A stretch of DNA of 63,241 bases, the filler included, from Perkinsus chesapeaki ATCC PRA-425 (Eukaryota; Protista; Perkinsozoa), in assembly GCA_013115145.1 (NCBI GenBank). It is 6 parts of 6 records of this genome, joined end to end, with 100 filler letters (N's around TTAATTAATTAA, not from the genome) between each part and the next. Parts side by side here need not be neighbours in the genome. Positions count along the whole stretch, not along the records: positions 1 to 21,554 come from JAAPAO010000593.1; positions 21,655 to 37,809 come from JAAPAO010000710.1; positions 37,910 to 53,704 come from JAAPAO010000720.1; 3 more parts are not named here. One strand, 5' to 3'. How positions within the stretch are numbered: position 1 is the stretch's first letter; each line of letters starts with the position of its first letter. Shown one piece after another: positions 1 to 63,241 of the stretch. The notes below the pieces were generated by a model. The model was not told the DNA's origin. It did no database searches and was given only the letters and a program-made list of their open reading frames with translations. A program made the position numbers and the translations under genes.

Positions 1-595
1 CACCGGCTCTGTGAACCCGGGCAGACTCAAACACCCCAAAGCTCCGAGCAGAACCGAGCCGTCCAAGATTTTGTCTATTGCGCCGAGTAACGTTTAAAAG
101 TAAAATCCGTATTATGGTTCTCAAGCAATAGGATAGCCTCGCGCAATAACCAGACTAAATGTTGGATAAGGAACCAACAGTGACAAAGGTCAATTCGCCG
201 GCAAGAACGAATGCTCACAAAACAAAAGGACCAATCCAAAACCTTCGCAAAGGTTCAATGATTGGAGTCGTCCAGTCGACGTTTCAAATAGGAGGAAGAT
301 ACCATGTGAAGTCTGGAATAACCTATATTTCAGAAAACAGCATAATCAATCAAGACTCAATATTGTTTGATTCAATCGAACCGATCAGCCTACGCGATCC
401 ACTAGCGGGTCCCGGCGGCGATTTGGCAACTAACACCGTGGAAATTTTTCCTTGAACTCCTCGCTTGAACTACTCAAAACGCAACACCCTGTCAGTCACC
501 ACTCACATTCACGTTGTCATTGCCGCGAAGCTTGCTCAACTTATCCTAAACCTAGCTATGGCGGTAATGTGTAAAAAGATACTATTTATTCTTAA

Positions 596-1531
596 CTACG
601 TATAAATGACTTTCTTAACCTCATCGTACATAACAAGAACTAAAGCGGCACCAGCGCCACGAAGTACATTAGAGAAGGCACCCTTGAAGAAGCCGTTGAT
701 GCCTTCCTGCTGATATACCTTTTTCCAGCAGTCGATGGTGCCGGTGTACTGTATAGCGTCACCACCCTTACGACCAGCCATCATCATCATTCGTCTACGG
801 ACGGTATCGAAGGGATAGGAGACAACACCAGAAGCTGCGGTTACAGTTTGAGCAACCATCCACTTGTAGAGGAGATTGGCCTTCTTTTCATCCTCGAAGA
901 GAGCCCCCTTAGCGGAGTCGTAGAGACCGAAGTAAGCACCACGATAGACGATGATACCTTGTACGGAGACACCAAAGCCTTGATACAACGAACCGAAGCC
1001 GGTGCGGCTGGCAGTCTTGGACAAGCAGTTCCAAAGGCCAGTGAACTCCCTATCGGCACCCTTACCAACATCCGCGGCCAAACGAGTTCTTGCGAAATCG
1101 AGCGGGTAGACAATACACAGAGAAGCGGCACCAGCCATACCACCCGACGCAAGATTAGTGGCGAAGAAAGACCAGAATTCGGTCTTGGGGTCGTACTTGG
1201 GGAACATCCGCTTGAAGGTGTCCTTAAAGGCGAAGTTGAAGGCTTGTGTGGGGAAGTAACGGATAACATTAGCCATGTTACCACGCCATAGAGTCCAGAA
1301 ACCTTGCTCGCTGGCTACACGGCTGAAACAGTTGACGATACCAGTGTAGCGAGCGACCTTGCCAGATTGGATATCAGGATTGGAGTCCTGGGTTTGGAGG
1401 AGCATCTTTACGCGCTCAATGGGGGCGACGAGGGTCTTAGAAATACCAGCAGCCGTTCCTCCAGCAGCCCAGTCAACCAAGATGGGATACTTGTTCACAA
1501 AGGAGTCCGCAGATTGCTTGTTGGACGCCAT
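596..1531 (-). CDS. ANT: Mitochondrial ADP/ATP carrier (adenine nucleotide translocase), intronless
   Basis: 311-aa ORF with carrier motifs ([31 protein letters not shown] containing the RRRMMM ADP/ATP-carrier signature) and [20 protein letters not shown]. Confidence 0.97.
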
Positions 1532-1982
1532 GGTTCAACAATAACCTAAAGATGGTATATCCAACGATCCTAAGATATTCTGAGCAAGAGCAATCAGCAG
1601 ACCACCAATGAGCTAGTCAACAGCGCGCGTCCCATACAGTTTCATAAATATCTTTTTGAACCACTCACCGCTCGCCCCATAACGCACTCGAAAGAATTAT
1701 CAAACCGGCTCTGCTAGCGGCAGAACTGCGGGACCAATTACGTAAAGCTACAATATGTTACAAACTTCGAGTCCGGAACCTCCGGGTCATCTTGAACTGG
1801 AGAATTCAGTCTGACTAGCATCTTCATGCCCGCCCGGTGAGATACGTTCTCCCTGCAGTGGGGTACACGGATTTCCACTACTTAGTGCAGTAAGGAAAAC
1901 GTTCCCCAAACTTCCCCGCGCAATTGACAACTCGAGCCAATGAACTTCAACAACAATTTGACATACTAAACATGCCAGAGAA

Positions 1983-4900
1983 TCACGTCTTGAGCGCCAG
2001 GAAACCGGCGACTCCTGCCCTCACCCAAATGTCTTCATCACGATCGCTCGGTATATCGATGTAAAGCACGAAGTTCGTCGAATGCCCTGTAGTCAGGAGC
2101 GTGCCTCGTCGGCTAACCACCTTGTATATAGGGCACTGGTAGATGCCAGCCGGTTGCTCTCGATCAACCATCGGCAAGAAGTGGATGGGAGGCAGCTCGC
2201 AGAAAAGCTCCTTGGGCAAGGATTCGGCTAAGATGTGAGCTGAAGCACTATGATACTCTCACGCTGAATTAGACGATAAATCTCACCTGTGGGGTCCCAG
2301 CGACAACCTTCGAGGAAGATACCGTAAACGTAGACGCCTTCGGAAGCTCGTTCCTAATGAGACAGAGACTCGGGGATGAACTGCAAGCGGCCCAAGGAGA
2401 CTCGAGGCAGCAGTCTCTGGCGCGCGCGAACGTTATAGAACTCACGGTGATCTGGCCAACTTCACGGTCATCAAGGATAGCGAAGTCGAACGCAAGTCTA
2501 TCGATAGCGACCTTCTTGGCTCGCGAGAAGTTCTGAACAGAGAGCAACTGCAAAGCACCGATTGGTGAGAGAACAACCTACTTGAAGCGTTCCAGTAAGG
2601 AAGGCTTGAGGGAAGAAAAGACCGCTGATCCAGAACGCCGGCGGAACGCCGTTTTCCACCCACTTGGCCATGAAAGACACTCGATCCATAAGATCAGACA
2701 ACCTGTAAAAAAGCTGGACGCTGGAGCGTGTAAAAGGCTTACCAAGAGCTCAAAGGCTTGAGGGAAAGAAAGCCTTTGTCGGACCAGGATTCGGGTACTT
2801 GGTTGGTGAGGAAGGCATTCCCCATCTGATGAAGGAAAAGTCAAAGCGAACACCAGATGAGAAGGCCCACCTTCTCAAGCGAGTCGCTCATGACTACAAA
2901 GCCCTTGAGAGCCTTCTGGAACTCGGGAACTGTGGATCTGATCTCCTTCAGCAGACGGTTGTATCGGAGGACCTGCAAAATTGAAACAAGATAAGCCGAG
3001 TACGGGAAAAAAGATACGGAAATTGCGATGTTCACAAAAGGTGAGGTATAGAAGCCTGTAAGAGTCTTGCACACGAGGATGCACTCAACAAAGGGTACAT
3101 AGGAGAACCGGTTCAGGAAACAAATAATGAGAATAATAAAGATGAAATATAATGATGAAGTGATACACCGAACTTGTCTATTATAGACAACCCTGGTAAC
3201 GTTACCTCCTGTCTCAGCACAGTGTTCATACTTTCCTCATATAAAGGAGGATAGGCTTCCTCTACAGCCAACATGTCAAACAGTGGTGGCACCTAAAGAC
3301 TACTGTACAACTCCATCCCATGGGAGCTAATAGGCACCTTGCTGAGGACCCCTTCAGCGACTTCGTTCATAAGGTCAGCGGCCGACTGTCCGCCGGCTCC
3401 GCTGCCAGTCTGCGGCGCCATTGACAAGATACCTGAACACCACCGAGTTCACCGCTCTGCCACGAAATGCATCTCACCAGCTAGGAGCTCGTTCGATTCC
3501 TGCTTGGCGAACGCGATGCTGCAATTTTCATGCATTCCGAAGACCTAAAAACCAATCACATGCTTTTTGACTTAAGTACCGGCCTACCTCTGGAGAGGGC
3601 TCCAATGGCAGTGATTTGATGTATTCCATGAACTGGGACTGTGTGCTGCCATCCGGGCAATAATAGAGTCCGGACGATGAGTACCTGATGGAACAATAGT
3701 GCCTGAATGCTGCATGATGAATATATTTAACTGATACTCAAATTTGTCCACCTCCCCGTCTATTAAGCCAATTCTGGGATTCGGAATCGATTCCAGCTGC
3801 ATCGCATTTCACGTGTAAAAAGCAGTTCTAGAATTCGATTCTCAACTTCAGGATCGGTTTATCGAATGACCCCGAACGAAGGATCGTTTAAAGGCATCGC
3901 ACACCACCATGGTGTCACCACGGCGCGAAATTTCCTCGAAATTTCGGCCTTCCAAATACGCGTGGATTTTAACAATTAAACCACAACTAAAAATCGGCCT
4001 CACTTGTATCCTCCTGAGCCTCGCTTCTCCACAACATCAGAGCAGATGAATGTCTTGAGTATACAACCAATAAGCCTCTTGTCCTTGTCATCTGTCACTC
4101 TACCACCATAATTGATAGCTGCTCCAAGGTAGTTCAGGACCTTGTACGGGATCTCATCGTAGTCGTCAATAAAGTGCTTCAATTGCCGACGGCAAACCAT
4201 CAAATCTTCCATGGTAAACCCGTACGGTATGTTCCATCCAATGGGACCGAACTTCCTCCTTTCTTGTACAACAGCGTGGAAGAAACAGAAGCCAAACAAC
4301 AGCGGTTGGAACGCGGCCGGCTTCGAGCAATCCGCCAGAGTTTTATCATCCAGGCCGGCGTAGCTTCTCAGAAGGTTCGCCCGGAGGCCCTTCGGTGGCT
4401 CGTTGGTCATCTTCACGCCGTTCTGCAACAGCAACGGTGGGAACGCCTTGCTCGGCATGGATGTCAACCACAGTCTGAAGCTCGCGTGCACTTCTTCTCC
4501 CGTGAGCTGCTCACAAATGCGCTCCAACTGGGGCATCCAGCTGATTGCCAAATGGCAGTTTTGCAGCAAGACCCAGCCCCCCGACTTGGTCGATAGCTCG
4601 ATCATTCTCGACGCCTTCGGACCCTGCCCCTGACCGAGCGAAATGCTCTCAAGTCTATTTGCCATCTTCTTTTCCTCGGCAAATGTAAGCATGTCGGCCA
4701 CTGGATCGGATCCGGCGGACAGAACGAAGATCAATGGCGTGAGGCAAGTGGAGTCGCCGTAGGAGAGCGCAATGTCGAACGTTGGGGGCTCAACGAACTT
4801 CCTGCCGAGCTTCACCGTCACGTACTCCACCACAGCGTTGGTTATCTTCTCCGGCCGAATGGTGCGCAAAACCAGCATCTTTTGGAGGGGATCAAGCGTC

Positions 4901-7900
4901 TCGTTTAGATCCGCGGGCAGAGGACATTTGTGAGCTTCGGGATCGTCGTAGATTTTCTGAGGGAGAATGCGTAAGGTGGAAATACGAGAAGATATTTGCA
5001 TACCCGGAAGGAGTCGATATGGGATGCAACTTTCTCGGCGAAGCCTTGGAAAGCGGGCAGACTAGCAAGTGTGAGGATCTCGTTCCATTCGGTCGGGCCG
5101 ATCCTGAGGAGACAGGTTGCAAAAGCGAGAAGCGGTGGAGTTAGTCTACCAATCAGCAGGGGGTTCGTCAGGGCCGTCGGCCTTACCGCGAGGACCGGTT
5201 AGTAGGAAGCCCAGCTCGGCTTCATCTAAAATGGGAATACAATGTTAGGTATAAATGTAATGAGGAAGAGGAAGCATAAAAATAATATATAAATGAGGTG
5301 GCATAGAACAAGATATTCAGAACGCTTTTAGCAGGTAGCCCTACCAATCTCATTGTTCCCTTGAAGAATCTTCAAACAAAGCGAGAAGGAAAACAACAGC
5401 TTGTGGGCCTCGAACAGAGCACGACAAACGTTCTGGTAAACCAGATACGTCAAGTAGTCGTTGAGGATACCAAGCCGCTCGCTGAGAACCTGTGAAGCGG
5501 ATCTGCGAACAGTCCAACGCTCCAGCCGACCTACCTCGCTCTTAGGTGCGTTGTCGATTCCCATACTGAGCAGATTCTGGTACCACTGCAGCGAGAACTG
5601 GTACATAGGGTCGATGGTGATGAGCTCCACAATACAGAAGAACATGATGCTAGATCGGAAGGCGACTGGATGGTAGGATGTTCGAGCCTCGTCGATCTCC
5701 TTCTCTGTTACCTGAGTAAGTGCCAGAAGATTCACCGCTCAAAGACGACCTTTCTAGCGCGAGTCCGTCTGGCCGGAAAAATGTCTATAAAAAGCATCGA
5801 GGGACATAATATACGATTTCCCCTCGGTGAGGGACCGCATTAGAAGGCAATAAATATGTTATAAATTCGCCCAGCGATGAAACAGCCTCCTCTTCTCACC
5901 TTCGCCTCTTCGACCTTAGCGTTGATCACCGCACTAGTCTCCTTGCTGACAGCCAGCGTGTTAATAAGTGTCTCATCTTCCAGGATATCCCCTTCACTAG
6001 ATGCCAACAATCTCAAGATCTCATCCTCTATAGTCTTCAACTGCTTCGCCATATCAGCATTGTCCTTCAACAACTTCGCCTTCTTTTCCTCCAATTCCGG
6101 CGCCTCCTTCGCCACAACAATGCCAAGCATCTGGTCCACCAAGCCGTCCATGGTAATGGCGAAGTTCAACAGAGTGACCTTCACCGATGTTTCTGGCGAG
6201 TAGTGTGGATTCGGCAAAGTCGTCGTGATGAAAAATCTGAATGTATCCATATAAGTGACGGTCTTGTCTCCGAGCTTCATCACGTAACCGGAACCGTCTC
6301 TAATTTTCTGCTGCAACAGAATCGGCTCCAGCGCCGGGTCGAGCTCCTCGCCGACATTCTCAAGAAGTATCCACTTGCCAAACTGAATGCCGAGCTCGAG
6401 CGTGCGGAGGAAATTCGGATCACTGAGTTTGCAGGTTTCAATGCCGGCCTCGCTTTGCTGCTTCCCGAGGTTCTTGATGAACTTATTCGCTTGTCGTTGC
6501 GGATCGATCATCAACGGCCATCTACTGCTGCTGTCGATTATGATGGCGTTCTCAACAGAGAGGTTGTCCTGTGGAAGGCTGCAGACGACCCACTGCTGGA
6601 TCTTCACAGGCTCCCCCAAAACCTGACCGGAAAACTCAGTCCTTTCAAATTCTCATACAAAAATGATCGGTCGAACCAAAAAGGTATGATCACAAGTGTT
6701 GAAGACCTTCTAAAATTTGGTGAATTTTCACAAAGTCCTGCCGCATTTTTGCAAACAATATAAATTTAGTTACGATGACGACTCGGCGAGAAGTTTGAAT
6801 GCTCGAATGGAATCCGCTGAACGGAGGAAGGCCGAGAGATCTTCCTTTCATCGGAATTAGATTCTACCACTAGGTAATGCTCTCAACCAAGAGCAACCAA
6901 GACTAACAATCTTATTATTGCGAGAAGTTGGATCTTTCGATACAACTTGGAGTAATTATTGCTCTCAGCTTGAGCGGGTGAGACTTTCCGGCATGGGATC
7001 TATCAGGGCAACTCAGACCTACATCAAGCATGCGGCAGCCAGGAGAGTGATCTACTCCTTCCTTATCGCAGGTCTCCATCCATCTGAAAGAAAAGAAGGC
7101 CATTGAAAAAAGTTGACGATAAAAGACGATAAATGATAGAAAAGGGGTCATTAAAGGACATCAAAGGACATTGAAGGACGCTAAAGGACATTAAAGGACA
7201 TTGAGAGACACTAACGAAGATGCTAGGAAATCCATCGACTTTTCAGCAGTAGTATTCCAAACCGAAAGCTTTGAAGGTCGGCAACTTTCGTTCGGCTAAT
7301 ATTGCAACTCCAACTGCCGCAAGATTCCCCTTCGCCAATGCATACCGCTTTCAAACGAGAGATGGGATACCACATTTGGTATCAGACTGATGATCCACCA
7401 ATTGAACCACCGTGACCTACTCTTTTTCGAATCCAGTCCTGTACGACGCCACAAACGGTCCGGCATATGATACCATACCAGCAGCGACCAGAGCATCTCC
7501 AGGCAGCAGCTCGTACCTACCAATACCCAGTTTCGAGGAAACCGGACGAGATTAGTCACTTTTCACTGAGGCTCTTCACGTTGCTCGTCCATCGATCCTT
7601 CTCTCCACCAAGACCGCCGATCAGCTTGTTGGCTCTCTCCAGTTTAACCTGTCCGCGCGACTTCAACCGTTGCCGGCAAGGACCATCCTACCGCGCACTG
7701 CTCCATATCGTGCTTCAGCTGCTCTTGCTTGGCAACTGCCTCGTTATAGTCCTTTTCCAGCTTTTCTAGCTTCTCCTCAACGCCTATTAAAAACCGTCTC
7801 AAGGTGATCCTCCAGCATCCTCCTACTTCGAAGCTCGGCCCTTGCTGCGTTCAACTTAGCCATTGTAACACTGAGCTCTTCCTCAGCGGCTTTGAGTTTT

Positions 7901-10900
7901 TGCCGTTTTGGTTCGACACTCCTTGCCACATGATGGTACTTGAACATTGCTCTTGCCCACATACAGAGAGCCTGCAAGAGAGGAAAACGGGTGCCATCCC
8001 ATAAGACTGCCAACAGCACCAGCTGACCAAACTTCGATCTGTTTGACAGGAAATAGAATCTCGCATTCCTTTGATCATCAAACAGGGATACGGAGTTACA
8101 TTTCTTTACCTTACTTTTGCACCCCACAGAACGTCATAAGCTATATAGCGAGTGAACAGCAATTTCCAGCAACCCAGATAAGTCTCACCTCGCAAGCCAC
8201 CGATGCTTTCTTGATCGCAGCCGGATCGAAATCCTCCCTACCGATGTACGGCTCGATGTTAGAGATAACCTGCCAAACCTTCACAGTTGTCCACCATTCC
8301 ACCGGAACTTGCCTTCTCTGGAATGTTGTCTTTATCATACGCGAATAGCTTCTCCAGCAGCCCCTTAGGGTCGCTGAGAACCTGGCTCTTGGCGCTCTCC
8401 CAGTAGTCCGGGATTTTCTTGCCGGGCTTCTCAGGGTCGTTCTTCATAGTCGGTTTGACCTGAAGTATAAGAACGCTTTTACCAGGGATCGAACCTACGC
8501 CTACCTCGAACATAATGCAGATAGCCTCCAATGTGAGCTTGACGCCACCTGGTGGATTTGCCAAGGCCTTTACCTACGAAAGGACACTCTAAGATCCCCA
8601 ACTATTCAGAAGGAATGTGGTTGGAAAACAGACTGATGCCCGTTTTTTCGCTTTTTCTATCAGAATTTCGTGCACATCTCTGCAGCACTTCTCGAGCATT
8701 ATAACACATTTGCAGGGATCCAGAGATATCGCTGCAAATGTTGCACCCTCAGCTGATGCATGCATACCGAGGCTCGGCTACCTCTTGAATATGGCTCAGC
8801 TTGAGGTTCTTCAAGCACTGCACCGCAACCTCCAATGCCGGTAAGGCTTCATCGAGATCCTTCTGAGCATCATCCTTGATTTCCTGGGCCACTGCAGCTT
8901 GAGCCGTCGCCTCTTCCTCCTGAAGTTCGAGAAGGATATTTTTTCGTTAAAAAATCTTCCCAAGACATCGCCAAATTTTCTGAAATTTCAACTTTTCTCT
9001 ACATAATAGTAGTGCAAAACTTGAACCTTCTGTCAGCCAAGACTGCCGCTTCCAAGTAAATCATTTCCCCGCCAGCCCCCAGATTTGGGTTTTTGTTGAC
9101 CAACTATCGCCTTCGCCCACACCAACCTGCTTTGCAACAGCTTCCTTAGTGACGGCCGCCTTTGCCTTATCCTCAGTGATAACAATCATCATCTCTGCCA
9201 CCTACAACTAAGTCTATTACAGCGATCACAACGGCACCACCTACCTCCTTGGAAGTCTTCTCCAGCACCGGTTGCATCGCCACCAGTTCCGTTTCCATCA
9301 CAGCGACCTGAGAAAAAATAAACGGAATTCCGAAATTTCGGTATTTCCCGTACGGCTTGGCCGGCCTCGCTGAGCTTGTCCAATCCACTCTGAAAGCGCT
9401 GCCGTAAGGTCTCTACCTCGAGTCTTTTATCACGAAGAATCTGTGCGTTGAGGAAATGCAAGATTTACCAAGACAGCAAGTTCCTTGCCTTCTTGAAGTT
9501 GGAAATGAGCGTAAGGTAGCTGGTAGGTGTGACGTAGCAGTGTCGCTTCAACTCGGCAAGGAACCGGAGCCTGGCGGCTTCGACGCTCTGGTGGATGACG
9601 CGGAAGGTGGTCAAGACCCCCTCTGCGTTGGGCAGTTTGGTGTCCTAAACACGGCTTAAATCAGCGATGATGAGAAAGTATTACGTCGGCGAGGAGCTGT
9701 TGTTTAGCCACATTATAGAGGGCGTCTGCGGGCCATTCGGCAAACCAGTCAATTGTACAGCAGTTAACCAGAGACGGGAACATACGTAGTCTAGTACGGA
9801 AAGCGTCGCCCACAGGAGAGAAAGCCAGCACCTACAAAATAGGCACAGGTTCGAATCCCAGCAGCGGCACTTCAGGCACTTACCACATGGATATTTCGTT
9901 TGACTCTATTGAGGTATGTATTGAACAGGTTGGTCTTGGTAGGCTGCAGGCCAGCCTGGCTGCATGCAGCGCGACAAGTCTGGCTGATGGCGTCCATGTC
10001 TTCCAGCTTGTACCTGTATAAGACAAAATCGACTGCAAAAAATTACGGAATTTTGCCTGTAAAAACGACGACAAATTTTAGTTTTGCTGGAAATTCTCCA
10101 CTCTTAAAGAAGCATGTGAAATAATGCAACAGCAAGGCAGATCCGAAACTTACAGATTCGGAACGTCGCCAGAGTTGAGGATGTTGTTGATCGCCTCGAC
10201 CATTTGCTCGTTGATAATTTGCGTGTCGCAAAACAGGAACACTTGCGACTTATCTTCGCAGCCGCTGACCAGTAAGCACTTCCGCAGGTCATCACGGAAT
10301 TCGTTCATACCATATCTGGGAAACAAATTGCATCGCTCCGCTAGAAACTGCGTACCCTTTTGCAACTTCAATTTGGAAACACTCAAAGTCGGAGATGAAG
10401 CTTGCCAGTCGAGACAAGCTCTGTCGACCGCTTCCGCCGACTCCGAGGAGCAAGGCGTTGCCGCTGGGCTGACGGATAACCCTGAAATGGAAAAATGCCG
10501 TCGGTCGGGATCGAACTCGCGCCCTTACCTGCATATCTTAGCTACATGCTCGCACGCGTTGAAGAACATAACCAGTGGCATTTGGTGGGTATTCGAGTTG
10601 TTGTAGTCTTCCAGGAATGTCTGGAAAATCGCGACTCCGAAAACGACAGCAAAATGCTTTCCGCGCACCTCCATCGCTGACTGTATTTTCGAGAGGTCTT
10701 CAATCTCTACGTAGAACTTATCGTCACCCGTAGAAAGGAAGTCTCCGAACACCAGCGCTGGTTTATCGTATACCTGTATCGAAAACACTACAAACGGTCA
10801 CATATTGACAACGTAAAAGTCGTTTGTTCAACAAATAGTTGAGGAACCAAAATACGCCAGGTCCAAGTCCAGAACTGCACCAGTTGAGTTTTCGAAAAAC

Positions 10901-13900
10901 GAGATTGGTAGTTTTTCGGTGTAGTTGAAACAAGACCACCCCAGGCGGCACGGTAATACGCCGATATTAAAGAAGAGGTAGAAAGCCATCGCCTACCGTG
11001 CGTGAGCGTTACCTCGTCTACAGTAGGACCGTTAAACATGGCAATTCGTTTCCGGCATTGCTCGGTGAACCAAGCCCGATCCTCATCATTAATAAGTCTG
11101 TCGCCGTAGACTCTTATATTCTCATGGCACCAGCACCGCACAACCACCACTGGCTCGCTCACCTTCTTAGGTGACAATGAGCAAATACCTGATCACAAGA
11201 TACGATGTAGTATAAGATAGGATGGACAAGGTGAATTAAGATAATGAGATGCAAGTGAGGATGTCTACACATGGTCGACTGCATGACCAGTAGTTAGTTA
11301 CTAGACAACACGTTCATGTGTCTAGAAAATCCCACTGGAAGTGAACTGAGTACGTCTGTTAGGTTTGTCTAACAACGGCGAATGGCGCCAGCGTTGGAAA
11401 ATAACAAGAGGGTGATCAGAGATCTCGATGGTGTTGCACACCGGCAACTACATGCGCCACGATCGAGCGTTTGGTTCACCTCTCATAAGGTTATAGAGAG
11501 CAACAATGAGACAAGACTGCATGTAGCAAAATCAACAATACGGATGCCTATTAGCACCAATTAATCGTTAAGACGAAATGTGTCAGCTCCCTACCCTGAA
11601 AAACTTTCCAAATATCTCTCAAGTTGAAAGTATAATGGCTCTTCGCGGGGGTCGGCAACAGCTCCTTGTGCACCGTCTGGAATATCTCGTACGCTCCGGC
11701 GACCAGTGGGTCCTTCAGACGTCGAACGGGCTCCTCGAAGCCGGCCAAGAAGTACTCAACGATCGTTTGGAAAATCCACTCCACCGAGGACCGCTGCATA
11801 TCAATTGCGCAGATCATATTGTGATGTCGCTTCAACCTCTCCGTGATGAACGTTCGTCCGCCGCCCGGCGGGCCCATCGCCGAGATATAGGTGGTATCGA
11901 TGATCTCCTGGAAAGTGAGCTCCTTTCTGTTATACCAGCCACCGTGGTCGTGCCATTGCCTTAGCAACTCGATAGGCGGCTGGGCGCCATAGTACTCCTT
12001 TTGGGGCATGTTCAAATCGTCCACGAAGATGACCAATTGCTTCCCCGCCGGCGGCCCGAACACTCCTCTACGGCGCTTCTCGGTTTTGGAGTCAAGGAGA
12101 TCTTGCAGCTGGTTCACTTGTGTTTGTGCCGAGAAATTGACAAAGACGCTTTGATAGGTGTCAGGCGCTTCCTTCTGGAGCCACTGCGCGGTGTGAATGC
12201 TCTTGCCAGTACCGGTGTTGCCGAATATGAGAACGTGGTTGCCCGCGGTGACCAGCTTGGCCATCACGTGGGTCAGTTGTATACTGTCGATGGTCGGCAC
12301 CACTATAGAATCGTATACGGCGTTTCGAGGGATCTTGAAGTGCGGCACGGTATCGAGCCACTTCGTCCACTTGTAGCCGGGGACTTGGCTCTCCTCCATT
12401 TCCACAGGCGCGCAGCACCTGAACAAAAATCGCCCAGACCGCAGCGGAGCGACGCGGAGCCCTACATCTCGTAAACACAGCCGCTCGTGTTCATCCTCAA
12501 GAGGGTTCTGTCGAAGCCAAGATTCTCGCCGTGCTCGATGAACCACTGGCTGACCTTCGGTCGACTGTCGGCCTCGCAAGCCGCGCCGATCGACCAAACC
12601 GCGCAGAACAGGAAGATATCTTGAAGGTGGTCAGATGCCAGCTTAACCACGTCCGCTTGGGTGATTTTGCGGCCTTCTTTGGGTTCATACTTCTCGAAGT
12701 AGCAATCCATGAGGCGGAAGAACGAACACAGGAGATTGTTGTCGACGGTACCTAAACCACGGCATGCTAGCCTAACGGTAGAGCATGCGACTAGTATTCC
12801 AAAGGTCGCGCGCTCGATCCTCTCACTTGCTATTTCCTTCGTATTCCTCCTAATAAATGTTATCGCAGGCAAACAGAACTCCGTCGTCCACTTGTGCAGG
12901 TGCTGTCTAATATCATCCGTGAAGTTACTCGGCAATCTCTCGATCCACGATTTCACCAACGGCTCCAAGCCGAGAGCTGTGGGCTCCATAAACACCATAC
13001 CGCATCGACTCACAGTAGCCGGGGAGGCCACCGCAAGGTCCTCAACTTCGAAGATCATTCGGACCTCCGGCGTCAGCGCTATGATCTCCCCGCTGGTCAG
13101 ACAGAGCTTCTTGTTGTCATCGAGGACAGTATTCATCGACTCGATCCACAAGGCATCGACAGGACCATCGAAAATGACCCATTGGTTGTCCGAGCTGCCG
13201 GCCTTGTTGTCGCTGACCGCGCGCCTCAAAAGCTCAGAGGCAATGCCGTCGCTCCATTCGTGAGTCACTTCATCGAATGCACCATAAAGCTGCGCCTGTG
13301 TGATAGCCTTCGGGTTCAGCACGTGCGTCTGGACGCACTCGTAGCCACCATCACCGTCCTTCTTCAGCTTCGTCATCGTTTGCTTCAACATTCGATAATT
13401 GGTAGTCTTTCCGGCACCAGTCGGACCAACAAGCATCATACCGTGGCGAACCTTCAGTGTGTCCAACAACTGGACGACCTTCACCACAAACCATTCCGTG
13501 CCTTGCACATTGTTTTTCTCAAAGATCTCCTCGAGCGCACCAGAAAGATTTCCATAGTCGACCTTGGGCCGCTCCGTGGTGGGAAAAAGATCAGAAATGA
13601 TGTTTTCAAACAGAGGCAGGTCGTCCTGTAGGAACTTCGGCACGTTGACGTCCCGTAGAGCTCGCAGGACTATCTGGTCTTCACCGAGCTGATCACCGAG
13701 GGTTCGCTTCAGCAGTCCACAAGCGTCGATCGTAGACTTCACCGCTCTCATACCGTAATCATAGTGATCTTGCGCCGACAACTGACATGTCAGAATAAAC
13801 TCGACAGCGTTGCAGCGCGCCGACTCACCTGTTCGCTCGAGAGCTTGAAGGTTCCGACCATTTTCCTGGCGTATCCTCGAGCGGCTTCAAAGCCGTAGGC

Positions 13901-16900
13901 GTAGAGCATGATCTCTGCGATGAGAGCGTAGTCGGGAACCATCATCGCCATTGGACGGAACAGCGCCTGAGGAGGAAGAGTGAATGATAGTCCATAAATC
14001 CACAAGTAAAAGCGTAGAAAGCACAGAGGCGAGACGGAGTCGAATTGATTTAAGGACCAGCCTGGTCCGACCAGACACTTGGGCTATCTCTACGTGGAGT
14101 TTGCACGTAACGAAGGTCTCAAGAGGAATAGGGCGCTCTTTAAGAACGTATCAATACGCCGTATCGCCCATGGCGATTCGCCGATACCCGGGGCAAGATA
14201 ACATGATCTCAGCGATACAAGAACTACAAATAAGCAACCCACGTAAGCCCTCTCACCGCAAGATTGTCCGGTAGCTCAGTTCTGCCAGCATAACCAGGGT
14301 TCATGGTAATAAAGACGTTGAAGGTCGGCTTCATAACAATCATGGAGCCCTCGAACTCCAACTCCTTGGTTTCTGAAATGCAACACCTTTTGTGAAGACA
14401 TCCTTCCGATGTTGAATGATACTCAGAATTGACTACGTGTTACACATCATCAGTTATACGTGGGAATTTGCTGACCGAGTTGCCGCAGAAAAATCAAACT
14501 TCGGAGCTGAGAGATGCAATTATCCACCGGAATTTTACGAAGCTTCCTTTCCTCCAAAGTAGGCGAACGCATGTATGTAGGTCGGCAACTTCCTTGTGGT
14601 AGAGAGAAGCCAAAAGACTTACGTGAGTAGCTGGTTAGGGAGGCTTTAGCGCCAAACAGGACAAGCAGCTGTTGAGCAATGACAGACAACACTTCAATGT
14701 AAATACGATTGAACTCATCAAAGCAGCACCTGACGAACGAGATATGTAAGGCAATCGACCATCAGGGGGACTAGCTCAAATGGTAGAGCGCTCGCTTAGC
14801 AAGCGAGAGGCACCGGGATCGATGCCCGGGTTCTCCACTTTTCTAACATTTTAATGAAATAGCCAATAAACCTATATTCATCTAGTCAAAACCTTCAAAT
14901 ATTAATACGGTAATATATATGCTATTACAATATGTATATTATAGCAGTTCAGAATGCACCACAGAGTCGGACCATCACTTACCATGCCCCCGAGTAAGCC
15001 AATCCCTTGAAGAACTTCCCCACCATTAAATAGTCCATCTCCGGTGAGCAGTTAAACACCACACATTGCTTCGCCAATGCCTTCGCCAAATCCTTAGTAG
15101 TCTCGGTTTTACCCGTACCAGCCGGCCCCGCCGGTGCTCCACCCAAATTCAAACTTTGTGCCCCCATCAGAGTCATGTAACACATATCCGTCAGAGGTGT
15201 TATAACCAATCGCATCGTGTTTCCCAAATACTCGTATCCATACGGGAACTCCGTCCGCACGCACTTAACCCACATATTCTCCCTCCCGGTATCGTCCTCT
15301 TCCCAGTAGTATCGAAGCTGGGAGATCCACTCGAACGCGCTGCAGTCTGAGACTCCCTCAGCCGCCAACTTCTGGACAACGTCTTTCGCGTGGACGTCAA
15401 TAACAATGAGCGCTCCAATAGCGGTTCTCTGAGCCCTCGACAGCCCCCGCCGAATCAGCGCCACCAAATCCAGAAGTTGCTGTTGGCACTGCGAATGATA
15501 CTCCTCCACCTTCCCATCCAGTATCGCATCTTCAACCTCGGCAGTCCAGTGCACTTGTGATCCGTTCAGCACTGCTTGCGCTGCATGGTCCAACACCCAC
15601 TCACTTCGAGGCCTCTCCCCGTAGCTGACTACCGCCCTAAACATCACCTCTCTCACCGCCTCCCTCATTTCCTTCTCCACAGACGACATCCACGACTCCA
15701 CATTAACTCCCCTCGTCGCCACCGGTGTAACAAAATCGATAATTTCACCCTCTGCTGAGTGCATTTGCATAATCTCGTTATCTCCCTCAAATGTGAGCTT
15801 ATTCATCGCTTCGAACACCTTATTGAGGAACGGCTGCACCCTAGTAGGATCTTTCGTCTGCGAAAGAATCTCCAAGAGCTCCTCATTCGCCAGGAAATAA
15901 AATCGAGCAAACAGCGCTCGCTTCGACTCCAGATAGTCCTCCAGTCCCTTCTGCACCGTATCCAGAATCACATTGGCTTCTCGAAACTTTTCCAACAGCC
16001 CTTCCGTAGCGCAAATTTCGACCACCTTGGGATTCTGGTGTGCATCCGCCATAGTTTTCCTCCATTTCTGATCTACATTCCTGAATCTCTTGCTCTCACT
16101 CGGCAACTGCTTCACTATATCCTCCGAGTCGAAGATCGGTTGAAGGTACATCCAGGCTCGCTGCAGTTTGAGCCACTCATCCAACGTCTCCGAAACCCTC
16201 ATCAACCTCTCCGCCCAGTTGTCGATGTCCTCTTCAAACACCTTCTTATATAGCGAAAATTGCATCGCCTGCACCGTCACTATGTGCTCATCCAGCATAT
16301 TCAAAGCTTCGTCACTACCCTTAAGAATATACGTTCCGGTATTCCTGTACTCCTCCTTGACGTCAAAGTACACCCCCTCCCACTCCCCCTTCATAGCTGC
16401 CAATTGCTTCTCCAAAGCCCACTCCTTCCCAGCTCTATCCCCCACCTCAGCGATCTCCTCCGAGAACTTATCAATGCCCATCTCCAGCAGTCTTTCCAGC
16501 GTAAATGGCTCCATCTGCGGCCCGACTTTACACCCAATCTTGCCCGATATCATTTCCCAATGTCGATCCCTCATCCCACCGTTCCTCAGCCCCACCACTA
16601 CCGGCACATACGGCTTGAAGTCCTCCAGTTCTTTCTTCACCTGCTCTGCTATGCTACATATCGATTGCAGTTGAGGGTCCTCCTTCAGCTTTCTGATAGT
16701 CTTAAACATAAGCTTAATTCCACCGTTAACTTCACTCTCGCAGTGCCTGAATTCCGGTATAGTATAAATACGCGAGTCTCTAACAACCAGCGAGCAGAAG
16801 CACCCACAATCATGTGTTCCTCAAGCTCCAAAAAGTGTCCACAGCGCGGAAGTATAATGAAAAAGTAGCTTTTCAAGGAGAGCATTGAAAATAAAGTTCT

Positions 16901-19900
16901 ACATTAAATTTCGGAGAACATTAATAGGTATAATATTATATTCGGGTGCCCAATCTAGAGAGCTCGAAATTGATCAGTGCGATGATATATAATATACACC
17001 TATACTGCCTACTGTCTGGCAGACAGCGACTTCCGAAGGAGTGTTGCCCAAGATGAAAATGCAATACACTAATAATATTATATATGACTGGTGTAATATT
17101 ATAAATTAATATAGTAAAATACCAATAATAACGTACACACCGCAAAGTTCAATATTCTTCCGCTCCCGCTGCACCTCTACTACCTCGCATCGATATCCCC
17201 AAACGGTCCCTTCCGCCAAGTAGTTTTATTAACATTCCAATTAAATGCAGTTTTCCAAAGATTCACATAAGGCTCAAAGTCCCTAATCAAAAACGTATCT
17301 TTTCGCACTATAAAGATTTTCCTACCTGCATATCTTTCCCAGCCTCGAGTAGTCCGTCGTATCCCTATTAAAGAGCGTCTCTCTGCTATTAAAGAGCTTT
17401 CCCTGCCCAACCGCGGCATCTAGCCGTCCTCTCAGGTCCTCCAGCAAACCGTGAACCCTCTCCACATCAGCCAGCTTGTCATGGTCCGAAAATGACGCCA
17501 CTTCCCCCTCGAGACTGTCGATGAGGCCCTCAAACGAGTCCTGGCTATCTACCTGCTCCCCCAAGAATCTCTCCCGATCCACATCCAATTTGCGAGATAA
17601 ATTCGTGGCGCGTGACGTTATTTCCAAAGGTTGTCCATATATAATCCAGCGCTCGCGGAAAGTATCTTTGCTCAGCCGAAAAACTGTCCCAAAATTTCCC
17701 AGCGCGTCGTACATCTCAATGCACTCCTGGATCTCGCTCTGAACCTTCCCGACCTCGCCCGGCAGATGATTTAGAAATTCCGTCATCTCCGAAACTGCCT
17801 CGATATCTCCGATTTCTCGCGAAAGTTTCTCGAACATCGTCTCGAATTTCGGTCTGATTTCGCCCGTCATTCTCCCCCTCAAGCGATCGCCTTCGATTTC
17901 CAACACTCCCACAGCGATGCCGAGAAGCTTCTCCGACAGCTGCTGCCGTATATCACCAAAACTGATCCGGAACATGCCGATCTGAACCGGCCCATCTGGC
18001 ACTCGTTCCAGCACTTCCTCGCGACGCTTCAATTTCGCGGTGACCAGTTTTTTCACGTCCGTCGGCGACATCTGCTCTTCCCCGTTTTTGTATTCCTCCA
18101 AAACTTGCTCGACATTCACCCGCAGCAAATCCTCAAATTCCTGCATCGACCTAAGATACTCTTCCAGCCAGTCCCCGTGAACCCGCACCCTTTCCGCCGC
18201 TCGCTTCCTGCATCTCTCAGCCCACTCGTCCGTGTTCCTAAACCCCTTATATAGCCCTCCATCCCGCTTAAAATTCGGGAACAGCAACTTCTCGAGACTC
18301 GACAATCTTCCCACAGCGTTCAGAGCATCATCGAAAACCATCTCAACGGCCTCCGCAAATTCATCCGGCATCTTCGTGTACGCAAAACACGGCACCCGCT
18401 CAACCTCAGTTCTCTTCTCGTCCCCGCCATCCTCCCCAGCCACCGTCACCTCCTTCACCACTTCCCTCTCCGACGCGACTATTTCCGTCACAAAAAGGGG
18501 ACAGTTCTCGCCATTCTCATGGACCGTCTCCTCCACACGGTAGCCCTCCGGCGTGCGAACCTCGAAGAAATTCGCGAATTTGTCCGTGGCATCGACGTAA
18601 ATCCCTTTTATAGTCTCCGACATGATGAACTGTACCAACATCAACACCCTCCTCAACGGCGAGTCCAAATATCTCAGAAAATTAGTCTCGTTAAAATTGT
18701 ATTTTCCCGTGGCGCTCTTGGCCATAAGCTCCTTTACCACCGCTACCCTCATGGCCGGTATCCACAGGTCCCTAACATATGCCATCTGCGCAATGTGGAG
18801 CTCATGAATGGATTTGAATTGATTCAGTGAAAGGCCCTTCAAGACCGCACCGTCCACCAAAAGCGGCGATCGCGCCTTCACCAAGTCCAGGCATTCTAAT
18901 ACACTCGCTTTAATGGCTGCAACAACCTAAACCAGAAATAATTTCGTGGCGCGCGAGAATCTTAGAGCTCTATCTCACCTCTGGACGACTTCTCAACGTG
19001 ACACTCGCAAAAGATACTACTTGATGGCCAACACTCCTATATTTCCTCCAGGGCACCTCTGCCGCGTAGCCTACCCACGGAATCCCCCTTCGCTTGATCG
19101 GCGGCCAACTGATCTCTCTCAGCAAGCTCGCTGTAGCCGCGTTTGTCTTGACACTATGAACGAGCATTATTCGGTTCATCTCCAAGGTGTAGTTCCTTTG
19201 GACCTCGACAACGGCTGCGTCGATGCCGTCATCGAAGTTGTAGGCCTCCTCATCAATGCCAGACGCGAGAGCTAGCGTAATGATCCTCCTCATCCATGAA
19301 GGATCGTGATTTATCTGAACGAGGTTGATGCGAGGCTTTCACACTTATAAAGATACGCCCATGAGACCGGTATTATAATATCTGTGGAAACGGTTGAAAC
19401 TCTTCCTCTTTGTCGTAGCTCAGTGAGTCAGTTCATGTGAGCAATCTCAACTGCTACACATCTACGTTAGTCTGACATTGTTAGATACGCCACCGGCCCT
19501 CTCGCTCCCCACAGATCGAACCTCTCCGCTTACAGATGTCCCAACTGCTGGCACATTCTCGATACATAGTTGCAACTTCATCTTCGATTCCGCGTATCTA
19601 TCACAACACCACCATCAACACCGACAAGCCACGCTCCTTCACCTCCGCCTCAGAACAGCTGCCTTCAATCGATCCGCGAACAGTGAGACGTTCTCCCCCT
19701 CAATGCAGAGGAACTGACTGGACACTTGCGTCCTTGCAGAGAGGCTATCAGCCCAGGAGATCTCAGCCTTTCCGGTGGCTCCATCGAACCTGAGAATGAG
19801 GTCCGTCATCCACGAACATATCAGAAATTAGAATACGGATTCGCGATGTCCTTAAAAACTTGGAAGCCATACTGCTATCCGGGAGTGTCGGGAAATATAT

Positions 19901-21276
19901 CAAACTTCGCCGCTGCGATGGCCAAGCTTTACTGAGTAAAGCTAGTGTATCTTTGAATTCCTGTGCGTGCATCGTTATGTCGCGCTAAATGCTACGAGCT
20001 GCCTTTCACATGAGAACGCGTAACTTCACCAGTTGATGCCATACACTTCTGCATCAGATGCGGCCTCTGAAAATCTTACGAAGTTCTATTTTTATCTATC
20101 CTAAATCCTCATGTCGAATATCTTATTTCGAGGCCGGGAAAATTCTTTCGATCACTTTATATTCCTCGACCAAGAGCGCCAAACGTCGAATCGGTAAATC
20201 TGACTGATTCCTCATATCACCTGTGGGCCCGACACTCCCGCCACAACCCAGCTTTCTCCGTCCCGTCCCTGAACAGGCATCTCCCCGGTAAAGGCCTATC
20301 TCCCATAGCGTGGATGAAAGCCTGAGGACGCGTATCTTTACGCACTGCAAAGATTTTGCTTGGTCCACTCACATTCCACTCGTCAGCGGTGCGCATCCTG
20401 TAGGATATGTCGTCAAAAACTTCCAACGGCAGGCGAGATCTCTCCTCGAAGCTCGCGTCCACATGCCAGCGTAAACCTCTATTGACCATGCATGCCTGAT
20501 ACGTAGAAAATCACGCGCGCCACGAAAATATAAAAAATAGAAAAAGCAATATCTAGACGCGGCCATACATTCGGGTTCAACGCAAACGAAGCCATTCTCA
20601 GATAGATTCTCATCGACTTTGCCAAAGATATTTTGGAGGTCGGAATGCGGTCAGTATGCGAAAGCCTCTTCGAATACTGCTTGCTATCGTACCTCTTGTT
20701 GTTCGTTTCAAAAGGACAATTTCAACTATTGTTGCTTTAAGTTTGTTTATTATCTTTTTCGACCTTCTCAGCAGCCTAGCGCCCCCCAAGCCCCCGACTC
20801 AGCGCTGCTCATCCCGAATCTAAAACAGATACTCCACCGTCTACCTCCAGAGTGTCATCCCCTCTTCGCCGAGCTCCTGGCCGCCACCCTTTGGTCTTCT
20901 GCTTCTCCCTGGAATTTTCCTCGCACAGCAATTCCGGCCTCATTACGACATTCGTATAGTTTTTAGGCCTCACAAATACACCTGTGAAGTTCGTTTAATA
21001 TTTTTCTGGCTACTCGGAAGCTCACCTGACTCTCTCCCAGATGATAGAGACTCCACCAGCCAACACGGACCGAAATTCTGCGTGAAGGCCTAAGATGCAT
21101 GCATCAACCTGAAGATACGCGGTCCATCCTACCTTGAGATCAACTAAAGATGTCCCACGTCGAAGATAACGGTTGCTCTCCCGAACCGATGTAGTTCTAG
21201 ATCTCTTCAAGGAGGGTTTAGCGCCTTTTAATGGCGGCAATCGAGAGGGTGACTTTTCGGAATTGTGACGCTTCAT
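1983..21276 (-). CDS. Axonemal dynein heavy chain, DNAH1-like inner-arm type (multi-exon; 5' start approximate)
   Basis: Exons run in the correct order: N-terminal [14 protein letters not shown] (DNAH1-like), linker (16748-14983), AAA1 [13 protein letters not shown]2 [11 protein letters not shown]3 [11 protein letters not shown]4 GVGGSGRQS, stalk, AAA5 [11 protein letters not shown]6 [16 protein letters not shown]-terminal [17 protein letters not shown]. The junctions I checked splice in frame. Confidence 0.93.
7151..7212. repeat. 10-bp degenerate tandem repeat (TTAAAGGACA)x~6 in a dynein intron
   Basis: ttaaaggaca tcaaaggaca ttgaaggacg ctaaaggaca ttaaaggaca ttgagagaca. Confidence 0.85.
12761..12832 (+). 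pseudogene. Decayed tRNA-Thr(AGT)-like relic, antisense, filling dynein intron 12752-12826
   Basis: GGCATGC TA GCCT AACGGTA GAGC A TGCGA CTAGTAT TCCAA AGGTC GCGCG CTCGATC CTCTC ACTTGCT A has exact 72-nt cloverleaf spacing but broken stems. Confidence 0.65.
14765..14837 (+). tRNA. tRNA-Ala(AGC), nested antisense in a dynein intron
   Basis: Full cloverleaf: GGGGGAC/GTTCTCC acceptor, GCTC/GAGC D-stem, CTCGC-TTAGCAA-GCGAG anticodon arm, CCGGG-ATCGATG-CCCGG T-arm (the typical eukaryotic Ala T-loop), followed by a T-tract. Confidence 0.95.
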
Positions 21277-21554
21277 TTAACAATAGTCAACTGGATGACT
21301 GCCACTTTTATTGTGGAGGGGAAAGCTGAGGATTCAACGCTCAGTAGTGACCGATTTCTGACCAGTACAGCGCGTTGAGCCCGTTGCCGTTGAAAAGGTC
21401 TACTTCAAGACCCCAAAAACCCGCCCGACTCGGGAAAGCGAGTCCTTTTTTTGGCACCCGACGTTTAAATGTACGCATGGTCAGAAGAAATATTGTACAA
21501 CATGAAAATTTCAGTTTTTGAATTTTCATTATTAAAGTATCATTACGATACTAA

Positions 21555-21654
21555 NNNNNNNNNNNNNNNNNNNNNNNNNNNNNNNNNNNNNNNNNNNNTT
21601 AATTAATTAANNNNNNNNNNNNNNNNNNNNNNNNNNNNNNNNNNNNNNNNNNNN
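21555..21654. other. Assembly gap with artificial six-frame-stop linker
   Basis: N44-TTAATTAATTAA-N44. Confidence 0.97.
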
Positions 21655-22232
21655 ACAAGGAGGCGAAACAGTCTACTCAACAACAGAAGGCTCAGTGAAT
21701 TCACTTGTTGGTGATACTCTAACAACACATTCGTAAATACACTTATCTAGTCTACTATGAATTTAATTCTCAAATTGTTCGATGAACAAATATAATGAAT
21801 GTTGTGTTGTTTAGTTCAATGCGAGAGAATATCATTCATAGAATTCTTGCTAGTTGTACTCCCTGCGAGAATGCAGTGTTCATGTTTATTGCTTCCCCGT
21901 CTTTGTATTAATCAAGATGTGTTTTTTCTCATCAAGGTTTGGAATCTGTTTCGAATTTCGTCTCCGAGCGCAATACTGACCCGAATTTATCAGCAACTAG
22001 CGGTTATCAACTACTGCAGATCTGATCCACACTGTACGAGGCCTCTGCACCTCCCAGAGAGTGCACTTAATACTGTAACAACACAACAGCTCCTCCAGGT
22101 GATTAGCATACATTCAAAACGCCGCCCCTCTCGGGTAGTGTTGACTTGAAAAATAGTGCCAAGTAGCAATATAGGAGAGCATTGGAGTCTGTATGTATAC
22201 ATGAAAGAATAACTTCATTAAAGAACGAGCTT

Positions 22233-23582
22233 CTACAACATCATTTCGGCAACCGTTATGAACTTGTGGGAAACGGCCTCCTCAGTGACGTTGACCAGTC
22301 GGAAGCCACATCTGAGATAAAGCTCCGCCCACAACAACATTGCCAATCTCACCTGGTGTCATCCATCACAAACTCGCCCATGCCGCTCAGTTCCAAAGGA
22401 TCCCCATCCAGTGCAGATGTTGAGTTTATTTGGCATCCTATAGCAGTAGTGGTAACGACTTCGAGACGATGCCCGCTAATTGGATCGGTGTACCTGACTC
22501 TCTATGCAACACCAACAGTGGAGGGAGCGGTACCATCCACCAGCGTTTCGATGATAGTGGCCAGCGAATACGGCCTTCACCCCTGCCCGTGAGGCTAAGG
22601 ATAGGAGCCTTCGTCTGGCTACCAGAGGCATATTAAAGTACCCGTCGTGCTCCTCTGGATCATTTATAAACGGTGACACATGCGTCAGAAGTATCTGCCA
22701 ATTTCAGCACACCAAAAGCGACTGTTTTGTATCTTCAACTTACGATATGAGTGTATTTGTCTTTGGATTCTGCTCCAAGTATTTCCTCCAGCCAAGCCCA
22801 CTGCTTCTGGTCCAACTCCGACACATCATCTGGGCCATCAGAGTGACTCTCCCTATCGAGGCCCCACGGAATAATAGAATTGGTGACAACAAACAGGACA
22901 CCACCAACTGCACAACATAAGAAATACCGCGCACTATAAATACCCAGACGCTCTGACCTGTGAAGGTGTAATAATCATCGCCAAAATCCCTCGAGTAGAG
23001 GTCCACTGTTCGACTGTTGGGTCTGTTACCAACGTCATGGTTACCGCAGAGGCATAGCAATGGGATATCCTCATCTATTTGGCTCATTAATGCCTTGTAC
23101 GACTTTACCTGTGCGACATTTTCCAATTGAAAGGTAACAGGCATCCATACTTGCTCTTCCCGAACAACAGTTTGATGAGGCCAGGCGTTTATCAAGTCGC
23201 CACAAACGACGACGAACTTTGGCTTTAACTTGTTGACGTAGGAAATAGACCGGGACGCCATGGCCACCTGTATGGTCACTTGAAACCTCCGCCGCCGAAG
23301 CTAGCCTAAGCTACTGTCGGTACTTCCTCTTGCCATTCCTCATCGTGCTTGAACATGCCTAATTGGGTGTCGGCCATCTGTACGAACGAGAAGGCCCCCT
23401 TCCATTTGCTGGTGGAGCCTTCCGAGGCGGAATGAACTCTGTCTTTCACTACCCGAAATCTCTCGGTCATTTGTGCAGGACAGAAGTTCAGTAACTAGCG
23501 CACATATTTCCACTACTAGCAACCAAAACAACCACAGCATTGGTGGCAGAAACACAAGCCATAAACCGAAGCGGCATGTCAC
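22233..23582 (-). CDS. CPPED1: Calcineurin-like metallophosphoesterase, CPPED1-like (multi-exon; start approximate)
   Basis: Motifs WKGAFSFVQMADTQLG, VVCGDL, LCGNHD and VFAGHYH on successive exons. Confidence 0.85.
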
Positions 23583-24214
23583 ATCTGATAGATCTTAGGC
23601 AGCAACCAATAGTTCCACATGGCCTTTCGAGCCCCTCCTTCAGCCGTGCTTATCTGAGCCTCTCGGCTGCTCTTCCAAGAACCACCGTTACGAAGTGGAC
23701 GCCGTATTGTTACAGGACGCAGGCCAGACTCGGTGTATCTATAAAGAGTTGGAAGTTGCGAAGTTCGATTGCTTCTGCCAAACCTATAGTATCACGAAAA
23801 AACTAAATTACTAAAAGATGCCTGCTGTCTTACACGTGTTCAGATATAGTACACCACACTCACACACTACCTCACTTATATTCTACTATGCCGACCAGGT
23901 ATGAGTAATGTAATCTATATTTCAGTTCCTACCAACAATTTAAGTTGTATTGAACCCTAGCTGCTTACGGATCATCAGCTCGAACATAGCGTCTCCGTCG
24001 CATGTACATTAGCGGCCTCTTATTCAGCTTAGTTTCCTGTTGTCCACCTGATGATGATGACCATCACCATCATCAACAACTCTACCACCATATTGGTGAG
24101 CGTATCCACCAACCTCTGCTGCCAATAAATGTTCTGACTGCCTTGTGGAGGACATGCTTATTATCTACATCCTTCGCACCAACACCATACCTGAACATAC
24201 AGGGGCAATAAAAA

Positions 24215-25919
24215 ATTAATAATTCCCAAGTAGATCCAACACGTCAAATGAAGCGGCCTCCACCAGCTACGCCAAAGCGCCTTATAATAGAACTGAAATG
24301 AGATGCACTAGTTCCTAGGCTACAAACTGTATATCATATTAACCCCGTGTACTAGTTTCATGTCCCATAGCAAGAACAGCAGCTTACTCTTGGCAATAGT
24401 CCACTATCAGTGCCAGCTCTCTCGCAGTAGGCCTTCTAGAAGTCCTCGATGTGGGGCGATATACTGCCACTCTCGCCCAGGCAGCCATGGCACCCATAAA
24501 GCGTCTGATCCATTAAAGCTGGTTAGATAGGCACGTGCGCCCCCTCCTACTTGTCCAGTTTCTTATGCAACCTCAAGAACTGCATAAAAGCAATCGGGTC
24601 GGATATCTCATCAACATGAAGTTCATTATAAAACTGACAAGCTTGCGAGTTCATCAATCAAGGGCATGAAACCACACCTGATTCGTCCGAGTGGAGAGTT
24701 CCTCCCAGATAAGCCGCTCGTAGGGCTTCCACGAGTATTGCAAAGATGGTAGATACCTATACTTGGTGCATGCTTCAAGCTAAGATACGGCGCATAGCTA
24801 CTTCACAGTGTCCCAGACCTCCTCGACGGGCATCATTTCAGAACTAATTTTCATTCGGTCATCCAATGCTTTATAAAATGCAGAGTTGCTGTACCCCAAC
24901 GCAGCCATCGCCCCAGCAATCTCACATCCATGGAGGAACCTACTCCACACTAGCCCAAAGGGCACAGGTTCAATTCCCACACCTGACATTTCGCAGCTGA
25001 CTATATTGAATAACAACAGCAATCTTGTCAAGCATTGCCGGGGACGACAGTCCTATCCGAGCCATAGTTATCAACAACCCACTGAGCTCGTCCGGGTACC
25101 TGCCAGATCCTGCCTCTACCTTGTTGGCGGCAGGGGAAGCAGTACATTGCAGTGGTTTGTTTAACCAACTGATGTATAACATCCATGTAGAGAGCCTTTG
25201 GCCGAATGTTAAGCGTCTCAAAGAGACATAAGGTATCAATTAGACTACGTGGGCTCATTTGCTAAGACAAGACCAACTCCATTAGGGAGCCAGGCATTAT
25301 GGCATTACCGAGGTCCCGAGGGCATGAAGGTGATCTGCTACATTCAGGAATAGCAGGTCGAACCTATAACACCGGCCATAGCTGCTGCCGGTCCCAAATA
25401 CTACCTCTGGTCGTCTGGGGATGTCTTAAGCCGAGCAATGCTCTGTGCTATGGCCAGGGCGTCCCATAACCTCAGCTCCCCACGTTCCATGGTCTTTAGT
25501 CTGCCCACTATACCGGTTATATTATCATCTCTATCATCACCCGATTCGGCAAGATATCTGATAGAGATGCCACACTACCCAATCGATCTGTGATCCATCG
25601 TCCCCGTTTGATTGGTCATCTCCCAAACAAACACGCCATTTTGCGTGCTAAAGCCAATCTTGCAAGGGTCACAATAGTTTTATCAAACAGCCCTGTCTCT
25701 GCTCCCATACAAGGTCCCATCACTACTCAGCAAATCTTCGCAATGATCCTGACTTTGCCGTAGGTAACTGAGCGCCAGTCAAAATAGTCCAACTTGTACC
25801 GGGCCTACCGCAGCCAATTCAGCGGAGAGGCCAGGGCTGAGGGTCGGTCCACTAGGGTTGTGAGAGCTCCTAACACTACGTGCTACTCGACCGATCACAG
25901 AGCCTCTGGACGATACCAT
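24215..25919 (-). CDS. Hypothetical multi-exon protein, possibly an organellar helical-repeat (RAP/HPR-like) protein
   Basis: ATG at 25919 followed by an R/S-rich presequence-like N-terminus (MVSSRGSVIGRVARSVRS); helical Leu/Ala-rich exons such as EIAGAMAALGYSNSAFYKAL. Family and 3' end uncertain. Confidence 0.35.
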
Positions 25920-26091
25920 TAAGAAGACCAATAGAGCCTCAAGCGTAACAAGTGCGTAAATAATTTCGTGGCGCGTGACGCTGTCTTATCGCTCATCGTG
26001 TACTCCTAACAGTAAGTCACAGGCTTGACTTACGCTGTTCACATCTGCGCCACAACTCATTTACACGTCCGAATAGGATACTTATTGAATA

Positions 26092-29000
26092 ATGGTGGAG
26101 TCGGATGGCTGTGTGTCGTTATTAGTTTTTCTTATGTTATCACCACAGCCTAATAAGCAATGGTATGATGAAGTTGAACGTCGTATAACTCGAGCACTGC
26201 GGGCTAGTAGGGAGGTAACACCAAAGAGGCTCAATAGCAGCAGCAGGTCCAAGAGGCGACCTGGAAAGGTACTGGGAGGAATCGGATGCGTGGTAGTGCC
26301 TGTCAGAAGGCTCAGGGAGAAAAAGGCTGCTTGGTTACACCGGCCAACCTCGGCGAGTTGGCAGCCCTAAGAGCTAGGTTGCGAAATGCAGTTAAGATCC
26401 TCGATACCAAGTAGCACTGGTATTGGAATAGTGTTAAGGCGTCTAATAGGTTTACAGTGCCATGGGAGGAGCCACACCAAGGAGGACATCACGTTCAGGT
26501 ATCGAACCTTAGTTCAGCAGCCTGCTGTCCTTCACAACAGTCTGTTAGGCTGCTGCGTCGATAGAGATGCTCAAAGCGGCTCTGGCTGAGGATGATTCTC
26601 AAGCTGCTTCGCTGCCCACTCCGAATGGTATGCTTTACTAAAGTCACAGTTGTAGTTATTATTCAGAGAGCCCCTCGGTGACACCTGTTGAGCCGGCGTC
26701 GGCTTCTCCTGACTCGGCCGTGTCAGAGTCAACCGACAGCGAACGGATTATACCAACGCTCGGCCGCCATGGTGGCTCTGCTGGTAGTATCGTCAGCCAC
26801 GGCCTCGGCTTTCAAATAGAGCTTAGGCGCTCCTCTAGTCAACACAGTAATCTTCGACGACTCCGATGACACTACGCCCGATGAGTCCTTCGTCAGTGCG
26901 CCGGTCTCCCCTCGAGGATCCGCAGTGGATGACGTCAGTTCGACACTCGAAGGTGATCCTCTGGGTCGGCGAATACTAAACGCTTTATAAGATACGCTCT
27001 CCCGCAGCGGTTCAGTTACGAGCTTCTCAGCACGTGGTAAAAGCATAACTGGACTTCACGTAAGAGCCTTTACCCGAATAATAGGATTGCCAACCGCAAT
27101 AGGTCCGAGAGAGACTGAAGACTTTGTTCAGTAAAGATCGTCGTGGCTCTAGCTCGAGTGGTCCTGATCATACTGCAGCCGTGATTCCTGTGGCGCCCCT
27201 CCTCACCAGCATACCCTTTTCGAGGACAACTTGCGTAGGGGTGGTGGCGTGTCCTTCCTTTTACCTTCGCTTACATACTAGGTACTATTATTGAGCGAGA
27301 TGACCCTTCCTTTGGACTGTGTTGTATCTCAACTAGCTGTATGCGGCAAAACCGGTGATATTGCTGCTGGTAGTAGTAAGGTTGGTTACCGATAGCCGGT
27401 AGGGGAGCTAGTATCTCCTCCAGCCCTTAATGCTGTCATAGTTGTCGGGAGCTCCTTATGTGGATAGCATTCTATCATATGCTTCGTGTTTACTAAAACA
27501 ATGTGGTGAAGTGGGTGTTGATATCTTCGAATTTGTGAAGTAGTTAGATCTCTCTTAAGGCCAGAAAGATGCTGTGAAACTGACAGTAGTCCATCATCCG
27601 GTCTTTCCAGAAATATGGATCTAGCTCATACTTATACAGTGGTCGATGGTAATGCTCTCATTACCGTCCTCTTCCTTAGGATGCATCAATGGTGAGATAT
27701 ATCTCTGGACTAGAGTATATGGTTCGGTGTACACTAAGAACGCTGAGGTTGTCCTCAAAGGTATCATAACTATCACATCGCAATAACAGGCTGCTGCTGT
27801 TGTCGGCAGGTCATGTTGACAGTATCTCCCATTTGCACTGGACCTGCCGAGGGGAGCTCATCACATGCTCACTGGATGCCTCAACTCGTATTTGGTTGCC
27901 AAGAGAATCTAAGCTACCAGTTTCAACCCTGCATCATTATGCCTTCAAATCTGCCGGGTCCGATTCCCAAATTATCCCGACCTTTGCGAGTAAGGTCGAC
28001 AGTGCCCTCCAGATAGGCATCCTGTTCACAGGTACGGCCCCAGTCCCTAAAGGCTCTAGCAAGCTCCTACTTATGATAGCATGCTCTGATGGGACGATAG
28101 AGATGTGATGCTCACTACTGCGGTCCTGTATGGCTGACTATGGTGGTGTTGGTGGTTTAGTTACTCCGTCCCTGAGGAACTACGAAAGTCGCCCTATCTT
28201 AGACATCGGGTCAAGATAGAACAGATGGCGACTTGTGTCGCGCTGTCCCCAGATGGTAATATAATATTCACAAACATGTTCACTTTAGTGTTGCTGCTGC
28301 TGGCAGGCATGCAAATAGCTGTCGGCTCGGCAGTTGGTACTGTCTCGTTATTTATTATGAAGTCCCTCCGCGGCGAGGGTGTCATTGATTGTCGTAATAA
28401 AGCCGGTAAGCTCCGCAGTGGGCGCAAAGTCACCTCAATACAGTGGGAGCCATCTGGACAGAGGTAAGGCGAGAAGTGGTGCAGCAGTGATGGACCAATC
28501 AGGTTGCTTGTGTGCTGCGGAGATTCCCGGGTCAGAATCGTCCATCTTAGAGATCTGTCCAAACGCAGCAAATTCAAGTCGTCCCTTTATTACACCAATC
28601 AGAGCATGATGCTCATGGCTGTCTGGCCGTCGGGAACCAGGAAGCGGGTGCTCTCAGTGGGGGAGTCCGGATGGTAGGTTCCACCTTTCGGTGCTGCTGC
28701 TGCTGGTGACGTTGGATGTTCTCGTAAGGTTTTGTGGGTGGCAAGTGGACTATTCTGCCAAGGATACCAACACAGTCCCCCTGGTTTCATATCTATTAGA
28801 TGGAATAGGTCAGCAGCAGCAGCGTGAGGCCCTCTTGGCTGCCGATGGGGTGTGCTATCAGGTAGACGCCAAACTGAGAAGAATGGCACACTTACTCCAC
28901 CAGAGATCCGTCCAACTACTGGTTCAACTACTTCTCAACCCCTCTCATCGCCACGTCACGTCACAGGGTCCCAGTCTGGTCCTTCCTCCTGTACAGCATC

Positions 29001-29314
29001 TTATATATGTACCCCTCCTCCATATGACCAAACCATGTCACTCGCCATGCTCTTCAGGTCCTATAGGTGAATCCTTGTCCGGTCATCCCTTGGTTGACAC
29101 TGTATTCGGCAGGGTCGGCCAGACCGCCCAGAGTAGCCACCCGCTGGTCGAGAGCTTTGGTAGCTCTTTCTCCTCAGATTTCTCCCTCATTACCGTCGCG
29201 ACGTCTAATGGTTATATCCGACTCTGTCTCGATCTTACCTCGTCCGAATGGCAGCACCATCGAGCACTGCCGACCTTGCCGATGGGCCAGAGTGCTAGCC
29301 ACGTATTTCGATGA
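26092..29314 (+). CDS. WD40-repeat protein, WDR44-like (multi-exon)
   Basis: Ser/Pro-rich N-terminal exons, then WD repeats: HVDSISHLHW..LITCSLDASTRIW, ATCVALSPDG, GRKVTSIQW, LLVCCGDSRVRIVHLRDLS..KFK (resembles the WDR44 SNDSRIRL..KYK segment). Confidence 0.7.
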
Positions 29315-29647
29315 GCCCATTACACCGGGAGCGCTGCTCCCCATAGATTCTGTATGATCCAGTGATTCTTATGAAGAATTTTTGACGTCATGATTTGTCT
29401 TATTGAATCAATTGATTTTGCCTCTCTCGACCGTGTTCGAATGCATGCTCCTCCTCTACCGCTCTCCGCTCTCCTATTCCCCACTGTGAGGCTCGTACCA
29501 AGGGGGAGCTGGAGCATAACCTAGCGACGGCGCTACTGACCAACGAGATAGAAGCTTCATTTTTCGTCTTCTCGCCAACAAGTCATATTGTTGCGTTGGA
29601 AGTACTCTAGGGTCTATCAGTTCCTGATTTCCTCCATCACCAACTAA

Positions 29648-30504
29648 ATGTCTGCTACTACCACTACCACCACTACCGACACCATCACGCCCTCCGCAGG
29701 CATAGATACCTATGACTACCACAAGAAGACTGGTGACTTCCTCAGGGACACTGAACTTCGTTATCTCGCTTTTGCTCAGCGGGTTCTCCGTGTTGTAAGT
29801 TTTAGCGAGTCCATAGAGTGACAGCACCCTTGTCGATTCTCAGGTAGCTCCTTCGGCTAAGCATGTCAGATATCTCGCTTTCACTTCTGATGTTGGGGAG
29901 GCCTTCCGTCCCGTCGTGCCTAAATGGCTCGTCAACTTCTCCTATGCTACCACAGTTGGATATATCTTCGTGAGCACCATCTGCCTTGGTTATCTCGGAA
30001 TTATGCTTAGGGTGATATCGGCTACTCTACCTGGTTGGAGTATAAGCGCACCAAGGACCTAGCTGATCAGAAGATCAGGGTGTGGACGGCGGCAGCCAAG
30101 GCGACTACCTTCCAGATGGTTGCCAGTCTCGCACTTCCCTTTGCCATTATGTAGGCCAGTTGAGTCTCCTATGGTGAATGTATTATCTCTTTAGTCACTC
30201 CACTGTCCACTACTCTGGTGTGGTGCTCCGCCGTTTGGCTCCTAAGAATGCCAGGCTTCTTCAGCTCGGACCCACAATGATCGGTCTCGCAATCGTTCCA
30301 TGTAAGCCGGACTTCTCGTTGCTGTTGGGTTTAATATCCTTCTCAGTCTTACCAGTGGTGTGCGATAAGCCTATCGAGCACGGTGTTGACCTCATCTTCG
30401 AAAAATGGGGCCCTAAGATCGCCAGTGAGGAGGCCGCTACCAACGCCACCACCACCTCCACTGCTGCTGCTGCTGCTTCCGACGAGAAGGCGAAGCAGGA
30501 GTAA
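29648..30504 (+). CDS. MTFP1: Mitochondrial fission process protein 1 (MTP18 family), multi-exon
   Basis: DTELRYLAFAQRVLRV / VRYLAFTSDVGEAFRPVVPKWLVNFSY, FQMVASLALP and VVCDKPIEHGVD. Confidence 0.85.
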
Positions 30505-30641
30505 GAACATCTATTGCTGCACAAACAATGTCTCATTATCGTTACTGTGTATAAATGTTAAGACATCCACCCTTTTTACACTCTTTAACGTGACTTGTGT
30601 TCGCCCGAGTAAATGCGTCATCGGAGATAGCAGCACCATTA

Positions 30642-32870
30642 ATGCATTGGAACTGCAACGCTGGTCCTGTTCCGGGAGCCACGTTTTCCCAAACTCCGTC
30701 CCAAGTGGCGGGGGGCATGGCGGCTCCAGCTGGGGGGCCTTCAGCTGCGGAAGTCGCTGTGCTTCGGGGTAAGATACAAAGCATGGAGCAGGAGATGCAG
30801 TCATTGAGAGCTCAGAGGGATGGTGCAAGAACGGTGGAGGTACAGGCCTGAATCTCATTGGCCATCGAACGGGCTTGGCCAGGTTGAGAACGAGCGTTTG
30901 AGGAACCAAATAATATCCCTACAGAAGGCGTCAGAAAAGGAGAGGGCAGATTTACTAGACCTCAAACGGAAGGCCATGGCCGCTGGTGGAGTTCTATCGG
31001 CCATCTTTTGCACATCTGTTCTCTCAGGGTCATCCATTCAGCCACCTCCGCCACAGTCCCAGCTGCATGGCTCGGCCACCTACATACAGGCCAGCCAAGG
31101 AGTTATGCCACCGCCGAGGGGTGTGTCGCCTAGAGGACACCATCAACAGCACCAGCAGCAGCAGCAGTACTCTCAATTCCCGGCATCAGCTCCGTATAAT
31201 TTGCCTGGGGATGGGCTCCCTGTCTGTGGCAGCCAATGCCAGCCGGAGAGGCCTCCACCGCCAACTGTAAGTCTTGCTGGCAGCCAAGAGGGTCTAGTAA
31301 CTCTTTCAGCACACATCTCCGATACCCAGTTCGTCACAGAGGCAGTTGAGCCGTCACGCCACTAGTGGAGCTCCGACGCGGAGTGTGAAGCCCTCGAGGA
31401 CTGTCTCTGAGGCATCGATGAGACAAGTACCACCAATCAGCGAGCGAAAGGTTATTACTGCTCATCGACGAAAACAGGAACTTTCAAGCTTCAGATGCGG
31501 TTTATAGAACGAGCTGTTATCGCCTTGCATGACTGTAGAAGGAAGTGCTTTCAAGAAGGCATTCGAGGCGGCACTAAAACAGAGAAGCTCCAAACTCTTT
31601 TGCACATGCTGCAGCGAGGCGACACTTCCGTTCGCATTGATGCCGATTGCCAAGCCGAGATCCTAAGTCTCGGTAACCATGCCCGACAGTTTCTGGAGTG
31701 TCTAGCACTGCTCGTACCGGTGGACGGTGAACTGCTTGGAGAGCTCCCTGTGATGATGCTAACTGGCTCATTGGGCCACAGGCCGGAGGCGATCGATAAA
31801 GTAGCGAAGAAACTCATTGAGGACGGTGACGGTCAATTGTTCTTCGATCCTTTGCGGTCTGGCAGCGATGCCGAAAAAGTCGATATCCTCCGGCTCCTGT
31901 GCCGAGTGCTGAGGGGAGCCAAGATGGCGTCGGTGGTAGAGGCTATGAAGAAGGAAGCAGACTCCAGGCATAGCCTTCTCACGCTCGGTGAGCTTTCGGA
32001 ACCATCCCTGCTGGTCATGGCTCTGTCTTATTGGTAGTATCCGAGCTGATCGATCCAGCGGAGGCTGTTTTGCCTTCAACGACTGCTCTGCATGTTCTCT
32101 ACTTTTTTGGATCTATGGCTGCTGAGGATAGCATCGAGTATGTTATGTCGGCGAGGGTGAGCGGCACTCGGTAAGCTCACACCTATAACTCTTAGTCTAG
32201 TCCAGCTCTCCCGGTGGCGGGACGCGGCCCAATATCGCCTGCAGAGTCAGTGTACTTGCGCTCCAACTGTCTTTGCAGGAAATGGAATTCAGGTGATCAG
32301 TTAAAGTTTGATAACTAGGAAAGGCTCTCTTGCAGGACATTATGCCATCCACCCGGCTCAGGCGTGTACCAGGAGTATCGGGCAGCGGCGTCATTGCGGA
32401 TAGATCTACTCAAAGCTTCCATTCATCTGGTTTGAACTGTGATCGAGTCTTTAGACTTCCACCGTTGTCTCTTCAGTTATCATCTCTTGCTGCTGCCTGT
32501 CTCCAAAAGCGTGCATCGTATACTAAAGGAGAGATCCCAGCAGAATGCAAAGCCGACTGTAAAGGTACGTCGTATACCCTTACATCTCGGAGTCGCCAGG
32601 CGCCAGGGTAGCCAGCAGTTGCATACTCTCGTAGCGGTTTAAGAGGGTTCAAAGTTCAGAGCTCGACGGGTGGCACGTTTTAGAATTTCCGATTTCAGGC
32701 ACATCGGGGACTCGATGTGATTGCTTGGCTTCATATTTCGGCAAGTACCGTTGGGTGGTCATATCCCTTCTCTCCGCTTTAAGGCTCATTGCAAAAGATC
32801 CTCTCGGCCACAGCGAGCCTGTTTGCATGTTCACGAGTGTGATAAAGTAAGATGGGGCATACTGTGTGGC
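30642..32870 (+). CDS. Hypothetical coiled-coil/Pro-Gln-rich multi-exon protein
   Basis: Coding-like exons with GT-AG boundaries (EVAVLRGKIQSMEQEMQSLR; ORF 31495-32037). No recognisable domain; 3' end uncertain. Confidence 0.45.
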
Positions 32871-32923
32871 GTCATCCTCGACCTCGTCGTGGCCGTGATT
32901 TACGGAATTTGAGGCCGTTGCGT

Positions 32924-32995
32924 GGTTCTATGGTGTAACGGTTAGCACTCCAGACTCTGAATCTGGCGATCTGGGTTCAAATCCCGGTAGAACCT
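32924..32995 (+). tRNA. tRNA-Gln(CTG)
   Basis: GGTTCTA/TAGAACC acceptor, CCAGA-CTCTGAA-TCTGG anticodon arm, CTGGG-TTCAAAT-CCCGG T-arm. Confidence 0.95.
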
Positions 32996-33341
32996 TTGTT
33001 AAATTCCAACAAGATAGTTTGCGTGTCCCCATTTGCTATCTTCTCTTCTCTCCAGGGACGATCTAGAGAAGGATTTGAAACTTATAAAGGAGTGGCTGCG
33101 CAGCAATGGAGACTATGAATTAGACACGAATCTCACTCTAGGCTATGCTGTTGATAGAAAAGGCGGCTGACCACCACGTTCCTCGGCTTCAAATTCTCAG
33201 CAGTGTTGTGTTTCAGTCAACCTTTTGTGTGATGATGACCAATGCACTTACACACCCGAAATATTTACTATAAACAAAAACGCGGGAAAGATTCCTCAGA
33301 GAGGCAATGCTAGAAACTCAGTTTTTATGACGGAACAACTT

Positions 33342-34429
33342 TTACTCCTTCATAGCAGTCTGGATCTCATCCCACACCTACAGCAACGGCAACAATCGAT
33401 AGGGAATACTTTCCTGCATGGATACCTTCTCCATGTCCTGATTGGCGTTCACGTGCTTGACAACACCGGTGGGAGCGTAGTGGGCGACGATAGGCTCAGT
33501 TTGAGAGTGGTAGGCGGAGAGTCTGAAAATGACGGAATAAAGCACGTGACGTCTACTGTGACGAACCTAGTCTTGAGAGCCTCAGCGGTGTCATCGGGAC
33601 GCTGGATGAGAGGCTCGCCAGTCACGTCATCAAGCATGTTGCTAGAGTTGGGAGTGGCACCAGCAGGGAGAGACTTCGGGGGGTTGAACCTACACACCAT
33701 GTCTCAGTCATTAACATATACTATGCTGCTTAATACGTACTTGACATGATAAGAGCGCCCACTAGGCTTGTGGATCCATCGGCCACAAATCCTCTCTTCG
33801 AGGACAGAGTCGGGCAAATCGAGAACGATAACCTAAGTAAATCGTCTCAGCCTAGCCCTGCCGCTGCAATTGCAGCGCATCTCAGGCGGGTTGGCTAACT
33901 GCCTTCACGGCACTACCTTGGTGACGTGCTCTCCGTTCTGTGAAAGCATGGAGTCGAGAGCAGTGGCCTGCTCAACGGTACGCGGGAAACCATCAAGAAT
34001 GAAACCCCAACCAGCATCCATCTCCTGGATCCTGAGCAACATCTCGTGGTTACGAACAATGTCACGAGCGGGGCTCAAGCAGTACCTGTCCTTGATAATT
34101 CCGATGACGATGTCGTCACTGACGAGTTCGCCCCGGGCCATCACGTCCTTGGCTTTAAGGCCGATGGGAGTCTCGGCGGCCACGGCGGCACGCAGCATAT
34201 CACCGGTCGAGAGCTGAGGGATCTTGTAAGCTGAAAGAGAAAACTATTTAATGAAGCAACCGAGTGACATGTCAACGATTAATGCACGCTTAGATGAGCT
34301 CCCCTTTATATTACTTTCCTCCATCTTGGGTCCCTGTGTACCCTTACCGGCACCCGGGGGTCCGAAGAGGATAACTATTTTCCTCCACTGTTTGGGGAGC
34401 TGGTCGGCGCCACGGAGATTGGAAGACAT
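33342..34429 (-). CDS. adk: Adenylate kinase (long-LID type), multi-exon
   Basis: [14 protein letters not shown]-loop, [44 protein letters not shown] and [10 protein letters not shown]. Confidence 0.93.
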
Positions 34430-35170
34430 ATCTATCGATTTAAAGAAGAAAACTGAGCTCGACCATTCGAGGCTCCATTCCGCGAGCCATGACATCTCTA
34501 CCTAGTAGGTGCCACCTACCAACGCTTACGCGTCGACTACAGCCAGTGAAAGATGAGTCAAAAGCAAAGTGCTATTTCGCGCATACGTACAAGAAATGAA
34601 TGGCCCTCGACTTAGTCTACGGAATGTTGGTAAAATGTTGAAAAACTTGGGTATGTGTAAAGGAACAGTCTTCTTGAAGGCGGCTAGCATATCATTAGCA
34701 TTGTCAATTCAAAGCTAAATGGAGTGCTTAGTGGACTAAGTGGACATTAGGGGCGATGAAACACCTTAGAGACGGCGGCTTCACTAGCATTTAACGACTG
34801 GTTACTAACCAGTTCGTGCTCTATACCTGAGACATGGCGTAGTTTATGTGTCATACTCAGGATGTATTGTATTTCGCTATGGCTGAACGAATGAGGGTCC
34901 GGGCGTGCGCGAAGTCATGCCCGCATTCGGCATTCAACTTCGCTTCGCTCAGCGCGTTTACGTCCGCCCATATCTCATCCGCTCTGCTATCTCTTATATC
35001 ATACTGAATTCGCTGGGGTTATGACCGTTAGTTCCTCCGTCATTAAGGAGGAACCGCACTTTAATAGTTTCAAAAGTCATTATAGTTTTTTCATATTGTG
35101 TTTAGTCTGGCCACGATGTACCTTACTTGGAACGCAACTGTGAGTGGTTAACGGTTATTAACAAGTACAA

Positions 35171-37809
35171 TCACAAAAAGTGGTAAATTGCCTTAGCTAT
35201 AAAGAATACAACAATCATGCACATCACAATCATCCACAGTTCCGTGGTTATAGTCCAAGTTTCCAAACCAGAATCAGTGCTCGTGACCGTAGTTGACATG
35301 CCAGACCAAGTTTGATTAACAGTTTTAGTCGGTGCAGATTGTGTACGGAGTCTTATACGCTCGCTCTTTCTCGGCTCTGTAGTCGAGGTTTGTACATCCG
35401 AAACGACATTGCTAGCAATAGTTGACGTACCTGACAAAGTATGATGAACACCCTGCGGGATTGCAGATTGCGTAGTGTACTCACTCGGCCACGGCTTTGT
35501 AGTAGTAGTCGAACTGTCCGATACAGAAACAGTACTGGTAGCAGTAGCTGACTCGCCATCCCGAGTACGGTGCACATCCCTACTTGAAGGTAACGTTCTG
35601 TGCCCACTCATCCACGGGTCCGTGGTAGTAGCAGAGGTTTCCAGGCTAGAAATGGTCCTACCGACAGTACTTGGTGAACTAAGCCCACCACGATCAACTG
35701 CGTTAAAGGTTTTGGACATTGAAGTATAGCCGGTCGTCGACAGCTCCGTGGTTGTAGTGGATTTCTCCGAACCAGCACTAGTGCCTATCGTTGATGTCTC
35801 AAACTCAGCACGGGTTGCAACGTCAGCGGGTGTAGGAGTAGTATAATCACTCATCCAAGACTCCGTCGTGGTGACCGAGGAGAAGGTACTGGTACTAGTC
35901 GAGGTGCCCGATTCAGAAATGATATTGGAGATCGTAGTTGACGTGCGAGACAAAATGCGATCCGCAGCTCTGGTGGCTGTAGGTTGTGTAATATATTCGT
36001 GTATCCCCGGCTTTTTGGTAGTAGTCAAAGTATCCATGTGAGACATGGTACTGGTGGCAGCAGCTGCTGTGCCATCTCGGATACCGTGCGTAGCTTTGGT
36101 AGCTGAATACAATGCAGTGTACCCTCTCATCCACGGGTCCGTGGTAGTAGTAGTGAAGGTGTCCGACATAGAAATCGTACTGGTAACGGTAATCGACGTA
36201 CTAGGCCATGTACGATCCACCGCGACAATGGTTGTAGATAGCGGAGTATACTTTGTCGTCAAGGGTTCCGTGGTTGGAGTCGAGGCATCCAAATCAGAAT
36301 CAGTACTGGTGAGAGTAGCTGATGCGCTAGGCTCAGTACGAGCCGTAGCTTCGGTGGCTGTGGAAAGAGTAGTGTATTCAGTTGGCCGAGCCTCAATTCT
36401 AGTAATCGTAGAAATAGCACTGGTACCAGTCGAGATGTCCGACTCGGGGATGATGCTGCCGGGAGCAGTTGAAGGCCTGGGCTCAATACGACCCACAGGT
36501 TCGGTTGTTGTATATAGCGTACTATATTTGCTCAACCACGGTTCCTCGGTCATAGTTGAGGTCTCGAAATCCGAACCAGCACTAATGCCTGTAGTTGTTG
36601 TGTTAAAATCAGTACGGTTCACATCGTCGACGGCTGAAGAAGGAGTAGTATACCCAGTCGCCCAAAGCTCCTCCGTAGTAGCCGTGGAGATTATACTACT
36701 ACTCGAAGGAGTGGTTTTAGAAATGATACTGGTGGCAGTAGTTGGCGTGCCAAACCAAGCACGATCGGCGAGTGCGATGGTTGGGTGTAGCGTAGTACTC
36801 TCACTAGTCCATGGCTCCGTGGTTGCGATCGAGGTGCCCAATACAGTAATGGAGCTGGTAGCAGTAGTTGACTGGCCTTGTCGGGTGCGATGCATAGCCT
36901 TGGTGGCTGAATATAATGTAGTGTATCCTCTCATCCACTGGTCCATGATATTAGAAGAGGTGTCCAAACCAAAAGTGCCACTGGCGAACGTATCGCTTGT
37001 CATCAATGATTCTGTGGTTGTACTCGACGTCTCCAAACCTGAACCGGCACTGGTGAGAGAAGTTGATGTGCTTGGCTCAGTGGGATCCACACCATCGGTG
37101 ACTGTTGATACTGGGGCATACTCGCTCGTCCATAGCTTCGTAGTTGTGGTCGAGGTCACCAAGTCAGTTTCAGCCCTGGTGGCAGTAGTCGATGCGCTAG
37201 CCGAAGGATCATATATACCTTTCTTGGCGGATGATATTGTAGTATACTCGGGCGTCCACATTTCGGTTGTGGTCAAGGTCTCCAAATCGGCATCAGTACT
37301 GGTGGCGGTTGTTAATGTGTGAGACTCACTGTGATCCACATCTTCGTCGGTTGTAGAAAGTGTAGTATACTCAATCGACGAAGGCTCCGTCACAGTAGTC
37401 GAGGAAATAGCACTGGTACCAGTAGAGCTCTCCGAGTCAGCAATGGCACTGGCGACAGTAGGTGATGTACCCGACCAACCATGATCGATGACTTCGGTGT
37501 TTGTGGGTAGCGTAGTATACTCCGTCGTCCACCGTTCAGCGGTTGTAGTCGAGGTCTCCAAATCAGAACCAGAATTAGTGATTGTAGCTGATGTGGTAGA
37601 GACGGTACGTTCCACAGCTTCGGTGCCTGCTGATAATGTAGTATACTCGATCGTCCACATTTCAGTAGTTGTAGTCGAGGTCTCCAGATCGGCATCAGTA
37701 CTGGTGGCAGTTGTTGATGTGCGAGGCTCACTACCATCCACATACTCGTCGGCTGTAGAGAGTGTAGTATACTCAGTCGGCGAAGGCTCCGTCACAATAG
37801 TCGAAGAAA
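35171..37809 (-). CDS. Thr/Ser-rich mucin-like repeat membrane protein (5'-truncated by gap)
   Basis: ORF of more than 870 aa open up to the gap, ~41-50-aa repeats with core TTTE.W..EYTT, and a C-terminal hydrophobic segment LWMIVMCMIVVFFIAKAIYHFL. Confidence 0.75.
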
Positions 37810-37909
37810 NNNNNNNNNNNNNNNNNNNNNNNNNNNNNNNNNNNNNNNNNNNNTTAATTAATTAANNNNNNNNNNNNNNNNNNNNNNNNNNNNNNNNNNN
37901 NNNNNNNNN
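37810..37909. other. Assembly gap with artificial six-frame-stop linker
   Basis: N44-TTAATTAATTAA-N44. Confidence 0.97.
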
Positions 37910-37985
37910 CCTCGTCTCGCTCCGTCTACAGCTGACGACATCTTTGTCCCCGTTCACAATCACGACCCTATACTACCCTCACAGC

Positions 37986-38041
37986 GCGACTAGAATGTTG
38001 CACGCGTGCACAAAGCGCGGGTTCGAACCCTGGTGACAGCA
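37986..38041 (+). pseudogene. tRNA-Ser(AGA)-like 3' relic (5' half missing)
   Basis: GCGAC-TAGAAT-GTTGC anticodon-like arm, long variable region, GCGGG-TTCGAAC-CCTGG T-arm/B-box and TGACAGCA end. Confidence 0.45.
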
Positions 38042-38068
38042 ACATGCTCTGCAAGTGTGACAATGCGC

Positions 38069-38214
38069 CGCATTGGTGTTATAACATACCGCATTGAATG
38101 CGGTATGTTATAACAGTGTTATCATAACACCAATGCGTACACAGGCTTGACATGCTTCGATCCAAGTTGGATATCCGAGGTAGGGTTGGATCATCCAACC
38201 TTACTCCGGATATC
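38069..38214. repeat. Two adjacent long inverted repeats (hairpins)
   Basis: Perfect 19-bp arms at 38077-38095/38097-38115 with a 1-nt loop, inside an outer 14-bp IR (38069-38082/38124-38137); a second 21-nt near-perfect IR at 38170-38190/38194-38214. Confidence 0.9.
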
Positions 38215-38334
38215 TGTGCTCTGTGAATGAGCAGGAGCAATGCTGGAGAGTCTCAGGATGTTCAGCCAGGACCTGGCAAGCCCTGGAAGGACCTGTTGCA
38301 CAGTTGCAATTTGTAAAGTATTTATATCATCTTC

Positions 38335-38490
38335 ATACAGTATCATATCGTACAGTACTGAATCGTACAGTGTCCTGGACACTGTGTCCACACATAGTGT
38401 TATTTCGTACAGCACAATCGAATACAGTGTCAATTCGTACAAGGCTAATTCGTACAGTTACGGTTGATACAGTGCCAACTCGGTATAGTG
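38335..38490. repeat. Degenerate ~15-bp tandem repeat with core TCGTACAG
   Basis: Recurring tcgtacag/gatacag/aatacag cores at ~15-nt period. Confidence 0.75.
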
Positions 38491-38927
38491 ACACCACTTC
38501 GATTTTACCTTAATGAGGCATCCACGTTTTTAAGCACTAGAACGAGTTCAGGATCTGAATTTTGTGGATCACCATTTAATACTACTGGTATTGACGGTGA
38601 CGTGACAGAGCAAACAAAAGGACATATCTAGAGACTTATTATTTGATAAAGGGCCTCGGGACCTGGTGCTTTGAGCATCGTTCTCATACGTCATATACCT
38701 TCCTCGATTTGAGGGGATAAGAGGGGCTAATAACCTGAGCGCATGTTCCTCTCCTCGGCAGCCATTGAGTACCTGAATGACTGTGGTGGCGACCAAGGAC
38801 CGCTGCACTAACCACAACTTGTGGTCCACAAGACTGTGCTGACTATTACAACTTGAAACGCGACCAATGGAGTTGCTCGGCAACTAGTAAAATTGAGTAG
38901 TAAACTTATAACTCACTCTCGCAGCCA

Positions 38928-41102
38928 TTAAAGTTGGCCAGATAAAAAATGCTCTATGATAAGCTTCATCCCCATGGGGACGTTGTTAATCAGCAAATGT
39001 CCTCCATTTGACATCTGAAATAAAACGTCGCCTCAATATCCAAGTTAGATTCAAAGCGATGGTGTATACCGCAGAACCCGAATAAGTAACTGTTTCCACG
39101 AGACAATACAGTGCTTGCTGCTGTACCTTAATGAAGGCTAATCGTGCTCCGTTTGTAAACTCAGCAGATTTGATTGTTCCCACGGGACCAACATCAGGGA
39201 ACTGACGGAACAATGATAACAACAGCAATGTCACGACAAGCAGCTCACCTGCAGCTTTGCTTCAGGAGCTTTATTTAATCCATCACCGTAGGCCTTCGCT
39301 CCATGGAGCATAGTCATCCAACCCAGTGTGCCAACAGCGTTAGTCAAATAATCATACTCACCAGCGACCATCAAAACCTAAAGTGATGCTGACACGATAT
39401 ACAGCGCTCACTCAGAATAACCCTACAATGCATGTTAACCATCTAAGAAGCAACTTGCAACATTACCCCTCTCTATGTATTTGCTGGGCAACTAAGGCTG
39501 CTAAGCTGGGCTATGGCTGCTGCTAGTAGAATCGCACGGTGCGACTGGTAAATTTCTAGTTCGACATCCGTGGAGAAGAAATGATAAGCGGAGCCATCAT
39601 GTGAATGTTTAGAACTATTCTAGTGATCTGATTTCGATTTCTACAAGGATGACAAAGTCTCACTTTCTTTCCAGCATCGAGTATCTTGGTCAGATGAAAT
39701 GTTGTATCATAAACAACATATTTGAGGAATGCTTCATGCACCTGAATTGATCGCAGGGATCAAGCTGCCAGCCACAATATTACTTGTGCATCTACGTCCT
39801 CCCATGTTTTGGATACTCCCAGGAAGGCTTGAACTTGTGGATTGTTAAGAAAGTCTCTCGGCTGTTGAACAACAATTTGGTTGAAGCGATCCCAAAAGCA
39901 CTCACGCTCTGGACGAAAAACTTGAAGAAGTGTGACTCAAGGCCGGGAATCGCACGAACATCAATTCTGACAGGACTATATGAAAGTGCTAAGGTTTTTA
40001 ACAAAGGAGCTCACGGGCTTATACTAGCTTTCATCATAGGATCATATGTTGCGCCATCGCAGGTAGCACGAGCACTTTCACACTGACCTGAACAAACAGC
40101 AGTGTATACGCGCAAAGATTCGCAGGCAAATATGCACGAAAACAGTCTGGCAGATGGAACTTCAAACTTACGGGGGTTAGGACTTCCTCCTGGGCCGTTC
40201 GAATTGCAGTCGGAAATTCCTTTGTGACAGGCGACCAATGCTTCGGTCACCTTCTTGGTGCTGAGAGGCCATGATGGATCTCCTCAATGCACATCCACTT
40301 TTTACTCGATCTGAAGATGCTCATCCTTGATCATCTGTGGGCGTCCGTCATACCTGACATCAAGTTAAGATATGAACCAGCCAAGCTGTCTTTCGGAAGA
40401 GCTCACAGTTGATGTGGTCCAATTATTCCACCCGAGTATATCATAACACCACTGAAATCAATTTGGATTTTATTTTTGATAATATCCATGCCCACCATGG
40501 CAGCATAAGTGGCTAAAAGGTACCATGTGCAATATTCCGCCGACGATGATATCTACCAGCAGCTGAAACTCCAACAAGATGCACATCTCGGTTTAGGTCT
40601 GGATACTTCTCGAAGAGGATCTTCATAAAGTTTACCCTGATTAGACTAGCTGAGAGAGTTGGCCAGGGTCTTATGCGGTCTCCTACATATTATCAATTGA
40701 CTCTTGGAGAGTCTGTTCGATGGGCCCTACACTAAAACCAGTCGAGCCTGGAGCATCTACCCAGATCCCGGTTGCTTTATCCGACCAGGAGTATCTGATA
40801 GCTGGCTGGCGTTACAGACTATAAATCTTTTACTCATTCTTGGTGGCCCCGCTTTGCGACGCCACACACGGTCCGTTGATAGACACTGCCGTACCAACAC
40901 TGCTGGCGCCAGGGCCTCCTGCTAGGTAGAGGAATACAGGAGAGCTCGTCGGGTTGACATCTGACTCGTATATGGTGTAAAAGTATCTATATAGCACCTC
41001 AGAGGTACCGTTGAGTTTGGTTGCTGGTTCACCTGTTGTTGTTGTTGCTAACTTGGATATATCCAAACTTCTTCGTGATGGCAGCAATATCACAAGGCTC
41101 AT
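38928..41102 (-). CDS. Serine carboxypeptidase (S10 family), multi-exon; start approximate
   Basis: YFYTIYESDVNPTSSPVFLYLAGGPGASSVGTAVSINGPC (S10 GGPG.SS motif), ILDAGKKV, and a terminal exon (FIK)MSNGGHLL carrying the catalytic His region, ending at TAA 38928. Confidence 0.85.
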
Positions 41103-41762
41103 TAGTGGCACCTGCTGATCCGAACTTCTTAAGACTCGCGCTCGCACCTAAGCAGCGATCGAAGAGTTAACCATTCGCCATACGGCGAGTTCAGACTCTA
41201 GACCCGAGAAGGTTCAGCTCCGACTTTGGGATTTCGAGGCTTATTTCTTACTGTTAAATATAGTGGTTGACGTATAGACTAGAAGCAGCACGGCAAGCAT
41301 CGACTGGGAGATGAGAGAATTATCAGAGAACTATAAAAAATCCATCGAGTAGATCGGTTTAATCACGCAAAAACCTTTCTGAGGGCAAGTATTACAAGGA
41401 AAATCCCCGTGGAAAACAAGGTGGTAAGCTACCACTGGTAACACTTTGAGCTTTGTAGAACGCGTACTTCTACAATCGTGAGTACATAAGTTGCCTCTCT
41501 GAGCAGATTCAGCTCGAATAGGTACGAGTACGGCAAGTGAGCGAGTAACGTTCAATCGAGCGACGAAATTCCGTGGTATAATCGATCACGCTGACGCGCT
41601 CCGAGCAGTGCGCGAAGTAGATTTCCCACCAGAAATAGACAAACTGCAGTATTGGTTTCTAGATCAACGACAGAGCAGTGCTACGAAGCACTATTAATGA
41701 GATATTGCAGCGTAGAAAAGCTATAGTAAAGCTTCTAATCGATACACACGACATTAAAAGAA

Positions 41763-44700
41763 TTACTTTTGAACTAGTAGCTCATGTCCCATAATCGCCA
41801 GTTTAAGATTGAACCGGTACGCTTCAGACAGCCGTGGGCTCAACGACATCACTTTCAACAAGCCGCATAAGGTCAAGACCAAAGCAGTAGCTCTTTCTTT
41901 CTCATGAAAGGCTTGCTGCCTGTCATCCGCACAACCCGAATCTGACATCATTGTCGCCGTCTGTCGACTCATAGACCGTTTGATCGATGCCGCAGCTTCC
42001 GACTTCGGGAAAGCGACACGAGTACTGCAGGGGTCTGATATAAGCAAAATGCGCTCTGAAACGACAGGAAAGCCTATATAAGCAATGCGCCCTTTCAGTG
42101 GGCGCTATGTCGCGAGCCGAATCGATTCAGATGAACACGAATGGAAGAGTACACGAGCAGCGACCCCCGGGGCAAACCGGAATCAGCTATTATGATATTT
42201 TAGAAATTTATCAGGCCTATAAAGGAAGATCTAATGGAAACCAGCATTTGCTGTCCTCAGCGAACAGGTTGGGAAGAAGCTGAGGCTGTTCCGCGTAGGC
42301 GCTGGAGCACCTGACGCGGGCACTACATAGAATTTGTTGGCACTGGGCGACGTAAGATCTCAGACCTTCTACTTCTGCCTTTCAGTTAGAGAACTGACGG
42401 AAGTATGCGATGTTGCCGTTACAGAGCCATCGCATATGAAATTGAGGACTCAAGTCGACATCAGGAACTTGCCAAATGATTAAACATCTTCATGCTTCAT
42501 CTTTTTCATGACGTCTTGCTATTCGTAACCTTCTCAAAGTCTTGCAGACCGTGGCTGATGCCAAGCATAACGGCAGAAGCCTAAGCCGAGAAATGTCCTA
42601 TGCCGGATGGACCCCATACCTGAGCCGCCTGCGAGTGAAGAGATTGATTATGCGTTGAAGGGGATTCCGCAAATTCCTTTGCTGTGTCGAAGTGTGATGA
42701 AGCTGTGTCGTGATCTCCGGCCCTACTCGCTATCTGAGAAAAACTCATAGTCATCAGAAGGTTTCGCAGGGAGATTTGTTCGAGTTGAGTCTTTCCACCG
42801 AACGGTGAATCTCGGTGGACTCAATCTTACCTTGCCAAGCTCATGATGAACAGTAACGCCGGTCAAGATATCATCGCTGTTACCCGTGCTAGATTCGAGA
42901 AAGGTTGATGGATGCTCGTCACCTACGAAGATCGACAGTATTCACGGTCAGGCTACGATTTCCGCGCTACGCATTATGCAGCTCGCAAGATGCAGTACAT
43001 AGGCCGAAGGAAACCCTCACGTTCGGGAAAGTGAACACCTCTATAAACAGTAAAACCTCTCTATTGTTAAGCACGCGAAAGAGAGTGGAAAAGTTTTGTG
43101 AGAACCATTTTTTGCGTAGTACTGACCAATATAACTCTACAACTAACAGGTGGCACGACAGTGAGTAAGTGAGGCGAATGTCGCATGACTCATGTGACAG
43201 AATAGTGCTCTAAAAGCACAGAGAGGAAAAATGTAGCCATGAAGAGTTTTAGGACTTTACAACAGCCTAAAATCTACCTTAGATATTAGTGCAAACTCCG
43301 CACTGCGAAGTGTTATTTCAGATGTCAAATGGAGGACATTTGCTGGTTAACAACTTCCCCGTGGGGATGAAGCTTATCATAGAGCATTTTTTATCTGGCC
43401 TATGCATACGGCGTTTACCTTCTTCGATTTGAGAGGATAAGACGGACTCGCCCACTGAGCGCATGTTCCTCTCTTCAGCAGCAGCAGCCGAGTAACTACT
43501 GCCTCGATTCTGCTGCAGGAAAGCAAATGCTGTTCTGCAGGAGGCCAAAGACTTACGAGGCTTTCCTGTATCCTCAGGTGGTACTCCATGCAGATTCTGG
43601 AGGTTTCAGAGTCCCTGAAGATCTCTATGTGAAATTTTACAAAGTGCTGAATGCGATGCATTCCGGTAAAGCGAGGGCAGACCATCTCCATGCCAGAAAC
43701 GGTGACGTTAATTTCGTGACAAGAATGGCGATATGAATAATTGCCGGCCTTCAGTTGACGGTGACAGGATTTTAGGAGTCATTCATCTGAATCCTGAGAT
43801 TTCTCAGCATGAAAAGCTTCCATTCAAAGCCGTACTATCCAAGACTTGGATTCCAGGTGCGGGGCACCGTGAAGCCCTTCCTTAACACTTCTGGGAGACT
43901 ATACCAATGATATGATATAACTATGGTATAATACCACAATGCATTTCTTATTTCAATGCTGCATCGATACTGGGTATATCCAAGGGAGATATCCTACTGC
44001 GCAGCGTAGCCTACGCTGCGTAGTGTGCACGCAATGTTATCCGACCGATCTGAGAGACCTCCTCAAAAACTCACCCGAGCTTCGAACTGACCATCCCGAC
44101 GTTGCCGAGCGTCATGCATTGCGCACTTTTGCTGCCGAGCCTCGACGCCAAGGAAACGCTTTCGGCGTGGTGCGATAATGAGGCTTCGAGCTGACAGAAT
44201 TATGGATCCAAAAACGCCTAGTCCGAATTGTGCAATACGAAACAGGCGTATGACGTAAGCCTTACTGCACGTTGCAACACAGTTCATCACACGGAGAGCA
44301 GATCTGGGAAACCAAATGCATGGGATATGCAACTCGCTTATCAAAGATAGGAGCTGCCGGTGAGCGACGCCTACATTTCCGAGACGTTCGTAGACGATCC
44401 CCAAATTCACATGAGCGATGAGCCTCTCGAGAGTATCTCGGGCAAGTTCTAGAGCTCGGCCATGAAACTGAGTAAAACCGTGATAGCCTCGAAGACGACG
44501 AATCGCACTTCAAGCGCGCTTGTGTAGTCCCCTAGAGCAGTGGAATCGATGCCGAGACTATTGCAGCAGGCTATCTGGGCTGGTAAATCTTGGCAGGCTA
44601 TCGCCAATTCGAGCGCTTCCGAGTAACTGAAGACGAATGTTAGCTTCAAGCACTCACAATTTCGACTCGATTCGCAGAAGAATTTATTGAATCATTGGAA

Positions 44701-44790
44701 TCCAAGCCAACTTTTTGTCTGTCGACGAGAGACAAGAAGAGCCTTCCTTTGAAAACGGTACCGGCGGTGATGACCAAGCTGATGCATTAA
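41763..44790 (-). CDS. TPR-repeat-containing protein (multi-exon; limits uncertain)
   Basis: TPR-like exons YSEALELAIACQDLPAQIACCNSLGIDSTALGDYTSALE / FHGRALELARDTLERLIAHVNLGIVYERLGN, plus further coding-like exons towards 41763. Confidence 0.5.
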
Positions 44791-45420
44791 TAACGCATCA
44801 TGCATCGGCCATAATGCAGCATTATGCGAATCGAGCAAGCAGAATCAGGTCACCAGATAGTATGTGGATTCCAGTGATTTAATTAGCTGAGTAAATTAAA
44901 GTGCTATCTTTTCTCTTTACTCCGTGAAATAAAATATACATCATTTCAAGGAAGTCTCTTTACATGACATTGGAAGGCAGTTACGGAGGAACTTGACAGG
45001 AGAATGAGGGGGCTTACGCGGCTAGTGCTCGCTTGAATTGCCCAGCATTGTCAAGTATGACCCCCATCCTGTAGAGAAGTTCACATGCTCTTGCTGGGCG
45101 ACCGGCTCGAATACTAGAACTGGCTAGAAGCCGTAAGTCGGATACCTATGAACGAGAGCATGATTCGGATGTGCTCTTCAAAAACCGAGTTAGGTTTGCT
45201 TCGAGACTCTCGAATCGAGAGTATCAAAGATGGAGTCGATACGAGTAGAGAGCAGATAATGGAGTATAATATAGTCTATGATATCATATCGTCCGGCTTC
45301 GGCGTACGAAACGGCGGGGTTATGCAATTCTCTTCCTAATAGAGTGCTTTATGCCGCAGCAGAAGAACGAGATAGTTGTGTATTCACTCGCGTCAGCTAA
45401 AGCTATCTTAACATGTTTCA

Positions 45421-45668
45421 GGGAGCCTCAACGCTTCATTGAGTCGTNNNNNNNNNNNNNNNNNNNNNNNNNNNNNNNNNNNNNNNNNNNNNNNNNNNNN
45501 NNNNNNNNNNNNNNNNNNNNNNNNNNNNNNNNNNNNNNNNNNNCCTAGTAGGGAGCCTCTGGGAGCCTCAACGCTTCATTGAGCCGTGTAGGGAGCCTCT
45601 GGGAGCCTCAACGCTTCATTGAGCCGTGTAGGGAGCCTCTGGGAGCCTCAACGCTTCATTCCAGCCGT
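45421..45668. repeat. 40-bp tandem repeat array spanning a 96-N gap
   Basis: Unit GTAGGGAGCCTCTGGGAGCCTCAACGCTTCATTGAGCCGT at 45548-45587, 45588-45627 and partially at 45628-45668; a partial unit at 45421-45447 precedes the gap (45448-45543). Confidence 0.92.
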
Positions 45669-47339
45669 GATGATGTCAGTAGTCCGCTACTTTCCTATTA
45701 GCTTAGTGAAATATATCACACATTGACACCAACGATTTGACATAATACAAGAGAGTCTCCACTTCGTACACCTACCTGGCCACGCTTTGGCATGTTTTTC
45801 GTTCGGCCGGCAATGTCGCGCTGAGCGGCCCGACGGATTCTATGAACATATACACCACTTCGAACCTGAGTATAGTAATACACTTAATGATGTGCCCTCC
45901 AGATCAGTCAACCAATTCTGACTCACAGAAGAGGCCGCCATTGTGAACGGATCAGTGACTTGTTCGCCAGAGATGAACTTTTCTCGCTCCATTTCGGGTG
46001 TACAAGAAGTCCCGCCGCCTGAGGAGCGCGTGGCTTTTTAACAATAAAGCTTTGTTCCCACTTGTGCCGTCTGGTGATGGACTTCTGCTATGACCGAGTC
46101 TCATTGATCGCCGCTTTACCCGCAGTGGAGTATCTGCCGTAGACAACACAAAGTTCTGTCCCCATCTGCCATATCGACGAAAGGATATGACTTCTACTTA
46201 CTGTAGTGAGACGGAGTCATAACTCGTGGGCAGGTTGCTATTGAGCAATCGAAAGAGATCTTTTCACCTACTCGTGAGTCAACTCATGTGTGTGCCGGTT
46301 TGGACGTACCAAGTTTGCAGTTTTCGCTTTGTTCCAGGAACGAATACAATTCGGCGCTGGCGAGCGACTTGTGCTTTACTCTGAAGAGAGCACATCGGCA
46401 GGTTTCCAAATCAATGGTTAGTTTAGCAGAACGAGCTATGCACAGAATCTGTACAGACCTGCCCCAGAGGAGCCTCTATATACTATACCACACTGCTAAG
46501 TACAGCGGCACGATGACTGCAGTCTGGTAGAGCGCATTGTGCATTACTGCTCATGCCAGTATAGTCGAGAGCTTACTGTAGGGGTGTACACGAAGACTTG
46601 AAACTACCAGCTTGGTATCAAGTTAGCGAACACCTCTCAGAATCCGAAAATAGAATTAATCGAAGAAAACGGAAATTAATCCATCGGTCACTGCGAAATC
46701 GTCACGTCATGCGCAAGGTCCCTACTCGCTTGTCATTATCCACAGAAATTGATTAAATTAAACTGAAATCAATGTATTATCCAGAACTGCTAGGTAGGCG
46801 GTATGGCAGCACCCCAGTGGAACTCAGTAGTTGGAGGGCTGCCTGGCTCTAGACGCTGCAGGCCGGTTAAGCCTGCAATTGTCAGAGCCACGATCGCCGG
46901 ATGAACGCAGTCGTGGAAGTCGCGGTAGGCTAGTTCCGGTATAAAATATAGGCTAAACCTGTCGGATTTAATCCGAGTCTGCCTAAAACGGTCCATCAGG
47001 TGAAAATCAGCCACCTTGAAACTCCGCGATGAACTACACCGTGGATACGTTAGGTTCTACCGGATAGATGTATCACTCACAGAGACGTACGTGGCGTATT
47101 TCTGATATCTGTTATCTTTACAATGCGCGTAGGATACACTACGGTCGGAAGTGTATGTGTGTGTGAGGGTGGCTCTGTCCCAATCTTTAACAACGCAATC
47201 TTGTAAGGTAAAGGAAAGTCAATCATGGCATGTCGATCGAGTCGGCAATCTGCTTAGCCTGCCATAAGAAACTCACTACTGACAGCACTTTAGAAAAATG
47301 GCGGAATTCCGTAGGGAAATACGCAAAAACCAACAAGGA

Positions 47340-49500
47340 CAAATCATCGTGGACGAAATGAGGGGCTTCTTGCCAGCAAACCGGTCCAAGTGTTACCCGC
47401 AGAATCCATCGCAGCGTAAGGAACAAACTCGCGGCGCATCCCACAAAAGCGTCAGCTCACCTGCGCCGGTGGGAAGAGCAGGCCGGGATTCGACCGGCAC
47501 ACATTTATCAGATCCTGAAGACGCAACTTTTGCTCACGCGCCGCATTAGGCCCAGCTGCGGTGAACACTGCCCGAAGACGTCTCTCGAGCTGCGGCATTT
47601 TAGGGCCTGAGGATGAGTTAGCGAACACCTCGTTGACTCTTGAGCGCCCTTGAAGTGCAGGTTGCAGTCTGGAATCCAGACTGTTTCAAATACCATATTA
47701 GCGATTATATTAATCGTAGCTTATCGTATATTAATCATATTAAGCGTAATATTAATATTAACGTTAGAACAATATTAAAGTTAGAACATAATTCAGTTAG
47801 CATTATTGATCGATAATATGTAAACAAGATGGAATCGTCAGATGTTATAATCGATAATATCTTTCTTAATAATTGTTGATAGTATCTTATGTTCGTCGTA
47901 TCAGATACATATATGTAAGGCCCACGCACATTTATCATTAGTATTTGCCAATTGGTAAGGACTCACCGTGAGAACCGGCCAGGTTAGCTCTGATTATCTT
48001 AACAAGTTCTTCCTTGTCGATATATCCGGAACCATCTTCATCAAAAAGCATGAAAGCAAACTTCACTTTGTCGATTCTGAGATTGTAAGGTCATGAAAAG
48101 CCTCCAAGAAAGTCTGCACTCATCCGTATTCAACGAGTTCAGCTACGGCTTGCAGCCACAGTGCGGCCGTAAGCCACAGCGTGCATCCCTTCAGGATGTT
48201 ACGTTATCCTGTCATCGTATAGGTAAGCCACAGCATCTTGTCAGGGCGCTTTACGCTACTCCAGATCGCGCTCTCAAATTCAGCTGGTGAACTCATTACT
48301 TTGGACAGACTCACCCCGTAATATCGGTGAAATTGCATATCCCTATTAGAAATTCCCGGACATCCACCGATCCACTTTGGTCAGTATCGATGATCTTGAA
48401 TATGCCCTCCATCTGCGCACTGCCATCGCGTTCGAGAATCTAATGTCAGGGATATCGCATAAGCCTGCGAGAGCTGCGCCCGAAAACATCTCGGACTTTA
48501 TATCGGTCCGTGATTCGCGGAGCTGACAGAGCTGTCCATTTCTATCTAGCTTGAGTAAGCATTTCAAATTTATGCAAAATTCCTCAAAGTTTAAGAACCG
48601 CTTGAACGTAGAGCTGATTCGACCCCCCCCGCCTACCTGGCAGAACTGAGCATAGTCTATTTCACCTGTTCAATGCTTATCAACTGCCCTAAATCGTTTA
48701 AACAAGCGTTGTACATAATCACTCCTCAAGGAGCCGCCGTTCTCCATGGCAAGTTCTCGAACCTGTAACGACTTGTCCGTGCTAGGTCATACTACGACTA
48801 CGTATGTTGTAGTAAAATAGAAGTGGCAACTTCCAACATTACCACCACAGTGCAATCATAGTAGTTGCAACATCTCCTGAGATATTCCTACAAATACCAT
48901 ATATTCATATCACCGTCAATCCCTGGTGAATCACCCCAGCAAATTACTCGGAGAGATGATGAATCCCCCTCCAAGGAGTCTTACAAATTCTGCTGTTGCT
49001 CGATCGAATCGTCCACTCAATTCTTCCATCGCGACCAGACTCGCCCGTCGACCTCTGTACCCCCCCTCCGCATCCTCCATGCCCGACATCGCAGCCGGTG
49101 GAGCAACTGCGGTTTTGGAGTGCAACTCGGCAGGAAAGCTCGTCGGCCGACTGGTTGCCTTTTTGACGTTCGGCTTTCCATTGTCCTGCGAAGATCACAC
49201 CGTGACACGGCACGCCAATGTTCACGTTGTAATTAGCCATGCTATAGTAATTCGAGTAAGAATTGGTTCGACCTTTGTCGCGTTTTTGGTTTGCCCCTTT
49301 TTGCCCTCGAACGCTGTTGCCACGGCGGCCTTGTTTTCGACTTGTTGTCTGTGATAACTCCTAGCCAATTCCTCCTTGCGATTCTGTTCCGCCAGTAATC
49401 TACATTATACGTCACGCCAGTCGCTTCGAACTCAATTCACTTCGATGCCTCTTTAGTTATCATGTTTTCGGGATCGCATAGCGCTCGCATGAACTCGATC
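47340..49500 (-). CDS. EF-hand calcium-binding protein (calcineurin B/CHP-like C-terminus), multi-exon; limits uncertain
   Basis: Exon RIDKVKFAFMLFDEDGSGYIDKEELVKIIRANL (~47985-48080) has a canonical EF loop; a downstream exon reads PQLERRLRAVF; N-terminal exons are charged. Confidence 0.6.
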
Positions 49501-50928
49501 TTCGAAACTCGCCCGTATCCGGTAGAGTCCAGCATACGTATCTGATGTAGCTACGCTCTTCATACAAATGTATACAGCTGATGACATGTAGGAGAATTGC
49601 TTGAAATCGTAGTTTCACATCACGCCGGTGAGCGGGGTACCGCTATGACAAAGCGTGCGGTAGGTATCATACCGAAGCTCATACGTTTGACATGGTTCAG
49701 CTGCATAAAGCTTGCGGTCTACTCGAAAGCTCAGAGCTTTACCGATTGGTACCGTGCCATGCTAGATACCGACTAAATTAAAGTGTTAGTACGCTTATTT
49801 TCAAAGGTTTTTTCCTTGCTTTTTTCGTAGTGTAAAATGCCAGTCTGCACTTCTAGTCCGACTTCCATGTATAGCAAGCTCTATACCAACCAAGGTAGCT
49901 TAACCATCGGAGTGGCCTTATCGTGACCACTTGCACTGCTTAATTAGAATTCATGGGCAATTACCAATCATTCGTTATTAGTGCTGGCAAACCACGGAGA
50001 TTCATCTCAAGCAGCTCACCATCTCCAAGATCTCCTCATCTTTCACACTCTGGCTCCGTCCGCATATCCTCGCCAAAGCTGCCCGAATCTCCTCAGCATC
50101 GATGTAACCGTTCACATCCAAGTCGACCTACGCAAATGAGTTCAACCAGATCTGTTACGGAAACGACCTGATTGAAAGCATCTTCGCAGTCATCGACAGA
50201 AAAATCGCCGACGCCACATCTCCTCTGCGAGGAACGGAGTGAGTTTGTGAGGGCGAGGGCTTCGACGTCGTCTTGAAACGACGCATCGGGAAGCTCTGCT
50301 GTACCAGCTGCTCTCGCGGCTAGAGCGGCTGAGAAATTCCGAACGAAAATACTGTAAGCATTTCCTGGACATACGCTTATATATCACTAGCTACACAATA
50401 ACTGACCCCTTTCCTAATCGTCCAGTTATTGCTATCGTTACGTATTACTAGTGTTGGGCATCTATTTCTAACTTTAAGGATACGCGGCGTATGATATGCC
50501 CAAGTAATATCAGATATTAGCGCACTATAGATGGCTGGTTCTATTTTGTAAAGGTAAGATGTTGTTAAGTTTGACTGGGATAAATCAGAATGATAAACAC
50601 ACTGTCAGGTTCAATAACGAACTGACATCGCCCGAAAAATCTCACCTTTGCGGCGAGATTCTGGGCCAATCCTCGCAGTATCTAAAATAGACAAAATAAT
50701 AAAAACGGAAGATCTCAGAAAAATTCGAAATTTTCAGCAGTTCCTTAAAGCTCTAGCCTATAATAATGCTACCAGTTGGTTTCAACGGTGGAGGTCTCAT
50801 CGGGTCGTTTTTTGTGTAGCTGGGGGAACTCGACCAAGAATGCGCTGATAATCGATTAGATGGGCGAGCGCGATAGATCTAAACGGCTTCGCTCCGCTAA
50901 GATCGATATTTCTCCCTGATGGAACGCG

Positions 50929-52458
50929 GTGTCATCGGGGACTTTCTCCGACATATTCTGTCCGAATTTATACCGCCCTAAAGTGGAGAACGGAAGCAGT
51001 AAATTAGCCAACAATACGGGCTTGCTGCCCGAGCACGGTGACTCTCTGGAGGGGTCCCAACACGACGACGCGCTCGACGATGAAGCTTACGATTCTTCTG
51101 GGAACCGCGAGCCTCCGAAACTTCGCTCTTCAAAACGAACTGCGGCAAAAGCGATGTCTGCAGCTTCGCAAAAGCTCATTGCAGCGAGTTACGATTACCG
51201 AGCCGAGGGCTGTGACGAATGTTCGAGACTCCAATTTTCGGGATGCTTGCCGGCGGACATGGACAGGATTATTGGGAAGCGAGGATATCTTGAAATGGTC
51301 GATAAGTGTTCCAATGAGATGGACGAGCGGCAAAGGGGAGCCACTACACGAGCTCATAAGAAAAATCGGGGTAAGGATGTTGGACTTGTAAGCTGTTCGA
51401 AAATACCCTACCACGACTACGTTGTAGCCGTTACAGGCTCATTTTCCTTTCCTTTATTTCCCCGGGAATGTACATAATTATTTGCTAGTTAATCAGCATT
51501 TAACAATCTGTGGGAAACGAACTTGGGTCGCATGGACTATAGTTGAGTGCTCTACCACGCAAGCAGTCGAACGGCCGATTAGTAATGTCGAGAAGTTACG
51601 GTTGTCAGGGTGGATTTTGGCGGAGGAATGGAAAGCTGGTATCAGTTCCACTAAGAAGCGTCCACGACCTAAGAAACCCGCTGATGAGTAAGTCCGCGGC
51701 AGGGATCGAACCCGGGTTGTTAATATGTTAGAGTGGCGCTCTAACCAGTTAAGCAGACCGAGTACAGGTCCGTTGTGAAGATCGAACCGACACCCAAGCC
51801 TCCGCCTATCAGCATCGAGGACATTCTGCGGGAAACAGTATCCATAGAATCTTCATCAACGCCGCCCTCTTCTCCACCACCGAGCGAGTCCAGCACGGGA
51901 ATGCAGTCGAGTCCTTATCGTTGGACTGCCGAGGAGAATCAACGGTGAGTTTCTGTGTGACTATGTGTTAAGGAAAGTCATATTAAGCCAAGGGGAACAC
52001 GTCGAAACGATCGTGATTGCCGAGCATCAGATTGTGTGATCATCTTTGTTTGGGTTTTATCGGTTCCAGCGCTGGCGCTAAAAGTGATATCGCCGATGGA
52101 ATTGAACTACTTTCCGTGGATGTCCCTTCGCAACTTAGGTTCGTCGACGCTGTTAGCCTTTACGGTCGAGACTGGCGCAAAGTGCACGCTTATGTCGGCA
52201 CCCGCACTAGAGCGCAAATACGGTGGGTTGCTCCACGGCAACTTAACATTATCTCATTGCAGATCACATGCACAGAAGTACTTCCAGTCGCTCAATCAGC
52301 AGATTGCCGCGGTCACCGAAACCTCCAATCTCGAAGATGAGATCCCTGTGGAGATTCACCCTATCATACCAACCAGCAGCGACACCGCTCCCGAGGAGCC
52401 GGCGGCGCCCGCCCACGCCGTTTCTGAGCAAGCAGTGGTAGACTCTTCTGAGACTTAA
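50929..52458 (+). CDS. SHAQKYF-class single Myb/SANT-domain protein (multi-exon)
   Basis: Spliced RWTAEENQR..FVDAVSLYGRDWRKVHAYVGTRTRAQIR-SHAQKYF. Introns inferred at 51371-51607, 51688-51767 and in the Myb domain. Confidence 0.85.
51502..51572 (-). pseudogene. Highly decayed tRNA-like relic in Myb intron 51371-51607
   Basis: Reverse complement: GCTT GCGTGGTA GAGC A CTCAA CTATAGT CCATG CGAC CCAAG TTCGTTT CCCAC. D-arm intact and spacing to the T-loop canonical; other stems broken. Confidence 0.4.
51692..51763 (-). pseudogene. Decayed tRNA (AAC/Val-like anticodon loop) relic filling Myb intron 51688-51767
   Basis: Reverse complement: GCTT AACTGGTTA GAGC G CCACT CTAACAT ATTAA CAAC CCGGG TTCGATC CCTGC CGCGGAC T. 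Intact D-arm, B-box and canonical spacing. Confidence 0.6.
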
Positions 52459-53704
52459 CAGTTTACCAAAATTACGTACAATAGATTATTCTCTCCATTG
52501 TTTATTTGAGTTCAGTTTGTTACTACCAAAACGCAACACTGGCTGTCAACGAACAACACAAGACAAGACGGTGCTTCAAAGGAAGGGTTCTGAATGAGTA
52601 GCGCGGAGTGACGCTCGAGCCTGACGAAGATAGGCGATAATAAATGATGGAAGGAATGCCCTCACTGATTGAGACTTGACATTTCATCAGCGATACAAAC
52701 AGTATTGTAAATTGCGAAAGTATATATTTAGTGTAACAATTTGTGATACCAGATATATAATTTTGTGCAATGCTATTGTTAGAGTAAAAATATACAATTG
52801 TACAAAAAAGGGTATCTTAAAATGTCGTGAAGATTTCCACGGAGCCTTTCGCGTGAGCGTATTCTCGATCCTAGAGATAGTCACGAAAATCAATCCTCTA
52901 CAGTAAAGTAGCTTGCGAGAAATAATTTCCAAAAAACATTCACGAGGTTTCTAAACCTCCTCTGCAATGCTTTGTCGACTATATATAAAGCTTGTAAACG
53001 TAACCGTATAATATGCGACCTGCAGGAGACCTAGTGCCTCCAAAAATCAATCGAAATTTCGCAAATCTTTACTGATGAAAGAAACTGTGTAATACGATAG
53101 CGATTGCACGACGGCTGACCTGTAATCTCATATTCTCGTCCCGAATTCTGAGAGCCTTGAAATCGATTCTCGGCTTCCTTGAAGGTTTACCGAAACTGAT
53201 CCGAGGTGGGCTGCGGCGGGAAGACTCGAAGCAGGAGAGCCTCGTTAGGTTGATAACCTAGAAGCGACACAGGCTTCATAGTGGAATGAAAAACGTGTTA
53301 TTTTTCCCTCACTTTTATGCCGCATCCTTACATTCATATATTCACTTTTTTGCGTCAAATTTGTTATTGCTATCACTACTGACAATGTAATACTATCAAC
53401 ATTATAATTACTAATGGTATACTATAATATTTTCGCAATAATTTCATTAAATTAATGACATTAATTATCTATTTTTTCCAGCTTACATCTTGGACACCGT
53501 ACGTGCCTGGACCCGGGCCACCACCATGCTTCCCTCCTCCGTGTAGCGGTGGCCGAAGAGATCGAGCAAAACCGTGCAGCCCTAAAGAGGCGAAAATCAA
53601 CGGCAACGCGGCGAGTGCAAAACTCTCGGATGATGTCGCTGGCGCGCGCGCTCCATCCTTAAATGATGTCACGTCACCCCCCATCAGTCCGTTCATTGCA
53701 TTCA

Positions 53705-53804
53705 NNNNNNNNNNNNNNNNNNNNNNNNNNNNNNNNNNNNNNNNNNNNTTAATTAATTAANNNNNNNNNNNNNNNNNNNNNNNNNNNNNNNNNNNNNNNN
53801 NNNN
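53705..53804. other. Assembly gap with artificial six-frame-stop linker
   Basis: N44-TTAATTAATTAA-N44. Confidence 0.97.
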
Positions 53805-54619
53805 CTAGAGGTACACCAAATCTGAATGAATATGCTCGTGTAAGTCATGAGCTTAGATTGATTGATGATATGTTGTACTGGAACAATGGCAATGGTGAAT
53901 TGTTACCATGACATCTATGATATGAAAATACGGTATATAGGTCAGTCTATCTCGTAATCGTAGGCGGTGGTGTAGCTCGTCAGTCATTTATATTCGAGCT
54001 AACACGCTTATGTTCCCGTAGGCCATATTCTCCTCAGTTTTGACTCAAAGTAACATTGTTCGAGTCGTTAGACGAACCAAGCTTTTTCTTGACACTTTAT
54101 GTGCTACCGTGCGACAAGAACGTACATGTGGTTCGCTCATTAGGAAGTATGACCGTCATCTGCCATAATGGACAGATGGTATCTATGTCATTTCTAGTTG
54201 AGAAGTGTCCCTGAACACCTCAGCCGTATGCGCTCAAATCTCAGCTAGAAAGTTTTCAGTAAAAATAAACTTGTTGCGTTTGAAGTGGAAAGACATCATG
54301 TGGTAGAATGTCTAGTCAAGAAAGAACTTGCCGAGATGTGGTATATTGAGCGGAGATACCCGATCGGGGCCGCTAAGATCGAAAGTGGAAAAACCAACAG
54401 TCTCCACAGCGGGTGGGATATCGCATCTTCGGGTTTCGTACTTGGGCAGCAGCTTTCCGACGTCACGTCGGCGACGTGTAAGTGTATTCCTTATTAGATT
54501 CTTGTAAGCAAACGTACTAACCACTTGAGGAGACAAAGAAGAGTTACGTTTCCATCGATGCATGTGTAGGAGGGAAATTCCCTGGCTGTTCAGCATGAAC
54601 AATATGAGAGTACCAGCGG

Positions 54620-55062
54620 CTAATAACCAGCCTCCAGGCGGCGGAGTGTGGCAGGTTCAGATGGAGATTGAGGTGTTCTAGCAAATACATCAGGTAATAA
54701 TGAGACCCTTTCCTGTCTTCCACCATTTACAGTCGCTAAAAAACCAACGCTGCTGTCACAAAATTTCACCATTTGAAACTCACTGTCCGAGGGAGTTGCT
54801 GGCTCCTTGAAGATCTTTCCAACTTCAGTGGCATCGAACTGATCACGGGGCTTATCTACTTCCATATCGTCACTAGGTGCCATCGGGGGCTGCTGTCCCT
54901 GTCCGCCCCCCGACTCCAGCAGAGAAACACTCAATACTTCTGGTCGGATCAGGGCCGGGAAAATCCAGTCTGGTGGGTTCCGGTTAGGTCTATTTAGTTT
55001 TACGTCATCAACCAACTCTCTCTCACGAAGGCGGATGGGGCAGCGCAGTGCACCCAAGCGAG
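54620..55062 (-). mobile_element. Possible C-terminal fragment of a retroelement pol (ORF open to the gap)
   Basis: Intronless ORF tail RLGALRCPIRL... weakly recalls BEL/Pao integrase C-termini (G.L.RPI.KL) and sits between gaps next to retroelements. Weak support. Confidence 0.25.
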
Positions 55063-55162
55063 NNNNNNNNNNNNNNNNNNNNNNNNNNNNNNNNNNNNNN
55101 NNNNNNTTAATTAATTAANNNNNNNNNNNNNNNNNNNNNNNNNNNNNNNNNNNNNNNNNNNN
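55063..55162. other. Assembly gap with artificial six-frame-stop linker
   Basis: N44-TTAATTAATTAA-N44. Confidence 0.97.
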
Positions 55163-57411
55163 TGTCTGATGTCTTAAGTAATACGGAGTCTTTGGTAGTC
55201 CTTGATTCTACTACTGATTTGCCTAATACGCAACATGGTGCATCATCCGAGAAACGTGAATTGGTTTCCCCTCCGACATTAAGACCTACGACTTTATCTG
55301 TTGCTACTATAGTATCTACTTCTTCAGCGAATAATGAATTTGGGCAGTTGTTACTATCTTCCAAATATACAGATGCTGTGGAGAATTGGAAGAAGACTAA
55401 CCCCAAAGAAGCTGGTGATATTGATAATGATTATTGCCAAGATGATCAATTACGTGGTTATTCATCTACCGAATTCTGGCAGAGAGATCAGTCGGCGTGG
55501 GCTACTATGTCTACGTTCGATATACTTTTGGAGGTACTAGGGGTTAAGGGCAATGGCAATCCTTGGGTTGTTGAGGCACCTTTTCCTCCTAAGTCTATGT
55601 TATATAATCCCAATTGGTATGATGATTGGAAGGATCTCCCCTTAGGCACCAATATTAGGGGCTTTGTAAAGGCCTTCAAATTAACTTATATGTCTAAGGA
55701 TTGGGATGCCAAAACATGTCTAAATTGGTGGAATAGTCTATGTGAGATTATTGTACGTTGTTCAGAGCTGAGGACTCATCCTGCCTTATTGCTCTTGGTT
55801 CTGATTTATCTCCTCCCTAAGCCTTTTTCGGTTGACCTTAGAAGCTCAGTTGTTAATGCTATGATAGCTGTTAACAGCTGCACGCTAGCTAAGGATGCTG
55901 CGGACAAGTGTGTATTATTGGTGTGGTTATTACATGTTGGTAAATATCGCCAATCTATTAAGGAGGCTGATGAAGAGGAGAAGGATACGTGGGTTACTCA
56001 TCGGCGTATGTTTATTTCTGCGGTTACTTCCCTTCTCAACAAGTTCATGGCTGATGTCAGTGCTTCTCTTGCTCTTCCTAAGGAGAAAACGATAGCTGAT
56101 AGGATCGGTTTTTATCAATCCTTGAAACTTACTACTGTTATTAATGACGTTACATCTTTCCAGGATATTTTCACACTGGAAGATAAATTATTTCAGGAAC
56201 TTAATAGTTCTGAAGTAATTAATGTATCTGTGTTATCTATGAAAGAGCGTTTTCTAAAGCTAAGGTATATTCTATCTTGGCCCCTTAAGCGTCTAACAGA
56301 TAACAAGAAATGTTCAACATTGGTACCCTTATTGAATGATGTTAAGCTGGTTAGTTCTCTTCTTGAGAATTCTAAGGTTATTTCTGAAAAGGACTTTGAT
56401 GACTTCAAGGAGAAGACTGTGGCTCTTGACCGTTATGTAAAATCTATTTGGCCTTCTTTCTTTTCAGAATTGAAAGCTCAAAGTAGTGTTCCTGGTCCGG
56501 TTACCACATCAACTACAATGCCAAGCCTTAAGGATAAGTCTTCCTCTGTGAACGCCTCTAAGAATGAGAATATCCCTGATTCTTCGGTTGGTAAAAATAC
56601 TAAAGAAGATTCTTCAGCGACTAGAGCTATTGGTGACAAACCTGCTACCCCTGGTAAAGCTTCAACTTCTACTGGTATTCCTCCGGGAACTTATTGTTTT
56701 AAATGTGGTAGTAAAGACCACTGGGCAAATCATTGTCCTGTGCGCAATGCTACTGAAGCACGGTCATCAACCCCTTCTTCAAGTTCTTCTTCATCATCTA
56801 GTACTCCATCGCCTGGTAAGGGTAAAAGTACTGGAAAGTCCGGCAAGGGCAAGGGCAAGAAAGGTTCTGGTAACTATCAAACTAAGTTTGGAAGATCTAT
56901 TCGGCAACCTGATTTCTTTACTGGCGGCACGGTCTCTACTCCTATGGCTGGTGGTAATCTGGTGAGTGAAGTTCCTTTGAGAATGGAGCTCAGCCAGAAA
57001 GCTTTTAAGCCCTATCGGTGTATTTGGGATAGCGGTTCTGAGATTTCTTTGATTGATTCTGATATTTGTCCGTATTTTTGGCGCATTAATCCTATTGATA
57101 TTAGCGGTATTAAGCCTTTTGAAACCGACAAGGCTGCTGAATTTATCGTTGGCTTTAAGGATTCTGATTCGCCTGGAATGATAGCTCGTGCTCTTCTTTG
57201 TCCCCCTGGCAGCCTTCCAGGCGATGCTAAGGTGTTATTAGGTAGAGACTTTTTAGCTGAGTCAGGAATTAATTTGAGATTTCATGGCGCTGCTAATAGT
57301 GATAATTCTTCGAAGGTCTTAGACAGTAATACTAAATTAGATCGTGCTGAATCTTCAAATTTTCCTCAAGGCTCGGGGGCTTCCAGGCCAGCCTCGGGGC
57401 TGAGTCAGTAG
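55163..57411 (+). CDS. gag: Retrotransposon Gag-protease (ORF1; frame open to the gap, probable ATG at 55162-55164)
   Basis: Zinc knuckle CFKCGSKDHWANHC (56695-56736) and aspartic protease motif IWDSGSEISLI (DSG at 57028-57036) in the same frame. Confidence 0.85.
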
Positions 57412-60400
57412 AATGTGATAATTCGATTTATAGGCCTGTTGATAGGTTGAGCTTTTCAAAAGAGAATTTTCATAAGTCGGGAATCTCTCCGTTATGGAAT
57501 CCTTCATTAGATAGCTCCCTTAGTAGCAGGAATGTGAATAGTTGTAATATATTATATAAGTTAGATCGTAAAGATTTATGTGAAGCGCGAAATTGTTCGC
57601 GTTCGTTGATTTCTTTTAGTTCAAAAGATGAACTTTCTGTTGGCTCCTCAGCCTTGGCTCCTTGTAACCTGCGTCGGTGGTCCTCGAGATCCATTAGTAG
57701 GCCAGGAGTTGTACGGCGAAATGAGGAGGAGAGTCCGTCTAGAGATGTTCATCATCCACCATCCTCTTTGAAGGATAGTATTTCCTTCACTAAACGGCAT
57801 CATCAACATTATTCTCAACATCATCGGTCGGTTTTATCTGCTATTGGTAACTTGAAGAAATATGATATGGCAAGTGACGACTACATCAACAAATTGGTTG
57901 AAATCCTGCTTCTTCAAGTCGAGGGTGAGTCTATCAAGGTTCCTGGTGCTCCTAAGTATTCAGCAAAGGTCAGAGCACTGCGTCATGGAGAGCTTCCTGA
58001 TACTCCAGAACAGCGTTGGGTCTTCGAGATTGATTATGAGCCTATTGACCAGCATGAGATGGAAGCTCGGCGAGCCAAACTGGAGAAGCAAGGCAAGCTA
58101 GACTGGATTGTTTCTGGATCCAAGTATGATTATTCGGTTAAGAAGACTCGAGAACTTGATGCAACTCACCGTAAGCAGATGGATGATGAGGTTGATGGTT
58201 TTGTCAACAAGAGAGGCTGGTGGGTTCCTATTTTGGCCCAAGATGCTGAGGTGAACAACTTGCCCAAGATTATTACTTTTCCCCTTGTACAAGGGGACCA
58301 TAAGACAACTAAGTGTCGGTTGGTGAGTGATGCTAGACTAATTAATTTGGATTTACCTGACAGTTCCTATATTGGTGATGATATATATAGGATAACTAGA
58401 CAGGCTAGGGCGCGCTTCCGTAAAGGCCATCTTGCTCGGTTTAAGGATTTATCCAAAGCCTTTTATAGGCTAAGGCTAACTAAGAACATTGTGATTGTTT
58501 GCAACAATCAGTTCTTCTTAACTGATAGATTAATATTTGGACTGCGGTTTGGTCCTAGTGCCTTAATGGCTAGTACTAATATGCTGAAGCAAGTGGTTTA
58601 TAGGGCTTTCGAAATCGCTAGTGGTCGTCTCTCACCTGAAGAAGGGGTTTTTTCCTTTCATCTAGAGAGAGCCCCAGTGGCTCCTATTGGTTTCAATGCC
58701 TCCATGGATGTCTATTATGATGACTTCCTTATTATGGGTGAATCGAAATATGTCGAATTTGCAGATAGAGTGTTACGTTTGGCTGCCCCTTATTTAGGTA
58801 TGGATTTTCCTAATGATAAGTCGGAGACTATTGACGGTGAGCCTCAACGCCATTTGGGTAGTATGTGGCATATTAGCGATGATGGAATGTTAGTCATCAA
58901 CTGTATCTCGCCTGAGGAACCTCTTATAGATTGTTGTCGGTTGAGTAAACGATTGGCCTTTCATCATGCTGGTTTAATCTATGATATTACTCGTTGTCAT
59001 CCTGTGGCCAGATTCTATGCAGATGAGATTCGTAGATGGTTTGGCAAGGTTGGTGACAATAAGAAGAAGGGTGACTGGAATCGCCTCTTCGACCTATCTG
59101 TTGAGCAAAGGTGTTGTTATTTGGAAACTATGAACAAGGCCCTAGAGAATATGTGTTCATGCAAGGGGCATGGATGCATTGGTAATCGGAAGGTTATTGT
59201 TGGCCTAGGTGATGCTTCGGTTACTGGTTATGGTTATATTCTTTATGCTTGTGAAAGTTTTTATCGTAATGAAATTGATGGTATTCCTGTTATGTCCTCA
59301 CCTATGATACTTGAGTCTTCGGCTTATCATTATCCACCAGATTCTACATCTTCTAGATGGCATATCAATCGGAAAGAGATGCAAGTTCTTACAATATTGT
59401 TACAAGTTGCTCATGGTTGGGTTATGAGTCTTAGATCTGAGGATCGTAAAGGCTTTGATATCCATTTATTTACTGATAATTCATCTGCTTTGTCGTGGTC
59501 AAACAATGGTAAATGTGACCTTAACGGTTATAATGCTGTTGCTGTCCGCAATATGATTGGATGTCATGATGATATCAAGGATGATTTGCTGAAGTACAGT
59601 GTATCATGTGAAGTATCTAGGATATCATCTGAGGCTAATGCTCATGCCGATTATCTTTCTCGTCTTTCTGAACAAGTCCCTAATTTTTCTCCAATTACTG
59701 ATGCTCAATTTTTGAGTGGTCGTGTAATGGATTATGATATATCTGATGGTTTAGCATCACAATCAGTTACTAATGGTACTCTGCTATCCCTGCCTGCGTT
59801 TGGTATAGGATGTGGTAGAAGGAAAATCGGCTATGTTCCTTCTCCTTCTCCACAACCTATTGGCCTGCCGGCAAATACTTTGGCGGAAGGCAAGGTGATT
59901 ACCTTCCAATTATTAGATGCCTCTTGCTATGGGCTTAGTAGGGGGGTATTCGTTACGGTTTATGTCAGTGGTAACCTAGATGGTACGAATGGCTATGGAC
60001 CTTCGACGAGTTCTACTCTACTGCCTGGAACTGGTACCTGTGCTAACATTAGGGTATTATCTGGAAATTCAGATGATGTATCTGATAAAGACGGTGGTAC
60101 TGACCATGTCTTGATTCCTAAGACACTCGCTGAGTTTGTGAAACTTTCTGACGATGAATTTAGTCAGATTCTTAGACTACTGCAGAAGTCTACTCCTGAC
60201 TTAATAGAAGGTGTACCGATTAAGGATATTATTGTTTTCTTGGAAGGTATTTCTCCTTCGGCTTATCCTTATACTAACTACGAGAAGACTGAGAGACTAG
60301 CTACCTTTGGGTCTTCAGGTGGTTTGGTGCGTCTAGATAATCGTCATTTATTGGTTTTATTCACTCCTGGAGAGCCTCCAGATAAGCTCCCTCTTTATCG

Positions 60401-61853
60401 TGCTTATGTTCCTTCGGGTTTAGCACGCGATTTTGTATTATTTCGGTATCATGATCATCCTCTTCTAGCAGTTCATCTTGGTGGAGAGCTTGGATACCAA
60501 CAAGCACGCCTTCATTTCTATTGGCCCGGAATGCCTCGCGATTTTCGGGCCCATGTTAAAGCTTGTATTTCCTGTCAAAAGGGTAAAAATTCTTCTTGGA
60601 TCCCTAATACTAGTTCCCGGGTAACAAGAAGAGAGCCCCTTCGTTTTACTCATGTTCAGATGGACTTTGTCAAAGGCTTCAAGAATCAGTCTGAATTTTT
60701 TTCAGCTGGTGATCTCTTGGAACCGAATGGTGGCTGGTCCGCTTTTGTTTCTATCATAGACAGGGGTACTAAGATGGCTATGATTATTCCTACTTTCGGA
60801 GAAACTGGTCAAGATGCAGTTATGGCTTTGTTACAATGGTCTACAATCTTTGGGAGGCCCTTACAAGTTCAAACTGATGGTGGTCCTGCCTTTATCTCCA
60901 AGGAATTGGAAGCTTTCTTATCTATATTTCAAGTTGCTCACGTGTTGGGTGGAGCGTATGAACCTCAGCATCAGGGGTTGGTTGAACGCCTTCATGCTGA
61001 GCTTCGTTCCCTGGTGCGTGTACATAATGCAGCTCCTATTGGAGCCCGTTTATCTTGGTGGGTCTCGGCTTTACTAGCTACTATGAATCATAATCAAAGG
61101 GTTAATCCTGCTTACGGGGTATCGCCTAGCCTTCTCTCCTTTGGATCTGAAGAATTATTGGGCCTTCCTGATCATCCTGATTTCTCTGATCTCTGTAAGA
61201 AGGATGTCATCGATGCCTTAAAAGAACATACTTATTTGCAATTTCTTGGTTACAAATGGCTCAGAGAAGATGATGCTATCACTAAAGAGTTCAAGGCTTT
61301 ATTATCTAGACCTATTAGGTTTTCGCCTACATATCATGTAGGTGACCAAGTTTGGTGGATTAGGCAAGTTGGTGATCGCCTTCAAAATGCTGGTATACGA
61401 ACTATTGAGAAGATCCTGAATAAGACCTTATTTCGGTTGGAAGGAATAGATCAACCAGTACCTGTGCATCAATTGGCTCCTGTTCATAGATCTGATAAGT
61501 CTATAGAATTTGCTGATGTATCGAGGCATTTGGCCAGCGAAGTTACTTCCCCATTGATTGCAGATTTTCCGGGCAAGAAGGATATTACAGATTTAAGTGC
61601 TGGTGATTTCGTGGTATGGTCTAAGCCAACATCTGATGATGATATTCCGAGTAATGGCCCTAATTGTCTTTACTTAGGGGAAGTTCTTAAATGTTGTGAT
61701 AATTCTACTGTTAAAATTCACAGTTTGTATAAGTCCAGTAATGGCTCTTGGCGTCGAGCACGTGGAGAAGGCTATGTCTGGCAAATTGATTTGTCTCACA
61801 TTTTTGTTGTTTTGCCCCTACGAAATCGGGATGTTAACGATTGGTACACATAA
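57351..61853 (+). CDS. pol: Retrotransposon Pol (RT-RNase H-integrase), -1 frame relative to ORF1
   Basis: RT: DLSKAF, LIFGLRFGPS, VYYDDF (58713-58724). RNase H: GDASVTGYG, FTDNS, NAHADYLSR. Integrase: HDH..H..YWPGM..CISC, MDF, QTDGG, LVERLH. The frame is open from 57351. Confidence 0.9.
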   Translation: MFKFSSRLGGFQASLGAESVECDNSIYRPVDRLSFSKENFHKSGISPLWNPSLDSSLSSRNVNSCNILYKLDRKDLCEARNCSRSLISFSSKDELSVGSSALAPCNLRRWSSRSISRPGVVRRNEEESPSRDVHHPPSSLKDSISFTKRHHQHYSQHHRSVLSAIGNLKKYDMASDDYINKLVEILLLQVEGESIKVPGAPKYSAKVRALRHGELPDTPEQRWVFEIDYEPIDQHEMEARRAKLEKQGKLDWIVSGSKYDYSVKKTRELDATHRKQMDDEVDGFVNKRGWWVPILAQDAEVNNLPKIITFPLVQGDHKTTKCRLVSDARLINLDLPDSSYIGDDIYRITRQARARFRKGHLARFKDLSKAFYRLRLTKNIVIVCNNQFFLTDRLIFGLRFGPSALMASTNMLKQVVYRAFEIASGRLSPEEGVFSFHLERAPVAPIGFNASMDVYYDDFLIMGESKYVEFADRVLRLAAPYLGMDFPNDKSETIDGEPQRHLGSMWHISDDGMLVINCISPEEPLIDCCRLSKRLAFHHAGLIYDITRCHPVARFYADEIRRWFGKVGDNKKKGDWNRLFDLSVEQRCCYLETMNKALENMCSCKGHGCIGNRKVIVGLGDASVTGYGYILYACESFYRNEIDGIPVMSSPMILESSAYHYPPDSTSSRWHINRKEMQVLTILLQVAHGWVMSLRSEDRKGFDIHLFTDNSSALSWSNNGKCDLNGYNAVAVRNMIGCHDDIKDDLLKYSVSCEVSRISSEANAHADYLSRLSEQVPNFSPITDAQFLSGRVMDYDISDGLASQSVTNGTLLSLPAFGIGCGRRKIGYVPSPSPQPIGLPANTLAEGKVITFQLLDASCYGLSRGVFVTVYVSGNLDGTNGYGPSTSSTLLPGTGTCANIRVLSGNSDDVSDKDGGTDHVLIPKTLAEFVKLSDDEFSQILRLLQKSTPDLIEGVPIKDIIVFLEGISPSAYPYTNYEKTERLATFGSSGGLVRLDNRHLLVLFTPGEPPDKLPLYRAYVPSGLARDFVLFRYHDHPLLAVHLGGELGYQQARLHFYWPGMPRDFRAHVKACISCQKGKNSSWIPNTSSRVTRREPLRFTHVQMDFVKGFKNQSEFFSAGDLLEPNGGWSAFVSIIDRGTKMAMIIPTFGETGQDAVMALLQWSTIFGRPLQVQTDGGPAFISKELEAFLSIFQVAHVLGGAYEPQHQGLVERLHAELRSLVRVHNAAPIGARLSWWVSALLATMNHNQRVNPAYGVSPSLLSFGSEELLGLPDHPDFSDLCKKDVIDALKEHTYLQFLGYKWLREDDAITKEFKALLSRPIRFSPTYHVGDQVWWIRQVGDRLQNAGIRTIEKILNKTLFRLEGIDQPVPVHQLAPVHRSDKSIEFADVSRHLASEVTSPLIADFPGKKDITDLSAGDFVVWSKPTSDDDIPSNGPNCLYLGEVLKCCDNSTVKIHSLYKSSNGSWRRARGEGYVWQIDLSHIFVVLPLRNRDVNDWYT
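57357..57406 (+). promoter_or_regulatory. Putative -1 programmed ribosomal frameshift signal
   Basis: In-phase X_XXY_YYZ heptamer A_AAT_TTT (57357-57363), 6-nt spacer, then stem GGCUCGG/CUGAGUC enclosing GGGCU/AGCCU. Confidence 0.75.
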
Positions 61854-61899
61854 ATTAGGTACACTTAATGTTTAATCTCCATAAATCACGTTCATACTC

Positions 61900-61999
61900 N
61901 NNNNNNNNNNNNNNNNNNNNNNNNNNNNNNNNNNNNNNNNNNNTTAATTAATTAANNNNNNNNNNNNNNNNNNNNNNNNNNNNNNNNNNNNNNNNNNNN
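61900..61999. other. Assembly gap with artificial six-frame-stop linker
   Basis: N44-TTAATTAATTAA-N44. Confidence 0.97.
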
Positions 62000-62000
62000 G

Positions 62001-63241
62001 GGATTGGTTGGTCCCCACCAAGTTAATTTAGTTCAAACTGACGACGGCGTGTTCGACGACTTTGTGACCGTACAAATGCTACGAGAGGCCCAAGACGCTT
62101 CTGACCGAGTCCGTTCTCTGCGGCAAGCCATCACTGATAAGACCGACAAGTACCACAAGCTTAATGAAGATGGTTTGGTGGTTCGAGTTACGGCCCTTGA
62201 GATCCCCGATGACAACGAGACCCCTACTTCGGTGTTGGCCCAAGTCCTGGTCCCCGATTCGGCCCTGCAAGCGCGCCTCGCCAAAGCTGCTCATGAGTTC
62301 TCTCACCGTGGATGCCGTGGTACTCTGAACATCCTCAGGAAGTCCTACTTCTGGCGTAAGATGAGGACGACAGTGAAGCAGGTCTGCGATCACTGTAAGC
62401 CTTGTCAGGTTAGCAAGTTCGACCGTATCGCGAGGTGCTCCCTAGGCTCTGTGCCTTGGGCTGGCAGCCTCGGGGTCGGCCGTGTTGCCACTATTGACGT
62501 CACCGGTCCTTACACTCATGCTCTTCGAGATCTACACGGCAACCTCCCGGAGAACAGGAGCAACTTCGGTGTCACTGTCACTGATCTAGTCACAAGCTAC
62601 ACTAGAGGTACGACGACTTGCACCAAGAGCTCTGCTGAGATCATTTCGGCCCTGACCGTTCTGTTCGATGGTTCCGATTGGGTATCAGTACTCATTGCAT
62701 CTGATCAGTGTTTCCGCTCCGCTGAGTTCAGGTATTGGTGCCAAGTCCACAAGATTTCCCTAGTATTGCTCCCTTCGCACAGTCCGAGCCTTATGGGACA
62801 TGGTGAACGTGTTCACAAGGAGATCCACAACTACATGCGTACGGTGACTCAACAAGCCAATGGTTTAGATGATTGGACGACGACTTTCCACCGTGCCATT
62901 CGTGTTGTGAACACCTGCCCCTACTCCGGCTCTGACGATGGTGGTCTCTCTCCCCATGACATGCACTTTATCAACAAGGCCCGAATTCCTGAGCTAGAGC
63001 TCTTAGATCCCGCCCTTGGTGACAAGTTGTATGCTGGATTGAAGTCTGCAGCCCCTATTGTCCCTATGGATGTTTACGAGGATGTGAGCGCTATTCGGAA
63101 ACAACGTTGGTCTCAATTCAGATCTGGCTGGCTTGATCGTCGTGAGAAGACCCGTCTCGAGACCCTTCGCCGTCCTGGTATGCCCGATGTGAAGCCCGGT
63201 GACTACGTGTACGTATGGCAACCCATGACCAAGAAGTTATT
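62001..63241 (+). mobile_element. Integrase region of a second, different LTR retrotransposon (ORF open at both ends; absent from the ORF track)
   Basis: My translation from 62001 found no stop: HHCC AHEFSHRG..YFW..VCDHCKPCQ; DDE residues in TIDVTGP, IASDQCF and GHGERVHKE. Confidence 0.85.

Follow-up and report, generated by a model that had tools for sequence, protein, structure and literature searches.

Where new spliceosomal introns come from is a long-standing question, and transposons are their known bulk sources. Several introns in DNA from the shellfish parasite Perkinsus chesapeaki are partly or almost wholly made of decayed tRNA sequence, and raise the question of whether tRNA genes give rise to introns. 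If they do, a housekeeping RNA gene would be a repeated intron source in the absence of a mobile-element family; if the B-boxes are also kept, a gene-dense parasite genome would have many introns that serve in addition as sites for polymerase III factors; and if neither holds, the locus would show ordinary turnover of nested tRNA genes at unusually high density. We analyzed the whole stretch of 63,241 nucleotides (the window), for which a preliminary description had proposed that tRNA genes or tRNA cDNAs insert repeatedly into genes and are tolerated as, or give rise to, introns. No description of tRNA relics forming introns in Perkinsus was found in the published literature.

tRNA sequence in the introns of host genes

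The intron set (49 introns) was defined by protein homology. An axonemal dynein heavy chain gene, which is poorly resolved in its N-terminal part, contributed 46 introns; a Myb-domain gene was also used. Dynein introns were placed by spliced alignment of 12 full-length dynein relatives, and the Myb-gene introns 51371-51608 and 51688-51767 were placed from protein P0379 (199/199 aligned residues against the spliced translation). The features are as follows:

1991-20500, minus strand: gene for an axonemal dynein heavy chain of DNAH1 type, with six tRNA-bearing introns
5490-5534, minus strand: 45-nt intron, the first in the range of the preliminary description; a real intron (12/12), its tRNA likeness unsupported
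7379-7412, minus strand: sense D-arm/5′-half relic, beginning 9 nt into the 337-nt intron 7084-7420
8460-8504, minus strand: 45-nt intron, a multiple of three and stop-free; sense T-arm, perfect B-box, T54 at +12
9832-9883, minus strand: 52-nt intron; antisense tRNA 3′ third, perfect B-box
10482-10528, minus strand: 47-nt intron; sense tRNA 3′ third, perfect B-box, five T's directly after position 73
12752-12826, minus strand: 75-nt GT-AG intron, a multiple of three and stop-free; antisense of a 9-nt leader and tRNA positions 1-67
12761-12835, plus strand: decayed tRNA relic of full length with AGT in its anticodon loop (covariance model, Rfam)
14730-14982, minus strand: 253-nt intron with an intact tRNA gene (dynein spliced alignment)
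14765-14837, plus strand: intact tRNA-Ala(AGC) with a T-run after it, antisense to its host
24940-24982, minus strand: candidate 43-nt GT-AG intron whose removal restores the reading frame; not homology-confirmed
32924-32995, plus strand: intact tRNA-Gln(CTG), sense, in an intron predicted at about 32847-33055 by visual inspection of reading frames
51371-51608, plus strand: 238-nt intron with a weak antisense relic at about 51502-51572
51688-51767, plus strand: 80-nt intron filled by an antisense tRNA relic with a perfect B-box and AAC in its anticodon loop

Introns 12752-12826, 14730-14982, 10482-10528, 9832-9883, 8460-8504, and 5490-5534 were each placed in 12/12 dynein relatives. Removal of the GT-AG introns left a gapless homologous protein in 12/12 dynein relatives and, for the Myb-domain gene, over 199/199 residues of P0379. 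The introns are probably spliceosomal, judging from homology and the public gene model rather than from RNA reads. Six ORFs of the window that continue through stop-free introns were looked up by exact match, and 0/6 were found. Only one named Perkinsus dynein was found, P0297; at 54% identity it is likely a paralogue, and it has no retained intron at the tRNA-bearing sites.

tRNA-like sequence scoring at least 6 bits with a tRNA profile was found in 6/49 introns, against a mean of 0.055 and a maximum of 1 in 400 shuffles, none of which (0/400) matched the observed count; among short introns the count was 3/29, against 0.0125 in shuffles. Across two dynein loci from other eukaryotes, 0/37 introns exceeded 3.5 bits. 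tRNA sequence is present in 7/50 of the introns examined (about one in seven), and each of the two intact tRNA genes occupies an intron or a predicted intron. The recurrence of tRNA sequence in introns that the preliminary description reported is therefore borne out for the window. The relics are tRNA pseudogenes, having a significant tRNA profile or covariance match yet going uncalled by ARAGORN and lacking a cloverleaf fold. Relaxed ARAGORN settings gave 21-193 calls, mostly spurious, and were not used; a class II tRNA profile gave only three matches, all of them relics already known.

A covariance model was built from 120 unrelated tRNAs and run over the whole window. With it, two introns described as almost entirely decayed antisense tRNA proved to hold near-full-length relics: 12761-12833 (26.5 bits, E = 1.4e-5, whole window) in intron 12752-12826 and 51699-51754 (18.1 bits, E = 0.0046, whole window) in intron 51688-51767. 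Rfam scored the former at 15.8 bits and gave no tRNA match on 51660-51790. The intact tRNA-Ala also lies, as described, within an intron placed in 12/12 dynein relatives. For the weaker relic claimed at 51502-51572 the evidence is divided: its two-box score of 27 bits was reached in 0/500 shuffles, whereas the covariance model (best 3.3 bits) and the profile (0.6 bits) do not support it. Short introns had been said to contain only T-arm/B-box or D-arm fragments. The T-arm/B-box pieces hold; the D-arm pieces, including 5490-5534, are unsupported, and the single D-arm relic is in the 337-nt intron rather than in a short one. A search of viral contigs for a Leu-like 3′ end matching the relic at 24940 found 0, and the short fragments are therefore given no isotype. 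T-arm relics outnumber D-arm relics (4 vs. 1), a bias that detection does not explain, in numbers too small for a claim.

There was no surplus tRNA signal in the 43 remaining introns, where sensitivity for relics at 20% divergence is only about 6-18%. Their p-values were uniform, and the proposition that all introns are older relics was rejected under this model.

Donor sites within the tRNA and the origin of the introns

The tRNA 3′ end had been placed at the 5′ splice site in both near-full-length cases. At 51688-51767 it lies 3-4 nt from the donor; at 12752-12826 the tRNA runs on into the exon, the donor GT being tRNA positions 66-67 and positions 68-73 plus TTT being exonic (12827-12835). 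Candidate intron 24940-24982, an antisense tRNA 3′ part, likewise has its donor GT at tRNA 66-67, and exon 24983-24991 beside it equals tRNA 68-73 plus TTT. The last nine exon bases thus correspond to tRNA 68-73 plus TTT at both 66-67 donors. This geometry was first noticed on 12752 and then tested on one more case, 24940. Pfam gave no match for the 24940 case, and the downstream exon alone resembles a repeat-protein family. AAAT occupies -9 to -6 at only 2/51 donors (a count that omits a 52nd entry with a mis-set boundary), exactly the two that fall at tRNA 66-67, and occurs at 42/11972 dynein exon positions (0.35%); the full match required at 12752 (4 of 5 acceptor pairs, A73, and TTT) occurs at 4/11966. 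Among the other five T-arm relics, three antisense ones stop at least 3 nt before the donor and two sense ones have no exon overlap. T54 is 12-14 nt from the donor in 4/7 relics. The dynein protein is gapless over the 12752-12826 junction in 12/12 relatives, so that the exon gained no residues. No target-site duplication was found beyond the usual AG/GT overlap of 2-4 nt, and no terminal repeats at the relic introns.

None of the relics has a CCA end (7/7), and most end in a T-run. T occupies 14/21 of positions 74-76 (P = 0.0013), and 9/15 in antisense relics alone (P = 0.0024). Because CCA is missing and T-runs follow position 73, the source was a tRNA gene or precursor, and insertion of a tRNA cDNA in the sense of a mature tRNA, which had been proposed, is unsupported. 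Source copies are in good supply in the genus: for P. marinus, >500 tRNA copies are described, which fall into five types, with Leu accounting for 349 (PMC3706591).

The overlap with the exon at two donors suggests that insertion into an exon was guided by microhomology, and it lends positive, though indirect, support to the proposal that insertions give rise to introns. Our leading explanation, to which we give a little less than an even chance, is that copies of tRNA genes are present in Perkinsus introns far above chance and that some of these introns were created by copying a tRNA gene or its unprocessed transcript into an exon. It starts from what is observed, namely the enrichment, the full-length relics, T-runs in place of CCA, and two donors within the tRNA with the exon continuing it. 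The creation reading predicts that wherever the donor falls at 66-67 the exon end matches tRNA 68-76. The precursor 3′ end (68-73 plus a U-tail), or else the gene, would pair with an exonic break of matching sequence and so be copied into it. Where a tRNA has A66-C67, its antisense strand would then provide the GT donor, and an insert would in addition need a terminal AG to be removed cleanly and survive. Other copies likely land in introns that already exist. Death of the copies would follow, with the host intron shrinking toward the 40-52-nt mode. A bolder version, in which Perkinsus turns its own tRNA genes into new spliceosomal introns without a transposon, precursors priming on matching exonic breaks, the antisense acceptor stem serving as donor, and introns shrinking to about 45 nt while keeping the B-box as putative TFIIIC sites genome-wide, seems to us unlikely as a whole.

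The proposed step resembles that of mammalian tailless retropseudogenes (PMC5322556), which are tRNA-derived, have no poly(A), and are primed by short RNA-target complementarity (2-18 nt); in the window, short complementarity of the RNA 3′ end to the target is seen in 2/5 antisense relics, one of them in an unconfirmed intron. Those retropseudogenes are described as 3′-truncated and L1-dependent, with 8-35-nt duplications (PMC5322556), whereas the Perkinsus relics keep the 3′ end and T-run and have no duplication.

Alternatively, nested tRNA genes may be born and die in old introns, deletions first trimming the intron around the live gene and, after the gene's death, leaving a fragment in a minimal intron, so that no intron is created; we regard this as rather unlikely. 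It fits a graded series of intact genes in 209-253-nt introns, full relics in 75-80-nt introns, and fragments in 43-52-nt introns, as well as the distance to the acceptor of the relic in the 238-nt intron (88 nt, vs. 89 nt for tRNA-Ala). The two near-full-length relics are compatible with plain neutral decay (P = 0.36-0.54), and the position of 51688-51767 is shared with a divergent contig. Caenorhabditis offers a parallel, with fast turnover by birth and death of intronic tRNA genes in either orientation and decayed copies alongside; in C. elegans 264/608 tRNA genes are intronic and 52% are conserved in C. briggsae (PMC3342880). Yet <0.5% of C. elegans introns host nested genes (PMC3342880), against 7/50 here, where a relic can make up nearly all of its intron and two of the donors fall inside tRNA sequence. 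Nested turnover also needs a chance match between the old exon end and the tRNA 3′ end (AAAT alone, 0.35%) in 2/5 antisense relics, or else an exact replacement of three codons, and it predicts far more T-stem pairing beside perfect B-boxes than the short fragments show (below).

Intron 51688-51767 has near-equal length in a homologous contig about 82-86% identical, and the 51371 donor is seemingly common to P0378, judging from where P0378 similarity ends; the Myb-gene introns are therefore old and their gain undatable. The 12752 and 14730 introns are absent in two intron-rich outgroup lineages; because these have no more than 1 of 5-8 intron positions in common with Perkinsus, this absence is non-discriminating. 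Among metagenome loci (n = 34), L151, L153, L154, and L155 had usable intron positions and L145 was a mostly intron-free control; many other metagenome "introns" appear to be artefacts of a different genetic code.

B-box retention and the family question

In the preliminary description the A and B boxes partly persist as the introns decay. This holds for the four short fragments, which have 0 mismatches to the B-box consensus and only 3/12 outer T-stem pairs, where neutral decay leads one to expect about 9.5 of 12 (P = 0.0007-0.0018, three settings); it is unnecessary for the two near-full-length relics. Over all seven relics, 13/36 T-stem pairs remain, against 23-25 expected. The decay test took viral-contig tRNAs as ancestors, with a fixed register and four fragments. 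A perfect B-box beside random-level stem pairing is unexplained by plain decay in the short fragments, and under the creation reading it would need either factor-binding selection or a source whose stem was already broken.

Selection would be the whole explanation if relics were retained as polymerase III promoter DNA, with putative TFIIIC-binding intronic B-boxes or small-RNA templates, and their origin were incidental. We consider this improbable, and it is compatible with either origin. Besides the short fragments (P about 0.001), it accords with T-runs that remain in register and with a divergent contig that, among the matches listed, aligns through 51688-51767 with two 1-nt indels (substitutions not counted) and skips longer nearby introns. 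Yeasts have conserved ETC/COC sites, B-box-only TFIIIC sites that retain the box without a cloverleaf (PMC3395662). These are, however, defined by measured TFIIIC binding and mostly intergenic (PMC3395662), whereas the putative Perkinsus sites are intronic and have tRNA 3′ ends. The B-box of the 12752 relic is broken (2 mismatches, including T54), A58 is lost in 51502, and chimeric or pre-broken sources would be expected to leave the same pattern.

The short introns could also have been formed or filled as an old Introner-like family or tRNA-derived SINE, carrying a B-box and a pre-broken stem, spread into genes, in which case the full-length relics would be separate dead tRNA genes; this we judge highly improbable. 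All four short fragments have GGC at positions 46-48, before the T-stem, and may share one source class; 9832 and 24940 have the same non-pairing T-stem (ACAGG vs. CCCA) and 20 of 28 bases alike; and LTR retroelement integrases are present in the window. Pairwise identity among relics is otherwise 11-19 of 28 bases (11-20 with that pair), not a near-identical family within the window, and the full-length relics differ in anticodon loop. Run X1 has flat depth across 51502-51767, so that no copy at least 85% alike aligned to the two Myb-gene relics, the only ones covered, whereas 45-nt repeats elsewhere in the stretch do pile up. The earlier view that the relics are not one SINE family thus stands for young copies and is weakened by the shared GGC. 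A tRNA-derived SINE is a multi-copy head-body-tail element, and the relics have neither body nor tail. Introners and other transposon-derived introns (PMC11282704; Amoebophrya, PMC7789003) also insert with carried or gained splice signals and are cleanly removed, but here the insert is a tRNA gene with no terminal inverted repeats or target duplication; the six mentions of tRNA in the review PMC11282704 concern matters other than tRNA-derived introns.

That B-box likeness arises by chance from short GC-rich motifs is hardly credible: although the window has 17 strict B-box matches (10 outside annotated introns) and one dynein exon reaches 7.7 bits, the E-values, the shuffles, and the T-runs and GGC in register already contradict it for the set, and it may apply to single weak cases (51945-52138, 51502-51572).

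In the same genus, tRNA genes of P. marinus are very numerous and are targeted by mobile DNA, the Dada transposons (PMC3706591). Dada elements are 4.7-11 kb transposase genes in tRNA A-boxes (PMC3706591), and the relic introns are far too short for one.

tRNA signal in predicted introns

Dynein introns in the axonemal dynein heavy chain gene (1991..20500, minus strand) were defined with a spliced aligner from the proteins of 12 full-length dynein relatives. We retained 45 introns with support from at least 10 of the 12 proteins, added 12419-12465 (6/12), and excluded weakly resolved N-terminal introns. Four Myb-gene introns came from the stored Perkinsus chesapeaki protein P0379, with which the spliced translation agrees at 199/199 aligned residues. 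The resulting 50 introns, 29 of which measure 40-52 nt, were chosen without regard to tRNA likeness, and their splicing is predicted from homology together with a public gene model. GC-AG introns occur in the dynein gene at 9441-9488 and 8270-8312, each with 12/12 alignments.

12752-12826 (minus strand): dynein intron filled by a decayed antisense tRNA
51688-51767 (plus strand): Myb-gene intron filled by a decayed antisense tRNA
10482-10528, 9832-9883, and 8460-8504: short introns with T-arm fragments
24940-24982: candidate intron with a T-arm fragment
21555-21654, 37810-37909, 53705-53804, 55063-55162, and 61900-61999: N-linkers joining separate contigs

The tRNA models were trained on 120 viral-contig tRNAs flanking, but not matching, the search pattern. 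Run against the entire window, the covariance model ranked both intact tRNA genes first and scored 12761-12833 at 26.5 bits (E = 1.4e-5) and 51699-51754 at 18.1 bits (E = 0.0046). The sequence profile returned 11 matches at E < 0.5: the two intact genes, six relics in defined introns, one in the candidate intron, and single matches at a contig start and within an exon. With the tRNA-Ala intron excluded (n = 49), six introns reached at least 6 bits vs. 0.055 in 400 shuffles (maximum 1), which bears out the enrichment over shuffled controls predicted in the preliminary description. At the same threshold, the profile found 3/29 short introns (0.0125 in shuffles), 1/45 exons, and 0/37 inferred introns of two other eukaryote dynein loci. 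Beyond the six introns that reached 6 bits, the other 43 held no excess tRNA signal. A T-arm matrix matched 7/49 introns (1.6 expected). The tRNA-relic intron feature is real, and it is spread over unlinked pieces, since separate contigs with N-linkers between them make up the window. The proposed weak relic at 51502-51572 passed a two-box test (0/500 shuffles) but neither the covariance model nor the profile, and D-arm fragments in short introns were unsupported.

The tRNA-Gln at 32924-32995 lies inside a predicted intron drawn by eye. At a contig start, 38012-38038 is a B-box-bearing palindromic segment (9.5 bits against the tRNA profile), for which a search for gene context found none.

Relic anatomy and donor overlap

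All seven T-arm relics (five antisense, two sense) align without gaps in tRNA numbering, with T54 12-14 nt from the donor in 4/7. A CCA end was sought and is absent in all seven, and T occupies positions 74-76 in 14/21 cases (P = 0.0013). From these ends we infer that the source was a gene or precursor rather than mature tRNA; the suggested origin from tRNA cDNA, if mature tRNA is meant, is not supported.

The donor GT of 12752-12826, like that of 24940-24982, falls on tRNA positions 66-67 in antisense, and in both the final nine exon bases can be read as tRNA 68-73 plus TTT. AAAT at -9 to -6 occurs at 2/51 donors, solely these two; the 4-mer has a frequency of 0.35% across dynein exon positions, and the full 12752 exon match is found at 4/11966 of them. 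The dynein protein has no added residues at the 12752-12826 junction. Because the pattern was first noticed at 12752, 24940 is its sole independent test, and that candidate is backed by frame restoration and repeat-protein likeness of the downstream exon only; a homology search with its upstream exon returned no match.

The 75-nt and 45-nt relic introns are stop-free and of length 3n, and translation through either is conceivable. Stop-free in frame are 4/10 dynein introns of length 3n (5490-5534, 8460-8504, 10621-10668, and 12752-12826); two of the four contain tRNA relics.

Decay and routes of origin

Neutral decay was simulated conditional on the observed B-box state, with viral-contig tRNAs, not those of Perkinsus, as ancestors. 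Given such ancestors, the two headline relics are consistent with neutral decay (9/16 pairs, P = 0.36-0.54), whereas the four short fragments depart from it (P = 0.0007-0.0018), with no B-box mismatches and 3/12 outer T-stem pairs against ~9.5 expected. Box persistence, as proposed, gains support from the short fragments; the headline relics do not call for it. GGC stands at positions 46-48 in 4/4 short fragments, and two of the four have an identical unpaired stem. The pattern could come from B-box selection, from chimeric copying, or from a source element with its stem already broken.

The reading we favor, at somewhat less than even confidence, is that tRNA genes or precursors would be copied into genes with short complementarity as guide; some exonic inserts would then persist as introns thanks to a GT furnished by their antisense acceptor stem. 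Insertion into pre-existing introns followed by shrinkage accounts for the size series and the headline-relic decay, but it accounts poorly for the exon overlap and for the B-box result, and we consider it unlikely. Slightly more doubtful is the broader proposal that introns may be born from the genome's own tRNA genes without a transposon, keeping the B-box and seeding putative TFIIIC sites genome-wide. Selection-maintained B-box sites, which would be compatible with either origin as an overlay, seem improbable, and an old tRNA-derived element behind the short fragments is very improbable.

Full-text literature searches, covering few subscription papers, found no description of tRNA-derived spliceosomal introns in Perkinsus or elsewhere; genome papers and Introner surveys may bear on this. 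The relic introns are best filed with insertion-derived introns and nested tRNA relics, as a variant of both; in those tests run, they differ from Introners in lacking the marks of a family.

Intron age and surrounding sequence

The 12752 intron is absent from two intron-rich eukaryote lineages of metagenome dynein loci (L151/L153 and L154/L155), and the 14730 intron is absent from L151, L154, and L155; these lineages share only 1/5-8 positions in range with the dynein gene, namely 13967-14256, and the absences weigh neither for nor against intron creation. Similarity to the stored protein P0378 breaks precisely at the 51371 donor, which suggests an intron common to both genes. No close copy mapped to either Myb relic in run X1, given the even read depth there. 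Run X2 yields a homologous contig (~82-86% identity over the aligned pieces listed) that aligns across 51688-51767 with two 1-nt indels, indels being counted, and skips longer introns. This contig, a counterpart of window 45600-53700, is a second sequence at about equal depth, as in a hybrid, polyploid, or mixed culture.

The ADP/ATP carrier of the window is 95% identical to a Perkinsus marinus protein. LTR retroelements are represented at 55111-63239 by open frames that encode integrase domains, and a long Thr/Ser-rich repeat region with a 126-nt period (35230-37809) is cut by a contig end. A 96-nt inverted repeat (95%; 38936-39031 and 43305-43400) and a 78-nt direct repeat (81%; 38685-38762 and 43405-43482) have copies ~4.3-4.7 kb apart, as local duplication or element ends. 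A 12-21-nt motif, possibly a regulatory site, recurs four times (17595-17615, 18936-18956, 20516-20527, and 25958-25978), with two of its sites in introns (one dynein, one predicted), another in a dynein exon, and the last outside genes.
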